64,000 nucleotides of DNA from Mantamonas sphyraenae STR306 (GCA_026936335.1 JAPMXV010000027.1:124001-188000); one strand, 5' to 3'; shown: positions 1 through 64,000, numbered from the stretch's first letter. Numbers and translations: made by a program. The notes: generated by a model from the sequence alone, not told the origin.

Positions 1-1556
1 CACTGATGCTGAACACGACCACCAAAAAGACGGCAGCAGTGGCAGCCAGCATGTGTCTGCTGTCCTACATCTGCACGGCTGTGATTTCGGCAAATTCGTC
101 CGCGCACTACCTGGCCACATTGGCCGACGTCAACGTAACCTGGACGACCATCATCATCCTGGGCATCTTTGCCCTGCTGACTCTGATTGGCATTTCCGAG
201 AGTGCCACTGTGGCCCTGGTGATCTTTGGCTTCCATATTTTGTCGCTGGTGGTGCTGGCTGTGGCCTGCGTGGTGCACATTGCACAGGACCCGGCCCAAT
301 TCATGGCCAACTGGGATCCGCCCGTCCTGGGCACTTCTCTGCGTTCCACAAATGTGTTCAACGCCATTTTCTTTGGCTTCACGGCGGGCGTGCTGGGTGT
401 GAGCGGTTTCGAGAGCGCAAGCAACCTGATCGAGTCGATGAAGCGCGATGAGAAGGAGGACGTGTACCCGTTCTCCCTCAACACAATGTGGATCTTGGTC
501 AGCGTGATCAACCCGCTGCTGGCTTTCCTGTCCATGGGCATGGCGTCGGTGGAAGACATCGCCACAGAGTACCAGAATTCCTTGCTCAGCCGCATGGCGT
601 TGGTGGCCGGCGGCCAATGGCTGCAGTTTGTGATTGTGTTGGACGCCACCGTGGTGCTTTCTGGCTCCGTGCTGACGGCTTACGTGGGTGTGGGCGGTCT
701 GCTGGAACGCATGACGCTCGACCGCATCATGCCACCCGTGTTTCTGCATCGCAACCGCCGCGGAGCAAACTACGTCATCATCCTGTCCTTCTTTGCGCTG
801 ACGACCACCCTGTACTTTATGGTCAACGGAGAGACGGAGACGCTGGCGGGCGTGTACTCGGTTAGCTTCCTTGGTGTGATGCTCCTCTTTGCCGTGGGCA
901 ACCTGGTGCTCAAGTTCAAGCGCAGCCGTCTGCCGCGCAATGTCAAGGCTCATCCACTGGCCTGTGTGGTGGCCGCCCTGATGGTCATGTCCGCCGTGGT
1001 TGGCATCATTGTCAACAAGCCGACCATCCTGATTCCGTTCACCATCCTGTGGTTCGCCTCCCTGCTTGTGATCTTTGTCATGTTGCTGCGCTACCGCATC
1101 CTCAAGTACATGCTGCACATGCTGCGTGACGTGCTCAAGAACAAGCCCAAGAAGTATCGCAACGTCATCGTTATGGTCAAGCGTTGGCTCAAGAACATCA
1201 ACGAGCAGAAAGTCATTTTTTTCGCCAAGGATGACGACCTACAGCTCATCAACAAGGCCATCCTGTATGTGCGCGAGAACGAACTCACCGAGTGCATGGA
1301 GATTGTTCACGTCTACGACAAAGAAGAGAACCTGCCCCCCATGCTGCGCGAGAACGTGCGTCTGCTTGACAAGTGCTATCCCAAGATCCGTGTGGACCTG
1401 GTTCTCGTCCAGGGCCGCTTCTCGCCCGAGCTCACCGACGCCATCTCCCGGAAGCTCGACGTGCCCAAGAACTTTATGTTTATGGCCTGTCCCGACTTTC
1501 AGCGCGCCAAGTATGATTTGAGTGCGTTTGGCGGCCTGAGAGTGATTACAGCATGA
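1..1556 (+). CDS. APC-superfamily amino acid permease, 5' end probably upstream of window
   Basis: Many hydrophobic TM segments with APC motifs (LSYICTAVISA, GVLGVSGFES, LSGSVLTAYVG, LAGVYSVSFL) and a soluble C-terminal tail. The frame is open to the window edge and TM1/TM2 appear to be missing. Confidence 0.9.
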   Translation, partial: LMLNTTTKKTAAVAASMCLLSYICTAVISANSSAHYLATLADVNVTWTTIIILGIFALLTLIGISESATVALVIFGFHILSLVVLAVACVVHIAQDPAQFMANWDPPVLGTSLRSTNVFNAIFFGFTAGVLGVSGFESASNLIESMKRDEKEDVYPFSLNTMWILVSVINPLLAFLSMGMASVEDIATEYQNSLLSRMALVAGGQWLQFVIVLDATVVLSGSVLTAYVGVGGLLERMTLDRIMPPVFLHRNRRGANYVIILSFFALTTTLYFMVNGETETLAGVYSVSFLGVMLLFAVGNLVLKFKRSRLPRNVKAHPLACVVAALMVMSAVVGIIVNKPTILIPFTILWFASLLVIFVMLLRYRILKYMLHMLRDVLKNKPKKYRNVIVMVKRWLKNINEQKVIFFAKDDDLQLINKAILYVRENELTECMEIVHVYDKEENLPPMLRENVRLLDKCYPKIRVDLVLVQGRFSPELTDAISRKLDVPKNFMFMACPDFQRAKYDLSAFGGLRVITA

Positions 1557-1565
1557 ATGAATGCA

Positions 1566-2063
1566 TCAATTTCCATCGACATAGATGTGATTGGACTCAA
1601 CAATGGTGTAGCGCACCATGTGCTTGTCCCCGGTCATCCACACCACACGAGTGTCGTTGATGTCAAATGCGAGGGCGATCAACCAAATAGCTGCGTACAC
1701 CCACAACACGATCCCCAGCAAAGAATCCCACGCGGCGATGGGACCTCCAAGTCCCAGTTCAGCGTATCCCGCACCGAGGAGCCGCCCCAGGCAGTACGCC
1801 AGCGCCAGGGCAGCGTGCGGAATCTGTGGGATCGCCAAGCGCTTGCACAGTCCACCGCCGTTATCCCAGATCAGATAGGAGTTGGGAATGGCCACAAACA
1901 CCAACGCAGACCCACATAGCACCAGAGGGACCATGGGCTCCTCTGTGACAACAACCAGCGGCAAGAAAACGCTCGGACCAAGGAAGAGCCCCATCCACAC
2001 CTGCACCCAGACTGGAAGCATGCGAAACGATCCCCACACGCGTTTCAAAACCAATAGTGCCAT
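1566..2063 (-). CDS. Small integral membrane protein (~4 TM), unknown function
   Basis: Intronless 165-aa ORF with four hydrophobic segments and motifs WGSFRMLPVWVQVW and LAFDINDTRVVWMTGD. Converges on the permease with a 9-bp gap. Confidence 0.7.
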   Translation of the reverse strand: MALLVLKRVWGSFRMLPVWVQVWMGLFLGPSVFLPLVVVTEEPMVPLVLCGSALVFVAIPNSYLIWDNGGGLCKRLAIPQIPHAALALAYCLGRLLGAGYAELGLGGPIAAWDSLLGIVLWVYAAIWLIALAFDINDTRVVWMTGDKHMVRYTIVESNHIYVDGN

Positions 2064-2826
2064 CTCGTGCTGTAGATCGCCAGCAATGTGTAGGGGGCTA
2101 TGGCTGCCTCAGCGTGCGCACCCCGCACCCCACCCTCGTACCACGCATGCACCGGCCTCCACATCCTTCCCAATCCCCCACCGATCCCAACTTTCATCCC
2201 CAAATCCCCGTTGGTGTGCTTTGCAAAGCGACCATTGTCCCATACCCAGGGAGACGGGCTTCCGATGTCGTTCCTGAAAACGTTTGCCCCTTGTTTCGGC
2301 CTCCTGCCACCCCGCACACGACCACCACATCTCCACACCTGCTTCGATGGCACTTGCACACTCTGTACTTGCCTCCGAGATGCTTCTCCGTGTCCATCCC
2401 TCTCACATCCACGCATCCAACCGCGGACCTGTCAAGTGGCGCCAACTTCCCGCCACCACAAGCCGTCTGCACCCGCCACCCTGCCCGTTGTCTCCATATG
2501 CATCCCACATACGTCCAGATGTCTCCTCGGTGCGCCCTGTGCACGTGTCCATTCCGCCCATCCTGTCATCCTGCATCCGTGCACCTCGGATGAGTGGTCA
2601 GTGCGCGCTTGCAGCAAACCCAACCCAACGACAAATTCCCACAAGGTATGTAGTGCACTGCAAGCGAGCATGCAAGACCACCACATGCATCCCCAGACAT
2701 GGGGGATGTGATGTACGTGGCGCAAAGGGTGTGTGGACGTGTGCATGGCCGAGGGTGGGGCGGGTGAGAAATGCGTTTCTGGACGTTTGACAAGCGAACG
2801 GACACTGACGCGGCACATACTCTCAG

Positions 2827-4250
2827 ATGCAGCAGTCTCCCAAGACGCCGCAAGACAAGAACACTCAAAACATGTACACAAGATATCTGGCAGCGCCGCG
2901 TGCGTGGCAGATGACACCCGTGTCTGCTCCGATGCAGATGACGCCCGAGTTCCAATCGATGCTGCTGGCTTCTCGCTTCCTTGTGGAGCTGCGCAACTCG
3001 CAACCAAGTGGAGCACGGCTTCGACTGAGGTACAACAGCGTGGACGAGGAGGAGATGGAGGACGAGAGCAGCAGTGCAGACCACATGCAGCAGTACTTTG
3101 ACGACAATGCAAGCGAAACGTCTTCGACGTCAACGCTGAGCGTGGACAGCGAGACGAGCTCGGGCGCAAACTCGCGTCAGAAAGAAAACCGTCGAAGCAA
3201 CAGCGGACGGCACAACGAGCAAGAGGGCGGAAGCAGCAGCTCGGGACGAGGGAGCAAGGGCAGGAAGCGGGCAAGCAAGGAGTCGACGCAGGTTCTGCAT
3301 CAGGTGAGTGGCGAGGGGAGGCAGACGGAGAGCCGAGTTTTTGCGGCGGTGGAAAATGGCCACCAACGCGGACGGCTCCCAGACGACTTTTTTTTTATCA
3401 CGCGATGCACAAGGGCCAGGGAGAGACTGACACGCAGGAGGGCACGGTGATGGATGCACACAGTGGTTTCTGGAGTAGGTGGAAGGAGAGAAGAAAGGAG
3501 GGGGAGGAGGAAGCGTGGGCGGTGGGGGGGGCGTTTTCTCGGGAGACGGCAGCGAGCAGCGACGGAGAAGTGACAAGGAACGAAGAGAATTCCGGCAGGC
3601 GCTGACACGGCACGCAATCTGCACAGCCACCTGGACAACCCTTACCCGTCGTGTAAGTGATACAGAGAGGCGAGTGGAGGAGGGGGGAAACGCGTATGCA
3701 TGCGGAGGCATGGGCAGAAAAGGAAGGGTGTGGAAAGGTGGTGCAGCGGAAGGATCAAGGAAAAAGATCGGCGGCGGGGCGATTTTTTTCGGCGAGGGCC
3801 GGCGGGACGTGTCTTTTTTTCTCTCTCGCAAGGGCCAAGGGGGCAATCCGGGAATGACGTGTGATTTTTTGCTCTGCAAATACGCACGATGGGGCACAGG
3901 AGTGGATGGGAGGAGGGAGGAAATGGAGAGCGAACATGGGACGAGAGAGGCTGACACGGATGCGGGTACATGGGCACCACAGACGAGGAGAAGATGGCAT
4001 TGGCAGAGGCGAGCTCGTTGACGGCAACGCAGGTGAACAACTGGTTCGGCAACCGGTGCGTTTTTGCTTCTTCGCAGGGGCAGGGAGTGGGGGGTGGGGG
4101 GAGAGGAAGAGGACGAAGGGAGAGATGAGACTGACACGGGAGTGGATACGCGGAAACGTTGTGGGGCACAGTCGCATCCGGTGGAAGAGGAAGCACCCGG
4201 GTGTGGAGTATGCGCGTCCGAAGCAGAGCCGTGGGTCAGGCGAACAGTGA
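2827..4250 (+). CDS. TALE-class homeodomain transcription factor, PBX-like helix 3 (spliced)
   Basis: Exons 2827-3303, 3464-3474, 3627-3652, 3983-4055 and 4172-4250, all with GT..CAG introns and a CTGACAC branch motif. They join to GRKRASKESTQVLHQWFLDHLDNPYPSYEEKMALAEASSLTATQVNNWFGNRRIRWKRK, which has the TALE PYP loop. A further upstream exon ending at 2645 (AAG|GTATGT) is possible. Confidence 0.92.
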
Positions 4251-4984
4251 GCCCACAGAGGAGGAGATGGATGATGGAAGGAGGATGGAAGGATGCAATC
4301 TACAGCTGGGGATGACAGGAGCCGGGGACGGAGGATGGACAGTACGTTTGTGGGAGCCCTGATATGGACAGGGTGTGGATTCGGGCGAGCCGAGTAGCAA
4401 GAGGTGGGGGAATGGTATGTGTGATGAGTGTGGGATGACGATGCAACGGAGCAAGCTTTGGGGCAGAGAGGGTGGCCTCTGCGTGGACTGGCGGCGAATG
4501 CTTTTGGCCAGTTGGATCGCAGGTACGAGCGACTCGGCGGTGTGTCAGTCGGTGGTGCAGAGGGTTCCCACGTGCTCCGGATGCATCACCGACGAACAAT
4601 GCTGGGGTCGACGGCCACTCCCACCTGTCCCCAAGGATGCATGCTCGAGCTTGTGCATCTCCCCACTGACCATTCACTCGTTCCTCCGCTTCGTTGGTTG
4701 CTCGTTGGTTGCTCGTTGGAACCACACCATACCTTGGGGGGACACACGAACGCATCGACAACAAGAGACCCTCCTCCCTGGCATGTCTGGCATGAAGAGC
4801 TATGGCAAGGGGCAGGAGAACCGCGAAATGTAAAATAGCCTTGTACTTTCTTTCTCTGCATCGTCACACTGCAGCGTGCCTCGCAGACGGGAGAGAGCGG
4901 ACATAGGCACGCATGTGATGGGAGGGTAGTCGAGCAGCCAGCCAAGGAGGATAGCTCAGAGCTGGCGAAACGCTCTCCTTGTTC

Positions 4985-6178
4985 CTATGGGAGACCGCGC
5001 GCACCCACCATGCGACGCATGTACAGAGGCAGATTCCGCACCAACCACAATGGCAGTGTCATGTTGTCCAGGTTCTCACGGAACCTGAGGATGTTGTTGA
5101 CTTCGAGCTGGATTTCACGCCGCTTGGAGGCGGAGAACTCAACGAACGTGTCCATCATGATCCAGAACATCACACAAAACCCTACAGGGATGATGAGGGG
5201 CACAATGGACTGTTTGGCGACCATGAGCAACAACCAGGCTGGAAGAAGAACAGCAAACGGGGACAGCGCGCAAAGGGCCACTCCGGAGACACACAGTGCC
5301 AACGAAGGGGCCCATGCGCTTGCCCAGCCATCCATCCATGCTCCGATGGCAAAACAGCACATGGAAAGGCTGAACAGGGCTGAGGCCAGAACACACGGAT
5401 GGGTGTAGTTCCGCTCGTCGTCGTACTCCTCCCGAGGCACTGTCTCCTTCAGAGATCCCACAGACATCCACAAAAGACCAGCACCCACAACCCCCCACAG
5501 TGTCATCCATGGTAGACCTGTCCAACCATCCGCAATCACCGTAGGGAACAGAAGCAGTGCGGCAAACGCCGACATCGGCGACATTGACCGTCTGATGTTC
5601 CAGAACGAGATGCCAACGTACAGGTGCTTGCCCTCCAGTGCAAACAGGCTCATCCACAGCACCACGAGGGTGGATGTCCACGATTTCAACGGGGACGAGC
5701 TCTCGTGCTGATTTGTGCGCCCAAGCACATGATACAGCATCCACAGCGCTCCGAAAAGTAGGCACACGGCTGCTATGGATAAGAGTTTGCGTATGCGGTG
5801 CCTAAAATACACGCGGCGGACTCGCTTCCAATCGTCCTCGGTAGGAATTCTGGCCACCCGAAAGATTACCTCCATGCGCCGTGCAGAGACCTTTTCCATC
5901 CATGTGTTCAACTCTGACACGCTTTCCTCATCCATGTCGTTTTCTCCCATGCGCAACATGTCGACAATGGGTTCGTCGGCAGCGTACACGCGCTTCCAAA
6001 GGTCAAGATCACGGACAATCTCCAGCATCCGATGGCAGGTCAACGCGACACGCGCAGCACTGTCCTCGTCCAAATGGCCAAGGATGCGCACCAGCACCTC
6101 CACGGGCAAACTCTCTAGCCCCCATTCGTCCCCGTCGCCGAACAGCATCGCCACCAAACTTGGGTCCACATGCGCCAT
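4985..6178 (-). CDS. F-box domain protein with multiple C-terminal transmembrane helices
   Basis: From ATG 6178: LESLPVEVLVRILGHLDEDSAARVALTCHRMLEIVRDLDLWK is an F-box, followed by ~7-8 hydrophobic segments. The upstream part of the 862-aa track ORF is the antisense shadow of the WD40 gene. Confidence 0.8.
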   Translation of the reverse strand: MAHVDPSLVAMLFGDGDEWGLESLPVEVLVRILGHLDEDSAARVALTCHRMLEIVRDLDLWKRVYAADEPIVDMLRMGENDMDEESVSELNTWMEKVSARRMEVIFRVARIPTEDDWKRVRRVYFRHRIRKLLSIAAVCLLFGALWMLYHVLGRTNQHESSSPLKSWTSTLVVLWMSLFALEGKHLYVGISFWNIRRSMSPMSAFAALLLFPTVIADGWTGLPWMTLWGVVGAGLLWMSVGSLKETVPREEYDDERNYTHPCVLASALFSLSMCCFAIGAWMDGWASAWAPSLALCVSGVALCALSPFAVLLPAWLLLMVAKQSIVPLIIPVGFCVMFWIMMDTFVEFSASKRREIQLEVNNILRFRENLDNMTLPLWLVRNLPLYMRRMVGARGLP

Positions 6179-6307
6179 GCAACATGCTTGTGATTGATCA
6201 GCACAACCTGCAAAGAGACATATGACTGATGGAGGCGAGGGAAGTGGCAAAGACGATGTGCAATTGCAAGCCAATGCGCTGATGGAGGCACCGAAGCGAA
6301 CAGCAAC

Positions 6308-7546
6308 ATGGAAAGCGGCGACGTGACGGCGCTGGGCATTGTTATTGTGTCTGTGCTCGTGCTGGTGTTTGTGGTGGTGAGCAACTGCCTGCCAAGCGGG
6401 AACAAGGCGCAGGCAGCGACGACGGAAGGCGAGGAGACGACAGAGAAGGACCGGGAAGCAAAGCGGAAAGCAAAGGGCAAGGCGAAGCAGAAGCCGGCGA
6501 CGAGCTCGCGACACGGGGGCAAGCAGAAGTCCAAGACGGGTGTGAAAGAGCATGCGAACCTCGTGCGTGTGTTGAAGGGCCATCAGGATACGATTGCTGA
6601 TGTGTGTGCGGTGGACCAGGCGCTGATCACCTCGAGCAAGGATCGCGTGTTGAGAGCGTTCAACGACCCGTACGGTGAGGAGACCCCTCGTTTTGCACGG
6701 CTGCCTGTGGAAGGAGATTATGTGGAGCACTGTGCACTTTCTGAGGGTGCGCTGTATCTCGGATGCAGCACACATGGCCAGAAGAGGCTGCAGGTGTACG
6801 GCGTGGTGCAAGGTCACGGCAAGATCAGCCTGAAGTTGCTGAAGGAATCCCCGCGCAACATGACAACGCTCCCGTCGTTGTGTATGTGCATCAATGAGCA
6901 GCGTCGTTTGCTTGTGGGACTGGAAAAGGACGGTATCCTGCTGTACCTGCTTGGTGGAGACATGAACAAGCCGCTGAAGCGCATCAAGACGAACCAGGTG
7001 CAGAACTACACCGCCAGCCTGTCGCCCGACGGGACTTGGATTGCATTGGGCGCATTCACGGCAGAGGTGAGGCTGTACAGGCTGTCGTTCCACAAGACCA
7101 CGGGCGCATTTGAGGGCGCAGAAGCAGTGACGGTGCTGCCGGGCCACACAAAGGGATGCAAGAGCATTGCGTGGAGTGGAGACAGCAGAACAGTGGCCAC
7201 ATGTGCTGGCGACAGCACTGTGCGTCTGTGGAACATGGATGTGAGGCACCGAGACGGAGAAGATGTCAAGTGCATCTTCAGCCTCTCTGTGGCGCAGCTG
7301 GCAGCCCATGCGTGTGTGGAGGAACTTGATGCAATCTCCATGAGCAAGGATGCAAAGTGGCTTGCAATGAGAAGTGGTGCGCATTTGGTTGTGATGAACG
7401 TGAACGATCCGCAACCGGTTGCCAACGCACACGTCATTGAGGAAGCCCACGGTGGTGCAATCACCTGCATGGATTGGATGGGTTCCCAGGGCCAGTTGGT
7501 GACTGGTTCCGAGGACCACACGGTGAAGCTGTGGAAGTTTGAATGA
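6308..7546 (+). CDS. TBL2: Membrane-anchored WD40 protein, transducin beta-like 2 type
   Basis: N-terminal TM, Lys-rich linker, then WD40 repeats (LKGHQDTI, LPGHTKGCKSIAWSGDS..DSTVRLWN, AHGGAIT..DHTVKLW). FTAEVRLY resembles the TBL2 FTPDVKVW motif. Confidence 0.8.
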   Translation: MESGDVTALGIVIVSVLVLVFVVVSNCLPSGNKAQAATTEGEETTEKDREAKRKAKGKAKQKPATSSRHGGKQKSKTGVKEHANLVRVLKGHQDTIADVCAVDQALITSSKDRVLRAFNDPYGEETPRFARLPVEGDYVEHCALSEGALYLGCSTHGQKRLQVYGVVQGHGKISLKLLKESPRNMTTLPSLCMCINEQRRLLVGLEKDGILLYLLGGDMNKPLKRIKTNQVQNYTASLSPDGTWIALGAFTAEVRLYRLSFHKTTGAFEGAEAVTVLPGHTKGCKSIAWSGDSRTVATCAGDSTVRLWNMDVRHRDGEDVKCIFSLSVAQLAAHACVEELDAISMSKDAKWLAMRSGAHLVVMNVNDPQPVANAHVIEEAHGGAITCMDWMGSQGQLVTGSEDHTVKLWKFE

Positions 7547-7562
7547 TGAAGATCGAAATGGT

Positions 7563-9452
7563 TCATGCGTCATTCGCTTCGTTCCCTCCTTGCAACGCCG
7601 CCATCACCAGCGTGTCCAGTGCACTCTTGCACTCCTCCAGCCCGCTTTGTGATCCACTCTCCATCTTCACCACCAATCCACCTTCCCCATCGTCACTCAC
7701 ACTCACATCCACTCCACTCTCCCCACCCACTGCCTCCACTGCCTCCCTTCCCAACCCAACACTGCCTGGTACTCCCACACTCAGTGCAAATCGCTCACCA
7801 CCCTCCTGCGCCTCCTCCTGCGCCTCCTCCTTCCCCTCCTCAGTCGCCTCCACTCCGTTCCCTCCTTGCAACGCCGCCATCACCAGCGTGTCCAGCGCAC
7901 TCTTGCACTCCTCCAGCCCGCTTTGTGATCCACTCTCCATCTTCACCACCAATCCACCTTCCCCATCGTCACTCACATTCACATCCACTCCACTCTCCCC
8001 ACCCACTGCCTCCACTGCCTCCCTTCCCAACCCAACACTGCCTGGTACTCCCACACTCAGTGCAAATCGCTCACCACCCTCCTTCCCCTCCTCCTTCCCC
8101 TCCTCAGTCGCCTCCACTCCGTTCCCTCCTTGCAACGCCGCCATCACCAGCGTGTCCAGCGCACTCTTGCACTCCTCCAGCCCGCTTTGTGATCCACTCT
8201 CCATCTTCACCACCAATCCACCTTCCCCATCGTCACTCACACTCACATCCACTCCACTCTCCCCACCCACTGCCTCCACTGCCTCCCTTCCCAACCCAAC
8301 ACTGCCTGGCACTCCCACACTCAGTGCAAATCGCTCTCCACCCTCCTGCGCCTCCTCCTGTGCCTCCTCATTCGCCTCCACTCCGTTCCCTCCCTGCAAC
8401 GCCGCCATCACCAGCGTGTCCAGCGCACTCTTGCACTCCTCCAGCCCGCTTTGCGATCCACTCTCCATCTTCACCACCAATCCACCTTCCCCATCGTCAC
8501 TCACATTCACATCCACGCCACTCTCCCCACCCACCGCCTCCACTGCCTCCCTTCCCAACCCAACACTGCCTGGCACTCCCACACTCAGTGCAAATCGCTC
8601 ACCACCCTCCTGCGCCTCCTCCTGCGCCTCCTCCTGCGCCTCCTCCTGCGCCTCCACTCCGTTCCCTCCCTGCAACGCCGCCATCACCAGCGTGTCCAGC
8701 GCACTCTTGCACTCCTCCAGCCCGCTTTGCGATCCACTCTCCATCTTCACCACCAATCCACCTTCCCCATCGTCACTCACACTCACATCCACGCCACTCT
8801 CCCCACCCACTGCCTCCACTGCCTCCCTTCCCAACCCAACACTGCCTGGCACTCCCACACTCAGTGCAAATCGCTCTCCACCCTCCTTCTTCACTTCTAC
8901 ATCCTCTTTTCCACTCTCACCAAGCTCTGACCCTCCCACACTCCTCATCATGGCCTCCACCGACGCAACAAACGATGCCACGCCCTCCTCCGTCTCCCCG
9001 TGAATCACCACGAGACGCACGTGCTCGCTCGACCCGTCCTGCACATGCATAGCCACATCAAACGCCTCCAGCATTGTGTCCACAATAGCCTTGTTTGCTT
9101 GAAGAAGCTCCACCGCGAGCGCGGGAACGGTGAGTTCTTTCCGGTTCGCTCCTCCACTCTCCTCGTCCGCAAACGTCTCTATCTCCGTCGCTTCTGTGCG
9201 TTGCAACTCTTCCCATACTTCTCGCATGGCCACGTCAAACATGCCCTTGGCCTCTTCCACTTGGCGCGCATCCGTTCCCGACACAACCACGCGCACCTCC
9301 CCCTCTGCCTGTCCGGCTTCTATGCGGAACTTGGTGTATTCCATCACCTGAGAAAACACATTCAACACAGCCTCGTGCTGCAGCAGCACGTCTGCAAGCT
9401 CTGCGCTGACCCCTACGCTCAGCTCCACAAACTCAGCGCCACCCGCCGACAT
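7563..9452 (-). CDS. Acidic tandem-repeat protein with ~7 KH-fold-like modules (5 near-identical)
   Basis: 629-aa ORF with two divergent N-terminal modules and five 88-92-aa repeats (FALSVGVPGSVGLGREAVEAVGGESGVDVSVSDDGEGGLVVKMESGSQSGLEECKSALDTLV). KH similarity is inferred from the secondary-structure pattern only. Confidence 0.7.
   Translation of the reverse strand: MSAGGAEFVELSVGVSAELADVLLQHEAVLNVFSQVMEYTKFRIEAGQAEGEVRVVVSGTDARQVEEAKGMFDVAMREVWEELQRTEATEIETFADEESGGANRKELTVPALAVELLQANKAIVDTMLEAFDVAMHVQDGSSEHVRLVVIHGETEEGVASFVASVEAMMRSVGGSELGESGKEDVEVKKEGGERFALSVGVPGSVGLGREAVEAVGGESGVDVSVSDDGEGGLVVKMESGSQSGLEECKSALDTLVMAALQGGNGVEAQEEAQEEAQEEAQEGGERFALSVGVPGSVGLGREAVEAVGGESGVDVNVSDDGEGGLVVKMESGSQSGLEECKSALDTLVMAALQGGNGVEANEEAQEEAQEGGERFALSVGVPGSVGLGREAVEAVGGESGVDVSVSDDGEGGLVVKMESGSQSGLEECKSALDTLVMAALQGGNGVEATEEGKEEGKEGGERFALSVGVPGSVGLGREAVEAVGGESGVDVNVSDDGEGGLVVKMESGSQSGLEECKSALDTLVMAALQGGNGVEATEEGKEEAQEEAQEGGERFALSVGVPGSVGLGREAVEAVGGESGVDVSVSDDGEGGLVVKMESGSQSGLEECKSALDTLVMAALQGGNEANDA
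7577..8885. repeat. Coding tandem repeat, 5 copies of 264-276 bp
   Basis: GTTCCCTCCYTGCAACGCCGCCATCACC recurs at 7581, 7857, 8121, 8385 and 8661. Unit length varies by 12-nt EEAQ/EEGK linker copies. Confidence 0.95.
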
Positions 9453-9521
9453 TCTCCACTTCTTGTTGGCTGACCTCGCGTGTCCTTCATTTCACCTATT
9501 CCTGTCTCAATGACTGTACGC

Positions 9522-11042
9522 CTACTCCTCCCACGGCTTGGCAAACACTTTGAGCCCGTTCTTGACCCGCAGTGTGACGGCCAACGACGCCTCCACCTTC
9601 TGCCCTGGGACCAGGTCCAGTCGAAAGTCGCGCAGCACCATGGCCATCACCACCATGGCCTCTTGCACCGCAAAGCGCCACCCGATGCACTTGCGCTTGC
9701 CGTGCAAAAAGGGCATGAACGCGTACGCTGGCGCGGGCTCCTCCTTCAACCAACGATCCGGTTTGAACTCGTCTGCATCCTCTCCCCACAGCTCGGGGTC
9801 CCTGTGCATCACGTACGGCGAGATGAAGACCATGGTGCCCGACGGTACGTCGTACCCGCCGATTGTGTCTTCCACCGTCATCACGCGCTGTGTCAGCGCC
9901 ACAGGCGGATACAGGCGCAGGGTCTCGTTGATGACATTGCGGAGCAGGGTGCACTGCTCCAAGTCCTTGGGTGTTGGGTCACGACCCGTGCCCACAATGT
10001 CCCGCACCTCGTCACGCACCGCTTCCATGACGTCAGGATGCTGCGTCAGCAAGTATGTCATCCACGTCATCAAATTGGCTGTCGTCTCGTGTCCTGCCGT
10101 GATCAACACCAGCAGGTTGTTCATCAACTCTTCCTCGGTCAGCTTCTCTTCTCCAGCCCCCTGGAACAACAACGTCAGCACATCCCGTGGCATGTCATCC
10201 AAAGTCCCGTCCTCCACCATTTGCTCCCACTCTGCCTGTCGCTTCTGCACAATCGCACGCGTTTGCTCCTCCACCAGCGCACGGTTCTCCCGTTCCGCCT
10301 TGCTCACAAACAACTTGGCCAGCGTCGGATACGCCATCGACAGCACAAGCTTCACCGACAGACGCGGCAGCAGAGCGGAAAAGGCGTCGTAGAATGATGC
10401 ATCCTCACTTTCGTCCAGCGCACCCATCTCCTTGCCAAAGCCCGCCGAGCCGATGATGTCCAGCGCCACCTCCGAGAACAGCCTGTGCATGTCCACTTCG
10501 CTGCCCTCCAGCTTCTCCATTTTGGCACACAGCTTGCTTGCATGGTGTGCAAACACCCCCGTGAGCGCATCCACGTGCACCTGGTGGAAGGCTGGGTTCA
10601 TGATGCGTCGCTGCCGCGTGTGTTCCTTCTCCTCCACCACCAGCAGCGAGTTGCGTCCCACCAACGGCTCCAACTGGTCCACTGTCACCGCAGGTTTGTG
10701 GTAATAGCTCGCGTTCTTCCCCTGCAGGATGTACTGGACGGCGTCGAGATCGCCGACGTACACGCGTGTTTCCTGCAGCATCATCTTGTAACGAAAGATG
10801 CGCCCGTGTTCCTTGGACCACTTGGTTTGCGGTGCCAGCGGCGGCTCGTCCATCACTTGCTTCATGTTGCCGATCAGCCAGTTGGCGGTGGGAACGGCTG
10901 GCATTTTCTCGAGGGCCTGACCCTGCCACATGTTCACCGCAAGACGGAACACAAGATCCAAAACGAAAAAGGCAATCACTGCCAGCAGTGCTGTGCCAGC
11001 ATAGCTTGCAAGCGACCACACGTCCACATCCACACTGCTCAT
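9522..11042 (-). CDS. Cytochrome P450 (ER-anchored)
   Basis: N-terminal TM anchor, I-helix AGHETT, K-helix ETLR, PDRW and heme ligand FLHGKRKCIG. Likely start MSSVDVDVW at 11042. Confidence 0.96.
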   Translation of the reverse strand: MSSVDVDVWSLASYAGTALLAVIAFFVLDLVFRLAVNMWQGQALEKMPAVPTANWLIGNMKQVMDEPPLAPQTKWSKEHGRIFRYKMMLQETRVYVGDLDAVQYILQGKNASYYHKPAVTVDQLEPLVGRNSLLVVEEKEHTRQRRIMNPAFHQVHVDALTGVFAHHASKLCAKMEKLEGSEVDMHRLFSEVALDIIGSAGFGKEMGALDESEDASFYDAFSALLPRLSVKLVLSMAYPTLAKLFVSKAERENRALVEEQTRAIVQKRQAEWEQMVEDGTLDDMPRDVLTLLFQGAGEEKLTEEELMNNLLVLITAGHETTANLMTWMTYLLTQHPDVMEAVRDEVRDIVGTGRDPTPKDLEQCTLLRNVINETLRLYPPVALTQRVMTVEDTIGGYDVPSGTMVFISPYVMHRDPELWGEDADEFKPDRWLKEEPAPAYAFMPFLHGKRKCIGWRFAVQEAMVVMAMVLRDFRLDLVPGQKVEASLAVTLRVKNGLKVFAKPWEE

Positions 11043-11517
11043 GGCTTGCACGGTCCTGCAGTTTTCGGCGTTCTGTGTTTGCGGCTGCGCTGCCGAGCTC
11101 CGCATTGAAAAGGATTGCCCTTCACATCCGTCCCTTCGATGTTCCATGCACCCACCACACCACTGCCTCCTTCACCCTCACACGTACATTTGATGTGCTG
11201 TTTCTCGCAGGCACTCACTCCTCGCTCGCTCTGGAAAGGCACAAACACAGTTCATTCCGCGGGACTCCACTCACGGACGTTTTCCACCACTCTCCACCAT
11301 TCTCTTCACCACCAAACCCCCCCTTTGGGCGCTTCACAGAACACCCTCACCCTCTGTGCCCTCTGTGCGGTCGCCCCGCTTCTCAGCCGGAGCCTGCGAC
11401 GGGTGTAGAGCAAAACGGCGGCGGTGCAAAGTCCGGCACGCGTCCACAACCCGCTCCAGCAGGTCAGCGGGTACAGCAGGCAGATGAATTCCACCGCAGC
11501 AGCTCAAGGTGCCTGCC

Positions 11518-11736
11518 TCAACAGTCGAAGTATGCAATTGCCTTCGCATACCCAACGTAGTCAGGAGAGGCGTACGAAGTTACGCTGTGCACGAAGTAGA
11601 CGCCAGAGTCCGTGGAGCCAACTACCACATAGTTGTTGTCGTCTTCGAAGGAAGTGTAGTAGTGTTTGTGCTCGAAGAACTGCTTTGTTTCCCCGGGGTG
11701 CCTATCGAGGGCAACAACTGTGCCGAACGGGAACAT
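11518..11736 (-). CDS. Possible short hypothetical protein or terminal exon
   Basis: Protein-like composition and codon use (FEHKHYYTSFEDDNNYVVVGSTDSGVYFVHSVTSY). No family recognised. Confidence 0.25.
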   Translation of the reverse strand: MFPFGTVVALDRHPGETKQFFEHKHYYTSFEDDNNYVVVGSTDSGVYFVHSVTSYASPDYVGYAKAIAYFDC

Positions 11737-11895
11737 CGTTTGTTGTTGGCTGGCAAGCGCATCGCCGTCTCCTCCTGCTTGCGCTCCTGAGGGAATCCAT
11801 CGCGTGTCTTGTGGCTACCCTGACTTCCACAATTGACACCACTCAAGATGTCGTGTGTGCGCGTGGATCCGCGCCGGGGTGGCCAGGCAAGAGAG

Positions 11896-14662
11896 ATGCA
11901 GATGCAAGCGGAAAGCGTGGCTATTGTGGCTGCCATCCTTCTGCTGGCAAACTTCATCGACGCTACCGAGTGGCAACTGTTTGTGTTTGCCGCCTTCTTT
12001 GTCATCGTGTTTATCCTGGTTGCCTTCCGTCTCTTCCGCTTGTGGCAGGCCAAGCGCGCATCAGCAGCTGCCGTTGCCACAGGTGTGTCCCCCGTGGCCA
12101 CTCGCAACGACGCCGTCCAAGCGTTTCACACACTGCACGCAACCTCCATCCTGTCGGATTCCCCGTGTAGGTCCTTACTTGCGTGGCATGTGCTGTGGCC
12201 CCGCCAGCAGAGGGACGCCACCAACCGTTGCAGGCATTCCCCCGCTAACTCGCTTGCTTTGCCTCGCCACTGCCGCTCCGCGCCCACCTACCACTCGCCC
12301 ACAGATGCGTGGATGCCCATGCAAGAGATTCCGCTGAACGAGAAGCAGCGCATCGATCAACAGCGGTTCTGGGAGTGGCTGGGGATGCACAACATCGAAG
12401 GCCTGCAGAACCTGTACATTGGATACTTTGCCCATCCATTGTACGACAACGATGCCAACAACGAGGGAGGCCACTCCACGGGAGAGACCCCTGAGCGACT
12501 GCCGTCGTGGATTCGAGGCGTGTGTGCGCGGAAACCAATTGCCTCGGAAGATCTGATTGTGTCTGTGCCTGAGGAGCTTTGGCTGTGCAAGACCACGGCT
12601 GTGCATTCTCCCATCGGCCATGTGTTCCAAGCACACCCGGACCTGGACCAACGTGCAGTGCTGGAGATCTTTCTGCTTCACGAAAAGAACAACCCGCAGT
12701 CGCCGTGGGTGCCCTGGCTCAACATGCTGCCCACAAACGCCGACACGCTTGTGAATTGGGACCAAGAAGCACTGGCGGCGCTGCAGGGATCGCCCATCCT
12801 TGCACGCAGGCAACACCGCATCGAATCGGTTGTGGATCGCTTCCGGACAGTGATTGAGCCCGTCATCAAGCACTACCCGGACCTGTTTCCCACCCAGGAT
12901 GCAGACACAGACCTGTTGCAGGACTACATGTGGACATTCACCATGGTAATGTCGCGCGCGGTGTCGATCACAGTCGACAGTGAGCCCATGAGTGCGATTG
13001 TGCCCCTGGTGGACATGTTTAACCACGCGCCCTGCTGCTCCAAGAGCTACCAGAGGCAGGATGGCACACATTTTGCAGTAGACACGGGCACCTCTGTCAG
13101 CTATGAGGCGGGCGAGCAGATCTTTGTGGACGTGGGACCGCTCAGCAACGCGGACCTGATTGACCGCTACGGGTTTGCGCTGCAGCACAACGTACGCGAC
13201 TTTGTAGAGTTTTCCTTCCGGGTGCAGGACGTTGCACACCCGTCTCTGATTACGGAGCTGAAGAGCAACGTTGTGCTGAAAAACATGCTCGTGGCCGAAG
13301 ACGGCAATTCGCAGGTGCACACACTGAGCGGGTACTACATCCCTCCGCAACTGCTTATTTCGCTGCGCATCCTGCTGATCACACCCAACGAGATGAATCG
13401 GATGCACTTGGCGTTGGAGGGCAAGCCTGTCAGTTGGCGCAACGAGGTTGCGGTGGCCAATGTGCTGTTCAACAAGTGCACGGAGCTGCTCAAGGCCTAT
13501 CCGACCACAGTGAAGGAAGACAGAGCCCTGCTGAAGAAGCCTTTGCCGCACAACGTGCGCCACGCCATCTTGTACCGTACCGAACAGAAACGCATCCTGC
13601 GCAACACCCTCAAGGTCCTACGCTACCTTCAGCTGACCGTGGAGGACCGCCGACGTAGTGTGAGTGACGACGCAGCTTTGGACGTTGTACCAGACGTTGA
13701 TCTGCGCACTCTGGAGTACACAGTGGACAAGGCCCTTGTTGCGATCGGCCACGAGCTCCGAGTCAGCACCCTCCTCCTCCTCCTCTCCTCCTCCTCTTCC
13801 TCCTCAGAGGAAACAGATGACCAGCAGGTGATGTACACGGCCGTGCACGTTCTGTTTGAACGCAACTTTCGCCTGGTGAGCCGGCTGCAAAGCGAGCAAG
13901 GGCTGGCGGCGTTGCAGGCATCGTTTGCAGAGATGTGCGGTGCGGAAGCGGTGTCGAGCACCACCCTGGACCAAGTGGTGGGTGCGATCAAACGACAGGC
14001 GTGGGCCACCTGGGACTCGCAAATCTATTCGCTCGTGCTCCTGTGTGCGAAACACGGTCTGCTGCAGCAGTTGGAGACGCTGAAGCAGCTGAATGCACGG
14101 TACGCAGGCGTTCTAAAGGGGATCCGACGCAGTGCGGTGTACATGAACACACACGATCTGCGTGGACGCACGCCTCTGTTTCTGGCAGCGTCTGCGGGCG
14201 ATGCTCGCATGCTGGTGTATCTGCTGGACAGCGGAGCCGATCTGAAGTGTGTGGACCACGATGGCCTGAATGTGGTGCACATTGCGTGTGTCAAGGGCCA
14301 CACAACCATCCTGAACACAGTGTTGGACCTGACACACAACGATCCCAAACTGAACGGCTGGTTGCTTACGAAACGCAGCCTCAGCGAGGGATTCACCCCG
14401 TTGCACTTTGCAGTCATGAATGGCCACGTGGATGTGGCACGGGCACTGCTTGAAGACCACCAGGCGGACGTGAACGCAACCGCGGACGACAACATCACCG
14501 CATTGCACGCATGCGCGTTCACAGGCAACGTGGACATGTGCATGCTGCTGTTGGAGAATGGTGCTGACACAAGTGCGACCACCTTGGAGATGAAGCTGAC
14601 CCCCAAGGGTACAGCCGAGATGATGGGGACACACCGAACTGCTGCGCCTTCTCGAAGAGTGA
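11896..14662 (+). CDS. SET-domain methyltransferase (SETD3/Rubisco-LSMT type) fused to ankyrin repeats; 5' end uncertain
   Basis: SET motifs RGVCARKPI, IVPLVDMFNH and SNADLIDRYGF, an LSMT substrate-binding region (YPTTVKEDRALL), and ankyrin repeats (GRTPLFLAA, GFTPLHFAV, NITALHACA). Removing one G at 14625-14628 gives the typical ending GHTELLRLLEE* (TGA 14660-14662). Probable intron ending CCCACAG at 12304. Confidence 0.8.
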
Positions 14663-14815
14663 CATGCTGTGCAACCTGCACTTCTCCCCCGGCGTTTACG
14701 CCTGCTTCAATGCAAAGCCATCCCTACCCGTGCACCCTTTGCAACTTGACCGTCGTCCACACGCCCCGCAAGTGCCAACACAAACCCCCCGCCGACTCAC
14801 ACATACACAAACACA

Positions 14816-15722
14816 ATGTCCAAGACGCTGTTTAGCCCTACCAAGTCGGCAAACGACCTGACTGCACCCCAGCTGCGCGAGGAGGCGGAGCTTCTGGGCC
14901 TGCCCTCCACGGGCAGGAAGGACGCCGTGTTTGAGCGCCTCAAGGAATCTTACTCGGAGGACTACCTGAAGAAGCTGAAGGTGGCCGAGCTCAAGAAGAT
15001 CTGCAAGTACCGCCAGGTTGAGGAGGGCCGCAAGGCTGTGATGATCAACAACATCCTGGAGTCTCTGGATGAGGAGGAGGCGGCCGGCGACGCAGCAAGG
15101 TAAATTTGCGCGCGAAAAGCAAATCGAGTTTTTTGGCGCGAACCACCCGCGCGGGTAGCGTGCGCGGCGAATACGCCCCTGCAGCGTGCATAGAATGCAT
15201 GGTCCAGAGCGCACATGGTTGTGCCTTGTGTTGAGGGAAGGGATGTGCGGTGGAATGCTGTGGAGCTGCGTCGAGGGCGGTCGACGTGGTTTTTGGCGCC
15301 AAAAATGGCGACTGCGTGTGACATGTGCGGCGTGGCTGACACGGAGACACGGGGACACGTGTGCAACACAACAACAAACACACGTACCACACAGCGCGGC
15401 ATCTGAGGCTGACGAAGTTGCATCTGTGGTCAGCTCGCACTCTGTGAAGCAGGAGGTGAGCAAGAGCAAGAACAAGACGCCCACGGAAGAGGAGAAGGAA
15501 CAGGCAGAGGTGACCAAGGAACTGTGGAAGCAAGTGGGCAACGAGGCCAACGCACAGTCGCCCGCCGTGGAGGAGGCCAGCGGATCGCCGTTTGTGGACA
15601 GCCCGCAGAGCATTGCGGTTGTCATCCTCTTTGTGGCGCTCATCATCGCCATGCTGCTGACGGACAACTCGGATGTGGCCGCAAAGGTCGAGGAGGTTGC
15701 CAAGGCGGCTTCAGGCAAGTGA
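14816..15722 (+). CDS. Two SAP/HeH-like motifs plus C-terminal TM helix (inner nuclear membrane-like)
   Basis: Exon 1 14816-15099 (LTAPQLREEAELLGLPSTGRKDAVFERL; LKKLKVAELKKICK). Intron GTAAAT..CACACAG. Exon 2 15395-15722 in phase, with TM IAVVILFVALIIAMLL. Confidence 0.8.
15104..15305. promoter_or_regulatory. Cluster of E2F-consensus sites in intron
   Basis: GCGCGAAAA 15110-15118 (TTTTCGCGC on minus), TTTGGCGCGAA 15132-15142, and perfect palindrome TTTTTGGCGCCAAAAA 15290-15305. All match TTTSSCGC. Confidence 0.5.
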
Positions 15723-15770
15723 GGCATGCACCGTACATTTCGTAAATTCCCATTCTCGACCAACACAAGA

Positions 15771-17025
15771 ATGGCTGTTTCAAAGACCACCCTCTTGGTG
15801 CTGCTGCTGGTCTGTGTGTGTATGTGCCAGGCGGGCCCCACGGATGCCACCCCGAGTGAGGAGGAGCTGCACGGCTTCCTGCGCACACCGGTGGGCCTGG
15901 TGCATCCGGAGTGCTTTCACTCGGCCGCACACATCCCGGACCCGCACGTTGTTGAGGCTTCGCAGGACAACCCATTCACATATGTGACCTCTGTCAGCGA
16001 GCCCGAGAAGTATGGCAAAACACGCATTCCGGCGTGCCGCCACCCGATTGTGGCACAGAACAAGCACAACAACGTCCAGCGCTTCCGCGAGTTTGGCTGG
16101 AACGAGTGGACGGTGTTCCAGCACCCACAGAATCGCACCTTTGAAACCTTTGTCGTATGTTGTCCCCTTCTCCTGTCCCGCTCTTCTCCTTGCGTTATCC
16201 CTTGTCATGCATCCCTCCGGCGTGTGCGGGTGCCATTTTTGCGGCAACAAGAGCAACGGCTGACTCGGCTCCTCACTCCACTTCGCAGAGCGTCATGTCA
16301 GTGCCCGGCAACCCGGTTCAGTTTGGCTTTGGCATCCTGTACCTCTTCCCTGGCCTGCAGAACTACAACTGGATCCCTCTGGAGAACGGCCCGCCTTCGC
16401 CGAGCGGCTTTGTGAGTTTTGTTGGAGATGGGATTTCTGCCTGGCGTGTATTTCTCGTTGGCCCAAATCGGCCCGGCGGCCCACTTGGGTGAACCCCCTC
16501 GAGTGTGCCATTGTGCACATGGACACACACTCACACGCATGCAATGTACATGGCATACGCGCACAGGATATCATCCAGCCTGTGCTGCAGTACGGCTCGA
16601 CACCTGCGGGCGGCGGCGAGTACTGGGCAGTGGCGTCGTGGTATGTGACTGTGGACGGCGGCGTGCTTGTGTCTGACCTGGTGCGCGTGACACCCGGCCA
16701 GCACATCTTTGGCAACATGTCCAAGATTGGCGATGACCAATGGCTGATCAACAGCGTGGTCCAAGAGACACAACACGCCACCCCGCTCACGGTCTCTCGC
16801 GATCGTCTCAGCAGCCAGCCCTGGGCCTACCTTACCCTGGAGGCATACGACATCCACGATTGCTCCGAGTACCCCACCTCGCCCTGCGAATTTACAAACA
16901 TGTCCCTCAGCGACGGCGAGCGCAACATCGAACCCCAGTGGGAGGCCAAGTACCAGTACCAGCCCCCTCTGTGCAACCAGAACATCAAGATCCAATCTCC
17001 TGACCATGTCAGCCTGCAATTCTAG
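15771..17025 (+). CDS. Secreted protein, putative glutamic peptidase (G1/eqolisin-like fold)
   Basis: Signal peptide MAVSKTTLLVLLLVCVCMCQA. Exons 15771-16154, 16289-16411 and 16567-17025. Motifs YLFPGLQ, IIQPVLQYG, GGGEYWAVASWYV and LTLEAY. Enzymatic identity is inference. Confidence 0.75.
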
Positions 17026-17074
17026 GAATTCCAAGGTGCATTTCACACTCTCAAGCCCAACGAAAGCTTCGAAA

Positions 17075-19510
17075 TCAATCCTTGCTTGTCTCGTTCTTCA
17101 TCTTCCCCTCCTTCCACCGTGCCAACACCTCTTGCATGCTGTTCACCGAGATGGCAGGCGGTGATGAATGATTGCCATGGTCCCGTCCCAGGGTGGCCAC
17201 CACGGTGTGCACACACAACTGGTGCAAATCCGACCCCGACAGACCCGTGGACAACTCAGCCAAGCGTTCCAGGGCATCTCGGGCGTCCGATGAGCTCCTG
17301 TGTTCGTACTTGAGCAAATCGCGGAGGATTTCCAATCGCTCCTGGGTGCTTGGCAGCGGCAGGGAGAGCGACAAGGAGACGCGACGGTGGACGGCGGGAT
17401 CGATGTCCTGTGGCCTATTGGTGGCTAGAATGACCACCAGAGCCTCGTTTTGCTGTGCACGATCCCAACACGCCAGAAATTCGTTCTTGATCTTGCGCAT
17501 GGCTTCGTGCTCGTCACGCTCACTGCTGCGTGTGCTCAGCAACGAATCGGCCTCGTCCACAAAGATGATGGCCGGAGCCAGGCGAGCAGCCACGCGAAAC
17601 AGCGCTCGGATTGTTTTCTCTCCTTGGCCAAAGTAGCGACTGGTGATCGAGGCTGCGCCCGTGTGCAACAGCGTCGCCTGTGCCAATCGTGCCACGTGTC
17701 GCACCAGTAGCGACTTGCCCACCCCTGGTTTCCCATAAAGTAGCACCCCAGAGGCACACCTTGCAATGGCAGACGTCAGGTACCGTTCTGGATGGGTCAG
17801 GGGGGCAACCACAAATTGCTGCAGCTGCTCCACAACTCCTTCTGGGCCATGGTATGCGTCCACGTCGTCCACCACCCCGTTCAAGTCCACCAGGTCTGAT
17901 TGGATCACCATTTGCTCCAACTCATGTTCAATGCTGCCACTTCCGTGTGCCAGAATGTCCTGTGCACGTCCACGCTGCCGCAGCGCCGTCAGCTCTCGGC
18001 AACACTCCTCTACCACCTTCTGTTGTCCTTGGCCGCCGTCCCCACTGGCGTTGTTGTCCATCACCAGACACCCTACCACCCACTCTGCCTCGTTCGCTTT
18101 CAGTCGAAAGGCCAGCTTGGGCATCTGTTCCCACGCAACTCCTACCCCGTCCCCATCTCTGCTGCTGCTGCTGCTGCTGCTGCTGCTCACACGTCCCAGT
18201 GTATCCTTGAGCAAACCAATGTTGTGAGTGTGCATCCCCTCCAATTCGAGGAGTCGCTGTGTGCGATCCCATACCCTGCGAGCACGTGTTCCCTGCTCGG
18301 GTGCAACGTCCTGCACCTGCCCCAGCTGTTTACACACCCAATTGCTTGTGTTGCTCTGCCGTGTAGTTCCCAACAAATACACAGGCAGGGCCCTGTCATC
18401 CATCCCGGCTACAAAGTGTCGCCATGCCTTGGCAGACAAGTGGTTCAGCAACATCGTCCAGTCCGGCTCCTCGATGTGCACCACGTATGCCAACCCCTTC
18501 TCCACGCCCTCTTCAATGTCCTTCAACAAACCCAGCGTGTTCTCCAGCGTCACCTCCACATACTCTGAGCGAGGAAGGTCATCCTGCACCGAGCGCACAT
18601 CTTTCACGTCCAACCACACTCCATGACCGTCCGAACAATACCCATCCAACGTCGTGCCTCCCTTTACGATTCCATCCATGCGCACACCCACACGAGTGCC
18701 CTGTGTTCCCACAACCACCACCCCGCTGTCGCCCGCCTGGGGTGGCCTTTGCCCACCAGCAGCTTCCTCCCCGTGCTCGCCTGCACCTTCCTTTGGTCGC
18801 ACTCGCCTTCGTTTGCTTCGTTTGCGAATGCGTGGGCGGAATTCGTGCACGGTGTGGCTGTGTTGCATCCCCACGTAGCGCACAACGGTCCCTACCGCCA
18901 GCTGTGCTGTGGCGGCTGCTGCAAACTCCTTGGCTTCCTGCTCCTCGTCTGTCGTCCCTGTTGCCAGCCCCTCTGGTGATATCCCGTGCTCCATCATCTC
19001 TCGGTTCACGTGCACCACTCTCACCTCTTTGGTGGTGGTGTTGCTGTGTGCTCTGCGGAGAACGGTGCCCAGCAGCTCCTCTACAAACAACCGCTGCTCT
19101 GTAAACTGGCCCACATTCAGCATGCGAACCTGTGGAAATGCATCTTTCAGACGCTTTGCCACTCTGGGTTGCTGTGTCCACAGGTTTACTTCCTGTTGAA
19201 TGCGTTGCTGGAGTCGTGTGTTGATCGGAGGCCACACGGCGTTGTCCCCTGTGCCTTCCCAGCCCCTCTCGTCGTCGTCGTCGTCGTCGTTGCCACTGCT
19301 GCTACTGCCAACACTTTGCATGCGCCATCTATCATCAACTCTCCTACCACTGTGTACATTGTCGCTGCTGGCGTCCGGAAACTCCAGCTGCTCCTCCTCG
19401 TCTTCATCCCCTTCCCCATCACTCTGTGCATGCCCATGGCCACCGTCCTGTTCCATGTCCGACAACGATCGTTTCCGACACGACGCGCTCTCTGTGCTGC
19501 GCCGGCTCAT
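17075..19510 (-). CDS. AAA+ ATPase, Msp1/ATAD1-spastin clade with long N-terminal region
   Basis: Walker A GKPGVGKS, pore loop ITSRYFGQGEK, Walker B IIFVDEAD, EHEAMRKIKNEFLACWD, and SRH ATNRPQDIDPAVHRR. Confidence 0.9.
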   Translation of the reverse strand: MSRRSTESASCRKRSLSDMEQDGGHGHAQSDGEGDEDEEEQLEFPDASSDNVHSGRRVDDRWRMQSVGSSSSGNDDDDDDERGWEGTGDNAVWPPINTRLQQRIQQEVNLWTQQPRVAKRLKDAFPQVRMLNVGQFTEQRLFVEELLGTVLRRAHSNTTTKEVRVVHVNREMMEHGISPEGLATGTTDEEQEAKEFAAAATAQLAVGTVVRYVGMQHSHTVHEFRPRIRKRSKRRRVRPKEGAGEHGEEAAGGQRPPQAGDSGVVVVGTQGTRVGVRMDGIVKGGTTLDGYCSDGHGVWLDVKDVRSVQDDLPRSEYVEVTLENTLGLLKDIEEGVEKGLAYVVHIEEPDWTMLLNHLSAKAWRHFVAGMDDRALPVYLLGTTRQSNTSNWVCKQLGQVQDVAPEQGTRARRVWDRTQRLLELEGMHTHNIGLLKDTLGRVSSSSSSSSSRDGDGVGVAWEQMPKLAFRLKANEAEWVVGCLVMDNNASGDGGQGQQKVVEECCRELTALRQRGRAQDILAHGSGSIEHELEQMVIQSDLVDLNGVVDDVDAYHGPEGVVEQLQQFVVAPLTHPERYLTSAIARCASGVLLYGKPGVGKSLLVRHVARLAQATLLHTGAASITSRYFGQGEKTIRALFRVAARLAPAIIFVDEADSLLSTRSSERDEHEAMRKIKNEFLACWDRAQQNEALVVILATNRPQDIDPAVHRRVSLSLSLPLPSTQERLEILRDLLKYEHRSSSDARDALERLAELSTGLSGSDLHQLCVHTVVATLGRDHGNHSSPPAISVNSMQEVLARWKEGKMKNETSKD

Positions 19511-21397
19511 TGCAATGCAGCCATCTGCGCATCGATCTCCTCCACCGCCTTTTTGGCCTTGTCCACCGCCTCTTGCACCGGAATCAGCTTCACACTCAGT
19601 CGATCCTTCAGAATCTTGTTGGGTGCCCGGTCCACCTCGCCCTGCACGCTCTGCAACCTCACACGTGCGTCCCGCAACGCGGTCTGCGCGGTCTCCCTCT
19701 GCTCCGCCAACGCTTTGTACTCCGCCGACTCTTCCACGCGTGAGCTCTTTGTCGCTTCTTCTGATGCCATTGTTGACGACGATGATGATGAAGACGAAGA
19801 GGACGAAGACGTGGTGGATTCAGCAGCTGTGTCGGAGGCCATCTGTTCCACCACCGCAGTCGGCACCTCTTCAGTGTCCATCGCATCATCGTCGTCGACC
19901 ACAGCCGTGTTGGATGCCCCGTCCTTGCTCTCCACGGAGCTTGTTGTGGCTGCGGTGGCCTCCTGCGTGGATTGCACTTGGCTGAGTTTGTCTGCTGTCG
20001 CTGTCGCTGCCGCCACCTCTGGCATTGCCATCGTCGACAAATCCTCCATATTGGCTGCAAGAGCCACTGCCTCTGCGATGGTGGCCTCGTCCAACTCCAT
20101 GCCGCTTGCATCTGCCGCCGGCGCAGCCACAGCCCGCGGTTCCTCCTTCTGCTGCCCACCCTGGGCTTCTTCCACTTCCATCCCACTACTGTTGTCTGCC
20201 CCTTTGCTCTCACTCTCCATGGCACCTTCCTGTCCCTCCTTCTTTTGTTTCTCCCGTTCCTCCTCCTCCGCATCTTCAAATTGACCTGTACTCGCACCAC
20301 CACCACCTCCACCACCTGCTGCTGCTGCTGCTGCTGCTGCTACTGCTGTTGTTGTTGACCTGTGCCGGGGGTACATCGTCCACGTCGTCCAAATCCAAAT
20401 CCAAATCCACACCTCCGCGGCCCTCCTGACGTTTCTTCTTGGCCATGGTCTTGCGAAAGGCGGCGCGATCCATCTCGGTTTCGTCCTTGAGTCGCTGCAA
20501 CCTCTCTGCCCCCTTTTCCCGCTCGTTCTTGAGTTTGTCCCTGGCTTGTTTACGCACCCAGCGTAGTTCCTTCTTGCGTTCCTTCATCAACCGGATCTCC
20601 TCCTCCATTTCCCGTTGCAGCTCCTCTGCATTCGGCACGTCCTCCTCGTACATCTCCACGCTCTCCTCCGTCCACAGCGCCTCCTCAAAGTACTCGATGG
20701 AGCTCATAAACACGTGGATGCGCTCGTTGATCCGTTTCATCTCCTCGGGACCCGGCAAACGCTCCATGCCCAGGCGTGCACGACGCTTTGCCACAACGTT
20801 GTACGTTGGCGGCGTCACACCGCTTGCCAAGCCGTACTTATATCCAATTGTCGGTGGCAGTGGTTCCTCCTTTGATTCCCGCACCACCAGCATCTGTCCA
20901 ATGTCCGCCAGCTTGTAGTACGACGACCGATCAAACGTCTTCCACGACTCGATGATCGTCGGTGTGTCCATCAGTGTGCAAGGGTAGTCTCGTCCCTGGA
21001 ATCGAAACACCCCGTTGCGGTTATCATCTGGGCGAGTGTGAATACGTGTGTGTGTGTGTGTGTGGGTGTGGGTGTCCACGTGCGGTTGGGTGAGTGAGAC
21101 AAGGTGCTGCTGCTGTGTGCGAGTGTCCCTCCCAGTTGCCTTTTCCGCCTCCGGAACGTGTCTCTGGTGTCCTCACGTGCAGACACGGGTGGCTCAACCC
21201 CTGCCCATAGCGCTGTGGTTCGGATTGTGCACACAATGTCACCTACCAGAGATTTCGTAGCTCATGTCCAGCTTCACCTGGTTCTTGGGCTTCTCCAGCG
21301 ACTCGTTCAGAATCTCTGCGATGGAGTGGGGCACGCGCAGGTACACATGCTCCTCAAACTTGGATTCCTCCTCTGTTTCGGGATTGTCAAAGTCCAT
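19507..21397 (-). CDS. TAF7: TFIID subunit 7
   Basis: Exon 1 21397-21247 (FEEHVYLRVP). Exon 2 from 21027 (LMDTPTIIESWKTFDRSSYYKLADIGQMLVV, SGVTPPTYNVVAKR = TAFII55_N). A one-base frameshift near 20367-20371 joins an acidic linker and a C-terminal coiled coil (NKILKDRL). Confidence 0.88.
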
Positions 21398-21653
21398 GTT
21401 GTGTTGTTTCCAGTGAGGGTTTCCGCTGCGCCGAACCGGGCAACACCACACCATACACACACATGTTTTCCCGTCTGCGAAGCAGGGTAAAGCCAGTCTC
21501 ATCGGCAATTGGTGGGTGCGTTGTGGTGGGCGAGGGCAGAACACATACCCTGTTGCCCGTGGCAGGAAGGTCACTGAGCATGCGGGGATCTCAGGCGACG
21601 ACACCTGGGCGTGTGGTGACACGCTTGTTCTCTCTGCCGTACACAGAACCACC

Positions 21654-22178
21654 ATGGCTGCTGGGGCATCGTCTGCGCGCTCGTCAGTCGCCATGGCTCG
21701 TCAGCGGAAGCTGCTGGGTGGTTTTGGAGCGGCGACGGGCCTGGGGGTCGCCGTCCTGATGCTCATGAATGCGTTTGAGGACAACCTCATGTTTTATATG
21801 ACACCCACTCAGTTGAAGGAGAAGGATCCGCCACTGAAGGCGGGGACCAAGGTGCGTCTGGGGGGATTGGTCGTGGAGGGGTCGGTGAAGCAGGGCTCCG
21901 GAGAGAACACACCAGACGGGGAGCAACAGGACAACGCCATCACCTTTCAGGTCACCGATCTCAACAACTCTGTGGCAGTCTCCTTTGTGGGCATCCTGCC
22001 CGACCTGTTCCGCGAAGGCCAAAGTGTGGTGGTGGAAGGAAAACTCAACGACGCCGGCGTCTTTGTGGCCAGCGAGGTGCTTGCCAAACACGACGAAAAC
22101 TACATGCCGGCGGACATCAAAGAACAGGTGATGGCCAACCGCAAAGAGGGAGAGCCAGTGGGACAACATCCGGGATGA
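21654..22178 (+). CDS. ccmE: Cytochrome c maturation heme chaperone CcmE (System I), nucleus-encoded
   Basis: TM anchor, NLMFYMTP, VRLGGLVVEGSV, GILPDLFREGQSVVVEG and the heme-binding LAKHDENYMP. A possible upstream targeting exon starts at 21463 (MFSRLRSR|GTAAAG). Confidence 0.95.
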   Translation: MAAGASSARSSVAMARQRKLLGGFGAATGLGVAVLMLMNAFEDNLMFYMTPTQLKEKDPPLKAGTKVRLGGLVVEGSVKQGSGENTPDGEQQDNAITFQVTDLNNSVAVSFVGILPDLFREGQSVVVEGKLNDAGVFVASEVLAKHDENYMPADIKEQVMANRKEGEPVGQHPG

Positions 22179-22267
22179 GGAGGAGATGTTTGGAGGGGGA
22201 GAGAGCCGTGGGCAGGCGGCTGCGGCAGCGCTGCAAAGAAAACCCCATCCCCAACACGACCCCCGCA

Positions 22268-23911
22268 ATGATCAAAACCACGACACTTGCCACGACAGCA
22301 GTGGTGTTGATGTGCTGTGTGATGGTGTGCCAGGGCATGCTGCCGCACGGTGGCGGACGCACGGCGACCAAGGCGCAGGTGAATGCCAAGGTGCCTACGC
22401 CACGCATCATCACGTACAACCAGACGCTGGACCACAGCAACCCGTCACTGAACAAGTTCTTTGCACAGCGTGTGCTGGTGCACGACGAATGGTGCCAGAG
22501 CGAGGATTGCCCCGTGTTCTTCTACACGGGCAACGAAGGCGACATCACCATGTTCTGGGAGAACACGGGCTTCATGTTTGACATTGCCCCCAAGTTTGGC
22601 GCCATGGTGCTCTTTATCGAACATCGCTACTACGGCAAGAGCCTGCCGTTTGGCAACAGGAGCTTCGAGGCCGGCAACGTCCAGTATCTCAGCACCGAGC
22701 AGGCGCTGGAGGACTACGCCGCCATCCTGGCCTTTTTCAAGAACCACCACAACGTCACCGGCCCCGTCGTCGCCTTTGGCGGCTCCTACGGTGGCATGCT
22801 CAGCGCCTGGATGCGCCTGGTACGTTTTCCCGCAGCCCTTCCCTGCCACAGGCGGCCTTTTCTCAGGCAAACGCAACCGTCGTCGGCTGGAAAATACACG
22901 CCAGACACCTTTTCCGTCTGAAAACCACCCTGACACCTCTCGCCAACCACGACACACAACACAACCCGTGGGGGCGCGGACACACGACAGAAATTCCCGC
23001 AGTCGATTGTGGGAGCCATTGCTGCGTCTGCGCCAATCTGGGCGTTCCCGGGCCTGTGTGACCCGGAGGAGTTCAACTCGATCATCACTGCGGATTATGT
23101 GTCGCCGTGCAGCGAACGCATCCGGGACGGGTTCAAGCTGATTGCGGAGCTGAGTGAGCACAGCGCAGGTCGCAGCACGCTGACGCAGGCATTCCGCACA
23201 TGCAATGCCCTGCAGACGCAGGCGGACGTGGATGCACTTGTGGGAGTGCTCAACACGGCGTTCACGTACATGGCCATGACGGACTATCCCTACCCCAGCA
23301 ACTTCCTGCAACCCATGCCAGGATGGCCGGTCAAGGTGGCATGCTCGCGTGTGACGAGTGATCCGAACCCGGAGCAGCCGGAACCGTTCCTGAGGCAGAT
23401 CCTGGAGGCGGCCAACGTGTATTACAACTACACGGGCGAAATGCCCTGCCTGAACACTTCGGCCGACATCTCGGGTGGTCTGGGTGATGCTGCCTGGGAC
23501 TACCAGAGCTGCACGGAGATGGTGCTGCCCATCAGCTCCGACGGCGTGCACGACATGTTCCCGCCGGCCAAGTGGGACTTTGATGCGTTTGCCGCTCAGT
23601 GTGAAAAGAGCTGGGGTGTCAAACCCAACCCCAAGTGGGTCTACGAGTATGTGGGAGGCAAGAACATCGAGTACGGCTCCAACATTGTGTTTTCCAACGG
23701 CCAGCTGGACCCGTGGCGTTACGGCGGCGTCAACCACAACCTGTCCGACTCGCTCATTGCCGTGTACATTGAGCAGGGTGCCCACCATCTCGATCTGCGC
23801 TCCTCCAACCCGGCCGACCCGCAGTCTGTCATTGCCGCTCGTCAGGTGCATCAGGACAACATCCACAAGTGGATCGCCCAGTGGCAGAGTGAGCGTGCCG
23901 CACAGCAATGA
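22268..23911 (+). CDS. Lysosomal Pro-X carboxypeptidase / DPP7 family (peptidase S28)
   Basis: Signal peptide, FFYTGNEGDI, EHRYYGKS, EQALEDYA, GGSYGGML (Ser), LDPW (Asp) and AHHLDL (His). Intron 22820-22990. Confidence 0.95.
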
Positions 23912-23979
23912 AACCGGAATGGACGTTCCCCCCCCCCCCAAAACACACACACACACACACACATTAGCTTGGATGATTC

Positions 23980-25407
23980 ATGTTGCGCCAGGCAACACAA
24001 CGCATGTGGTTGAAAACTGTGGCTGTGCTCGTGCTGGCCTTGCTCCTGGTCCCGTGGATGCAACCAGGCGATGATGACCAGGCCCATGGCTCGTCGCATC
24101 GCTACCGAGTGGTGAAGCGTCTCAGCAAAATCCGATGGAAGGCAAACCGTCCGTTTGCGTCGGCGGTGATCGGCAGGGCGGAACCCGTCGTGCTCACTGA
24201 GTCAAGCGCTCTCTTCTGGCCAGCCATGCGGCTATGGAAACTACCCGAGTTGGCACGAACACACGCAAGTGTGTCGTTGAAGCAAGTGCGCGTTCAAAAC
24301 GGCAGCGACGGCGTATTTGTTCTTGCCTCGCCTCGTGTCTTTCTGCCACGTGACACGCAGAAGCCGGCCAGCTGGACAAACGGCCACCGGCTGGCAGACA
24401 TGTCTCTTGGCGAGCTGTTTGGCCGCCACACCGACACCCATGGCCAGACCTACGAGTACGCCTACTTCAGTGGCCCCGTGTCCGATGTGCTTCCGCCGGA
24501 AGAGGTGGCGCCGCTGCTTCATTTCCGAGCACCCGACGGCCTCGCCGCCGCCGACACGCAGCAGAGGGAACACATTGGCACGGGTGTCAACGTGTGGATG
24601 GCCACACGCGGTGTCACTGCACACATGCACTACGACGTGTCCCACAACTTTGTGGTGCAGCTTCACGGCGCACGCACGTGGCTGCTCCTCCCTCCAAACG
24701 CCACCGAACTCTCCTACTCCTACCCATTCACACACCCTCGCTCCAGACAGAGCCAACTCCTGTTTCCCGTCGATCAGCGTGGCAACGGGCGCGTGCAACC
24801 CGTGGATAGGGCGCTGCGTGCCAGTCAATTCACCCAAGCTGCTGGCTTGGCTGCCTACGAGGTCACCCTGCGTCGTGGCGACGTCCTCTACGTGCCCCCG
24901 TGTTGGTCACACACAGTCAAGGCGGAAGAGGACTCTGTGGGCGTGTCTGTGCTCAGTCCTTCCGATCCCGAATACCTGTTTGGCATGGCTCGACACACCC
25001 CACTGCTCGGCTTGTCCAACGAATGGCCTCTGCGCGACAGGGCCTTGGCTGTGCGCAAGCTCATCCACATTCTCGTCGACAAGGCCGAGTGGATTGCCAT
25101 GCCCACCTCTGTGTGGCTGGATCGCATGTATCACCTGCGCTTTGAACACCTGGCCACCGAGTATGCCAACCTGGCTGCCCTCGACACGCAGGACTGTTGG
25201 TCCATGGGGCGTGATCAGGAACCGCGATTCAAACAGACTCTGGTGGACAAGCTGCACACAACTGCACACGACGTCCTGGCCAATCTTGGCCACGACAAGA
25301 TGCCTCTGGCCCTACGCAACCTCTTTCTCATGGACTACATCGAACACATTGCCGCCTGGGCGGTGGGTGCGCATTCACTGGGTGATTTTGTAAAGCAGTG
25401 TTTGTAA
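23980..25407 (+). CDS. JmjC/cupin-like 2-oxoglutarate-Fe(II) oxygenase with N-terminal signal/anchor
   Basis: NVWMA..TAHMHYDVSHNFVVQLHG (HxD) and VTLRRGDVLYVPPCWSHTV (distal His). Hydrophobic N-terminus. Confidence 0.88.
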   Translation: MLRQATQRMWLKTVAVLVLALLLVPWMQPGDDDQAHGSSHRYRVVKRLSKIRWKANRPFASAVIGRAEPVVLTESSALFWPAMRLWKLPELARTHASVSLKQVRVQNGSDGVFVLASPRVFLPRDTQKPASWTNGHRLADMSLGELFGRHTDTHGQTYEYAYFSGPVSDVLPPEEVAPLLHFRAPDGLAAADTQQREHIGTGVNVWMATRGVTAHMHYDVSHNFVVQLHGARTWLLLPPNATELSYSYPFTHPRSRQSQLLFPVDQRGNGRVQPVDRALRASQFTQAAGLAAYEVTLRRGDVLYVPPCWSHTVKAEEDSVGVSVLSPSDPEYLFGMARHTPLLGLSNEWPLRDRALAVRKLIHILVDKAEWIAMPTSVWLDRMYHLRFEHLATEYANLAALDTQDCWSMGRDQEPRFKQTLVDKLHTTAHDVLANLGHDKMPLALRNLFLMDYIEHIAAWAVGAHSLGDFVKQCL

Positions 25408-25421
25408 TCCAGTCATGCCCC

Positions 25422-25500
25422 TTACAGCATCGGCTGCCGACTTCCAAGGCGTAGCTTTGTCCTTGACAACGATGAGGAGGATGGTTGGCTCCCTCTCACT

Positions 25501-25537
<37 letters not shown>

Positions 25538-27438
25538 CTGTGTCCACTCGTTCCAGGCCCCAGTAGCCTTTGCGAAGCGTCTTGCGCTTTTTGTCCAGTG
25601 TGGCGACGGTGATCTTGCTGGAGCCGTCGTTCAGCTCCAATTCCACATCGTCATTGTCGTCGTACTCGTTGATGTCGTCGTGACCAGACTCGGTCACTCG
25701 TGCGTATCGCTTCATTTTCGCCTCGGCGGCGGAGATGGAGGAGGAATCGGTGAGGGAGCGAATGGTGGGCAAGCGGAAGAGGGGTGTGTCGTCGTCGTTG
25801 CCATCGGTCTTGACACCAAGCTTTTCGGCCATGCCCAGGCGACTGGTGATCACCAAATCGGCCTCGGAGAGTTTGTACAAGTCGTGTGTGGAGGAAATGC
25901 CGTGGAGCTGGCGCAGTTCCTGCTGTTGTTCGCTGTTGCTTCGCAGATCGAGTCCCACGGCCTGATCGATGTAGTCGCTCCACGACGGAGCATGGTTCTG
26001 TTCGTTGCAGTAGTTGCACGCGTACACATCGTTGCCATCCTCGTAAAAGAGTGTCTTCTGGCAACTGTGACATACCATGGAAAGCAGCCTCGGCACGCGG
26101 GTGTCGTTCACACTGTTGCACTGCGGACACTGCACCTGGTCATGGGAGTGATGGAACCGCATCACATGTTTGCACTTGAAGCAGGTTGCGGTGACGCATA
26201 CCTGCTCCTGCACGGTGTCTGGCAGCGAGGAAATGGGCAGAAATACCTGCACGGGGATATCCAGCGTCAGGGTGGGCAATCCCGGCACTTGGATCTGGAA
26301 GTAGTACGAAATCGACACGGCGGACAATGCCACTGTTGTCGACGGGATCAGATTGTCCGGCATGCGAAAGTGGTAGACAGTGGCATTGAAAGACCGGGGC
26401 TCCAGCTTGCACCCAGGCAGGATGGCAAAGGCCACCAGTGATCGTTCGTTCACGTGCACCTCATTGTTGACGGACACCAAAGCCTCTTCGTCCAACACGA
26501 CTTCGGGAGACAACGGGGAGGAGGAGGAGGAGGAGGAGGACGACGACGACGATGACTTGCTGCTTCCACCGGCACCCTCCACCAGATCCTTTCGCGACTG
26601 CGACGCCTCCTCTGTGAGCACCAGAGTGTGTTGGATGAGCGAGAGGCAGACGTACGGATAGACGCCTTTCTTGGCCTTGTGTTGCGAGGTGATGGTGAAA
26701 AACACATCCTGACCGAGAAAGTACTTGTCGGCGCTGAAGGAGGCGGTGAGGGAGATGGGCGATGGTAGGAGGGCACCCACTCGATGGGTGGCTGTGGCCT
26801 GCATGGGCGAAGCTGGTGGGCACCTCCTTGGCCTTGGTGAGGACCGCACAGTAGACGGGCAAAGAGACGTTGTCGGAACACAACTCATCGTCTTCGTTGT
26901 CCACAAACCCTTCGACTGTGGCCAACAGACTGTACCACACGCTTGCTTCACACTGCTTGCCCACCCGCTCGCCAGTAAACTCGTTGTCAACGTAGACGCG
27001 TTTGCGCACGCTTCGGTCGGTCTTGCGGGACGACGACGAGCCAGAGTCCATGCCACGTGCGTTCTCCATGCGAGGCGTGGTTTCTGTGACCACATTCAGG
27101 GAAGTGGGCAGCTCTTCGGGCAGCGTGAAGCTGACGCGGAACTCGCTGATGCCCTGGGGCAACTCTACCGCAGCTGCAGCGTCCGCAGCCTGCTCCCCGG
27201 CCACTTGGATGGTATGTTCCAGCAACACATGATTGCTACTAATGTCCTGGTCGACAAACACCTGTTCACGTGCCACCACGTGCAGCAAGACCGCGCGTGC
27301 AACCATGGCTCGTTCCAGACGCACCTGTACCACTGCCTGCACGGTCTCTCCCGAACAATAGCCCTCGTGCTGCCGCTCCACACTCAACACACACCTGTCC
27401 CGCTCCGACAGGGCACTCTGGACGTTCTGAAACTCCAT
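25422..27438 (-). CDS. Arrestin-fold protein with two LSD1-type C4 zinc fingers
   Basis: Arrestin_N motifs (YCSGETVQAVV, LPQGISEFRVSFTLPEELPTS, ASVWYSLLA). A +1 shift at about 26818-26820 leads into an Arrestin_C-like region (SADKYFLGQ, LIPSTT, ISYYFQI), then CFKC-x14-CPQC and CHSC-x14-CNYC. Confidence 0.8.
25503..25535. repeat. (CTG)n trinucleotide tract in coding sequence
   Basis: Direct reading. Similar tracts at about 18158-18187 and 20316-20341. Confidence 0.9.
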
Positions 27439-27638
27439 GCGGAGGTGCAAATTGGGTGTTTGGTTTGGCGCACAGGCGTTTTCATTCGTTCAGCATGAGC
27501 TGCGCTGCCGTTGCGAGCATTTTGCAAAGGAGCATCACGCAGTCAGCTTGGCTTGCTGTGGTTGCTATGGGTTTGGAATTGTGTGTGTGTGTGTGTGTGT
27601 GTGGTGTTTGGAAGGCGGTGCACGCTTCGATCTACGAT

Positions 27639-28605
27639 CTACGACGAAGCCTCCTCGACCGGCTTGAACATGCGGCGCACCACCAGAGCCACAATCACAA
27701 GGACAATGGGGATGAGGATGGCCACAATGTTGGAGCTGCCTCCCTTGGGCACCTTGGGCATGTTGCGCTCGTCCGGGCGGATGATTTCGTCCTGTAGTCC
27801 GCGTGTGTGTGTGCATGTATGTGTGCAGTGTGTGCAGTGAGTGCAGTGTGTGTGTCTTGTGTGTCAGTCTCTTCATGCACAGTCTCACCCTTCCCGTGTC
27901 CCCGTGTTCGCCTTGATCGCTCCCGTTTGCTCCTTGGCACAGAAGCGCTCCCAACGTACGCCTTCCCAGTCACCAATGTACAGCGACTCCAGCTGGCTCT
28001 CTGCCGTCTTGGAGTGGCCGGCATCTTTGAATGCCTCTGTGGCGTCGTTGCCTGTGTGTGGGAACAGAGTCGGAGCGTGTGTGTTGTGACAGGTGTGAGT
28101 GTGTGCCTTTCGGCGGTTCACGCAAGCTCGCTTTCGGCATGCGCGCCTCGACGGACATCTCTCTGTGCCTCCTCTCCACCTACCTGCATACTCCATGATG
28201 TTCTCCACTCCTCCCGGGTGGTACTCTGCACATCATTCGTCATCGTCATCATCATCATCATTACAATGACCGGCGTGCGTGTGTGTGTGCGTGTGCGTGT
28301 GCGTGTTCGTTCCTCTTGGGTCAGCTCGTCATCATCCACGTGGCGCGCCCACCCGCCCTGCCCTGCCTTCCCCCGTACTGTCCCCCGCCCGTCACCAAAA
28401 CTCACCATACCAGTCGGTGAGGTCGTACACCTTGTTGTTGACCACCAGCCACACGTCCTCCTCTGTGCAGTGCTTTCCAATCTCTTTGCCGCTGTACTTG
28501 GTTACCGCTCGCTTCGTTTCTTCCTTGGCTTGCTCTGTGTGCGTCGCTGGTGTCAACCCCTTCCCTCTCGTGAACTCCGTTCATCCACACTCTCCCTTTG
28601 CTTGT

Positions 28606-28645
<40 letters not shown>

Positions 28646-28663
28646 ATACTCACTCGTGGACAT
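27639..28663 (-). CDS. Cytochrome b5, tail-anchored (5 exons)
   Basis: Exons 28663-28654, 28534-28406, 28225-28184, 28051-27960 and 27791-27639 give KHCTEEDVWLVVNNKVYDLTDWYEYHPGGVENIMEYAGNDATEAFKDAGHS plus a C-terminal TM. Confidence 0.93.
28606..28642. repeat. (GT)n microsatellite in cytochrome b5 intron 1
   Basis: Direct reading. Similar tracts at about 21045-21063, 23944-23963 and 27580-27602. Confidence 0.9.
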
Positions 28664-28720
28664 TTCTCACTTGCTGCGTCCGCCTGCGCTGCGCGTCCCG
28701 GCCCACCGAAACCACAGAAA
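28664..28720. promoter_or_regulatory. Putative 57-bp bidirectional promoter between cytochrome b5 and cytochrome c1
   Basis: Divergent ATGs at 28663 (-) and 28721 (+). Confidence 0.55.
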
Positions 28721-30064
28721 ATGTTCTCTCGTGCGGTCAAGACAACGTCATCGACAGGCAGTGCTCTGGTGGGCCTGGGAGTGGGCCTTGCAGCAGCCTC
28801 GGGCCTGGCCTCGCTCAGCAACCAGGAGCAGGTCGTGTACGCCAGCGATGCCCTGCATGCCACCGAGTACCCGTGGAGCCACGAAGGCTTCTTCAGCGCC
28901 TTCGATACCGCCAGGTGCGTGCCATCCACATCTCCAAACCCCCCTGCCACACTGCACACACCTCTTGTCTTCCGCACAATGGCCTCTACTTGCTGTGCCT
29001 TGTGCCCATCCCTGCCCTCCGCGCACGGCCCGCCGCCTCCGACATCCCGCCAGTTTTCCCCTCTGCTGACCAGCTCCGTCGCGTTCTTTTCCCGTTCGAA
29101 ACGCACCATACACACGCAGCATCCGCCGTGGCCACCAGGTGTACGCAGAGATCTGTTCGTCTTGCCACGGCATCGAGCGCATTGCTCTGCGCAACCTCGT
29201 CGGTGTCGCGTACACCGAGGATGAGGTCAAGGCCATCGCCGAGGAGATGGAGGGTACGCTTCCGTCGTTTTTTCCATGCGCCCGTTTGTCCCCCGCCCAT
29301 CCCTTGCTCCCGTCTCCCCACACCACTCCACCCTCCTCGTCTCACACCCAGACACCTCCACCGCACATTGACCCTTCCCGCTCCCACAGTCGAGGACGGT
29401 CCCGACTCTACGGGCCAGATGTTTGATCGCCCGGGCAAGCTCAGCGATTACATCAAGAGCCCCTACAAGAACGAGGAAGAAGCTCGGTACGTTTCCACTG
29501 CCACTGCACCCTGCACACAATTCCCCTCTTGTTCCACTTGTTCCTCCATGCTCAATCCCATCCTCTGCCCTCCTTTGTGTGCTGACGCAAACATGCCCAC
29601 GCGCATCCCTCCACGTCGCGCCCCAATGGACCCCGCTTTCCGCACACAGCGACCAGAACAACGGCGCCTACCCGCACGATCTGTCGCTGATTGTAAAGTC
29701 GCGCCCTGGTGGAGCCAACTACCTGTTTGCCCTCCTCACCGGGTACAAGGACCCGCCTGCCGGAGTCACGGTCCGTGAGGGTCTCCATTACAACCCGTAC
29801 TTCCCTGGTGGAGCCATTGCTATGCCTCAGCAGATTCTCGACGACGCCGTCGAGTATGAGGATGGCACTCCCGCCACTGCCTCCCAGATTGCAAAGGACG
29901 TCACCACCTTCCTCGCCTGGTGTGCCGAGCCCGAGTCCGACGAGCGCAAGAAGACAGGCATCAAGACCGTGGTTCTTCTTACCCTCGCTATCGGCACCTC
30001 GTGGTGGTTCAAGAAGCTGTACTGGGGCGACATCCTCACACGCCAAATCAAGTTCCGCGGCTGA
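28721..30064 (+). CDS. CYC1: Mitochondrial cytochrome c1 (complex III), 4 exons
   Basis: Exons 28721-28914, 29120-29253, 29390-29486 and 29650-30064. Presequence, [22 protein letters not shown] (CxxCH), [20 protein letters not shown] and a C-terminal TM. Confidence 0.97.
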
Positions 30065-30241
30065 GCTGAGCACACGAATGCTGCTGTCCCGTATGCCAAA
30101 ATCAACATCATCATTTGCGTTGTTTCTTCCTCTCTCCTCACATCTCCCTGTTCCTTGCTCGTTCTCTGCGTCCTCGTCCATGCGCTCGCGCTCTTTTCAC
30201 CCTTCCCCAGCCAACAAATTCAAAACACCCAAATTCCAAGC

Positions 30242-33200
30242 ATGTCCGCAACGATACGACAACAACGTACGAATGTTGCTTTTGCACTGGTGATTCTCAC
30301 CCTTTGTTTGGGCGTCACACACGCAGCCATCGCTGATTGCTTGGGTACGTGTTCTACTGCTTGCCTCCTCATCACATCCGCTCAGCACACTCACACCCAC
30401 GCCCACCTTACCTTGTTCCTGGCTCCCCTCTTATCCCTCAGCTGGCAACACATACTCTCCACCCTCGTCTTTGAGGGCGTGGATGTGTGGAGCACAAGTC
30501 AAAACAAGTAGCTCAAGCGTGAACGAATTCACTGACCAATCTGGTTATGGCAACCACGCTTCGTCGATTGCCAACAACAGGCGTCCTACGCTCGTTTCCA
30601 ACGTCATCAATGGCCACCCTGCCATCCAGTTTGACGGGGACAAGGACTGTTTGCAGGTTGCAAACACACAAGCCTTCAACACAGACTTCAACCCGTACAC
30701 CGCAAAGACTTGGTTCATGGTCTTCAAGACCGGTTCAGACGTCACCAGCAAGCAGACCCTCTTCAAGCAGGGTGGTGATGTTCGCGGGTTCACCTTTTAC
30801 CTCCAGAGCAGCCGTTTGTACGCCACAGGTTACAACCGCGACAATGGCCAGATCTATTGGTACGTCCCTCTGTCCTTTGGTGCCTGTTCCTCTCAATCTT
30901 TTATCCCCCTTCGTTTGTTCACCTTCCCACTCGCTGTGCTCAACTGCCGCTCACACACAAATTTTCGGATGCCATGCGTCCGGACTACTTTTGCGCGTGT
31001 CCTCAGGGATGTGGCCGTGGCTCTGGATGACCCCAACGCCAACAAAACCAAGTACTTTGGTCTCTACCCCGACTCGTACCACATTTTCGCCTTTCGGTAC
31101 AAGGGAGAAAGTGGGTTTTGTGCCTGTGGAGCCTTCGGCACCCAAAGTAGTTCCGCTCACTCATCACCCACTGCTCCACGCGCTTGACTCACTCTCTCCA
31201 CTCCCCACAATGCCCGTCGCACAGCACCGGGTCAATTCATCGAGACCTGGGTCAACGGCATCAAGATGGTCACAAACACAGCTGTGGAGCGCATGTGGAC
31301 CGATTCGGGTAAGTTTTGCCTCCGGACACTCCAGAAACAAACGCAGAGGGTTCCCAAGCCTTTGTTTGCATCCCCTGCTCACACACAGGCTTCTTCATGC
31401 AGGTAACATCCGCCTTGGCTGTGACGAGACTGGCATGCGGTACCATGACGGTGAGTCTCCACCGTGTTTCCTCTCGCGGACATCCGGAGCTACAGGTTCC
31501 TGATGACCACATCCTATCCTCCTTCCGCCCTCCATGCTCTTTCATCCCACGCAGCCTTGACCGGCGCACTTCCCGCAGCCCACCCACACTGACGCAACCA
31601 ACTCTCGAATCTCCTTCCTTCTCCTCCACAGGGCAATATTCGGACGTGTTCTTTGGCGGCCACATTGCGGAGTTCCTCTACTTCAACAACGAGGCCCTCA
31701 GCGACGCAGATATGGGCGCTGCCTTCACTTTCCTCCAGGCAAAATATGGCGAGATCCTTTTTGATGCCAGTGCTGGTATGTTCCCTTGTCACACCTCCCT
31801 TGACTCCTTTCCCTCCCGTGACTCACACCGGCCCACTCACCCACCCCTTTCCCATTTCTCGCGCAGTCTGCCCCGGATTTTTCACGAACCCTTGCTCCGG
31901 GCCAACTCATGGCGTTTGCAAGACCAACCCGGACAACAGCAAATACTGCGACTGTTTCTCCCCATGGACCGGGGCCGACTGCTCAACCTGTGCGTGATGC
32001 GGGATGCGGGATGCGGGATGCGTGTTGCGTGTTGCCCCTGCCCTTGGCCAACCTCGATTCCCTGCCACTGCTCACACCCCACCGCGTATCCTTTGCCCTC
32101 CACACAGTCGATGGCCCCACCGATTATTGCTACGAGGTGCGCTGGGACCTCGCAAATCCGGCTGGCTACCGCACGCGCAACTTCTTTCCCGTAAAGTACT
32201 TCCCGCCCGGCCACCCGGCCACCAGTCGCTGTGGAGGCATTCCTCCCGACAACCAGGGACGCTACCGAATCCCCACGTACGGCAACCACCCGTCCGACTG
32301 TGCCCCGAACACCGCAGGAGCTGCCATGTTCTACTCCTACGACTACCCCGCACCCACCTCGGAAAACACCGGCCTCAGCACACACGAAGCCGCCACCCTC
32401 ATCATCACTGTCGACGAAACCTTCAACAGTTCCATCATGTGGATCCTTGACAAGAATGACAACGCCGACGGTGGCGAAGTCGACGTTATCGTGGACTCCA
32501 AACGCATCGGTGAGAACGGCGTTCAGGTCGTCCAACAGGATGACCCCACTCCCTACACGAGCAAGTCTTGCCTCAACTCCGGCAACGATTGCTACTTCTG
32601 GAATTCAGCAACTGGGTTTGGCGATTTCCACTTCCGCTGGCTCAAATGCTGTTCCGACGGTGTCGCCATCGGTCCCATGCCACGCTCAGTGGACATCAAC
32701 TTCCGCCTCAGCGTCCTACACGGTATCACCCAGTTTCGCCTCGCAGAGTACGACGGCGAAACCGGCGAAATCACCTTTTTCAACATCCCCGTCTCAGAGG
32801 CTGCCAAGGGCATTCGCATCCTCGATCGCACCTGTGAAGAGTCCACAGAAACATATTGCGGCCAGTACTCATTCTGTGGTGACTGCACTGCCGATCCCCT
32901 CTGTGGCTGGTGCAACGAAGATCTCCGTTGTCTCGGCAAAGACTTTGGCTCCCTCTGCCAAGGCGGACGCTTCCCACTTAGCTTCACAACAGACTGCTGC
33001 ACCGCATGTTCCGACCTTTGCAACTGCGGCGACTGTGTCAAGCGCGCAGGCTGCGGCTGGTGCCACGACACGGGCAAGTGCTATTCTGGTTCCGCCGGCG
33101 CCCCGTGTTCCAACTGCACCTACTTTGCAACAGACACATGCGACACGTGCGGCGGTCCTTTGGACACCCAGGACAACCCGGTCGCCTTTGTGGGCGTCAA

Positions 33201-36200
33201 CAACCTCGGACACGCCTCCTACTGCTCCAAGAACGGCACCTGCGACTTTTCAACAAAGCAGTGCACCTGCCTCGACACAAAGTGGGGAGACGGCTGCCAG
33301 TACGACTGCCCCGCCATCGTCGACGTCGGAGGCGGCGTACTCAAGCCTTGCAACAACGCAGGCAAGTGCAACCAGACAAGCGGTAGCTGCCAGTGCGACT
33401 GTGGCTGGACCGGCCTCTACTGCAACGAGACCGTCCCTGCGGGCTGCGGTATCCAAGGCAGCACCACAAAGGTATGCGTCGTCGGTGACTCCTGCGCACA
33501 AACCTGCGGCAAATGTCTGAACGGTGACGGCCAGTGCAAGAACCCCACAGGCTTCATCCTGCCCAACTCCACTACCTGTGCATGCATCGATGGATGGTAC
33601 GGCGCAGACTGTACATCCCCCTGCCCAGGCATCAGCACAAGCGACGGCTCTGGTTCCATTTGCGGTGGGAACGGAAAGTGTCAGAGCGACGGCTCCTGCG
33701 TTTGCGACTCCTGCTACCAGAACCAGGGCGGAGCAGCAACCATCTGCGAGGCCAAACCCTGCCCCGCATCTTGCACAGCCGCTGTTGGCACCTGCAACTG
33801 CGGCACGTGCTCGTGCGCAGGCAACTGGTACGGCGACGATTGCACACAGTGTGCCTGCCAGAACGGCGCCATTTGCCATAGCATCCACGGCTTCTGCGAG
33901 GATCCGGCAAACGGAAACCCGTGCCCGCCAGGCTATGCAGGCAATCTGTGTCAGTACAACTGTACACGAGACGGCATTTGCAACGGGCACGGCGAGTGCA
34001 ATCCAAGCACCCTCGAGTGCACTTGCGACAAAGGATGGGTCGGCCCCACCTCTGCCCAGTGCTCCAAGCAGTGCAACGAGACTCTCAATTGCTCCTCCCA
34101 TGGACAGTGCCTCGAGGACGCAACCTGCTTCTGCGACTTTGGCTACGTCGGCTCCACCTGCGACACTTCTTGTGTCAAGGACATCAATGACTGCAACTGC
34201 TACCCGCAGATCACCTCCTCGACCATCACTCTCAACGAGGATCCTGTCGCTGACGTCCTCATCGACATGAGCAAGTATGCCTACGACGCCGACTCCGCCA
34301 TCTACTACCAATCCTTGCAGATCTCTTTGCCACCTGTCAACGGTACCATAGTCAGCATCAACCGCATCACCGGTGCCATTTACTACCGCCCAGACGCAAA
34401 CTACTTTGGCAACGACACCATCGCCGTCAAGGTCTGCGATGTCGAGGGTCTCTGTGCAATCGGCGCCATCACCATGAACGTCCTTCCGGTCAACGACCCA
34501 CCCGTTGCTCTCGACGGTAGCATGTTTGCAGAGGCCGACGTCTGGTCCTACGCATCTCTCAACGCCACCGATGTCGAAAACGACGCCCTCACCTTTCGCA
34601 TTGTCACCCAGCCCGCCAAGGGCTCGTTGGAGCTGCTCAGCTCGTCCAATGGCAGCTTTCGCTTCTTTCCCACTCCAGGAGAGAACGGCACCGACTCTTT
34701 TCAGTTCCAGGTGCGTGACAACGGCGATCCCAATCTGGACTCCGTCCTCAACGGAACCGTATTCCTCCTCGTTGCCACACCAAACACTGCGCCGGTTGTC
34801 TACAACGGCACCCTGGACACTGCTGAGGACGTCCCCGGCTTTGGTACACTGACCTTCTCCGACGCAGAGGGTCACCCGGTCACCTTTGAGATCGAGTCTC
34901 AGCCGCATGTCGGCTCCATCACTTTGCTCAACCCCCTCACCGGTGCGTACCGCTACATGCCGCCCATCAACTGGTACGGCACGACCATGTTCTCTTTTTC
35001 TGCGTTTGACATTTTCGGCGACCGCAGCAACGTCTCTTGGATCTCCATCAATGTCACCAGCGTCAACGACCTGCCTCTCTCTTTCAACGAGACCTGGGCC
35101 ACCATGGAAGACGTCGCCTTCTTTGGTCAGCTCAACGCTTCCGACGTGGAGACCTTGCAGGCGAACAGCGCGTTCACCATCACTGTACCCCCGCATTTGG
35201 GCACCATTGCCCTTCAGGCGGCCACGGGCGGGGTGTTTCAGTACACGCCCAACGCAAACGTCTACGGCACCGACTACTTTGCGTACACGGTCACGGACGA
35301 GGCTGGTGGCGTCTCCAACGCCTCCTGGGTCAACGTAACCATCTACGCTGTCAACGACGCGCCCGACTTTGTCGGCCTTCCGTCGCCTGCCACCACCCAG
35401 GAGGACACAGACCTCACGTTTTCAGGCCTGGCTGTCACCGATGTCGATGTAGGAGCCAATGACCAGCTCGTCGTGAACATCTCCATCTCTGAGGGCACCC
35501 TCTCCCTGCAGCGAACGGACAACCTTGTGCTTCTCAGCGGATCCACCGCTGCTTCCAAACAGTTCATTGTGCAGGGCAATCTCACCGTCCTCAATGCAGC
35601 CATCACAGACATGGTGTTTTCACCCACCCCATCTTGGGGTGGCACAACGTACGTCATCCTGTGGGCAAGCGACAACGGCGCCACAGGCAGTGGCGGGGTC
35701 CAGTTTGGCATGCGAAATGTCAGCTTGTCCACACTCACGGTCAACAATGGACCAACCCTCGTCGTTCCATCCGCACAGTCTCAACTCGAGGACACCGACC
35801 TCACCATCGTGGGCATCAGCATGAATGACATCGACGTGGGCGCAGGCAACATGCAGGTCAACATGAGCGTCACCGCAGGTGTGCTCACCCTCGCCCAGAC
35901 CACAGGACTCACGTTCCTCACGGGCGACGGGTCCGCAGACACCCTGCTGCGCTTCCAGGGCACCCTCACGGATTGCAACGCAGCCGTGGCCTCCGTTGTC
36001 TACCGTGCCAACCTGCACTACAACGGCGCAGACTCGCTGCAAATCGACATTGACGATCGTGGGAACACGGGTACAGGTGGTGTCCTCTCTGCATCCAACG
36101 CCGTGGCACTCACCATCACACCCGTCAACGACGCACCCGTGCTCACGCTTGCCTCGCCGCAGGTCACCAACGAAGACACCTCGGTGGCCATTGGAGGCAT

Positions 36201-39200
36201 CAGTGTGAGCGACGTCGACGTCGCCGCAGGAACACTGGCCGCCAACGTCAGCGTGACCAACGGCCTGCTGACCATGAGCAGCCTCGGCGGCTCCATTGTG
36301 CAAGTCCAGGGCAACGCAACCCAGGGCGCAACCGACCTTCGCATCCGTGGCTCGCTCACAGACATCAACGCAGCGCTCGCTTCGCTTGTCTACGCTCCCA
36401 ACGCAGACTACAACGGCGCCGATACCCTCCAGGTGTGGGTCAGCGACCTTGAACTCAGCGACACGGGCTCCGTGGCCATTTCGGTTGTGGCTCTCAACGA
36501 CGGGCCCGTCATCACTTTGCCCGGCACGCCCTCGACCCTCGAGGACACCGCCCTCACCATCACTGGCATCAGCGTCAGCGATGCCGATGTGGCTGCCGGT
36601 CTCATGTGGCTCAACATGACCATGAGCGAGGGCGAAATGGTACTCGGTACCACCCTCGGTCTCACCATGTACGTGGGCACAGGCTTGGGCGGCAACGCTT
36701 TCAACGCCCAGGGCACGCTGACCACTCTCAACTCGGCTCTTGCCCAGGTCATCTACCGTCCCAGCACAAACTTCAACGGTGCCCCGTCGCTGGAGGTGCG
36801 TGTTTCGGATCGCGGCGCCACAGGTGTTGATGGGGAAAAGACGGATGTCAAGACGCTGCCCATCACCGTGCAGGCTGTCAACGACGCCCCCATCCTCTCG
36901 GTGCCTCCTGCACAGACTGTGGACGAGGACGTGGATCTCACGCTGCCTTCGCTCAGTATCGCCGACGTCGACATCGCCGCTGGGCTCGTCAACGTCAACC
37001 TCAGCGTGGCCACGGGTGTACTCAGCCTCGCCAGCACCACGGGCATCTCTGTCCAGGCTGGCAGTGCCACCAGCAGTGCCTTTATCCAGTTTGTCGGCAC
37101 CCTGACCAACGTCAACACTGCCCTCGCGGGTGTGGTGTACCGCGCTGCACAGGACTACGCTGGCTCGGACCAGCTCGACGTGTTCATCAGTGACCTCGGC
37201 AACACCGGGCTTGGAGGCGCACTCAACGACACGGGTTCGGTCGCCATTACGGTGCAGCCCGTCAACGACGCACCAGTCATCACCACCATCACGGACCAGA
37301 CCGTCTCTGAAGACACCGACCTCACCATCTTGGGCATTGGAGTGACCGACATCGACAGCGGCGACGGCACGTTGCGTTTCAACCTCACCGTCCAGTCGGG
37401 AACCATCACCATGCCCAACCCTGCTGGCATCGAGTTTCAGCTCGGGGGACCCTCGGGCTACTCTGCGCTCTCGTTCACAGGCAACGTCACGTCCATCAAC
37501 GCGGCTGTGGGTACTCTGGTCTACCGTTCCTTTGTCAACTTTGACGGCAGCGACACGCTGTCGGTTGCCACTCGAGACTATGGAAACACGGGCTCCGGTC
37601 CTGAGGGCACCCACAGCGTCACCATCGGCATTACCGTCATCGGCGTCAACGATCTCATCGAGTTTTCCAACCCGGCAACAGCCTCTGTTGACGAAGACAC
37701 GGATCTCACTCTTGCTGGCATCAGCGTCAGCGACAGTGACGCCTATGCAAACGCCGTGCGTGTCAACGTCAGCGTGTCGTCTGGCACGGTGACCCTGGCC
37801 CAGACCACGGGCTTGACGCTGCTCAGCGGCTCAGGCTCTGCAGACGCCTTTGTCGAAGTCCTGGGCACGCTGACCAACATCAACGCCGCCCTGAACAACC
37901 TCGTGTACCGTGCAAGCACGCACTACAACGGCCCAGAAACCATCCTGCTGGGTGCAGCCGATCTCGGCGCTACCGGCACGCCTGGGCCAACGAGCTCGTT
38001 CAGCAATGTCTCGGTCACCGTCGCCGCTGTGAACGATGCACCTGTGCTGACCGTTCCCGCGGCCACTCAAACCACCCTGGAGGATGTGGCACTTACAATC
38101 ACTGGTGTCAGCGTAAGCGACGTCGATGTGGCTGCCGCAAATGTCAATGTGACTCTCTCCGTCTCTTCGGGTGTCCTCTCCCTCGGCTCCACAACAGGCC
38201 TGACTTTCGGCTCGGGCGACGGCACCGCAGATCGCTCCATGTCCTTTGAGGGCACGCTCACAAGTGTCAACGCAGCCCTCGCGGCATCGGGCGTCGTGTA
38301 CCTCGGCGATGCAAACTACAACGGGCCCGACGGCCTCTATGTTGAAGTGGACGATGGAGGAGCCACGGGACAGGGTGGCGTGCAACGGAACAGCACCACG
38401 GTGGCCCTGTATGTCGAGGGAGTCAACGACCCGCCTGTGCTCACAAGTATCAGCGCACAAACCGTCGACGAAGACACGGATCTGACCATGTCCGGCTTTG
38501 CCATCACGGATTTGGACGTCGGTTCCCTCCCGCTGCAGGTCAACATCAGCGTAAGCCAGGGTGTGCTCACCGTCGGCTCTCTTGCAGGCCTCACGTTTGT
38601 GCAAGGGGACGGCTCCGCAGACGCACAGATGCGCTTCCAGGGTTCGCTTACCGCCGTCACGGCCGCTCTCAACGGCCTCGTGTACCGCGGCAACCTGCAC
38701 TTCAACGGCGCAGACACCCTCAGCGTGGGTGTGGATGACCGTGGCAACGTGGGTCTTGGTGGCTTCCTCACAGATGCTGCCACGGTGGCCATCACCGTGG
38801 AGGCCGTCAACGACGCGCCTGTGCTCACCGTGCCTGGTTTGCAGGCAGCCACTGAGGATGTGCAGCACACCATCAGTGGCGTGAGCGTGTCCGATGTCGA
38901 CGTCGCTGCAGGCCTGATGAGTGTCAACCTCACAGTCACGGCAGGCACCCTGTGGCTTCCCACAACCACCTCGCTCACCTTTGCTCTTGGCGACGGCACC
39001 AACGACCGCCGCATGGAGATGACGGGCACGCGCACCGCACTGAACACAGCCCTGGCCGCCATTGTGTACCAAGGCGACCTTCACTGGAACCAGGGTGACA
39101 CGGTCACCGTGGACGTGCACGACTACGCGCAGACAGGCAAGGGAGGCCAGCTTGCCGACACAGCAACCATTCCCATCAACTTTGTGGCTGTCAACGATGC

Positions 39201-42200
39201 GCCTGTACTCACGGTGCCACCTGCTCAAGCGGGTTCGGAAGATGTCGACCTCCCCATCACGGGCATCAACATCACCGATGTCGACGTGGCAGGAGGCCAG
39301 CTGCGTGTCCAGATCGGCGTCACATCCGGTGTGTTGACCCTGGCCACCACGGTCGGGCTCAACTTTGCCTCCGGAGGTGGCTTTGCGGACGCAAGCATGG
39401 ACTTCCAAGGCACGCTGACCCAGGTCAACAACGCTTTGGCCACAGTCACCTATCTCACCGACCTGCACTACAACGGCAACGATGCCGTTTCCATTGCCGT
39501 GTACGATCAGGGCAACACAGGTGTGGGTGGCGTCCTGCAGGACTCGGGCAACATCCCGCTCACGCTTCAGGCCGTCAACGACGCACCTACCTTTGGTGTG
39601 CCTGGTACGCAGAATGTGGACGAGGACACAGATCTCACCATTTACTTGGTGGGATTCATCGTTTCCGACGTGGATCTGTTCGGCGCAGATGTGCAGGTCA
39701 ACCTTTCGTGTGCCTCGTGTCTGATGAACCTGACCACCACCACGGGCCTGGAATTCGTGGTCGGCGATGGCTTCCTCGACCCGTTCATGTCCTTTACCGG
39801 CACTCGCACAGAGGTGAACAACGCCATCACAACCGTCGTTTACCGTGGCGAACCCAACTTCAACGGTTTCGACGCCGTGACGGCGGTCGTATCCGATCGT
39901 GGCTTCACCGGTTTTGGCGGTGAACAGTTTTCCACCGACCAAACTGCAATCGTTGTGAACCCGGTGAACGACGAGGTCATCATCACCATTCCGTCGGCCC
40001 TGTTTGTGTCCGAGGACATTGCGTACAGCATCGACAGCGTCAGCATCACCGACGTGGACATCGGGTCCGGCATCATGTCGGCCAACTTGTCTGTGAGCCA
40101 CGGTTTGTTGCAGCTCGCATCCACCGAAGGCCTGACCTTTGCAGAGGGCAGTGCCGCACCCGGGCGTGTTTTCCGCTTGGATGGCAACGTGACCAACATT
40201 GCCAAGGCGCTTCTGAACATGACCTACACGAGCGACCTGCACTACCACGGCACAGACTACCTCTACATCGAGGCGACGGACAACGAGATTGGCAACGCCA
40301 CGTTTACATGGAAGTACCTGGCCATCAACGTGGAGTCAGTCAACGATGCGCCTGTGCTCAGCGTGCCTGGCGCACAGGCGGTGAGCGAAGACGTGGCCAT
40401 CACCCTCAATGGGATCAACGTCACCGATGTGGACGTGGATGCAGCCACCATGTTCTTCAACATCACGGCTGACCATGGTGTCATGTCCCTGGCCACCACC
40501 ACGGGCTTTGCCATGACGTTTGGAGACGGAACAGCCGACACGGCCATGCGCTTCACAAGCACTTTGACCAGTTTCAACACGGCTATGGCCGGTGGGCTCG
40601 TGTACCAGGGCAACCTGCACTTCAACGGCATCGAGACAATCCACATCACAGCCAGCGACCAGGGCAACACAGGCGTCACCGGAGGTGTGCAGCAGGATCT
40701 GCGCACCATTGTCATCAACGTGACTGCCGTCAATGACGCTCCCGTGTGGACGGTGCCTTCTGCACAGACTGTGGACGAGGATGTCACCTTGAACATCACA
40801 GGCATCTCGTTGAGTGATGTCGATGTCGAGGCTCTCCCCATGGAGGTTAGCCTGCGCGTGTCCAACGGCACCTACAACCTTGCCTCCACAGCAGGCCTGA
40901 CCTTTACGACGGGCACAGGCGCAAACGACCGGGAAACCGTGCTGCGTGGCTCTCTGACCGACATCAACGCCGCCCTGGTGTGGTTGACCTACACCGGCGA
41001 CTTTGAGTTCTCCGGTTTGGACACTCTCCAGCTCAGTGTCAACGATCTTGGCCACGTCGGCGACGTCGGGCCGCTCTCCGACGCTGCCTCGGTGCCCATC
41101 AATGTCGTGATCATCAACGACGCCCCACAGCTCTCCGTGAGCAGCTCCCAATCCGTTAGTGAAGACACAGACGTCACGATTGCAGGCATGAGCGTGACCG
41201 ATGTGGATGTGTTTGACCAGTCCATGCGTCTCAACGTGTCGGCTTCCAACGGTGTCGTCACTTTTGTCACCACCACAGGACTGTCGTTCCTGTCCGGCAC
41301 CAGCAACGGCGCATCGCTGCTCAACGTGCGCGGCACAGTGACTCAGATCAACGCAGCCCTGGGCACGGTCGTCTACCGTGGCAACCTGCATTGGTACGGC
41401 CAAGACCAGCTGCAGATTGCCGTCGACGATGAGGGCAACACAGGAAACGGGGGCGTCCAGAGCGCCTCTGGCGTCGTCAACGTCACTGTTACGGCTGTCA
41501 ACGACGCGCCTGTGCTCCAGGCAGTCAGCGATCAGACGGTGAACGAAGACACAGATCTGACCATTGCTGGTATTGGTGTGAGCGACGTGGATGTGTACGC
41601 CGTGCCACTTGAGGTCAACGTCAGCGTGTCGCAGGGAGTGCTCTCGCTGCCCAACACGGCCGGTTTGACATTCTTGGTTGGCGACGGCCAAGACGATGCC
41701 TTTATGCGCATTCGCGCCACCGTGACCAACATGCACGCTGCCCTGTCACCTATTGTGTACCGTGCGGCCCAGGATTACAACGGAGCAGACACGCTGCAGG
41801 TCAGCGCCAGCGATTTGGGCGAGTCTGGCTTTGGTGGCGAGCTGCGTGATGCCTTTACAGTGGGCATCACCGTGCAGGCCGTCAACGATGTGCCCATCTT
41901 TGGCATCATCACTGACCAGGCCGTCAACGAGGACACAGACTTGACCATGCTGGGCATCACCGTCACCGACGTCGATGTCTTTGCTGGTGCTCTTACCGTC
42001 AACGTGAGCGTCGGCCACGGAGTGCTCACCCTCCCCAACACGGCTGGTCTCACGTTTAGCCGCGGCGACGGTACGCAGGACCCTGTGCTCACTTTCACGG
42101 CGGACGTGACCACGGCCACCGCGCGTCTGGGCACCATTGTGTACCGCGGTGATGTCAACTACAACGGCGCCGACGCGCTGGTGCTGTATGTCAACGACAA

Positions 42201-45200
42201 CGGTGCCACTGGTCTGGGCGGACCTCTGTCGTCCACGCAGACCATCAACCTGAACGTCGTCCCGGTCAACGACGCGCCCGTACTGACTGTGCCCGTGGGC
42301 TCGATCACCTCTGAGGATGTGATCGGTTTCTTCAACGGCATGAGCGTCAGCGACGTGGACGTTGCGAATGCGATTGTCAGCGTCAACATCACTGCAACGC
42401 TGGGCCTGGTGATGACCGGTGGCACGACCACGGGACTCACGTACACCGTAGGCAACGGCGCCTCATTCTTCCCCGAGCTGCGCTTCTACGGCACCCTGAC
42501 CCAAATCAACGCTGGCATCTCCACCATGCGCTACCTGCCGCTGGCCGACCGCAACGGCGACGACTTTGTGCAGGTGAGCGTGTCTGATGGCGGTGCCACG
42601 GGTCTGGGAGGCGCACTGTTCGACCAGGCCGTGTGGGTGGTCAACGTCACTGCCGTGAACGACGCACCCGTGTGGTCTCTGCCTACAGGTGGCACACCCG
42701 TTGTCCTCGAGGAGAACGACTTGATCATCACGGGCGTCGACGTGAACGACGTCGATGTCAAAGACCGTGTCATGGCGTTCAACATCAGCAGCGGCATTGG
42801 TCTCATTACGCTGAATAGCACTGCAGGGTTGACGTTTGAGAGCGGAGACGGCGTGGCAGACGCGTACATGCGCTTCTACAGCACCCTGACGGCTGCTCGC
42901 AACGCAGTGCAGCAGCTTGTGTACCGCTCGCAACCGAACCTGCACGGAAACGACGTGCTTGTGTTCACTGCCGACGACCAGGGAGCACTGGGCGCAGGCG
43001 GTGCGCTGATCCACAATGTCACGTACAATGTGTTTGTGACATCCGTGAATGACGCCCCGGAGGTGATCCTGCCCAGCCAGGGTACGGTGGCCGAAGAAGC
43101 GGATCTCAGCATTGCCGGTGTCAGCCTGACTGATGTCGACGTGGGTGCCTCTACGTTGTATGTCAACATGAGTGTGGGAAGCGGTGTGTTGTCGCTGGCG
43201 ACCACCACAGGTCTCACCTTTACGCTGAACTTGGGTGTGCCCATCGGCGACGGCGTCCAGGACCGAGTGATGGACTTTTCGGGCACCCTGACTGCCATCA
43301 ACGCAGCCCTGGCCACAGTTGTGTACACGGGAAACCAGCACTACTTTGGCACCGACTTTTTGTACATCGGTGTGCGTGACGGCGGAGCCAGCGGCGCAGG
43401 AGGCGAATTGAGCGGGAGCAACACCATGACCATTACCGTCGTGGGTGTCAACGATGCTCCTGTGGTCATTGCCCCAAGTACGGCCACGGCAACCGAGGAT
43501 GTCGACCTGGTCGTTGCAGGTGTGGCCGTGAGCGATGTCGATGTGGCCAACAACCTGCTTGGCGTCAATTTGACAGTGACTGCAGGCACGTTGACCCTGA
43601 GTGGCACCTCGGGCCTCACCTTTGTGCAAGGCGACGGCACGGCCGACGCAGACATGATCCTGCGCGGCACAATCACCGACGTCAATGCTGCACTGAACAA
43701 TTTGGTGTACCGCACAAACCTGCACAGCGTGGCTGCCGACACCCTGTCCATCGGCGTCGAAGACTTTGGCTCGTTTGGCACGGGTGGCCCGCTGAGCGGA
43801 AGCGGAAGTGTTGCGATCGCCGTGACGGCGGTCAACGACGCACCGTACTTCACTGTGCCCAGCGCACAGTCTGTCAACGAAGACACCGACTTGACCCTCG
43901 TGGGAGTCAGCGTGTCTGATGTCGATGTGAACGCAGCCACACTGAACGTCAACATGAGCGTGAGTCTTGGTCAGCTGTGGCTGAGCACAACCGCAGGTCT
44001 GACCTTTTCCACGGGCTCCGGCTCTGCAGACGCCAGCATACATGGCACTGGCAGCGTTACATCGTGGCAGAATGCACTGACCAACATGGTGTACCGCGGC
44101 AACGCGCATGTGTATGGCACCGACACGCTGCATCTCGGAGTGCGCGACAATGCAGCCAGCGGCGTGGGCGGCGAACTCAGCGGCGCGTCGGCACTTACCA
44201 TCACCGTAGTGTCGATCAACGATGCGCCTGTGGTGAGCACACCAGGGACAGCCTCTGTGATGGAGGACATCCCTGCTGCCATCAGCGGTGTGTCTGTGAG
44301 CGACGTGGACGTGTACGCCGCTCCGTTGCTGGTCAACGTGAGCACCTCGCATGGATTGATCACCTTGGCGACCACCGAGGGTCTGACCATGCTGCAGGGC
44401 GACGGTACGCAGGACGCCACAGTCCGTTTCAACGCAGCCAACCTGACGCGTGTCAACAACGCTCTGGCCGGCTTGGTGTACGTGAACCAGCCTGACTACA
44501 ATGGAGGAGACATCATGACCATCACCGTGGAGGATCTGGGCCAGAGCGGAGTGGGCGGCAGCCTAGTCGGCGTGTGGCACCGTGACAATCACCGTCCAAG
44601 CGGCCAACGACGCGCCTGTTGTCAGCGGCCCCACATGGGCAGCTGTCAATGAGGACACCGACTTGACCATCTCTGGATTCAGTGTCACCGATGTGGACGC
44701 TGCAGGTGACAATCTGTGGCTGAACATCTCTGCGGGCGCCGGTGCGGTGTCCCTCCCTGTCACTGCCGGCCTGTCCTTCCGTGTGGGTGACGGTGCTGCA
44801 GACAGCTACATGGAAGCACAGGGCACGCTGACGGCCATCAACGCAGCCCTTGCGACCGTGGTGTACCGTGCAAACAGCAACTACGACGGCTCCGACAAGT
44901 TGCAGGTTCTGGTGGACGACCAAGGCCACAACGGCCTGGGCGGAGCCAAGTTTGGCAACAGAAGCACCCTTGTGCAGATGACAGCCATCAACGATGCGCC
45001 CTACCTGCCGGTCCTGGCCACAAAGGTGACCAACGAAGACACAAACCTGACCATCAGTGATCTGGCCATTTCCGACGTGGACATCCGCAGCAACGCCATC
45101 ACCGTCAACATGACCGTGATGTACGGTCGCATCAGTTTGGCCAGCACAGCGGGCATCACGTTTACGCTTGGCTCGGGCAGCGGTGACCGCTTGGTTCAGT

Positions 45201-48200
45201 TCCAGGGCACTCTCACGGACGCCAACACGGCTCTGAACGGCATGATTTACACGCCAGACACCAACTTTTACGGCAGCGACACTCTGTTGGCGTGGGCGAG
45301 CGACAGTGGATTCGTGGGTTCCGGCGGTGAGCTCCTGGGCAACTCGAGCATTCCCATCACGGTCACAAGCCTGAACGATGCCCCAGAGGTGGATGCACCG
45401 GCCTCGTTGTCCGCCTCAGAAGACATCGAGTACACCATGACCAGCGTCTCTGTCACTGACGTCGACGTTGCGTCCAGCCCGCTGAGCGTAACCATGGGCG
45501 TCACGCAGGGTGTCCTCACGCTGAACGGCACGGCTGGCCTCACATTTACGCTGGGCGATGGCTCTGCCGATGCGACCATGCGATTTTCGGGTACGCTGAC
45601 AAACGTCAACGCAGCTCTCCAGGGCGCAGTATATGCGTCGACCCCCGAGTGGAATGGCGTCGACACGCTCAATCTGCAGGTGAATGACCAAGGCGCAACT
45701 GGCGCTGGTGGAGCACAGTCGGCTACCGTGAACATTCCCATCAACGTGGCCTCCATCAACGATGGCCCGGCCATCGACATTGGCGCAAACCAAACGATTG
45801 CCGAGGACACAGCAGCCACCATCACTGGATACACAGTATCCGACTCTGATCTTGGGCACAAAGTCCATGTACATTCGTCTGTCCACGACGAATGGTGTGA
45901 TCACGCTGAAGCAAACCACTGGTCTCGTGTTTGACACCGGCAGTGACGGCACACGCGATGCCACGCAGATTTTCACCGGTTCTCTCACCAATGTGCGCAA
46001 TGCAATTTCGCAAATTGTGTATGAACCCAACGCAGACTACTATGGCGTGGACGCAATCCGCGGAGAGACCAACGATTTCGGCTTCACCGGTGCAGGAGGT
46101 GCCCAGGGCGATCTCAAGTACCTGTATGTGACGGTGACCCCTGTGAACGACCCGCCCAGTTGGAACGTCCCACCACACGCACGCTCGATGAGGACACCGA
46201 ATTGACTGTGGGTGGCGGCGTGATCAACATTGCGGATGTCGACGGAAGCGGCGGAGACATTGAGACTCGTGTCACCGTCGATCAAGGACGCGTGGCGTTG
46301 GCCAACACCAATGGTTTGACATTTACCACGGGAACGGGTGCGTATGACACACAGATGATTTTTACGGGCACGTTGGACGCGACAAACCAAGGTCTGTACT
46401 TTTTCATCTACCGTCCGGATCAGGACTTTGCTGGCACCGCTACGGTGACGCTGTGGACGGATGACCGTGGAAATGTGGGCACCGGCCCGTCGTACCAACG
46501 CCAGACAACGCTGCAGTTTGTGGTGAATCCGCTCAATGACGAACCGCGTCTGCTCAACCCCATTGTGGGCACACAGACAGTGAGTGAGGACACCGACCTC
46601 ACCCTCACAGGCATTGGAGTCACAGACAACGACGTCACGACCCAGATGGTGGAGATCTCCTTGTCCGCTTCGTACGGTACGCTGACGCTGCCCACGACCA
46701 CTGGCTTTGTCTTTGGCGTGGGTGACGGTATCGCAGACGCCACGATGAAGTTTAACACGACCATGGCCAACTTCAACAGCAGCATGAGTGGCTCTGGCAT
46801 CGTGTACCGCGGCAACGCTCACTATTTTGGAAGCGATGTGATTTCACTCAATGTCAGCGACAATGGTATCAGCGGACTGCCTGGTGCCCGTACGGACAGC
46901 TCAACTATTGTTGTTTCTGTGGTCAGTATCAATGACGCTCCTTTGGTCACCGTGCCTGCAGCACAGGCTGTGAACGAAGACACGGATCTGACACTGAGCG
47001 CCGCCACGGCCATTTCGGTGAGCGACGTCGACGTGGGCGGCGCCAACGTGTACATGGAGCTCAATGTGACGCAAGGTGCCATCACATTCGTGAGTACCAC
47101 TGGAATCACTTTTGACAATGCATGCACAGGCACTGCCTGCGCCGTGGCCAAGCTGCACGCAGACCTGACTGCCCTCAACGCAGCCCTGGCGACCATTGTG
47201 TACCGCCCGGGAAGCCACTACAACGGTGCGGATACGCTGGGCGTGTATGCACACGACAACGGCGTGCAGGGTACTGGCGGCCAGCTTCAAGACTACAAGA
47301 CCGTGGCACTTACCGTCAACGCAGTCAACGACGCGCCGACCATCACTGCACCTGGATTGCAGGTGGTCACTGAAGACGAAAAGCGCTCACTGACCGGCCT
47401 CATTTCTGTTTCCGACGTGGACGTATTTGCAAACAACCTGCGCCTGAACCTGAGTGTGGCCAACGGCCAGCTGAGCCTCGACTCTGCTGTCGCCGGCTTG
47501 ACTGTGGTCCAAGGCAACGTGTCTGCAGATACCGACTTGCGTCTGCTTGGTACACTCACTGTGCTGAACAACGCCCTCAATGTGCTTTCGTACACACCGG
47601 GCCTGAATTTTGAGGGTGTCGACCAGCTGTCCATGGTAATCGACGACAACGGCTACACCGGCAGCGGAGGAGTGCTATCCACCTCTGTTCAAATGGCGCT
47701 TGGAGTCAATGGTGCAAACGATGCTCCGGTGGTCAATCTGCCTGCCACGCAGAGTGTGGCTGAGGACGTGGATCTGACCATCAGCGGCATCTCCATTGCC
47801 GACTCGGACATCGGTGCAAACCAAGGCCGCGTCCGATTGAACGTCAGCCATGGCGTACTCACCGTGGTTTCTACCTCGGGTCTGTCGTTCAACCTCGGTG
47901 ATGGATCTGCAGACACGGAAATGCAGTTCACCGGGACCATCACGCAGCTCAACCTGGCGCTGAGCTCAGTGATTTACCGCAACAACATCGACTACAACGG
48001 CGATGACACCATTCTCGTGGAGGCCAATGACCTGGGCAACACCGGCGTGGGTGGAGCCCTCACAGCTTCCCGCACGCTCACCGTCCAGGTGACGCCTGTG
48101 AACGACCGCCCTGCCATCACACCTGTGGGTGGAGTGAACGTGGACGAGGACACGGATCTGACGATCGTAGGTGTGCAAGTGACCGATATCGACGTCCTTG

Positions 48201-51200
48201 ACGGATCGATGGAGATGAACTTGACGGTGACGCATGGTGTGCTGACGAGCGTGAACGCAGGCGGCGTGACGTTTGTGTCTGGCACGAGCAACGGAGGACG
48301 CAGTCTGGTGCTGAACGGCACGGTGACGGCGCTGAACGCGGCCATCGGGCAGGTGGTGTACCACGGCGACCTGCACTTCTTTGGCAGCGACTCGCTCGAA
48401 CTGAGCGTGCGCGACAAGGGCAACACGGGAGCCGGCGGTGAGCAGACAGACAGCCAGAGTGTGGCGATCACTGTGAATGGTGTGAACGACGCGCTGGTGA
48501 TCACTCTGCCGAGTGCACAGAGTGTGGCTGAGGACACGGATCTGACGATTGGTGGCATCAGCGTGAGCGATGTGGACGTGGCCGGATTTGCGTTCCGAGT
48601 GAACGTGAGTGTGAGCGCAGGCAGCCTGTGGCTGGGCAGCACGACGGGTCTGACGTTTGGCAGTGGCGACGGAGTGAACGACACGTGGATTGTGTTTGAC
48701 GGGTCGATCACGGCTGTGAACGCAGCACTGTCGAACATGGTGTACCGTGGAGTGACACAGTACAACGGAGCAGACGGGCTTGTTGTGTGGGTGTCTGACC
48801 AGGGAGCAGTCGGCAGCGGTGGTGAGCAGGTGTCGAACAAGACACTTGTGATCAACGTGGTGGCTGTGAACGACGCACCTGTGCTGAGTGTGCCTGGGGC
48901 ACAGAGCACGGCCGAGGACACTGCGCTGACAGTGAGCGGCGTGAGTGTGGCGGACGTGGACGTTGCGGGCGGAGCGATGAACGTGAACGTGAGTGTGAGT
49001 GCTGGCCGAGTGTGGCTGGCGAGCACGAACGGCCTTGTGTTCAGTGCAGGCAACGGCAGCAGCGACGGACGGGTGGAGTTCAGCGGCAGCGTGACGGATG
49101 TGAACAACGCGCTGGCGACAGTTGTGTACATGCCGGACAGTGCGTTCAACGGAGTGGACAGCATTGTGGTGAGCGTGAACGACGGTGGCAACACGGGCAG
49201 TGGCGGAGTGCTTGGAGACAGTGGCAGCATTGTTGTGACTGTGTCGAGCGTGAACGACGCGCCTGTGCTGAGTGTGCCGAGTGGACAGAGCGGCGTTGAG
49301 GACACGGATCTGACGATTGGTGGCATCAGCGTGAGCGATGTGGATGCCGCAGCTGGACTTGTGGGCGTCAAGGTGGCCGCTGCACAGGGTACAGTGAGTC
49401 TGGGATCGCTGTCTGGAGTTGTGTTCAACGCTGGAGACGGCGTGCGTGACGCATTCATCGATTTCAACGCCACGTTGACAAACGCCAACGCCGCGCTTAA
49501 CAACCTGGTGTATCTGGGAAGCCAGCATCTTGTGGGTGACGACGTGATCGCCATCAACGTGACCGATTACGGAAACAGTGGCGTTGGAGGTGCACTGAGC
49601 GACAGCGCAAGCTTCGTCGTCACCCTCAGCGCAGTCAACGACGCACCAACCGTCATTTTGCCCAGCTCCCCGTCGGGCAACGAGGATTCAAACATTGCTG
49701 TCGCCGGCATCAGCGTGAGCGATGTGGATGTGGCAGACAACCTCCTGGCGGTCAACCTGACTGCCGGTTCAGGCACCCTCAGTCTTGTCACTTTCGACGG
49801 CATCTCGCTTACTGGAGCCAGCACCGGTACAAATGACGCCGTTCTTGCCTTTGCGGGCAACATCACTTCGGTGAACAACGCTCTGGCGAACATCCTGTAC
49901 CGTGGGGACGCCAACTTTAATGGCGTCGACCAAATTGTGGTTGGCGTGGAAGACGGTGGCGCTGTTGGCACAGGTGGCTCTCTCTACGCACAGGCATCGT
50001 TGGCCATCACCGTCAACGGAGTCAACGATGCCCCGACACTGCAGGTGCCTGCGACGCAAAGTGTCCTCGAGGGCACGACCGTCACCATGGCCGGACTGAC
50101 GTTGTCGGACATCGACGCCGCCAGTGGAACCATGGAATTGCAGCTGCAGGTGACGAGTGGTCTTCTCACGCTGAATGGTGCCACGACTGGACTGACTTTT
50201 GTCACGGGCGGGCCGTCTCTGAATGCTCTCATGGTTTTCCGAGGCACGCTCTCTCAGCTGAACACGTCGGTGAGCAGTCTGGTGTACGAGCCTGCGCAGT
50301 ATTTCAATGGTCAGGACACCGTCAGCGTCTTGTTGTCGGACCTCGGCTTCACGGGCATTGGCGGCACTCTGTCCACGCAAGGGTCGTTCAACATCACTGT
50401 GACCCCGTACAACAACGCACCGACCATCGCTGTGCCCGGGGCGCAGAGCACCGAAGAGGACACCCTTGTCAACATCGTGGGTGTCAGCGTCTCCGATATT
50501 GATGCAGGTGCCACTCCGGTCAGTGTCAACGCTAGCGCCGCAAACGGTGTCATTGTGCTCGCCTCTACAACAGGCATCACATTCACCACGGGCGACAACT
50601 CAGGAGTTGCACTCATGCGATTCACCGGCACGTTGACGGATGTGAACACGGCTCTTGCCACTCTGGCGTACACTCCCAACAACAACTACTTTGGTACAGA
50701 CACCATCTCTGTGGGCGTGAACGACAACGGAGGCACAGGTGAAGGCGGGCCGGCAAGCTCTGCCAGCTCGTTCACCGTGCTCGTCAATGCAGTCAACGAC
50801 AACATGAACATAACGGTTCTGGGTGCACAAACAGTCAACGAAGACACTGATCTGACTCTGTTTGGCATCACCCTGACGGACCAGGACGTGGGCACGAACG
50901 AGATCCTGGTCAATTTGACCACGAACATCGGCACCCTTACTTTGTCCAACACAACCGGGTTGACGTTTCTATCTCGGCAACGGGACGGCAGACTCCAACA
51001 TGCAGCTCTTGGGCTCGCTGGCCATCATCAACGACGCCCTGCACGGAGCCGTGTACCGCAGTTTGCTCAACCAGAACGGCGCAGACACACTGGACATTTG
51101 GGTGTCCGACCGTGGCTTTGGCAGCGCGAATGGCACTGTGACCATCAGCCAGAAAGCGCAGATCATCAACGTGGCCCCGGTGAACGACGCACCTGTGCTC

Positions 51201-54200
51201 ACACCCAGCCCTGCCTCGGTTTCCGTCGATGAAGACAGTCAGCTTACCCTGTCTGGCATTTCCGTCGCAGACGTCGACGTGGCCGCGTCCTCTCTTTTCT
51301 TCAACTTCACTGTGTCCAGGGGCTCACTTTCGCTGGGAAGTACGACCGGTTTGTTGTTCACCCTTGGCGCCGGATCAGGTGACAAGGCCATGCACTTCAC
51401 CGCCACCACAACCCAGTTTGCAAGTGCCATCGCCGCAGCTGGCCTCGTGTACCAACCGGACCCGAACTACAATGGAGTGGATGTCCTCCACCTCCTCGTG
51501 TCCGACCAGGGCGCAACAGGCTCCGGTGGCGCTCTCACGGATACCGCTACAACCGTTATCACAGTCAATGCGGTCAACGACGGACCGACCGTCGTCGTGC
51601 CGAGCTCCCAGAGCGCTGTGGAGGATGTTCAGTTGACCATTGCTGGCATTTCAGTGTCGGACATTGATGCAGGCGCATCGCTGGTGACCGTCAACGCGAG
51701 TGTCTCCAACGGACAGATCTGGCTTCGAAACACGACTTCCTTGATCTTTGCGCTTGGCAGCGGATCTGCAGATGTGGATGTGCGCTTCCGTGGTACGCTC
51801 ACCGCCGTCAACGAGGCCTTGAGTAGCGTGGTCTACCTGGCACAGTCTCACTACAACGGAGCGGACACCCTCGTGATCAACGTCGATGACAACGGCAACA
51901 GTGGCTCCGGTGGGTTGCTTACAGCATCCGCCTCCGTTCCGCTTTCCGTCGCTGCAGTCAACGACGCCCCGGTGTTGACGGTGCCTGCTGCCCAGAGCAC
52001 GAATGAGGACGCAGCGCCCCTGGTGATCTCGGGTATCAGCGTCACCGACGTGGATGCGGGAGCAAACGCGATGCAGTTCAACATGTCCGTGTCCAGCGGC
52101 ACCATCACGATTCCTACAACCGCAGGGCTCACCTTCGTTGTCGGTGACGGTGTCAACGACCGATTTGTCTCGTTTACGACCTCAATGACCAACTTCAACA
52201 CCAGCATGACCACGGGAGGCGTCGCGTACTCGGGCGACCTGAACTTTGAGGGAACGGACACCTTGCTTGTAGTCGTCAGCGATCTCGGCAACACCGGCGG
52301 CGTCGCTCTGACAAACACAGGCTCTGTCACCATCACGGTCAATGCTGTGAACGACGCCCCACTCATTACTGTGCCTGGCGCCCAGGTGGTAAACGAAGAG
52401 TCCGACCTGCTGGTGTCAGGCATCAGCGTTGCAGACGTCGATGTGGCAACCGGCTCCATGTCCTTCAACGCCAGCGTGTCCAACGGTATCATCCGCCTCG
52501 GGTCATCGGTGCCCTCTCTGACCTCGATCAGTGGCAACAACTCTGCGTCGTTGTCGTTCACCGGCTCGCTCACGGCGCTGAACAACGCCCTGGCCACGCT
52601 TGTGTATCGTGGCAGTGTGAACTTCCAGGGCGTGGACACGCTGCTCTTGGGTGTGCGAGACAACGGCAACACGGGAAGCGGCGGTGAGCTCAGTCACGCT
52701 GCCTCTGTTTCTATCACCGTGGCGGAAGTTAATGACCCGCCCGTTCTCACAGCACCCTCGAGTGCAACTGCCAACGAAGATGTTGACGTGACCATTGGTG
52801 GTGTGTCTGTTGCAGACCCGGATGTCGGTGGTGGCCTCATGTCCTTCAACATCAGCGTGAGCAATGGCGTGCTCACGCTGCCGAACCGAAACAGTGGTGA
52901 AGTTTTCGTTGTTGGCGACGGCGTTCAAGATGGAACCATCCACCTGCTGGGCAACGTGACCACAATCAACGCGGTGTCCAGCGCCATTGTCTACCGCGCC
53001 AATGAGAACTACAACGGACCGGATACCCTCAGCGTGTTTGTCAGCGATCGTGGACACTCCGGCTCTGGTGGAGCTCTTTCGGATTCCGCGAACGTGGCGA
53101 TCACGGTTGTGGCCGTGAACGACGGCCCTGTGCTGAGTGTTGTGTCTGCACAGAGTGTGGCTGAGGACGTGGATCTGACGATCAACGGCATCAGCGTGAC
53201 GGACGTGGACGTTGCAGGCAACGCATTCCAGGCGAACGTGAGCGTGAGCCAGGGTGTGGTGACCGCAGTGACGACGACGGGCCTGACATTCAGTGTTGGC
53301 GACGGTGCGTCGGACGCGACGATGAGCTTCACGGGCACGCTGACCCAGGTGCAGACTGCACTGGGTGTGCTGGTGTACCGCGGGGCACAGGATTACAACG
53401 GCGCAGACACGCTTGTGGTGCGCGTGAGTGACCTGGGCAACGTGGGTGTGGGTGGAGAGTTGACAGACAGCGGCAGCGTGGGCATCACGGTGACGCAGGT
53501 GAACGACCGCCCTGCCATCACACCTGTGGGTGGAGTGAACGTGGACGAGGACACGGATCTGACGATTGCAGGCATCACTGTGACGGACATTGACGTGGGC
53601 GGAGAGTCCATGGAGATGAACTTGACGGTGACGCATGGTGTGCTGACAAGCGTGAACGCAGGTGGCGTGACGTTTGTGTCTGGCACGAGCAACGGAGGAC
53701 GCAGTCTGGTGCTGAACGGCACGGTGACGGCCCTGAACGCGGCCATTGGGCAAGTGGTGTACCACGGCGACCTGCACTTCTTTGGCAGCGACTCGCTCGA
53801 ACTGAGCGTGCGCGACAAGGGCAACACGGGAGCCGGCGGTGAGCAGACAGACAGCCAGAGTGTGGCGATCACTGTGAATGGTGTGAACGATGCGCTGGTG
53901 ATCACTCTGCCGAGTGCACAGAGTGTGGCTGAGGACACGGATCTGACGATTGGCGGCATCAGCGTGAGCGATGTGGACGTGGCCGGATTTGCGTTCCGAG
54001 TGAACGTGAGTGTGAGCGCAGGCAGCCTGTGGCTGGGCAGCACGACGGGTCTGACGTTTGGCAGTGGCGACGGAGTGAACGACACGTGGATTGTGTTTGA
54101 CGGGTCGATCACGGCTGTGAACGCAGCACTGTCGAACATGGTGTACCGTGGAGTGACACAGTACAACGGAGCAGACGGGCTTGTTGTGTGGGTGTCTGAC

Positions 54201-57200
54201 CAGGGAGCAGTCGGGAGCGGTGGTGAGCAGGTGTCGAACAAGACGCTTGTGATCAACGTGGTGGCTGTGAACGATGCACCTGTGCTGAGTGTGCCTGGGG
54301 CACAGAGCACGGCCGAGGACACTGCGCTGACAGTGAGCGGCGTGAGTGTGGCGGACGTGGACGTTGCGGCGGAGCGATGAACGTGAACGTGAGTGTGAGT
54401 GCTGGCCGAGTGTGGCTGGCGAGCACGAACGGCCTTGTGTTCAGTGCAGGCAACGGCAGCAGCGACGGACGGGTGGAGTTCAGCGGCAGCGTGACGGATG
54501 TGAACAACGCGCTGGCGACTGTTGTGTACATGCCGGACAGTGCGTTCAACGGAGTGGACAGCATTGTGGTGAGCGTGAACGACGGTGGCAACACGGGCAG
54601 TGGCGGAGTGCTTGGAGACAGTGGCAGCATTGTTGTGACTGTGCTGAGCGTGAACGACGCGCCTGTGCTGAGTGTGCCGAGTGGACAGAGCGGCGTTGAG
54701 GACACGGATCTGACGATTGGTGGGATCAGCGTGAGCGATGTGGACATTGCGGGCAGTCTGCTGCTGGTGAACGTGAGCGCAAGCCAGGGTGTGGTGACAC
54801 TGGGCAGCATGAGCGGCGTGACGATTGTGGACGGAGCAGCATCGGGCACGAAGGATGTGCGCTTTGTTGCGACGCTGACAAACGCAAACGCGGCGCTGAA
54901 CAACATTGTGTACCGTGGAGACGCGGAGTACAATGGAGGAGACACGATCACGGTGACAGTGAACGACCAGGGCGCTAGTGGCACGGGCGGAGCACTGGGT
55001 GACACGCGCACGATTGGTGTGAGTGTGAGTGCGGTGAACGACGCGCCTGTGCTGACTGTGCCTGGACCGCTACAGGTGAGTGAGGACACTGGGCTCACTT
55101 TCAGCGGTATTTCCGTCTCAGATCTGGACGTTGGTTCTGGACTGCTGGAAGTTCGTTTGAATAGCAGCATCGGCGTCATGTGGCTGATCAACAATGGCGG
55201 ACTGGTGTTTACTTCCGAGTGCACAAACGGTCGCAATTGCAAGTACATGCGCTTTCAAGGTACATTGACGCAGGTATCTGCCGCTCTCAGTCCCATGTTC
55301 TACGAGGGAGATCCTCAAACATTCGGAGAGGAAGCACTCGTTCTACAAGTCTCCGATCTTGGAAACACTGGGTTTGGTGGAGAAAATGTGGTCAAAAGCG
55401 CCATCAACATCACGGTGGTGAATGTGAATGACCTTCCAGTGCCAATCGTTCCCAGCGTTTTCACTGCCTTTGAGGATACACAACTGAACATCTCGGGACT
55501 CTCGGTAACCGACATCGATTCGACGACCCAGTACATTAATATCACCGTGGAACATGGAACCATTCAACTCGTTCAAACACAAGGATTGGCAATTGTCGAA
55601 AACGTTAACGGAACGGAATCGATCAACGGAACGAATCAGATTCTCAAATTCTATGGAAGCATTACCTCCGTCAACAATGCCATCCACTCGTTCCTGTACA
55701 ACCCACCACCAGGGTACAGCGGCAGCGACCTCATTCTCTTCAACTTCCACGACCAACCAGGTGCTCGTGAAAACGTTGAAACAGAAAACATACAACTGCC
55801 CATCTACATTACCATCCTGGCAGTCAACAACGGCCCTGTGCTGAGTGTTGTGTCTGCACAGAGTGTGGCTGAGGACGTGGATCTAACGATCAACGGCATC
55901 AGCGTGACGGACGTGGACGTTGCAGGGAACGCATTGCAGGCGAACGTGAGCGTGAGCCAGGGTGTGGTGACCGCAGTGACGACGACGGGCCTGACATTCA
56001 GTGTTGGCGACGGTGCGTCGGACGCGACGATGAGCTTCACGGGCACGCTGACCCAGGTGCAGACGGCACTGGGTGTGCTGGTGTACCGCGGGGCACAGGA
56101 TTACAACGGCGCAGACACGCTTGTGGTGCGCGTGAGTGACCTGGGCAACGTGGGTGTGGGTGGAGAGTTGACAGACAGCGGCAGCGTGGGCATCACGGTG
56201 ACGCCTGTGAACGACCGCCCTGCCATCACACCTGTGGGTGGAGTGAACGTGGACGAGGACACGGATCTGACGATTGCAGGCATCACTGTGACGGACATTG
56301 ACGTGGGCGGAGAGTCGATGGAGATGAACTTGACGGTGACGCATGGTGTGTTGACGAGCGTGAACGCAGGCGGCGTGACGTTTGTGTCTGGCACGAGCAA
56401 CGGAGGACGCAGTCTGGTGCTGAACGGCACGGTGACGGGGCTGAATGCGGCCATTGGGCAAGTGGTGTACCACGGCGACCTGCACTTCTTTGGCAGCGAC
56501 TCGCTCGAACTGAGCGTGCGCGACAAGGGCAACACGGGAGCCGGCGGTGAGCAGACAGACAGCCAGAGTGTGGCGATCACTGTGAATGGTGTGAACGATG
56601 CGCTGGTGATCACTCTGCCGAGTGCACAGAGTGTGGCTGAGGACACGGATCTGACGATTGGCGGCATCAGCGTGAGCGATGTGGACGTGGCCGGATTTGC
56701 GTTCCGAGTGAACGTGAGTGTGAGCGCAGGCAGCCTGTGGCTGGGCAGCACGACGGGTCTGACGTTTGGCAGTGGCGACGGAGTGAACGACACGTGGATT
56801 GTGTTTGACGGGTCGATCACGGCTGTGAACGCAGCACTGTCGAACATGGTGTACCGTGGAGTGACACAGTACAACGGAGCAGACGGGCTTGTTGTGTGGG
56901 TGTCTGACCAGGGAGCAGTCGGGAGCGGTGGTGAGCAGGTGTCGAACAAGACGCTTGTGATCAACGTGGTGGCTGTGAACGACGCACCTGTGCTGAGTGT
57001 GCCTGGGGCACAGAGCACGGCCGAGGACACTGCGCTGACAGTGAGCGGCGTGAGTGTGGCGGACGTGGACGTTGCGGGCGGAGCGATGAACGTGAACGTG
57101 AGTGTGAGTGCTGGCCGAGTGTGGCTGGCGAGCACGAACGGCCTTGTGTTCAGTGCAGGCAACGGCAGCAGCGACGGACGGGTGGAGTTCAGTGGCAGCG

Positions 57201-60200
57201 TGACGGATGTGAACAACGCGCTGGCGACAGTTGTGTACATGCCGGACAGTGCGTTCAACGGAGTGGACAGCATTGTGGTGAGCGTGAACGACGGTGGCAA
57301 CACGGGCAGTGGCGGAGTGCTTGGAGACAATGGCAGCATTGTTGTGACTGTGCTGAGCGTGAACGACGCGCCTGTGCTGAGTGTGCCGAGTGGACAGAGC
57401 GGCGTTGAGGACACGGATCTGACGATTGGTGGGATCAGCGTGAGCGATGTGGACATTGCGGGCAGTCTGCTGCTGGTGAACGTGAGCGCAAGCCAGGGTG
57501 TGGTGACACTGGGCAGCATGAGCGGCGTGACGATTGTGGACGGAGCGGCATCGGGCACGAAGGATGTGCGCTTTGTGGCGACGCTGACAAACGCAAACGC
57601 GGCGCTGAACAACATTGTGTACCGTGGAGACGCGGAGTACAATGGAGGAGACACGATCACGGTGACAGTGAACGACCAGGGAGCAAGTGGCACGGGTGGA
57701 GCACTGGGCGACACACGCACGATTGGTGTGAGTGTGAGTGCGGTGAACGACGCGCCTGTGCTGACTGTGCCTGGTGGACAGAACGTGAACGAAGAGACCG
57801 ACCTGACGATCGGCGGTATCAGCGTGGCAGATGTGGACGCAGCAGCCGGTGTGGTTGCCGTGAACGTGAGTGTGACGTCTGGTCAGATGTGGCTGGGCAG
57901 CACGAGTGGCCTTGTGTTTGGTGCTGGCAACGGCAGCAGCGACGCAACGGTGCGTTTCACGGGCACGTTGACCAACGTGAACGCGGCGCTGACGAACCTG
58001 GTGTATCGTGGCAACGTGAACTTCCAGGGCACGGACAGCGTGGTGTTGAGTGTGAACGATCTGGGCAACACGGGCGCGGGTGGAGCGCTGGGTGACAGTG
58101 CCGTGATTGTGGTGACTGTGGCCGAAGTGAACGATGCGCCTGTGCTGACGGCACCGGCCACTGTGAGTGTGAACGAAGACACGAGCAGTGCCATTGGCGG
58201 TCTGAGCGTGGTCGATGGCGACGTTGGCAGCGCGCGCATGCAACTGCGTCTGAGTGTGTCACAGGGTGTGTTGAGCCTGGGTAGCACAAGCGGACTGTTG
58301 TTTGCTGTTGGTGACGGCGTGTCTGACAGCACGATTGAGTGCAACGGCACGGTGACGGATGTGAACGCGGCTTTGGGCAGCGTGACGTACGTGGCAAACA
58401 GCAACTACAACGGAGCGGATACGCTGGCTGTGTTTGTGGACGACCTCGGCAACAGTGGTCTGGGAGGAGCACTGAACGACACGGCGAACGTGGCGATCAC
58501 AGTTGTGGCTGTGAACGACGGCCCTGTGCTGAGTGTTGTGTCTGCACAGAGTGTTGCTGAGGACGTGGATCTGACGATCAACGGCATCAGCGTGACGGAC
58601 GTGGACGTTGCAGGGAACGCATTGCAGGCGAACGTGAGCGTGAGCCAGGGTGTGGTGACCGCAGTGACGACGACGGGCCTGACATTCAGTGTGGGCGACG
58701 GTGCGTCGGACGCGACGATGAGCTTCACGGGCACGCTGACCCAGGTGCAGACGGCACTGGGTGTGCTGGTGTACCGCGGGGCACAGGATTACAACGGCGC
58801 AGACACGCTTGTGGTGCGCGTGAGTGACCTGGGCAACGTGGGTGTGGGTGGAGAGTTGACAGACAGCGGCAGCGTGGGCATCACGGTGACGCCTGTGAAC
58901 GACCGCCCTGCCATCACACCTGTGGGTGGAGTGAACGTGGACGAGGACACGGATCTGACGATCGCAGGCATCAGTGTGACGGACATTGACGTGGGCGGAG
59001 AGTCGATGGAGATGAACTTGACGGTGACGCATGGTGTGCTGACGAGCGTGAACGCAGGCGGCGTGACGTTTGTGTCTGGCACGAGCAACGGAGGACGCAG
59101 TCTGGTGCTGAACGGCACGGTGACGGGGCTGAATGCGGCCATTGGGCAAGTGGTGTACCACGGCGACCTGCACTTCTTTGGCAGCGACTCGCTCGAACTG
59201 AGCGTGCGCGACAAGGGCAACACGGGAGCCGGCGGTGAGCAGACAGACAGCCAGAGTGTGGCGATCACTGTGAATGGTGTGAACGATGCGCTGGTGATCA
59301 CTCTGCCGAGTGCACAGAGTGTGGCTGAGGACACGGATCTGACGATTGGCGGCATCAGCGTGAGCGATGTGGACGTGGCCGGATTTGCGTTCCGAGTGAA
59401 CGTGAGTGTGAGCGCAGGCAGCCTGTGGCTGGGCAGCACGACGGGTCTGACGTTTGGCAGTGGCGACGGAGTGAACGACACGTGGATTGTGTTTGACGGG
59501 TCGATCACGGCTGTGAACGCAGCACTGTCGAACATGGTGTACCGTGGAGTGACACAGTACAACGGAGCAGACGGGCTTGTTGTGTGGGTGTCTGACCAGG
59601 GAGCAGTCGGGAGCGGTGGTGAGCAGGTGTCGAACAAGACGCTTGTGATCAACGTGGTGGCTGTGAACGACGCACCTGTGCTGAGTGTGCCTGGGGCACA
59701 GAGCACGGCCGAGGATACTGCGCTGACAGTGAGCGGCGTAAGTGTGGCGGACGTGGACGTTGCGGGCGGAGCGATGAACGTGAACGTGAGTGTGAGTGCT
59801 GGCCGAGTGTGGCTGGCGAGCACGAACGGCCTTGTGTTCAGTGCAGGCAACGGCAGCAGCGACGGACGGGTGGAGTTCAGTGGCAGCGTGACGGATGTGA
59901 ACAACGCGCTGGCGACTGTTGTGTACATGCCGGACAGTGCGTTCAACGGAGTGGACAGCATTGTGGTGAGCGTGAACGACGGTGGCAACACGGGCAGTGG
60001 CGGAGTGCTTGGAGACAGTGGCAGCATTGTTGTGACTGTGCTGAGCGTGAACGACGCGCCTGTGCTGAGTGTGCCGAGTGGACAGAGCGGCGTTGAGGAC
60101 ACGGATCTGACGATTGGTGGGATCAGCGTGAGCGATGTGGACATTGCGGGCAGTCTGCTGCTGGTGAACGTGAGCGCAAGCCAGGGTGTGGTGACACTGG

Positions 60201-63200
60201 GCAGCATGAGCGGCGTGACGATTGTGGACGGAGCAGCATCGGGCACGAAGGATGTGCGCTTTGTGGCGACGCTGACAAACGCAAACGCGGCGCTGAACAA
60301 CATTGTGTACCGTGGAGACGCGGAGTACAATGGAGGAGACACGATCACGGTGACAGTGAACGACCAGGGCGCTAGTGGCACGGGCGGAGCACTGGGCGAC
60401 ACGCGCACGATTGGTGTGAGTGTGAGTGCGGTGAACGACGCGCCTGTGCTGACTGTGCCTGGTGGACAGAACGTGAACGAGGACGTTCAGTTGACGATCA
60501 CGGGTGTTTCGGTGACCGACGTCGACGTGGGTGCAGGGCTGCTGCAAGTCAACGTGAGTGTGGCTTCCGGTCGTGTGTGGTTGAAGTCCCTGGCCGGCCT
60601 TGGAGTGGAAGCAGGCAGTGGCAGCGGTGATGCCAGCCTGCGTGTGGTCGGCAACCTGACGTCTGTGAATGCGGCGCTGTCCGAAATGGTGTACCAGGGC
60701 AACCTGCACTTTGTGGGTGCCGACAGCGTTGCGATTGCAGTGAACGATCTGGGCAACACCGGGTCGGGTGGTGCTTTGGACGATGCACAGAGCATTGCGG
60801 TGACTGTGGCAGGTGTGAACGACGCGCCTGTGCTGAGTGTGCCGAGTGCGCAGAGCGGCATGGAGGACACGGACATTGCGCTCGGTGGCATCAGCGTGAG
60901 CGATGTGGACGTGGCTGCGAACGAACTTGTGGTTGATCTGCAGGTGAGCAGCGGTGTTCTGACGCTTGGCGGCACGACGACGGGCCTGACGTTTGTGACG
61001 GGCGGTCCGTCGCTGAACGCCGTGATGCGCTTCCGAGGCAGCCTGACGAACATCAACACGGCGATGAGCAGTGTGGTGTACCGTGGCAACACGCACTACA
61101 ACGGAGCGGACACGGTTCTGGTTACTGTGAACGACCAGGGAGCCGTGGGCATTGGTGGTGCTCTGAGCGATGCGGCCAATGTGTCTGTGACTGTGAACGC
61201 TGTGAACGACGCGCCTTCGGTCGCTGTGGGTGGAGCCCAGAATGTGGACGAAGACGAAGTCCTCGGTGTCACAGGGATCTCTGTGGCGGATGTGGATGTC
61301 GCTGGAACAAGCATGACGGTGAACGTAAGCGTGAGCCGTGGTGTGTTGACCCTGGGTTCGTCGACGGGACTTGTGTTTTCAAGTGGCGACGGAGCTGCTG
61401 ATGCGTCGATGGTGTTTTCAGGCACGCTGACGAGTGTGAACAGTGCGTTGGCGACGCTGCAGTACCAGGGCAACCTGGACTTCAACGGATTGGACAACGT
61501 GGTCGTTGGCGTTAGTGACAACGGAGGTACTGGAGCTGGTGGGGCTCTGTCAGCTTCCGCCAGCAAGCTTGTGGTTGTGAACGCGGTGAACGACAAGGTG
61601 AACATTACTGTGCTGGACACGCAGAGCGTGAACGAGGACACGGACCTGAGCATGTATGGCATCAGCATCTCTGATGTGGACATTGGAGGCGACACGATGC
61701 TTGTGAACGTGACGGTGACGGAGGGCCTTGTGAGCCTTGGCAGCACTGCAGGGTTGACGTTTACGCAGGGTGACGGTGCGGCGGACGCGGATGTGCGCTT
61801 CTCGGGCAACCTGACGGCAATCAACGCGGCGCTGAACGGCCTTGTGTATCGCGGTGCGCAGCACTGGAATGGTGCTGAGCTGCTGCGTGTGTGGGCGTCT
61901 GATCAGGGCTTCGGCAGTGCGAACGGCACGGTGACGGAGACGGAGAAGCTTCAGGTGATCAACGTGCTTGCTGTAAACGACGCGCCTGTGATCGGTGTGA
62001 CAAGCAGCAGCGTGGCGACGGCTGAGGATGTGAGCGTGAATGTGACTGGCCTGAGTGTGAGTGACGTTGACGTGATGGCATCTGCAGTGTCTGTGAATCT
62101 GACTGCGACCAGTGGTGTGATGACGCTCGGATCGACGAGTGGGCTCGCTTTCACGCTTGGCAGTGGCAACTCGAACAAGGAGATGCAGTTCTCGGGCACC
62201 TTGACTGCAGTGAACGCTGCGTTGGCATCTGGCGTGTCGTATGTGGGAGATGTGCATTTCAACGGGGCCGACAGCATTGTGATGACTGTGAGTGACCAGG
62301 GTGCAAGTGGATCTGGTGGAGAACAGACGGCAACGGCGACGATCGCTGTGAGCGTGAGCGCTGTGAATGACGGGCCTGTATTGAGTGTGCCCAGTGCACA
62401 GAACGCGGTGGAGGACACTGATCTGACGATCGGTGGCATTAGCGTGAGTGACGTGGATGTGGCGGGCAGCAACGTGCGTTTCAACGTGAGCGTTAGCAAC
62501 GGTCGCGTTTGGTTGGCAAGCACGACGGGCCTTGTGTTCGCAGAGGGCGACGGAGTGTCTGATGTGCGTGTGCGTGCAGAGGGCACGCTGACCGTGGTGA
62601 ACGCGGCACTTGCCAGCGTTGTCTACCACGGCGATGCCAACTTTGTCGGTGTGGATAGCCTGCTTGTCTCTGTGGATGACAATGGCAACACCGGAAGTGG
62701 TGGTGTTTTGTCTGCGTCGAATGTGGTGAGCATCGTGGTCGCGAGTGTTAACGATGGACCTGTGCTGAGCGTGCCTGGTGGTCAGAGCGCTGTGGAAGAC
62801 ACGACGCTGGTGATCAATGGTATCAGTGTGAGCGACACGGACGCAGGAACGGGACAGATGTACTTCAATGTGACGAGCGTGAACGGTGTTGTGACTTTTG
62901 GCACAACCACGGGTTTCACGTTTGTGGTTGGCGACGGAGTGTCAGACAGCCGTGTGGAGTTCACGGCATCGCAGCAGGCGTTCAACGCGTCGATGATTGC
63001 GAGTGGCCTGGCGTATCGTGGAAACACCCACTTTGAAGGAGCAGATGTGATCACGTTGACAGTGAATGATCAAGGCAACACGGGCGGATCGGCATTGAAC
63101 GACACGCGCACGATTGCTGTGAGTGTGAGTGCGGTGAACGACGCGCCTGTGCTGACTGTGCCCGGTGGACAGAACGTGAACGAGGAGACCGACCTGACGA

Positions 63201-64000
63201 TCGGTGGTATCAGCGTGGCAGATGTGGACGCAGCAGCCGGTGTGGTTGCCGTGAACGTGAGTGTGACGTCTGGTCAGATGTGGCTGGGCAGCACGAGTGG
63301 CCTTGTGTTTGGTGCTGGCAACGGCAGCAGCGACGCAACGGTGCGTTTCACGGGCACGTTGACCAACGTGAACGCAGCGCTGACGAACCTGGTGTATCGT
63401 GGCAACGTGAACTTCCAGGGCACGGACAGCGTGGTGTTGAGTGTGAACGATCTGGGCAACACGGGCGCGGGTGGAGCGCTGGGTGACAGTGCCGTGATTG
63501 TGGTGACTGTGGCCGAAGTGAACGACGCGCCTGTGCTGACGGCACCGGCCACTGTGAGTGTGAACGAAGACACGAGCAGTGCCATTGGCGGTCTGAGCGT
63601 GGTCGATGGCGACGTTGGCAGCGCGCGCATGCAACTGCGTCTGAGTGTGTCACAGGGTGTGTTGAGCCTGGGTAGCACAAGCGGACTGTTGTTTGCTGTT
63701 GGTGACGGCGTGTCTGACAGCACGATTGAGTGCAACGGCACGGTGACGGATGTGAACGCGGCTTTGGGCAGCGTGACGTACGTGGCAAACAGCAACTACA
63801 ACGGAGCGGATACGCTGGCTGTGTTTGTGGACGACCTCGGCAACAGTGGTCTGGGAGGAGCACTGAACGACACGGCGAACGTGGCGATCACAGTTGTGGC
63901 TGTGAACGACGGCCCTGTGCTGAGTGTTGTGTCTGCACAGAGTGTTGCTGAGGACGTGGATCTGACGATCAACGGCATCAGCGTGACGGACGTGGACGTT
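30242..64000 (+). CDS. Giant secreted/surface protein (>~10,900 aa, runs off window): SP-LamG-EGF-unknown-2xPSI-EGF array-~78 cadherin/Ig-like repeats
   Basis: Exons 30242-30344, 30442-30859, 31007-31110, 31225-31308, 31403-31450, 31632-31775, 31867-31989 and 32108->64000 join in phase. Five single-base shifts (~44575, 45855, 46170, 50974, 54368) split the track ORFs. No stop is seen from 54370 to the end. Confidence 0.9.
30442..31775 (+). other. Laminin-G / concanavalin-A-like domain of giant protein
   Basis: FTDQSGYGNHA, PAIQFDGDKDCL, ETWVNG and FFGGHIAEFLYFNNEALSDADM..FLQAKYG. Confidence 0.8.
32830..34200 (+). other. Cys-rich region: two PSI domains and ~8-9 EGF-like repeats
   Basis: CGQYSFCGDCTADPLCGWC, CGDCVKRAGCGWCHDTGKC, CNGHGECNPSTLECTCDKGWVG and CSSHGQCLEDATCFCDFGYVGSTC. 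Confidence 0.88.
34210..64000 (+). repeat. Array of cadherin-like repeats: 4 short (~95-100 aa) then ~74 of ~128 aa (~384 bp)
   Basis: Recurring VNDAPVL...V.EDTDL.I.GISVSDVD...VNVSV..G.L.L..TTGLTF..GDG..D....F.GTLT..NAAL...VYRG...YNG.DTL...V.D.GNTG.GG. Confidence 0.95.
47714..64000 (+). repeat. Higher-order (7- and 14-domain) super-repeats with near-identical DNA blocks
   Basis: Block starting NDRPAITPVGG at about 48098, 53499, 56207 and 58895. The identical antisense ORFs are offset by 2688 bp (7x384; 56101 vs 58789) and 5391 bp (57883 vs 63274). Confidence 0.93.

Follow-up and report, generated by a model that had tools for sequence, protein, structure and literature searches.

The window analysed here, a 64,000-nucleotide stretch of the Mantamonas sphyraenae genome (positions 124001-188000 of contig C27, in an assembly of 25,061,354 bp and 78 contigs), on balance appears to hold the beginning (5′ part) of an expressed gene whose product would be a giant adhesin or tether of the plasma membrane, ~19,000-27,000 amino acids (aa) long. 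A spliced head made of a signal segment, a LamG-like domain, an EGF module, a domain termed X, two PSI modules and an EGF array leads into a stalk of cadherin-like repeats. In the proposed architecture, this stalk would end in about five unnamed Ig-like repeats, followed by roughly three transmembrane (TM) helices and, on the cytoplasmic side, a Pro/acid-rich tail of ~540 aa, which is probably the one found on contig C28. The host is a marine, 3-5 μm gliding flagellate of the CRuMs isolated from barracuda skin and kept in xenic culture, and its genome was assembled with FALCON from PacBio reads with an N50 of 11 kb (PMC10492846).

Seven short exons with GT-AG junctions, beginning at 30,242, lead in a stop-free frame into a large exon that opens at 32,108 (all parts of the gene described here are on the plus strand). 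Exon 1 (30242..30344) carries the ATG, which lies 178 bp from the end of the upstream cytochrome c1 gene, and a signal-peptide-like hydrophobic segment (aa 12-30); its junction, like those of exons 2-6 (30442-30859, 31007-31110, 31225-31308, 31403-31450 and 31632-31775) and exon 7 (31867..31989), is spliced in sequencing run X3. Indeed, all seven head introns are skipped joints in contigs of X3 and none is in the DNA runs X1 and X2, and X3 therefore behaves as RNA. The head RNA contigs have a low depth (~2-6), and RNA support was looked at as far as 36.1 kb. The head of the giant gene is expressed and spliced, and the signal peptide and seven spliced exons read by the first-pass annotation from the sequence alone are thereby borne out.

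Database searches with the head were run exon by exon, and the joined spliced model was translated and compared locally with fetched sequences. Exons 2-6 (30442..31775) probably encode a LamG/concanavalin-A-like domain at aa 35-300: a Pfam search with exon 2 gave no LamG match to back the earlier LamG call, which draws indirect support from a pairwise match to a cyanobacterial Laminin_G_3 domain (34% identity over 73 aa, E 3e-13). A weak Pfam Toxin_R_bind_N match of the same exon (E 0.024) was put down to the common ConA fold, and exon 2 was not retained as a toxin. Exon 7 encodes one teneurin-type EGF module (Pfam DUF7949/EGF_Teneurin). The giant exon starts with the ~250-aa X domain (32108..32860), which is all-beta, bears a conserved W..CC.DG motif and had been missed by the earlier reading, otherwise right about the overall architecture and the surface-protein character. 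It is followed by two PSI modules (32857..33150; Pfam PSI, two stretches) and by a Cys-rich EGF array (33151..34200; 56 Cys in 350 aa; Pfam EGF_2/EGF_Teneurin/EGF_TEN). A search with the head for full-length homologues among proteins of 2,300-7,300 aa returned a sole match, EGF-rich and unrelated.

The X domain has numerous relatives: a query combining X and PSI retrieved 267 homologues, among them EGF-rich proteins of choanoflagellates, integrin-beta-like proteins of Variosea and proteins of Fabomonas. An AF2 model of X built with a 70-row alignment is all-beta (pLDDT 88). A fold search of solved structures with this model gave no close fold (best Z 5.5), the weak top matches being adhesin Ig-like domains, and comparison with the Atlas gave TM scores of 0.63-0.66 to uncharacterised bacterial and eukaryotic domains, including those of bacterial surface proteins. 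Assignments of X as a NIDO or a galactose-binding domain found no support in the fold searches.

The passage from head to stalk at ~34.2 kb, where a chimeric contig join had been feared, is bridged by single contigs, spanning 33222-34367 in both X1 and X2 and 33945-34367 in X3. Since contigs of all three runs each cross 34.2 kb, the chimeric-join objection is removed. That the stalk might still be bacterial contamination or a chimeric join is suggested by its best matches, which are bacterial, and by the xenic state of the culture. Against this stand not only the contigs that cross the join in X1, X2 and X3 but also the presence of the same head-stalk junction region in four paralogues, a GC3 of 0.71-0.75, like that of neighbouring genes, and the setting of the gene on telomere-bearing contigs alongside ordinary eukaryotic, intron-containing genes. 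We regard this explanation as extremely improbable and treat head and stalk as parts of one Mantamonas gene.

Downstream of the join, the giant exon, which contains no introns, is not the uninterrupted frame of more than 31.8 kb first described: frame 0 ends in a stop at 44,652, and five 1-nt frame changes are found, namely insertions at ~44,575 (which, read literally, leads to that stop), 45,854 and 50,966 and deletions at 46,169 and 54,369. Introns at these positions were ruled out, the breaks being 1-nt indels. The paralogous copy on contig C29, 98-99.9% identical to C27 over 36-54 kb, shows none of the first four indels and carries another two of its own, and the base deleted at 54,369 is present in four other C27 copies and one C29 copy of that unit. 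All five indels lie in short homopolymer or dinucleotide runs, and they are very probably assembly errors. With frames corrected, the window encodes ~10,970 aa with four short and ~74 long repeats, in agreement with the ~78 repeats and >10,900 aa originally counted. On the other hand, at least one indel could be real, in which case the C27 copy would be truncated or decaying, with a secreted product of ~4,500 aa and a long array reduced to non-coding residue. The five breaks in the window and the many more downstream would fit such decay; the condition of C29 and the low-complexity runs at the breaks speak against it, as do the complete absence of premature in-frame stops between the breaks and the rise in their frequency towards contig ends, which is expected of poor consensus in multi-copy DNA. 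Decay of the C27 copy is thus improbable, and an open frame through the array is the reading retained.

The stalk comprises three successive parts. Four ~95-aa tandem-95 (cadherin-like/Big_9) repeats (34201..35346; NCBIfam tand_rpt_95, four stretches) precede ~46 mostly diverged ~128-aa cadherin-like repeats (35347..53111), which carry conserved NDxP, xED, DxD, GxD and D positions and a glycosylation sequon; then comes a homogenised array of 7-domain (2,688 bp) and 14-domain super-repeats (53112..64000), which runs on past the window and whose copies, from ~53 kb, are ~99% identical to each other. Matched against NF012211 (tand_rpt_95), the short units score 152.9 bits and the long units alone 81.6 bits, respectively above and below the cut-off of 90, and Cadherin_4 (PF17803) matches the stalk with 125-147 bits (cut-off 25.1). 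Three 1,400-aa segments gave no match to the metazoan-type cadherin family PF00028 at E 0.01, and a search of solved structures found none for the 128-aa repeat. The PSI, EGF and Cadherin_4/Big_9/tandem-95 matches together agree with the PSI, EGF and cadherin-like stalk initially proposed. Across 62 units, N-D-x-P, E-D, D-x-D, G-x-D and the downstream D are conserved in 85-97%. Acidic repeat motifs of this kind parallel the Ca2+-binding motifs of cadherins, and we consider it sound to infer that the stalk would form a Ca2+-stiffened rod. Each unit has approximately two N-glycosylation sequons; the overall sequon density in the stalk is not enriched in comparison with shuffled sequences or with bacteria. 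One N-x-S/T sequon, whose place is unit position 40, is present in 21 of the 24 unique units versus 17 of the 689 other units. This suggests that the units go back to a single founder that had become adapted to the secretory pathway.

No end of the array lies in the window, as the first reading stated: it continues for 37.5 kb to the end of C27 (225,532), where the contig taken at face value encodes 23,483 aa with ~170 long units. Four contigs, C27, C28, C29 (751,365 bp, the longest of the assembly) and C32, each have a telomere at base 1 and the other end inside the repeat array. On the minus strand of C32, the array passes through further units into five copies of an unnamed ~120-aa repeat, after which come one TM helix, a loop of 60 aa, a hydrophobic segment with two helices and a Pro/acid-rich tail ~540 aa long. 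This predicts a C-terminus of about three TM helices and then a cytoplasmic tail. The tail region of C28, whose stop position was set by offset from C32, is 91-99% identical to that of C32, and the TM or GPI anchor that the earlier note had sought beyond the window has its counterpart in these matching TM-bearing C-termini. Pfam has no family for the tail repeat, which is similar to Atlas clusters that are unnamed and mostly eukaryotic. A variant 14-mer block (a 14-domain super-repeat) is common to C27 and C28 and for that reason favours the contig pairs C27-C28 and C29-C32; the C28 tail would then probably belong to the C27 gene. The architecture rests on more than the C27-C28 join, because in paralogue C44 a single open frame of 9,721 aa takes in the X domain, the stalk, the tail repeats, the TMs and a tail with an EF-hand, and on C61 matches to the head and to the tail lie on the same strand at a distance of ~17 kb (C61, most of C44 and the C28 tail are known from similarity-search tables).

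Joining C27 and C28 in register yields 23,465 or 27,059 aa, collapsing six 7-mers to one sets a floor near 19,000 aa for the C27 gene, and the C29-C32 pair has a minimum of ~18,100 aa. From these paralogues and contig ends, the product of the C27 gene is likely to measure 19,000-27,000 aa, with ~130-190 repeats. A rival view, which bears on size only and is compatible with the tether mechanism, holds that the C27 array is largely inflated by the assembler looping through the reads of both loci, and that the protein is close to the 18,000-19,000-aa floor. C27 indeed reaches ~45 kb into the array versus ~10-16 kb for C29, C32 and C28, the PacBio N50 was 11 kb, and C29 and C32 are able to overlap in register. 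Yet the C27 super-repeat copies differ in their SNP patterns and include two distinct 14-mer variants, and had the array been short, it would probably have been bridged. Inflation deserves serious consideration as the lesser of the two possibilities, and the longer estimate is kept below.

At that size, seawater Ca2+ would bind the acidic inter-domain motifs and stiffen the chain of ~130-190 domains, giving a rod that is semi-rigid, N-glycosylated and ~0.6-0.9 μm long, taking 4.5 nm per domain from the bacterial adhesin MpAFP, in which Ca2+ rigidifies tandem Ig-like repeats and ~120 domains measure ~0.6 μm (PMC4083281). The rod would keep the LamG/X head away from the 3-5 μm cell, the LamG/X tip would bind substrate or the surfaces of bacteria or prey during gliding and feeding, and the tail would couple to the cortex without a talin-binding NPxY motif. 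The stalk may have grown by unequal crossing-over and have been homogenised between the two paralogous loci by gene conversion.

The main functional rival is that the same protein serves as a structural or protective coat (glycocalyx, spacer, or shield against predators or viruses), possibly cleaved and shed, rather than as a ligand-binding tether. The two or so sequons per unit, a genomic family of at least four members accompanied by other stalk-bearing genes, and the putative nature of the head's ligand-binding role are in keeping with a coat. What points rather to a receptor or tether is that the distal tip carries a conserved head of several domains, shared with integrin-beta-like receptors, and that the multi-TM anchor with its long tail is conserved as well. 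A coat function is accordingly somewhat unlikely, and the tether remains our preferred interpretation.

The protein resembles several known systems but appears to be neither an integrin-beta or Sib protein nor an RTX adhesin or metazoan cadherin. The closest are the type II integrin-beta-like proteins of Variosea, of 1,405-3,641 aa (Kang et al., bioRxiv 10.1101/2020.04.29.069435), which in Soliformovum P0265 and metagenomic P0264 share a LamG-type N-terminus, EGF, the X domain and PSI, followed by Big_9/Cadherin_4/Ig_SibA repeats and a membrane anchor. The Mantamonas head thus presents integrin-beta N-terminal features (two PSI and EGF by Pfam, and a probable LamG), and the claim of an undescribed system was overstated. 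Unlike the Variosea proteins, however, that of Mantamonas has no vWD, has an EGF array after PSI instead of a beta-I/VWA domain, lacks NPxY/F, ends in ~3 TMs and a long tail rather than one TM and a short tail, and is ~10 times longer, with a 128-aa repeat in hundreds-scale arrays. A Pfam search over the opening 1,400 aa of the big exon gave no Integrin_beta/VWA match, the single DxSxS falls within the EGF array, and the C32 and C44 tails contain no NPxY/F, which is present in P0264 and P0265.

The Dictyostelium Sib proteins (SibA-E) are likewise eukaryotic membrane adhesion receptors, reported from dictyostelids only, and Pfam Ig_SibA reaches 22 bits on the membrane-proximal stalk unit of C32 and 30 bits on that of C44 (cut-off 27). 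SibA also carries bacterial-like repeats. The Sib hallmarks are a VWA domain, a single TM with GxxxG and two talin-binding NPxY motifs (PMC9197732), none of which was found in the Mantamonas family. Bacterial RTX/T1SS adhesins (MpAFP/MpIBP) and the tandem-95/VCBS/Cadherin_4 giants have in common with it a long extender of tandem beta-sandwiches, acidic linkers and a distal binding head, and the Mantamonas protein would act much as these extender adhesins do; it departs from them in its Sec signal peptide, introns, Cys-rich EGF/PSI head, N-glycan sequon and TM anchor, and in a reversed orientation, with the tip N-terminal and the anchor C-terminal. The C32 and C44 tails gave no Pfam RTX match, no RTX secretion signal was seen, and the likeness to MpAFP is an analogy only, its repeat being of a different, 104-aa family. 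Titin, PKZILLA-1 (45,212 aa, ~25% larger than titin) and Drosophila Dumpy (~23,000 aa) are comparable in size class only, without homology, and titin and PKZILLA are intracellular; the super-repeat organisation of the Mantamonas stalk is titin-like. In sum, eukaryotic heads joined to cadherin-like repeats of bacterial type are already known from Variosea type II integrin-beta and Sib. The literature searched contains no description of the scale, the super-repeats, the homogenised twin loci, the anchor with several TMs or the two unnamed domain families.

A further relative indicates how such a protein may be put together. The uncharacterised proteins EP00163 P012695/6 of the ancyromonad Fabomonas tropica (4,790 aa, much shorter than the Mantamonas protein) share a signal peptide, the X domain, eight membrane-proximal repeats of the same kind as the tail repeats, a Cys/Trp TM motif resembling that of Mantamonas, and a tail rich in Pro. 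Their X domain is internal, however, and the extracellular filler is a different beta-rich repeat without cadherin-like units. Because X, tail repeats, TM motif and tail are retained around another filler, the two proteins suggest an older chassis with exchangeable stalks.

The best matches of the Mantamonas stalk are to uncharacterised giant proteins of bacteria, with 41-47% identity across 900 aa, which are encoded beside SecA-DEAD/HlyD/M50 or TolC-type export genes; this homologue search was length-filtered, and full-length eukaryotic giants fall outside the filter. At the level of single units, the best identity to bacterial units is 36-57%, similar to the 42-61% among Mantamonas units, and it is 28-37% between these and the one EukProt protein found. 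A unit tree built on 132 columns puts 26 of the 27 Mantamonas units in one group; P0017, the only unit from elsewhere to fall with them, was set aside, as it lies on an adapter-ended, probably chimeric contig. Monophyly of the Mantamonas units has a p-AU of 0.87 and a joint clade with the EukProt units one of 0.70 (the free tree search missed better trees), so that the AU test leaves room for a single eukaryotic clade of units. A GTDB scan returned one alphaproteobacterial locus and named no donor. A horizontal origin of the stalk from bacteria is plausible, with perhaps an even chance. The fuller scenario, that a bacterial cadherin-like extender was acquired horizontally, put in an old protist receptor chassis, given a glycosylation site and amplified into a micrometre-scale tether of at least 27,000 aa for gliding or catching bacteria, is decidedly speculative; if true, this Mantamonas membrane protein would be perhaps the largest eukaryotic surface protein.

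A membrane-anchored protein of the titin class would be surprising in a cell of 3-5 μm with a 25 Mb genome, where the two giant loci would take up at least ~110 kb of coding DNA, and even at ~19,000-27,000 aa it would rank among the largest eukaryotic cell-surface proteins. The giant array accounts for four contig breaks of the assembly, at the ends of C27, C28, C29 and C32, and illustrates how long-read errors hide such giant genes. In the literature searched, no description of such adhesion molecules in gliding CRuMs flagellates was found, nor anything linking Mantamonas and cadherins. The family would thus provide named candidates for surface adhesion in these flagellates, the sister group of Amorphea, and the X domain, with its relatives in choanoflagellates, amoebozoans and ancyromonads, ties these candidates to the heads of integrin-beta-like receptors.

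The ATG of the giant gene (window position 30242, forward strand) lies 178 bp downstream of the end of an intron-containing cytochrome c1 gene (28270-30064, forward strand), the last exon of which matches PF02167 (E 3e-51). The window also encodes an amino-acid permease (3-1556), a SET/Rubisco-LSMT-type and ankyrin protein (11824-14835) and, on the reverse strand, an F-box protein (4985-7603), a cytochrome P450 (9522-11171), an AAA ATPase (17075-19819) and an arrestin-like protein (25422-27095).

When window positions 34001-54000 were compared with contig C29, which bears the second giant paralogue, identity was approximately 79% over the head, rose to 98% at 36-38 kb and reached 99.9% at 42-46 kb. 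The upstream flanks of the two paralogues are unrelated. The rise in identity reflects either gene conversion between the loci or cross-polishing during assembly. In the DNA runs, contigs had approximately twice the single-copy depth at 35062-35348 and three times at 35847-36042, which is consistent with sequence in common with C29, and possibly with a third near-identical copy.

The stretch of contig C32 that carries the C-terminal tail (L012) continues into what we take, from its sequence, to be a DEPDC5/IML1-like gene (2156-1, reverse strand). The tail lacks the cytoplasmic EF-hand pair that forms the C-terminal end of the complete paralogue on contig C44 (L013, 3-6083). By length alone, the longest M. 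sphyraenae transcript contig, at 32.28 kb (PMC10492846, Table 1), is close to the expected size of the C44 paralogue. The shorter paralogue on contig C61 (75838-58417, reverse strand) may have an intron-poor head, since a single open frame of 3,601 aa is reported to hold LamG, the all-beta domain X and the first stalk units.

A metagenomic contig from ENA ERZ505514 (L019) has Illumina adapter sequence at its end(s) and fuses the start of a DUF2867 to repeats that contain the Mantamonas-type sequon, the predicted N-glycosylation site at unit position 40, and cluster with Mantamonas units; it is probably chimeric.

Within the M. sphyraenae assembly, large open frames, the longest of them 6,185 aa, with the cadherin-like repeat and/or the membrane-proximal tail repeat were also found on contigs C4, C13, C56, C39, C74 and C1. 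The X head had no match in these frames, indicating that both repeat modules are reused in further genes of this organism.
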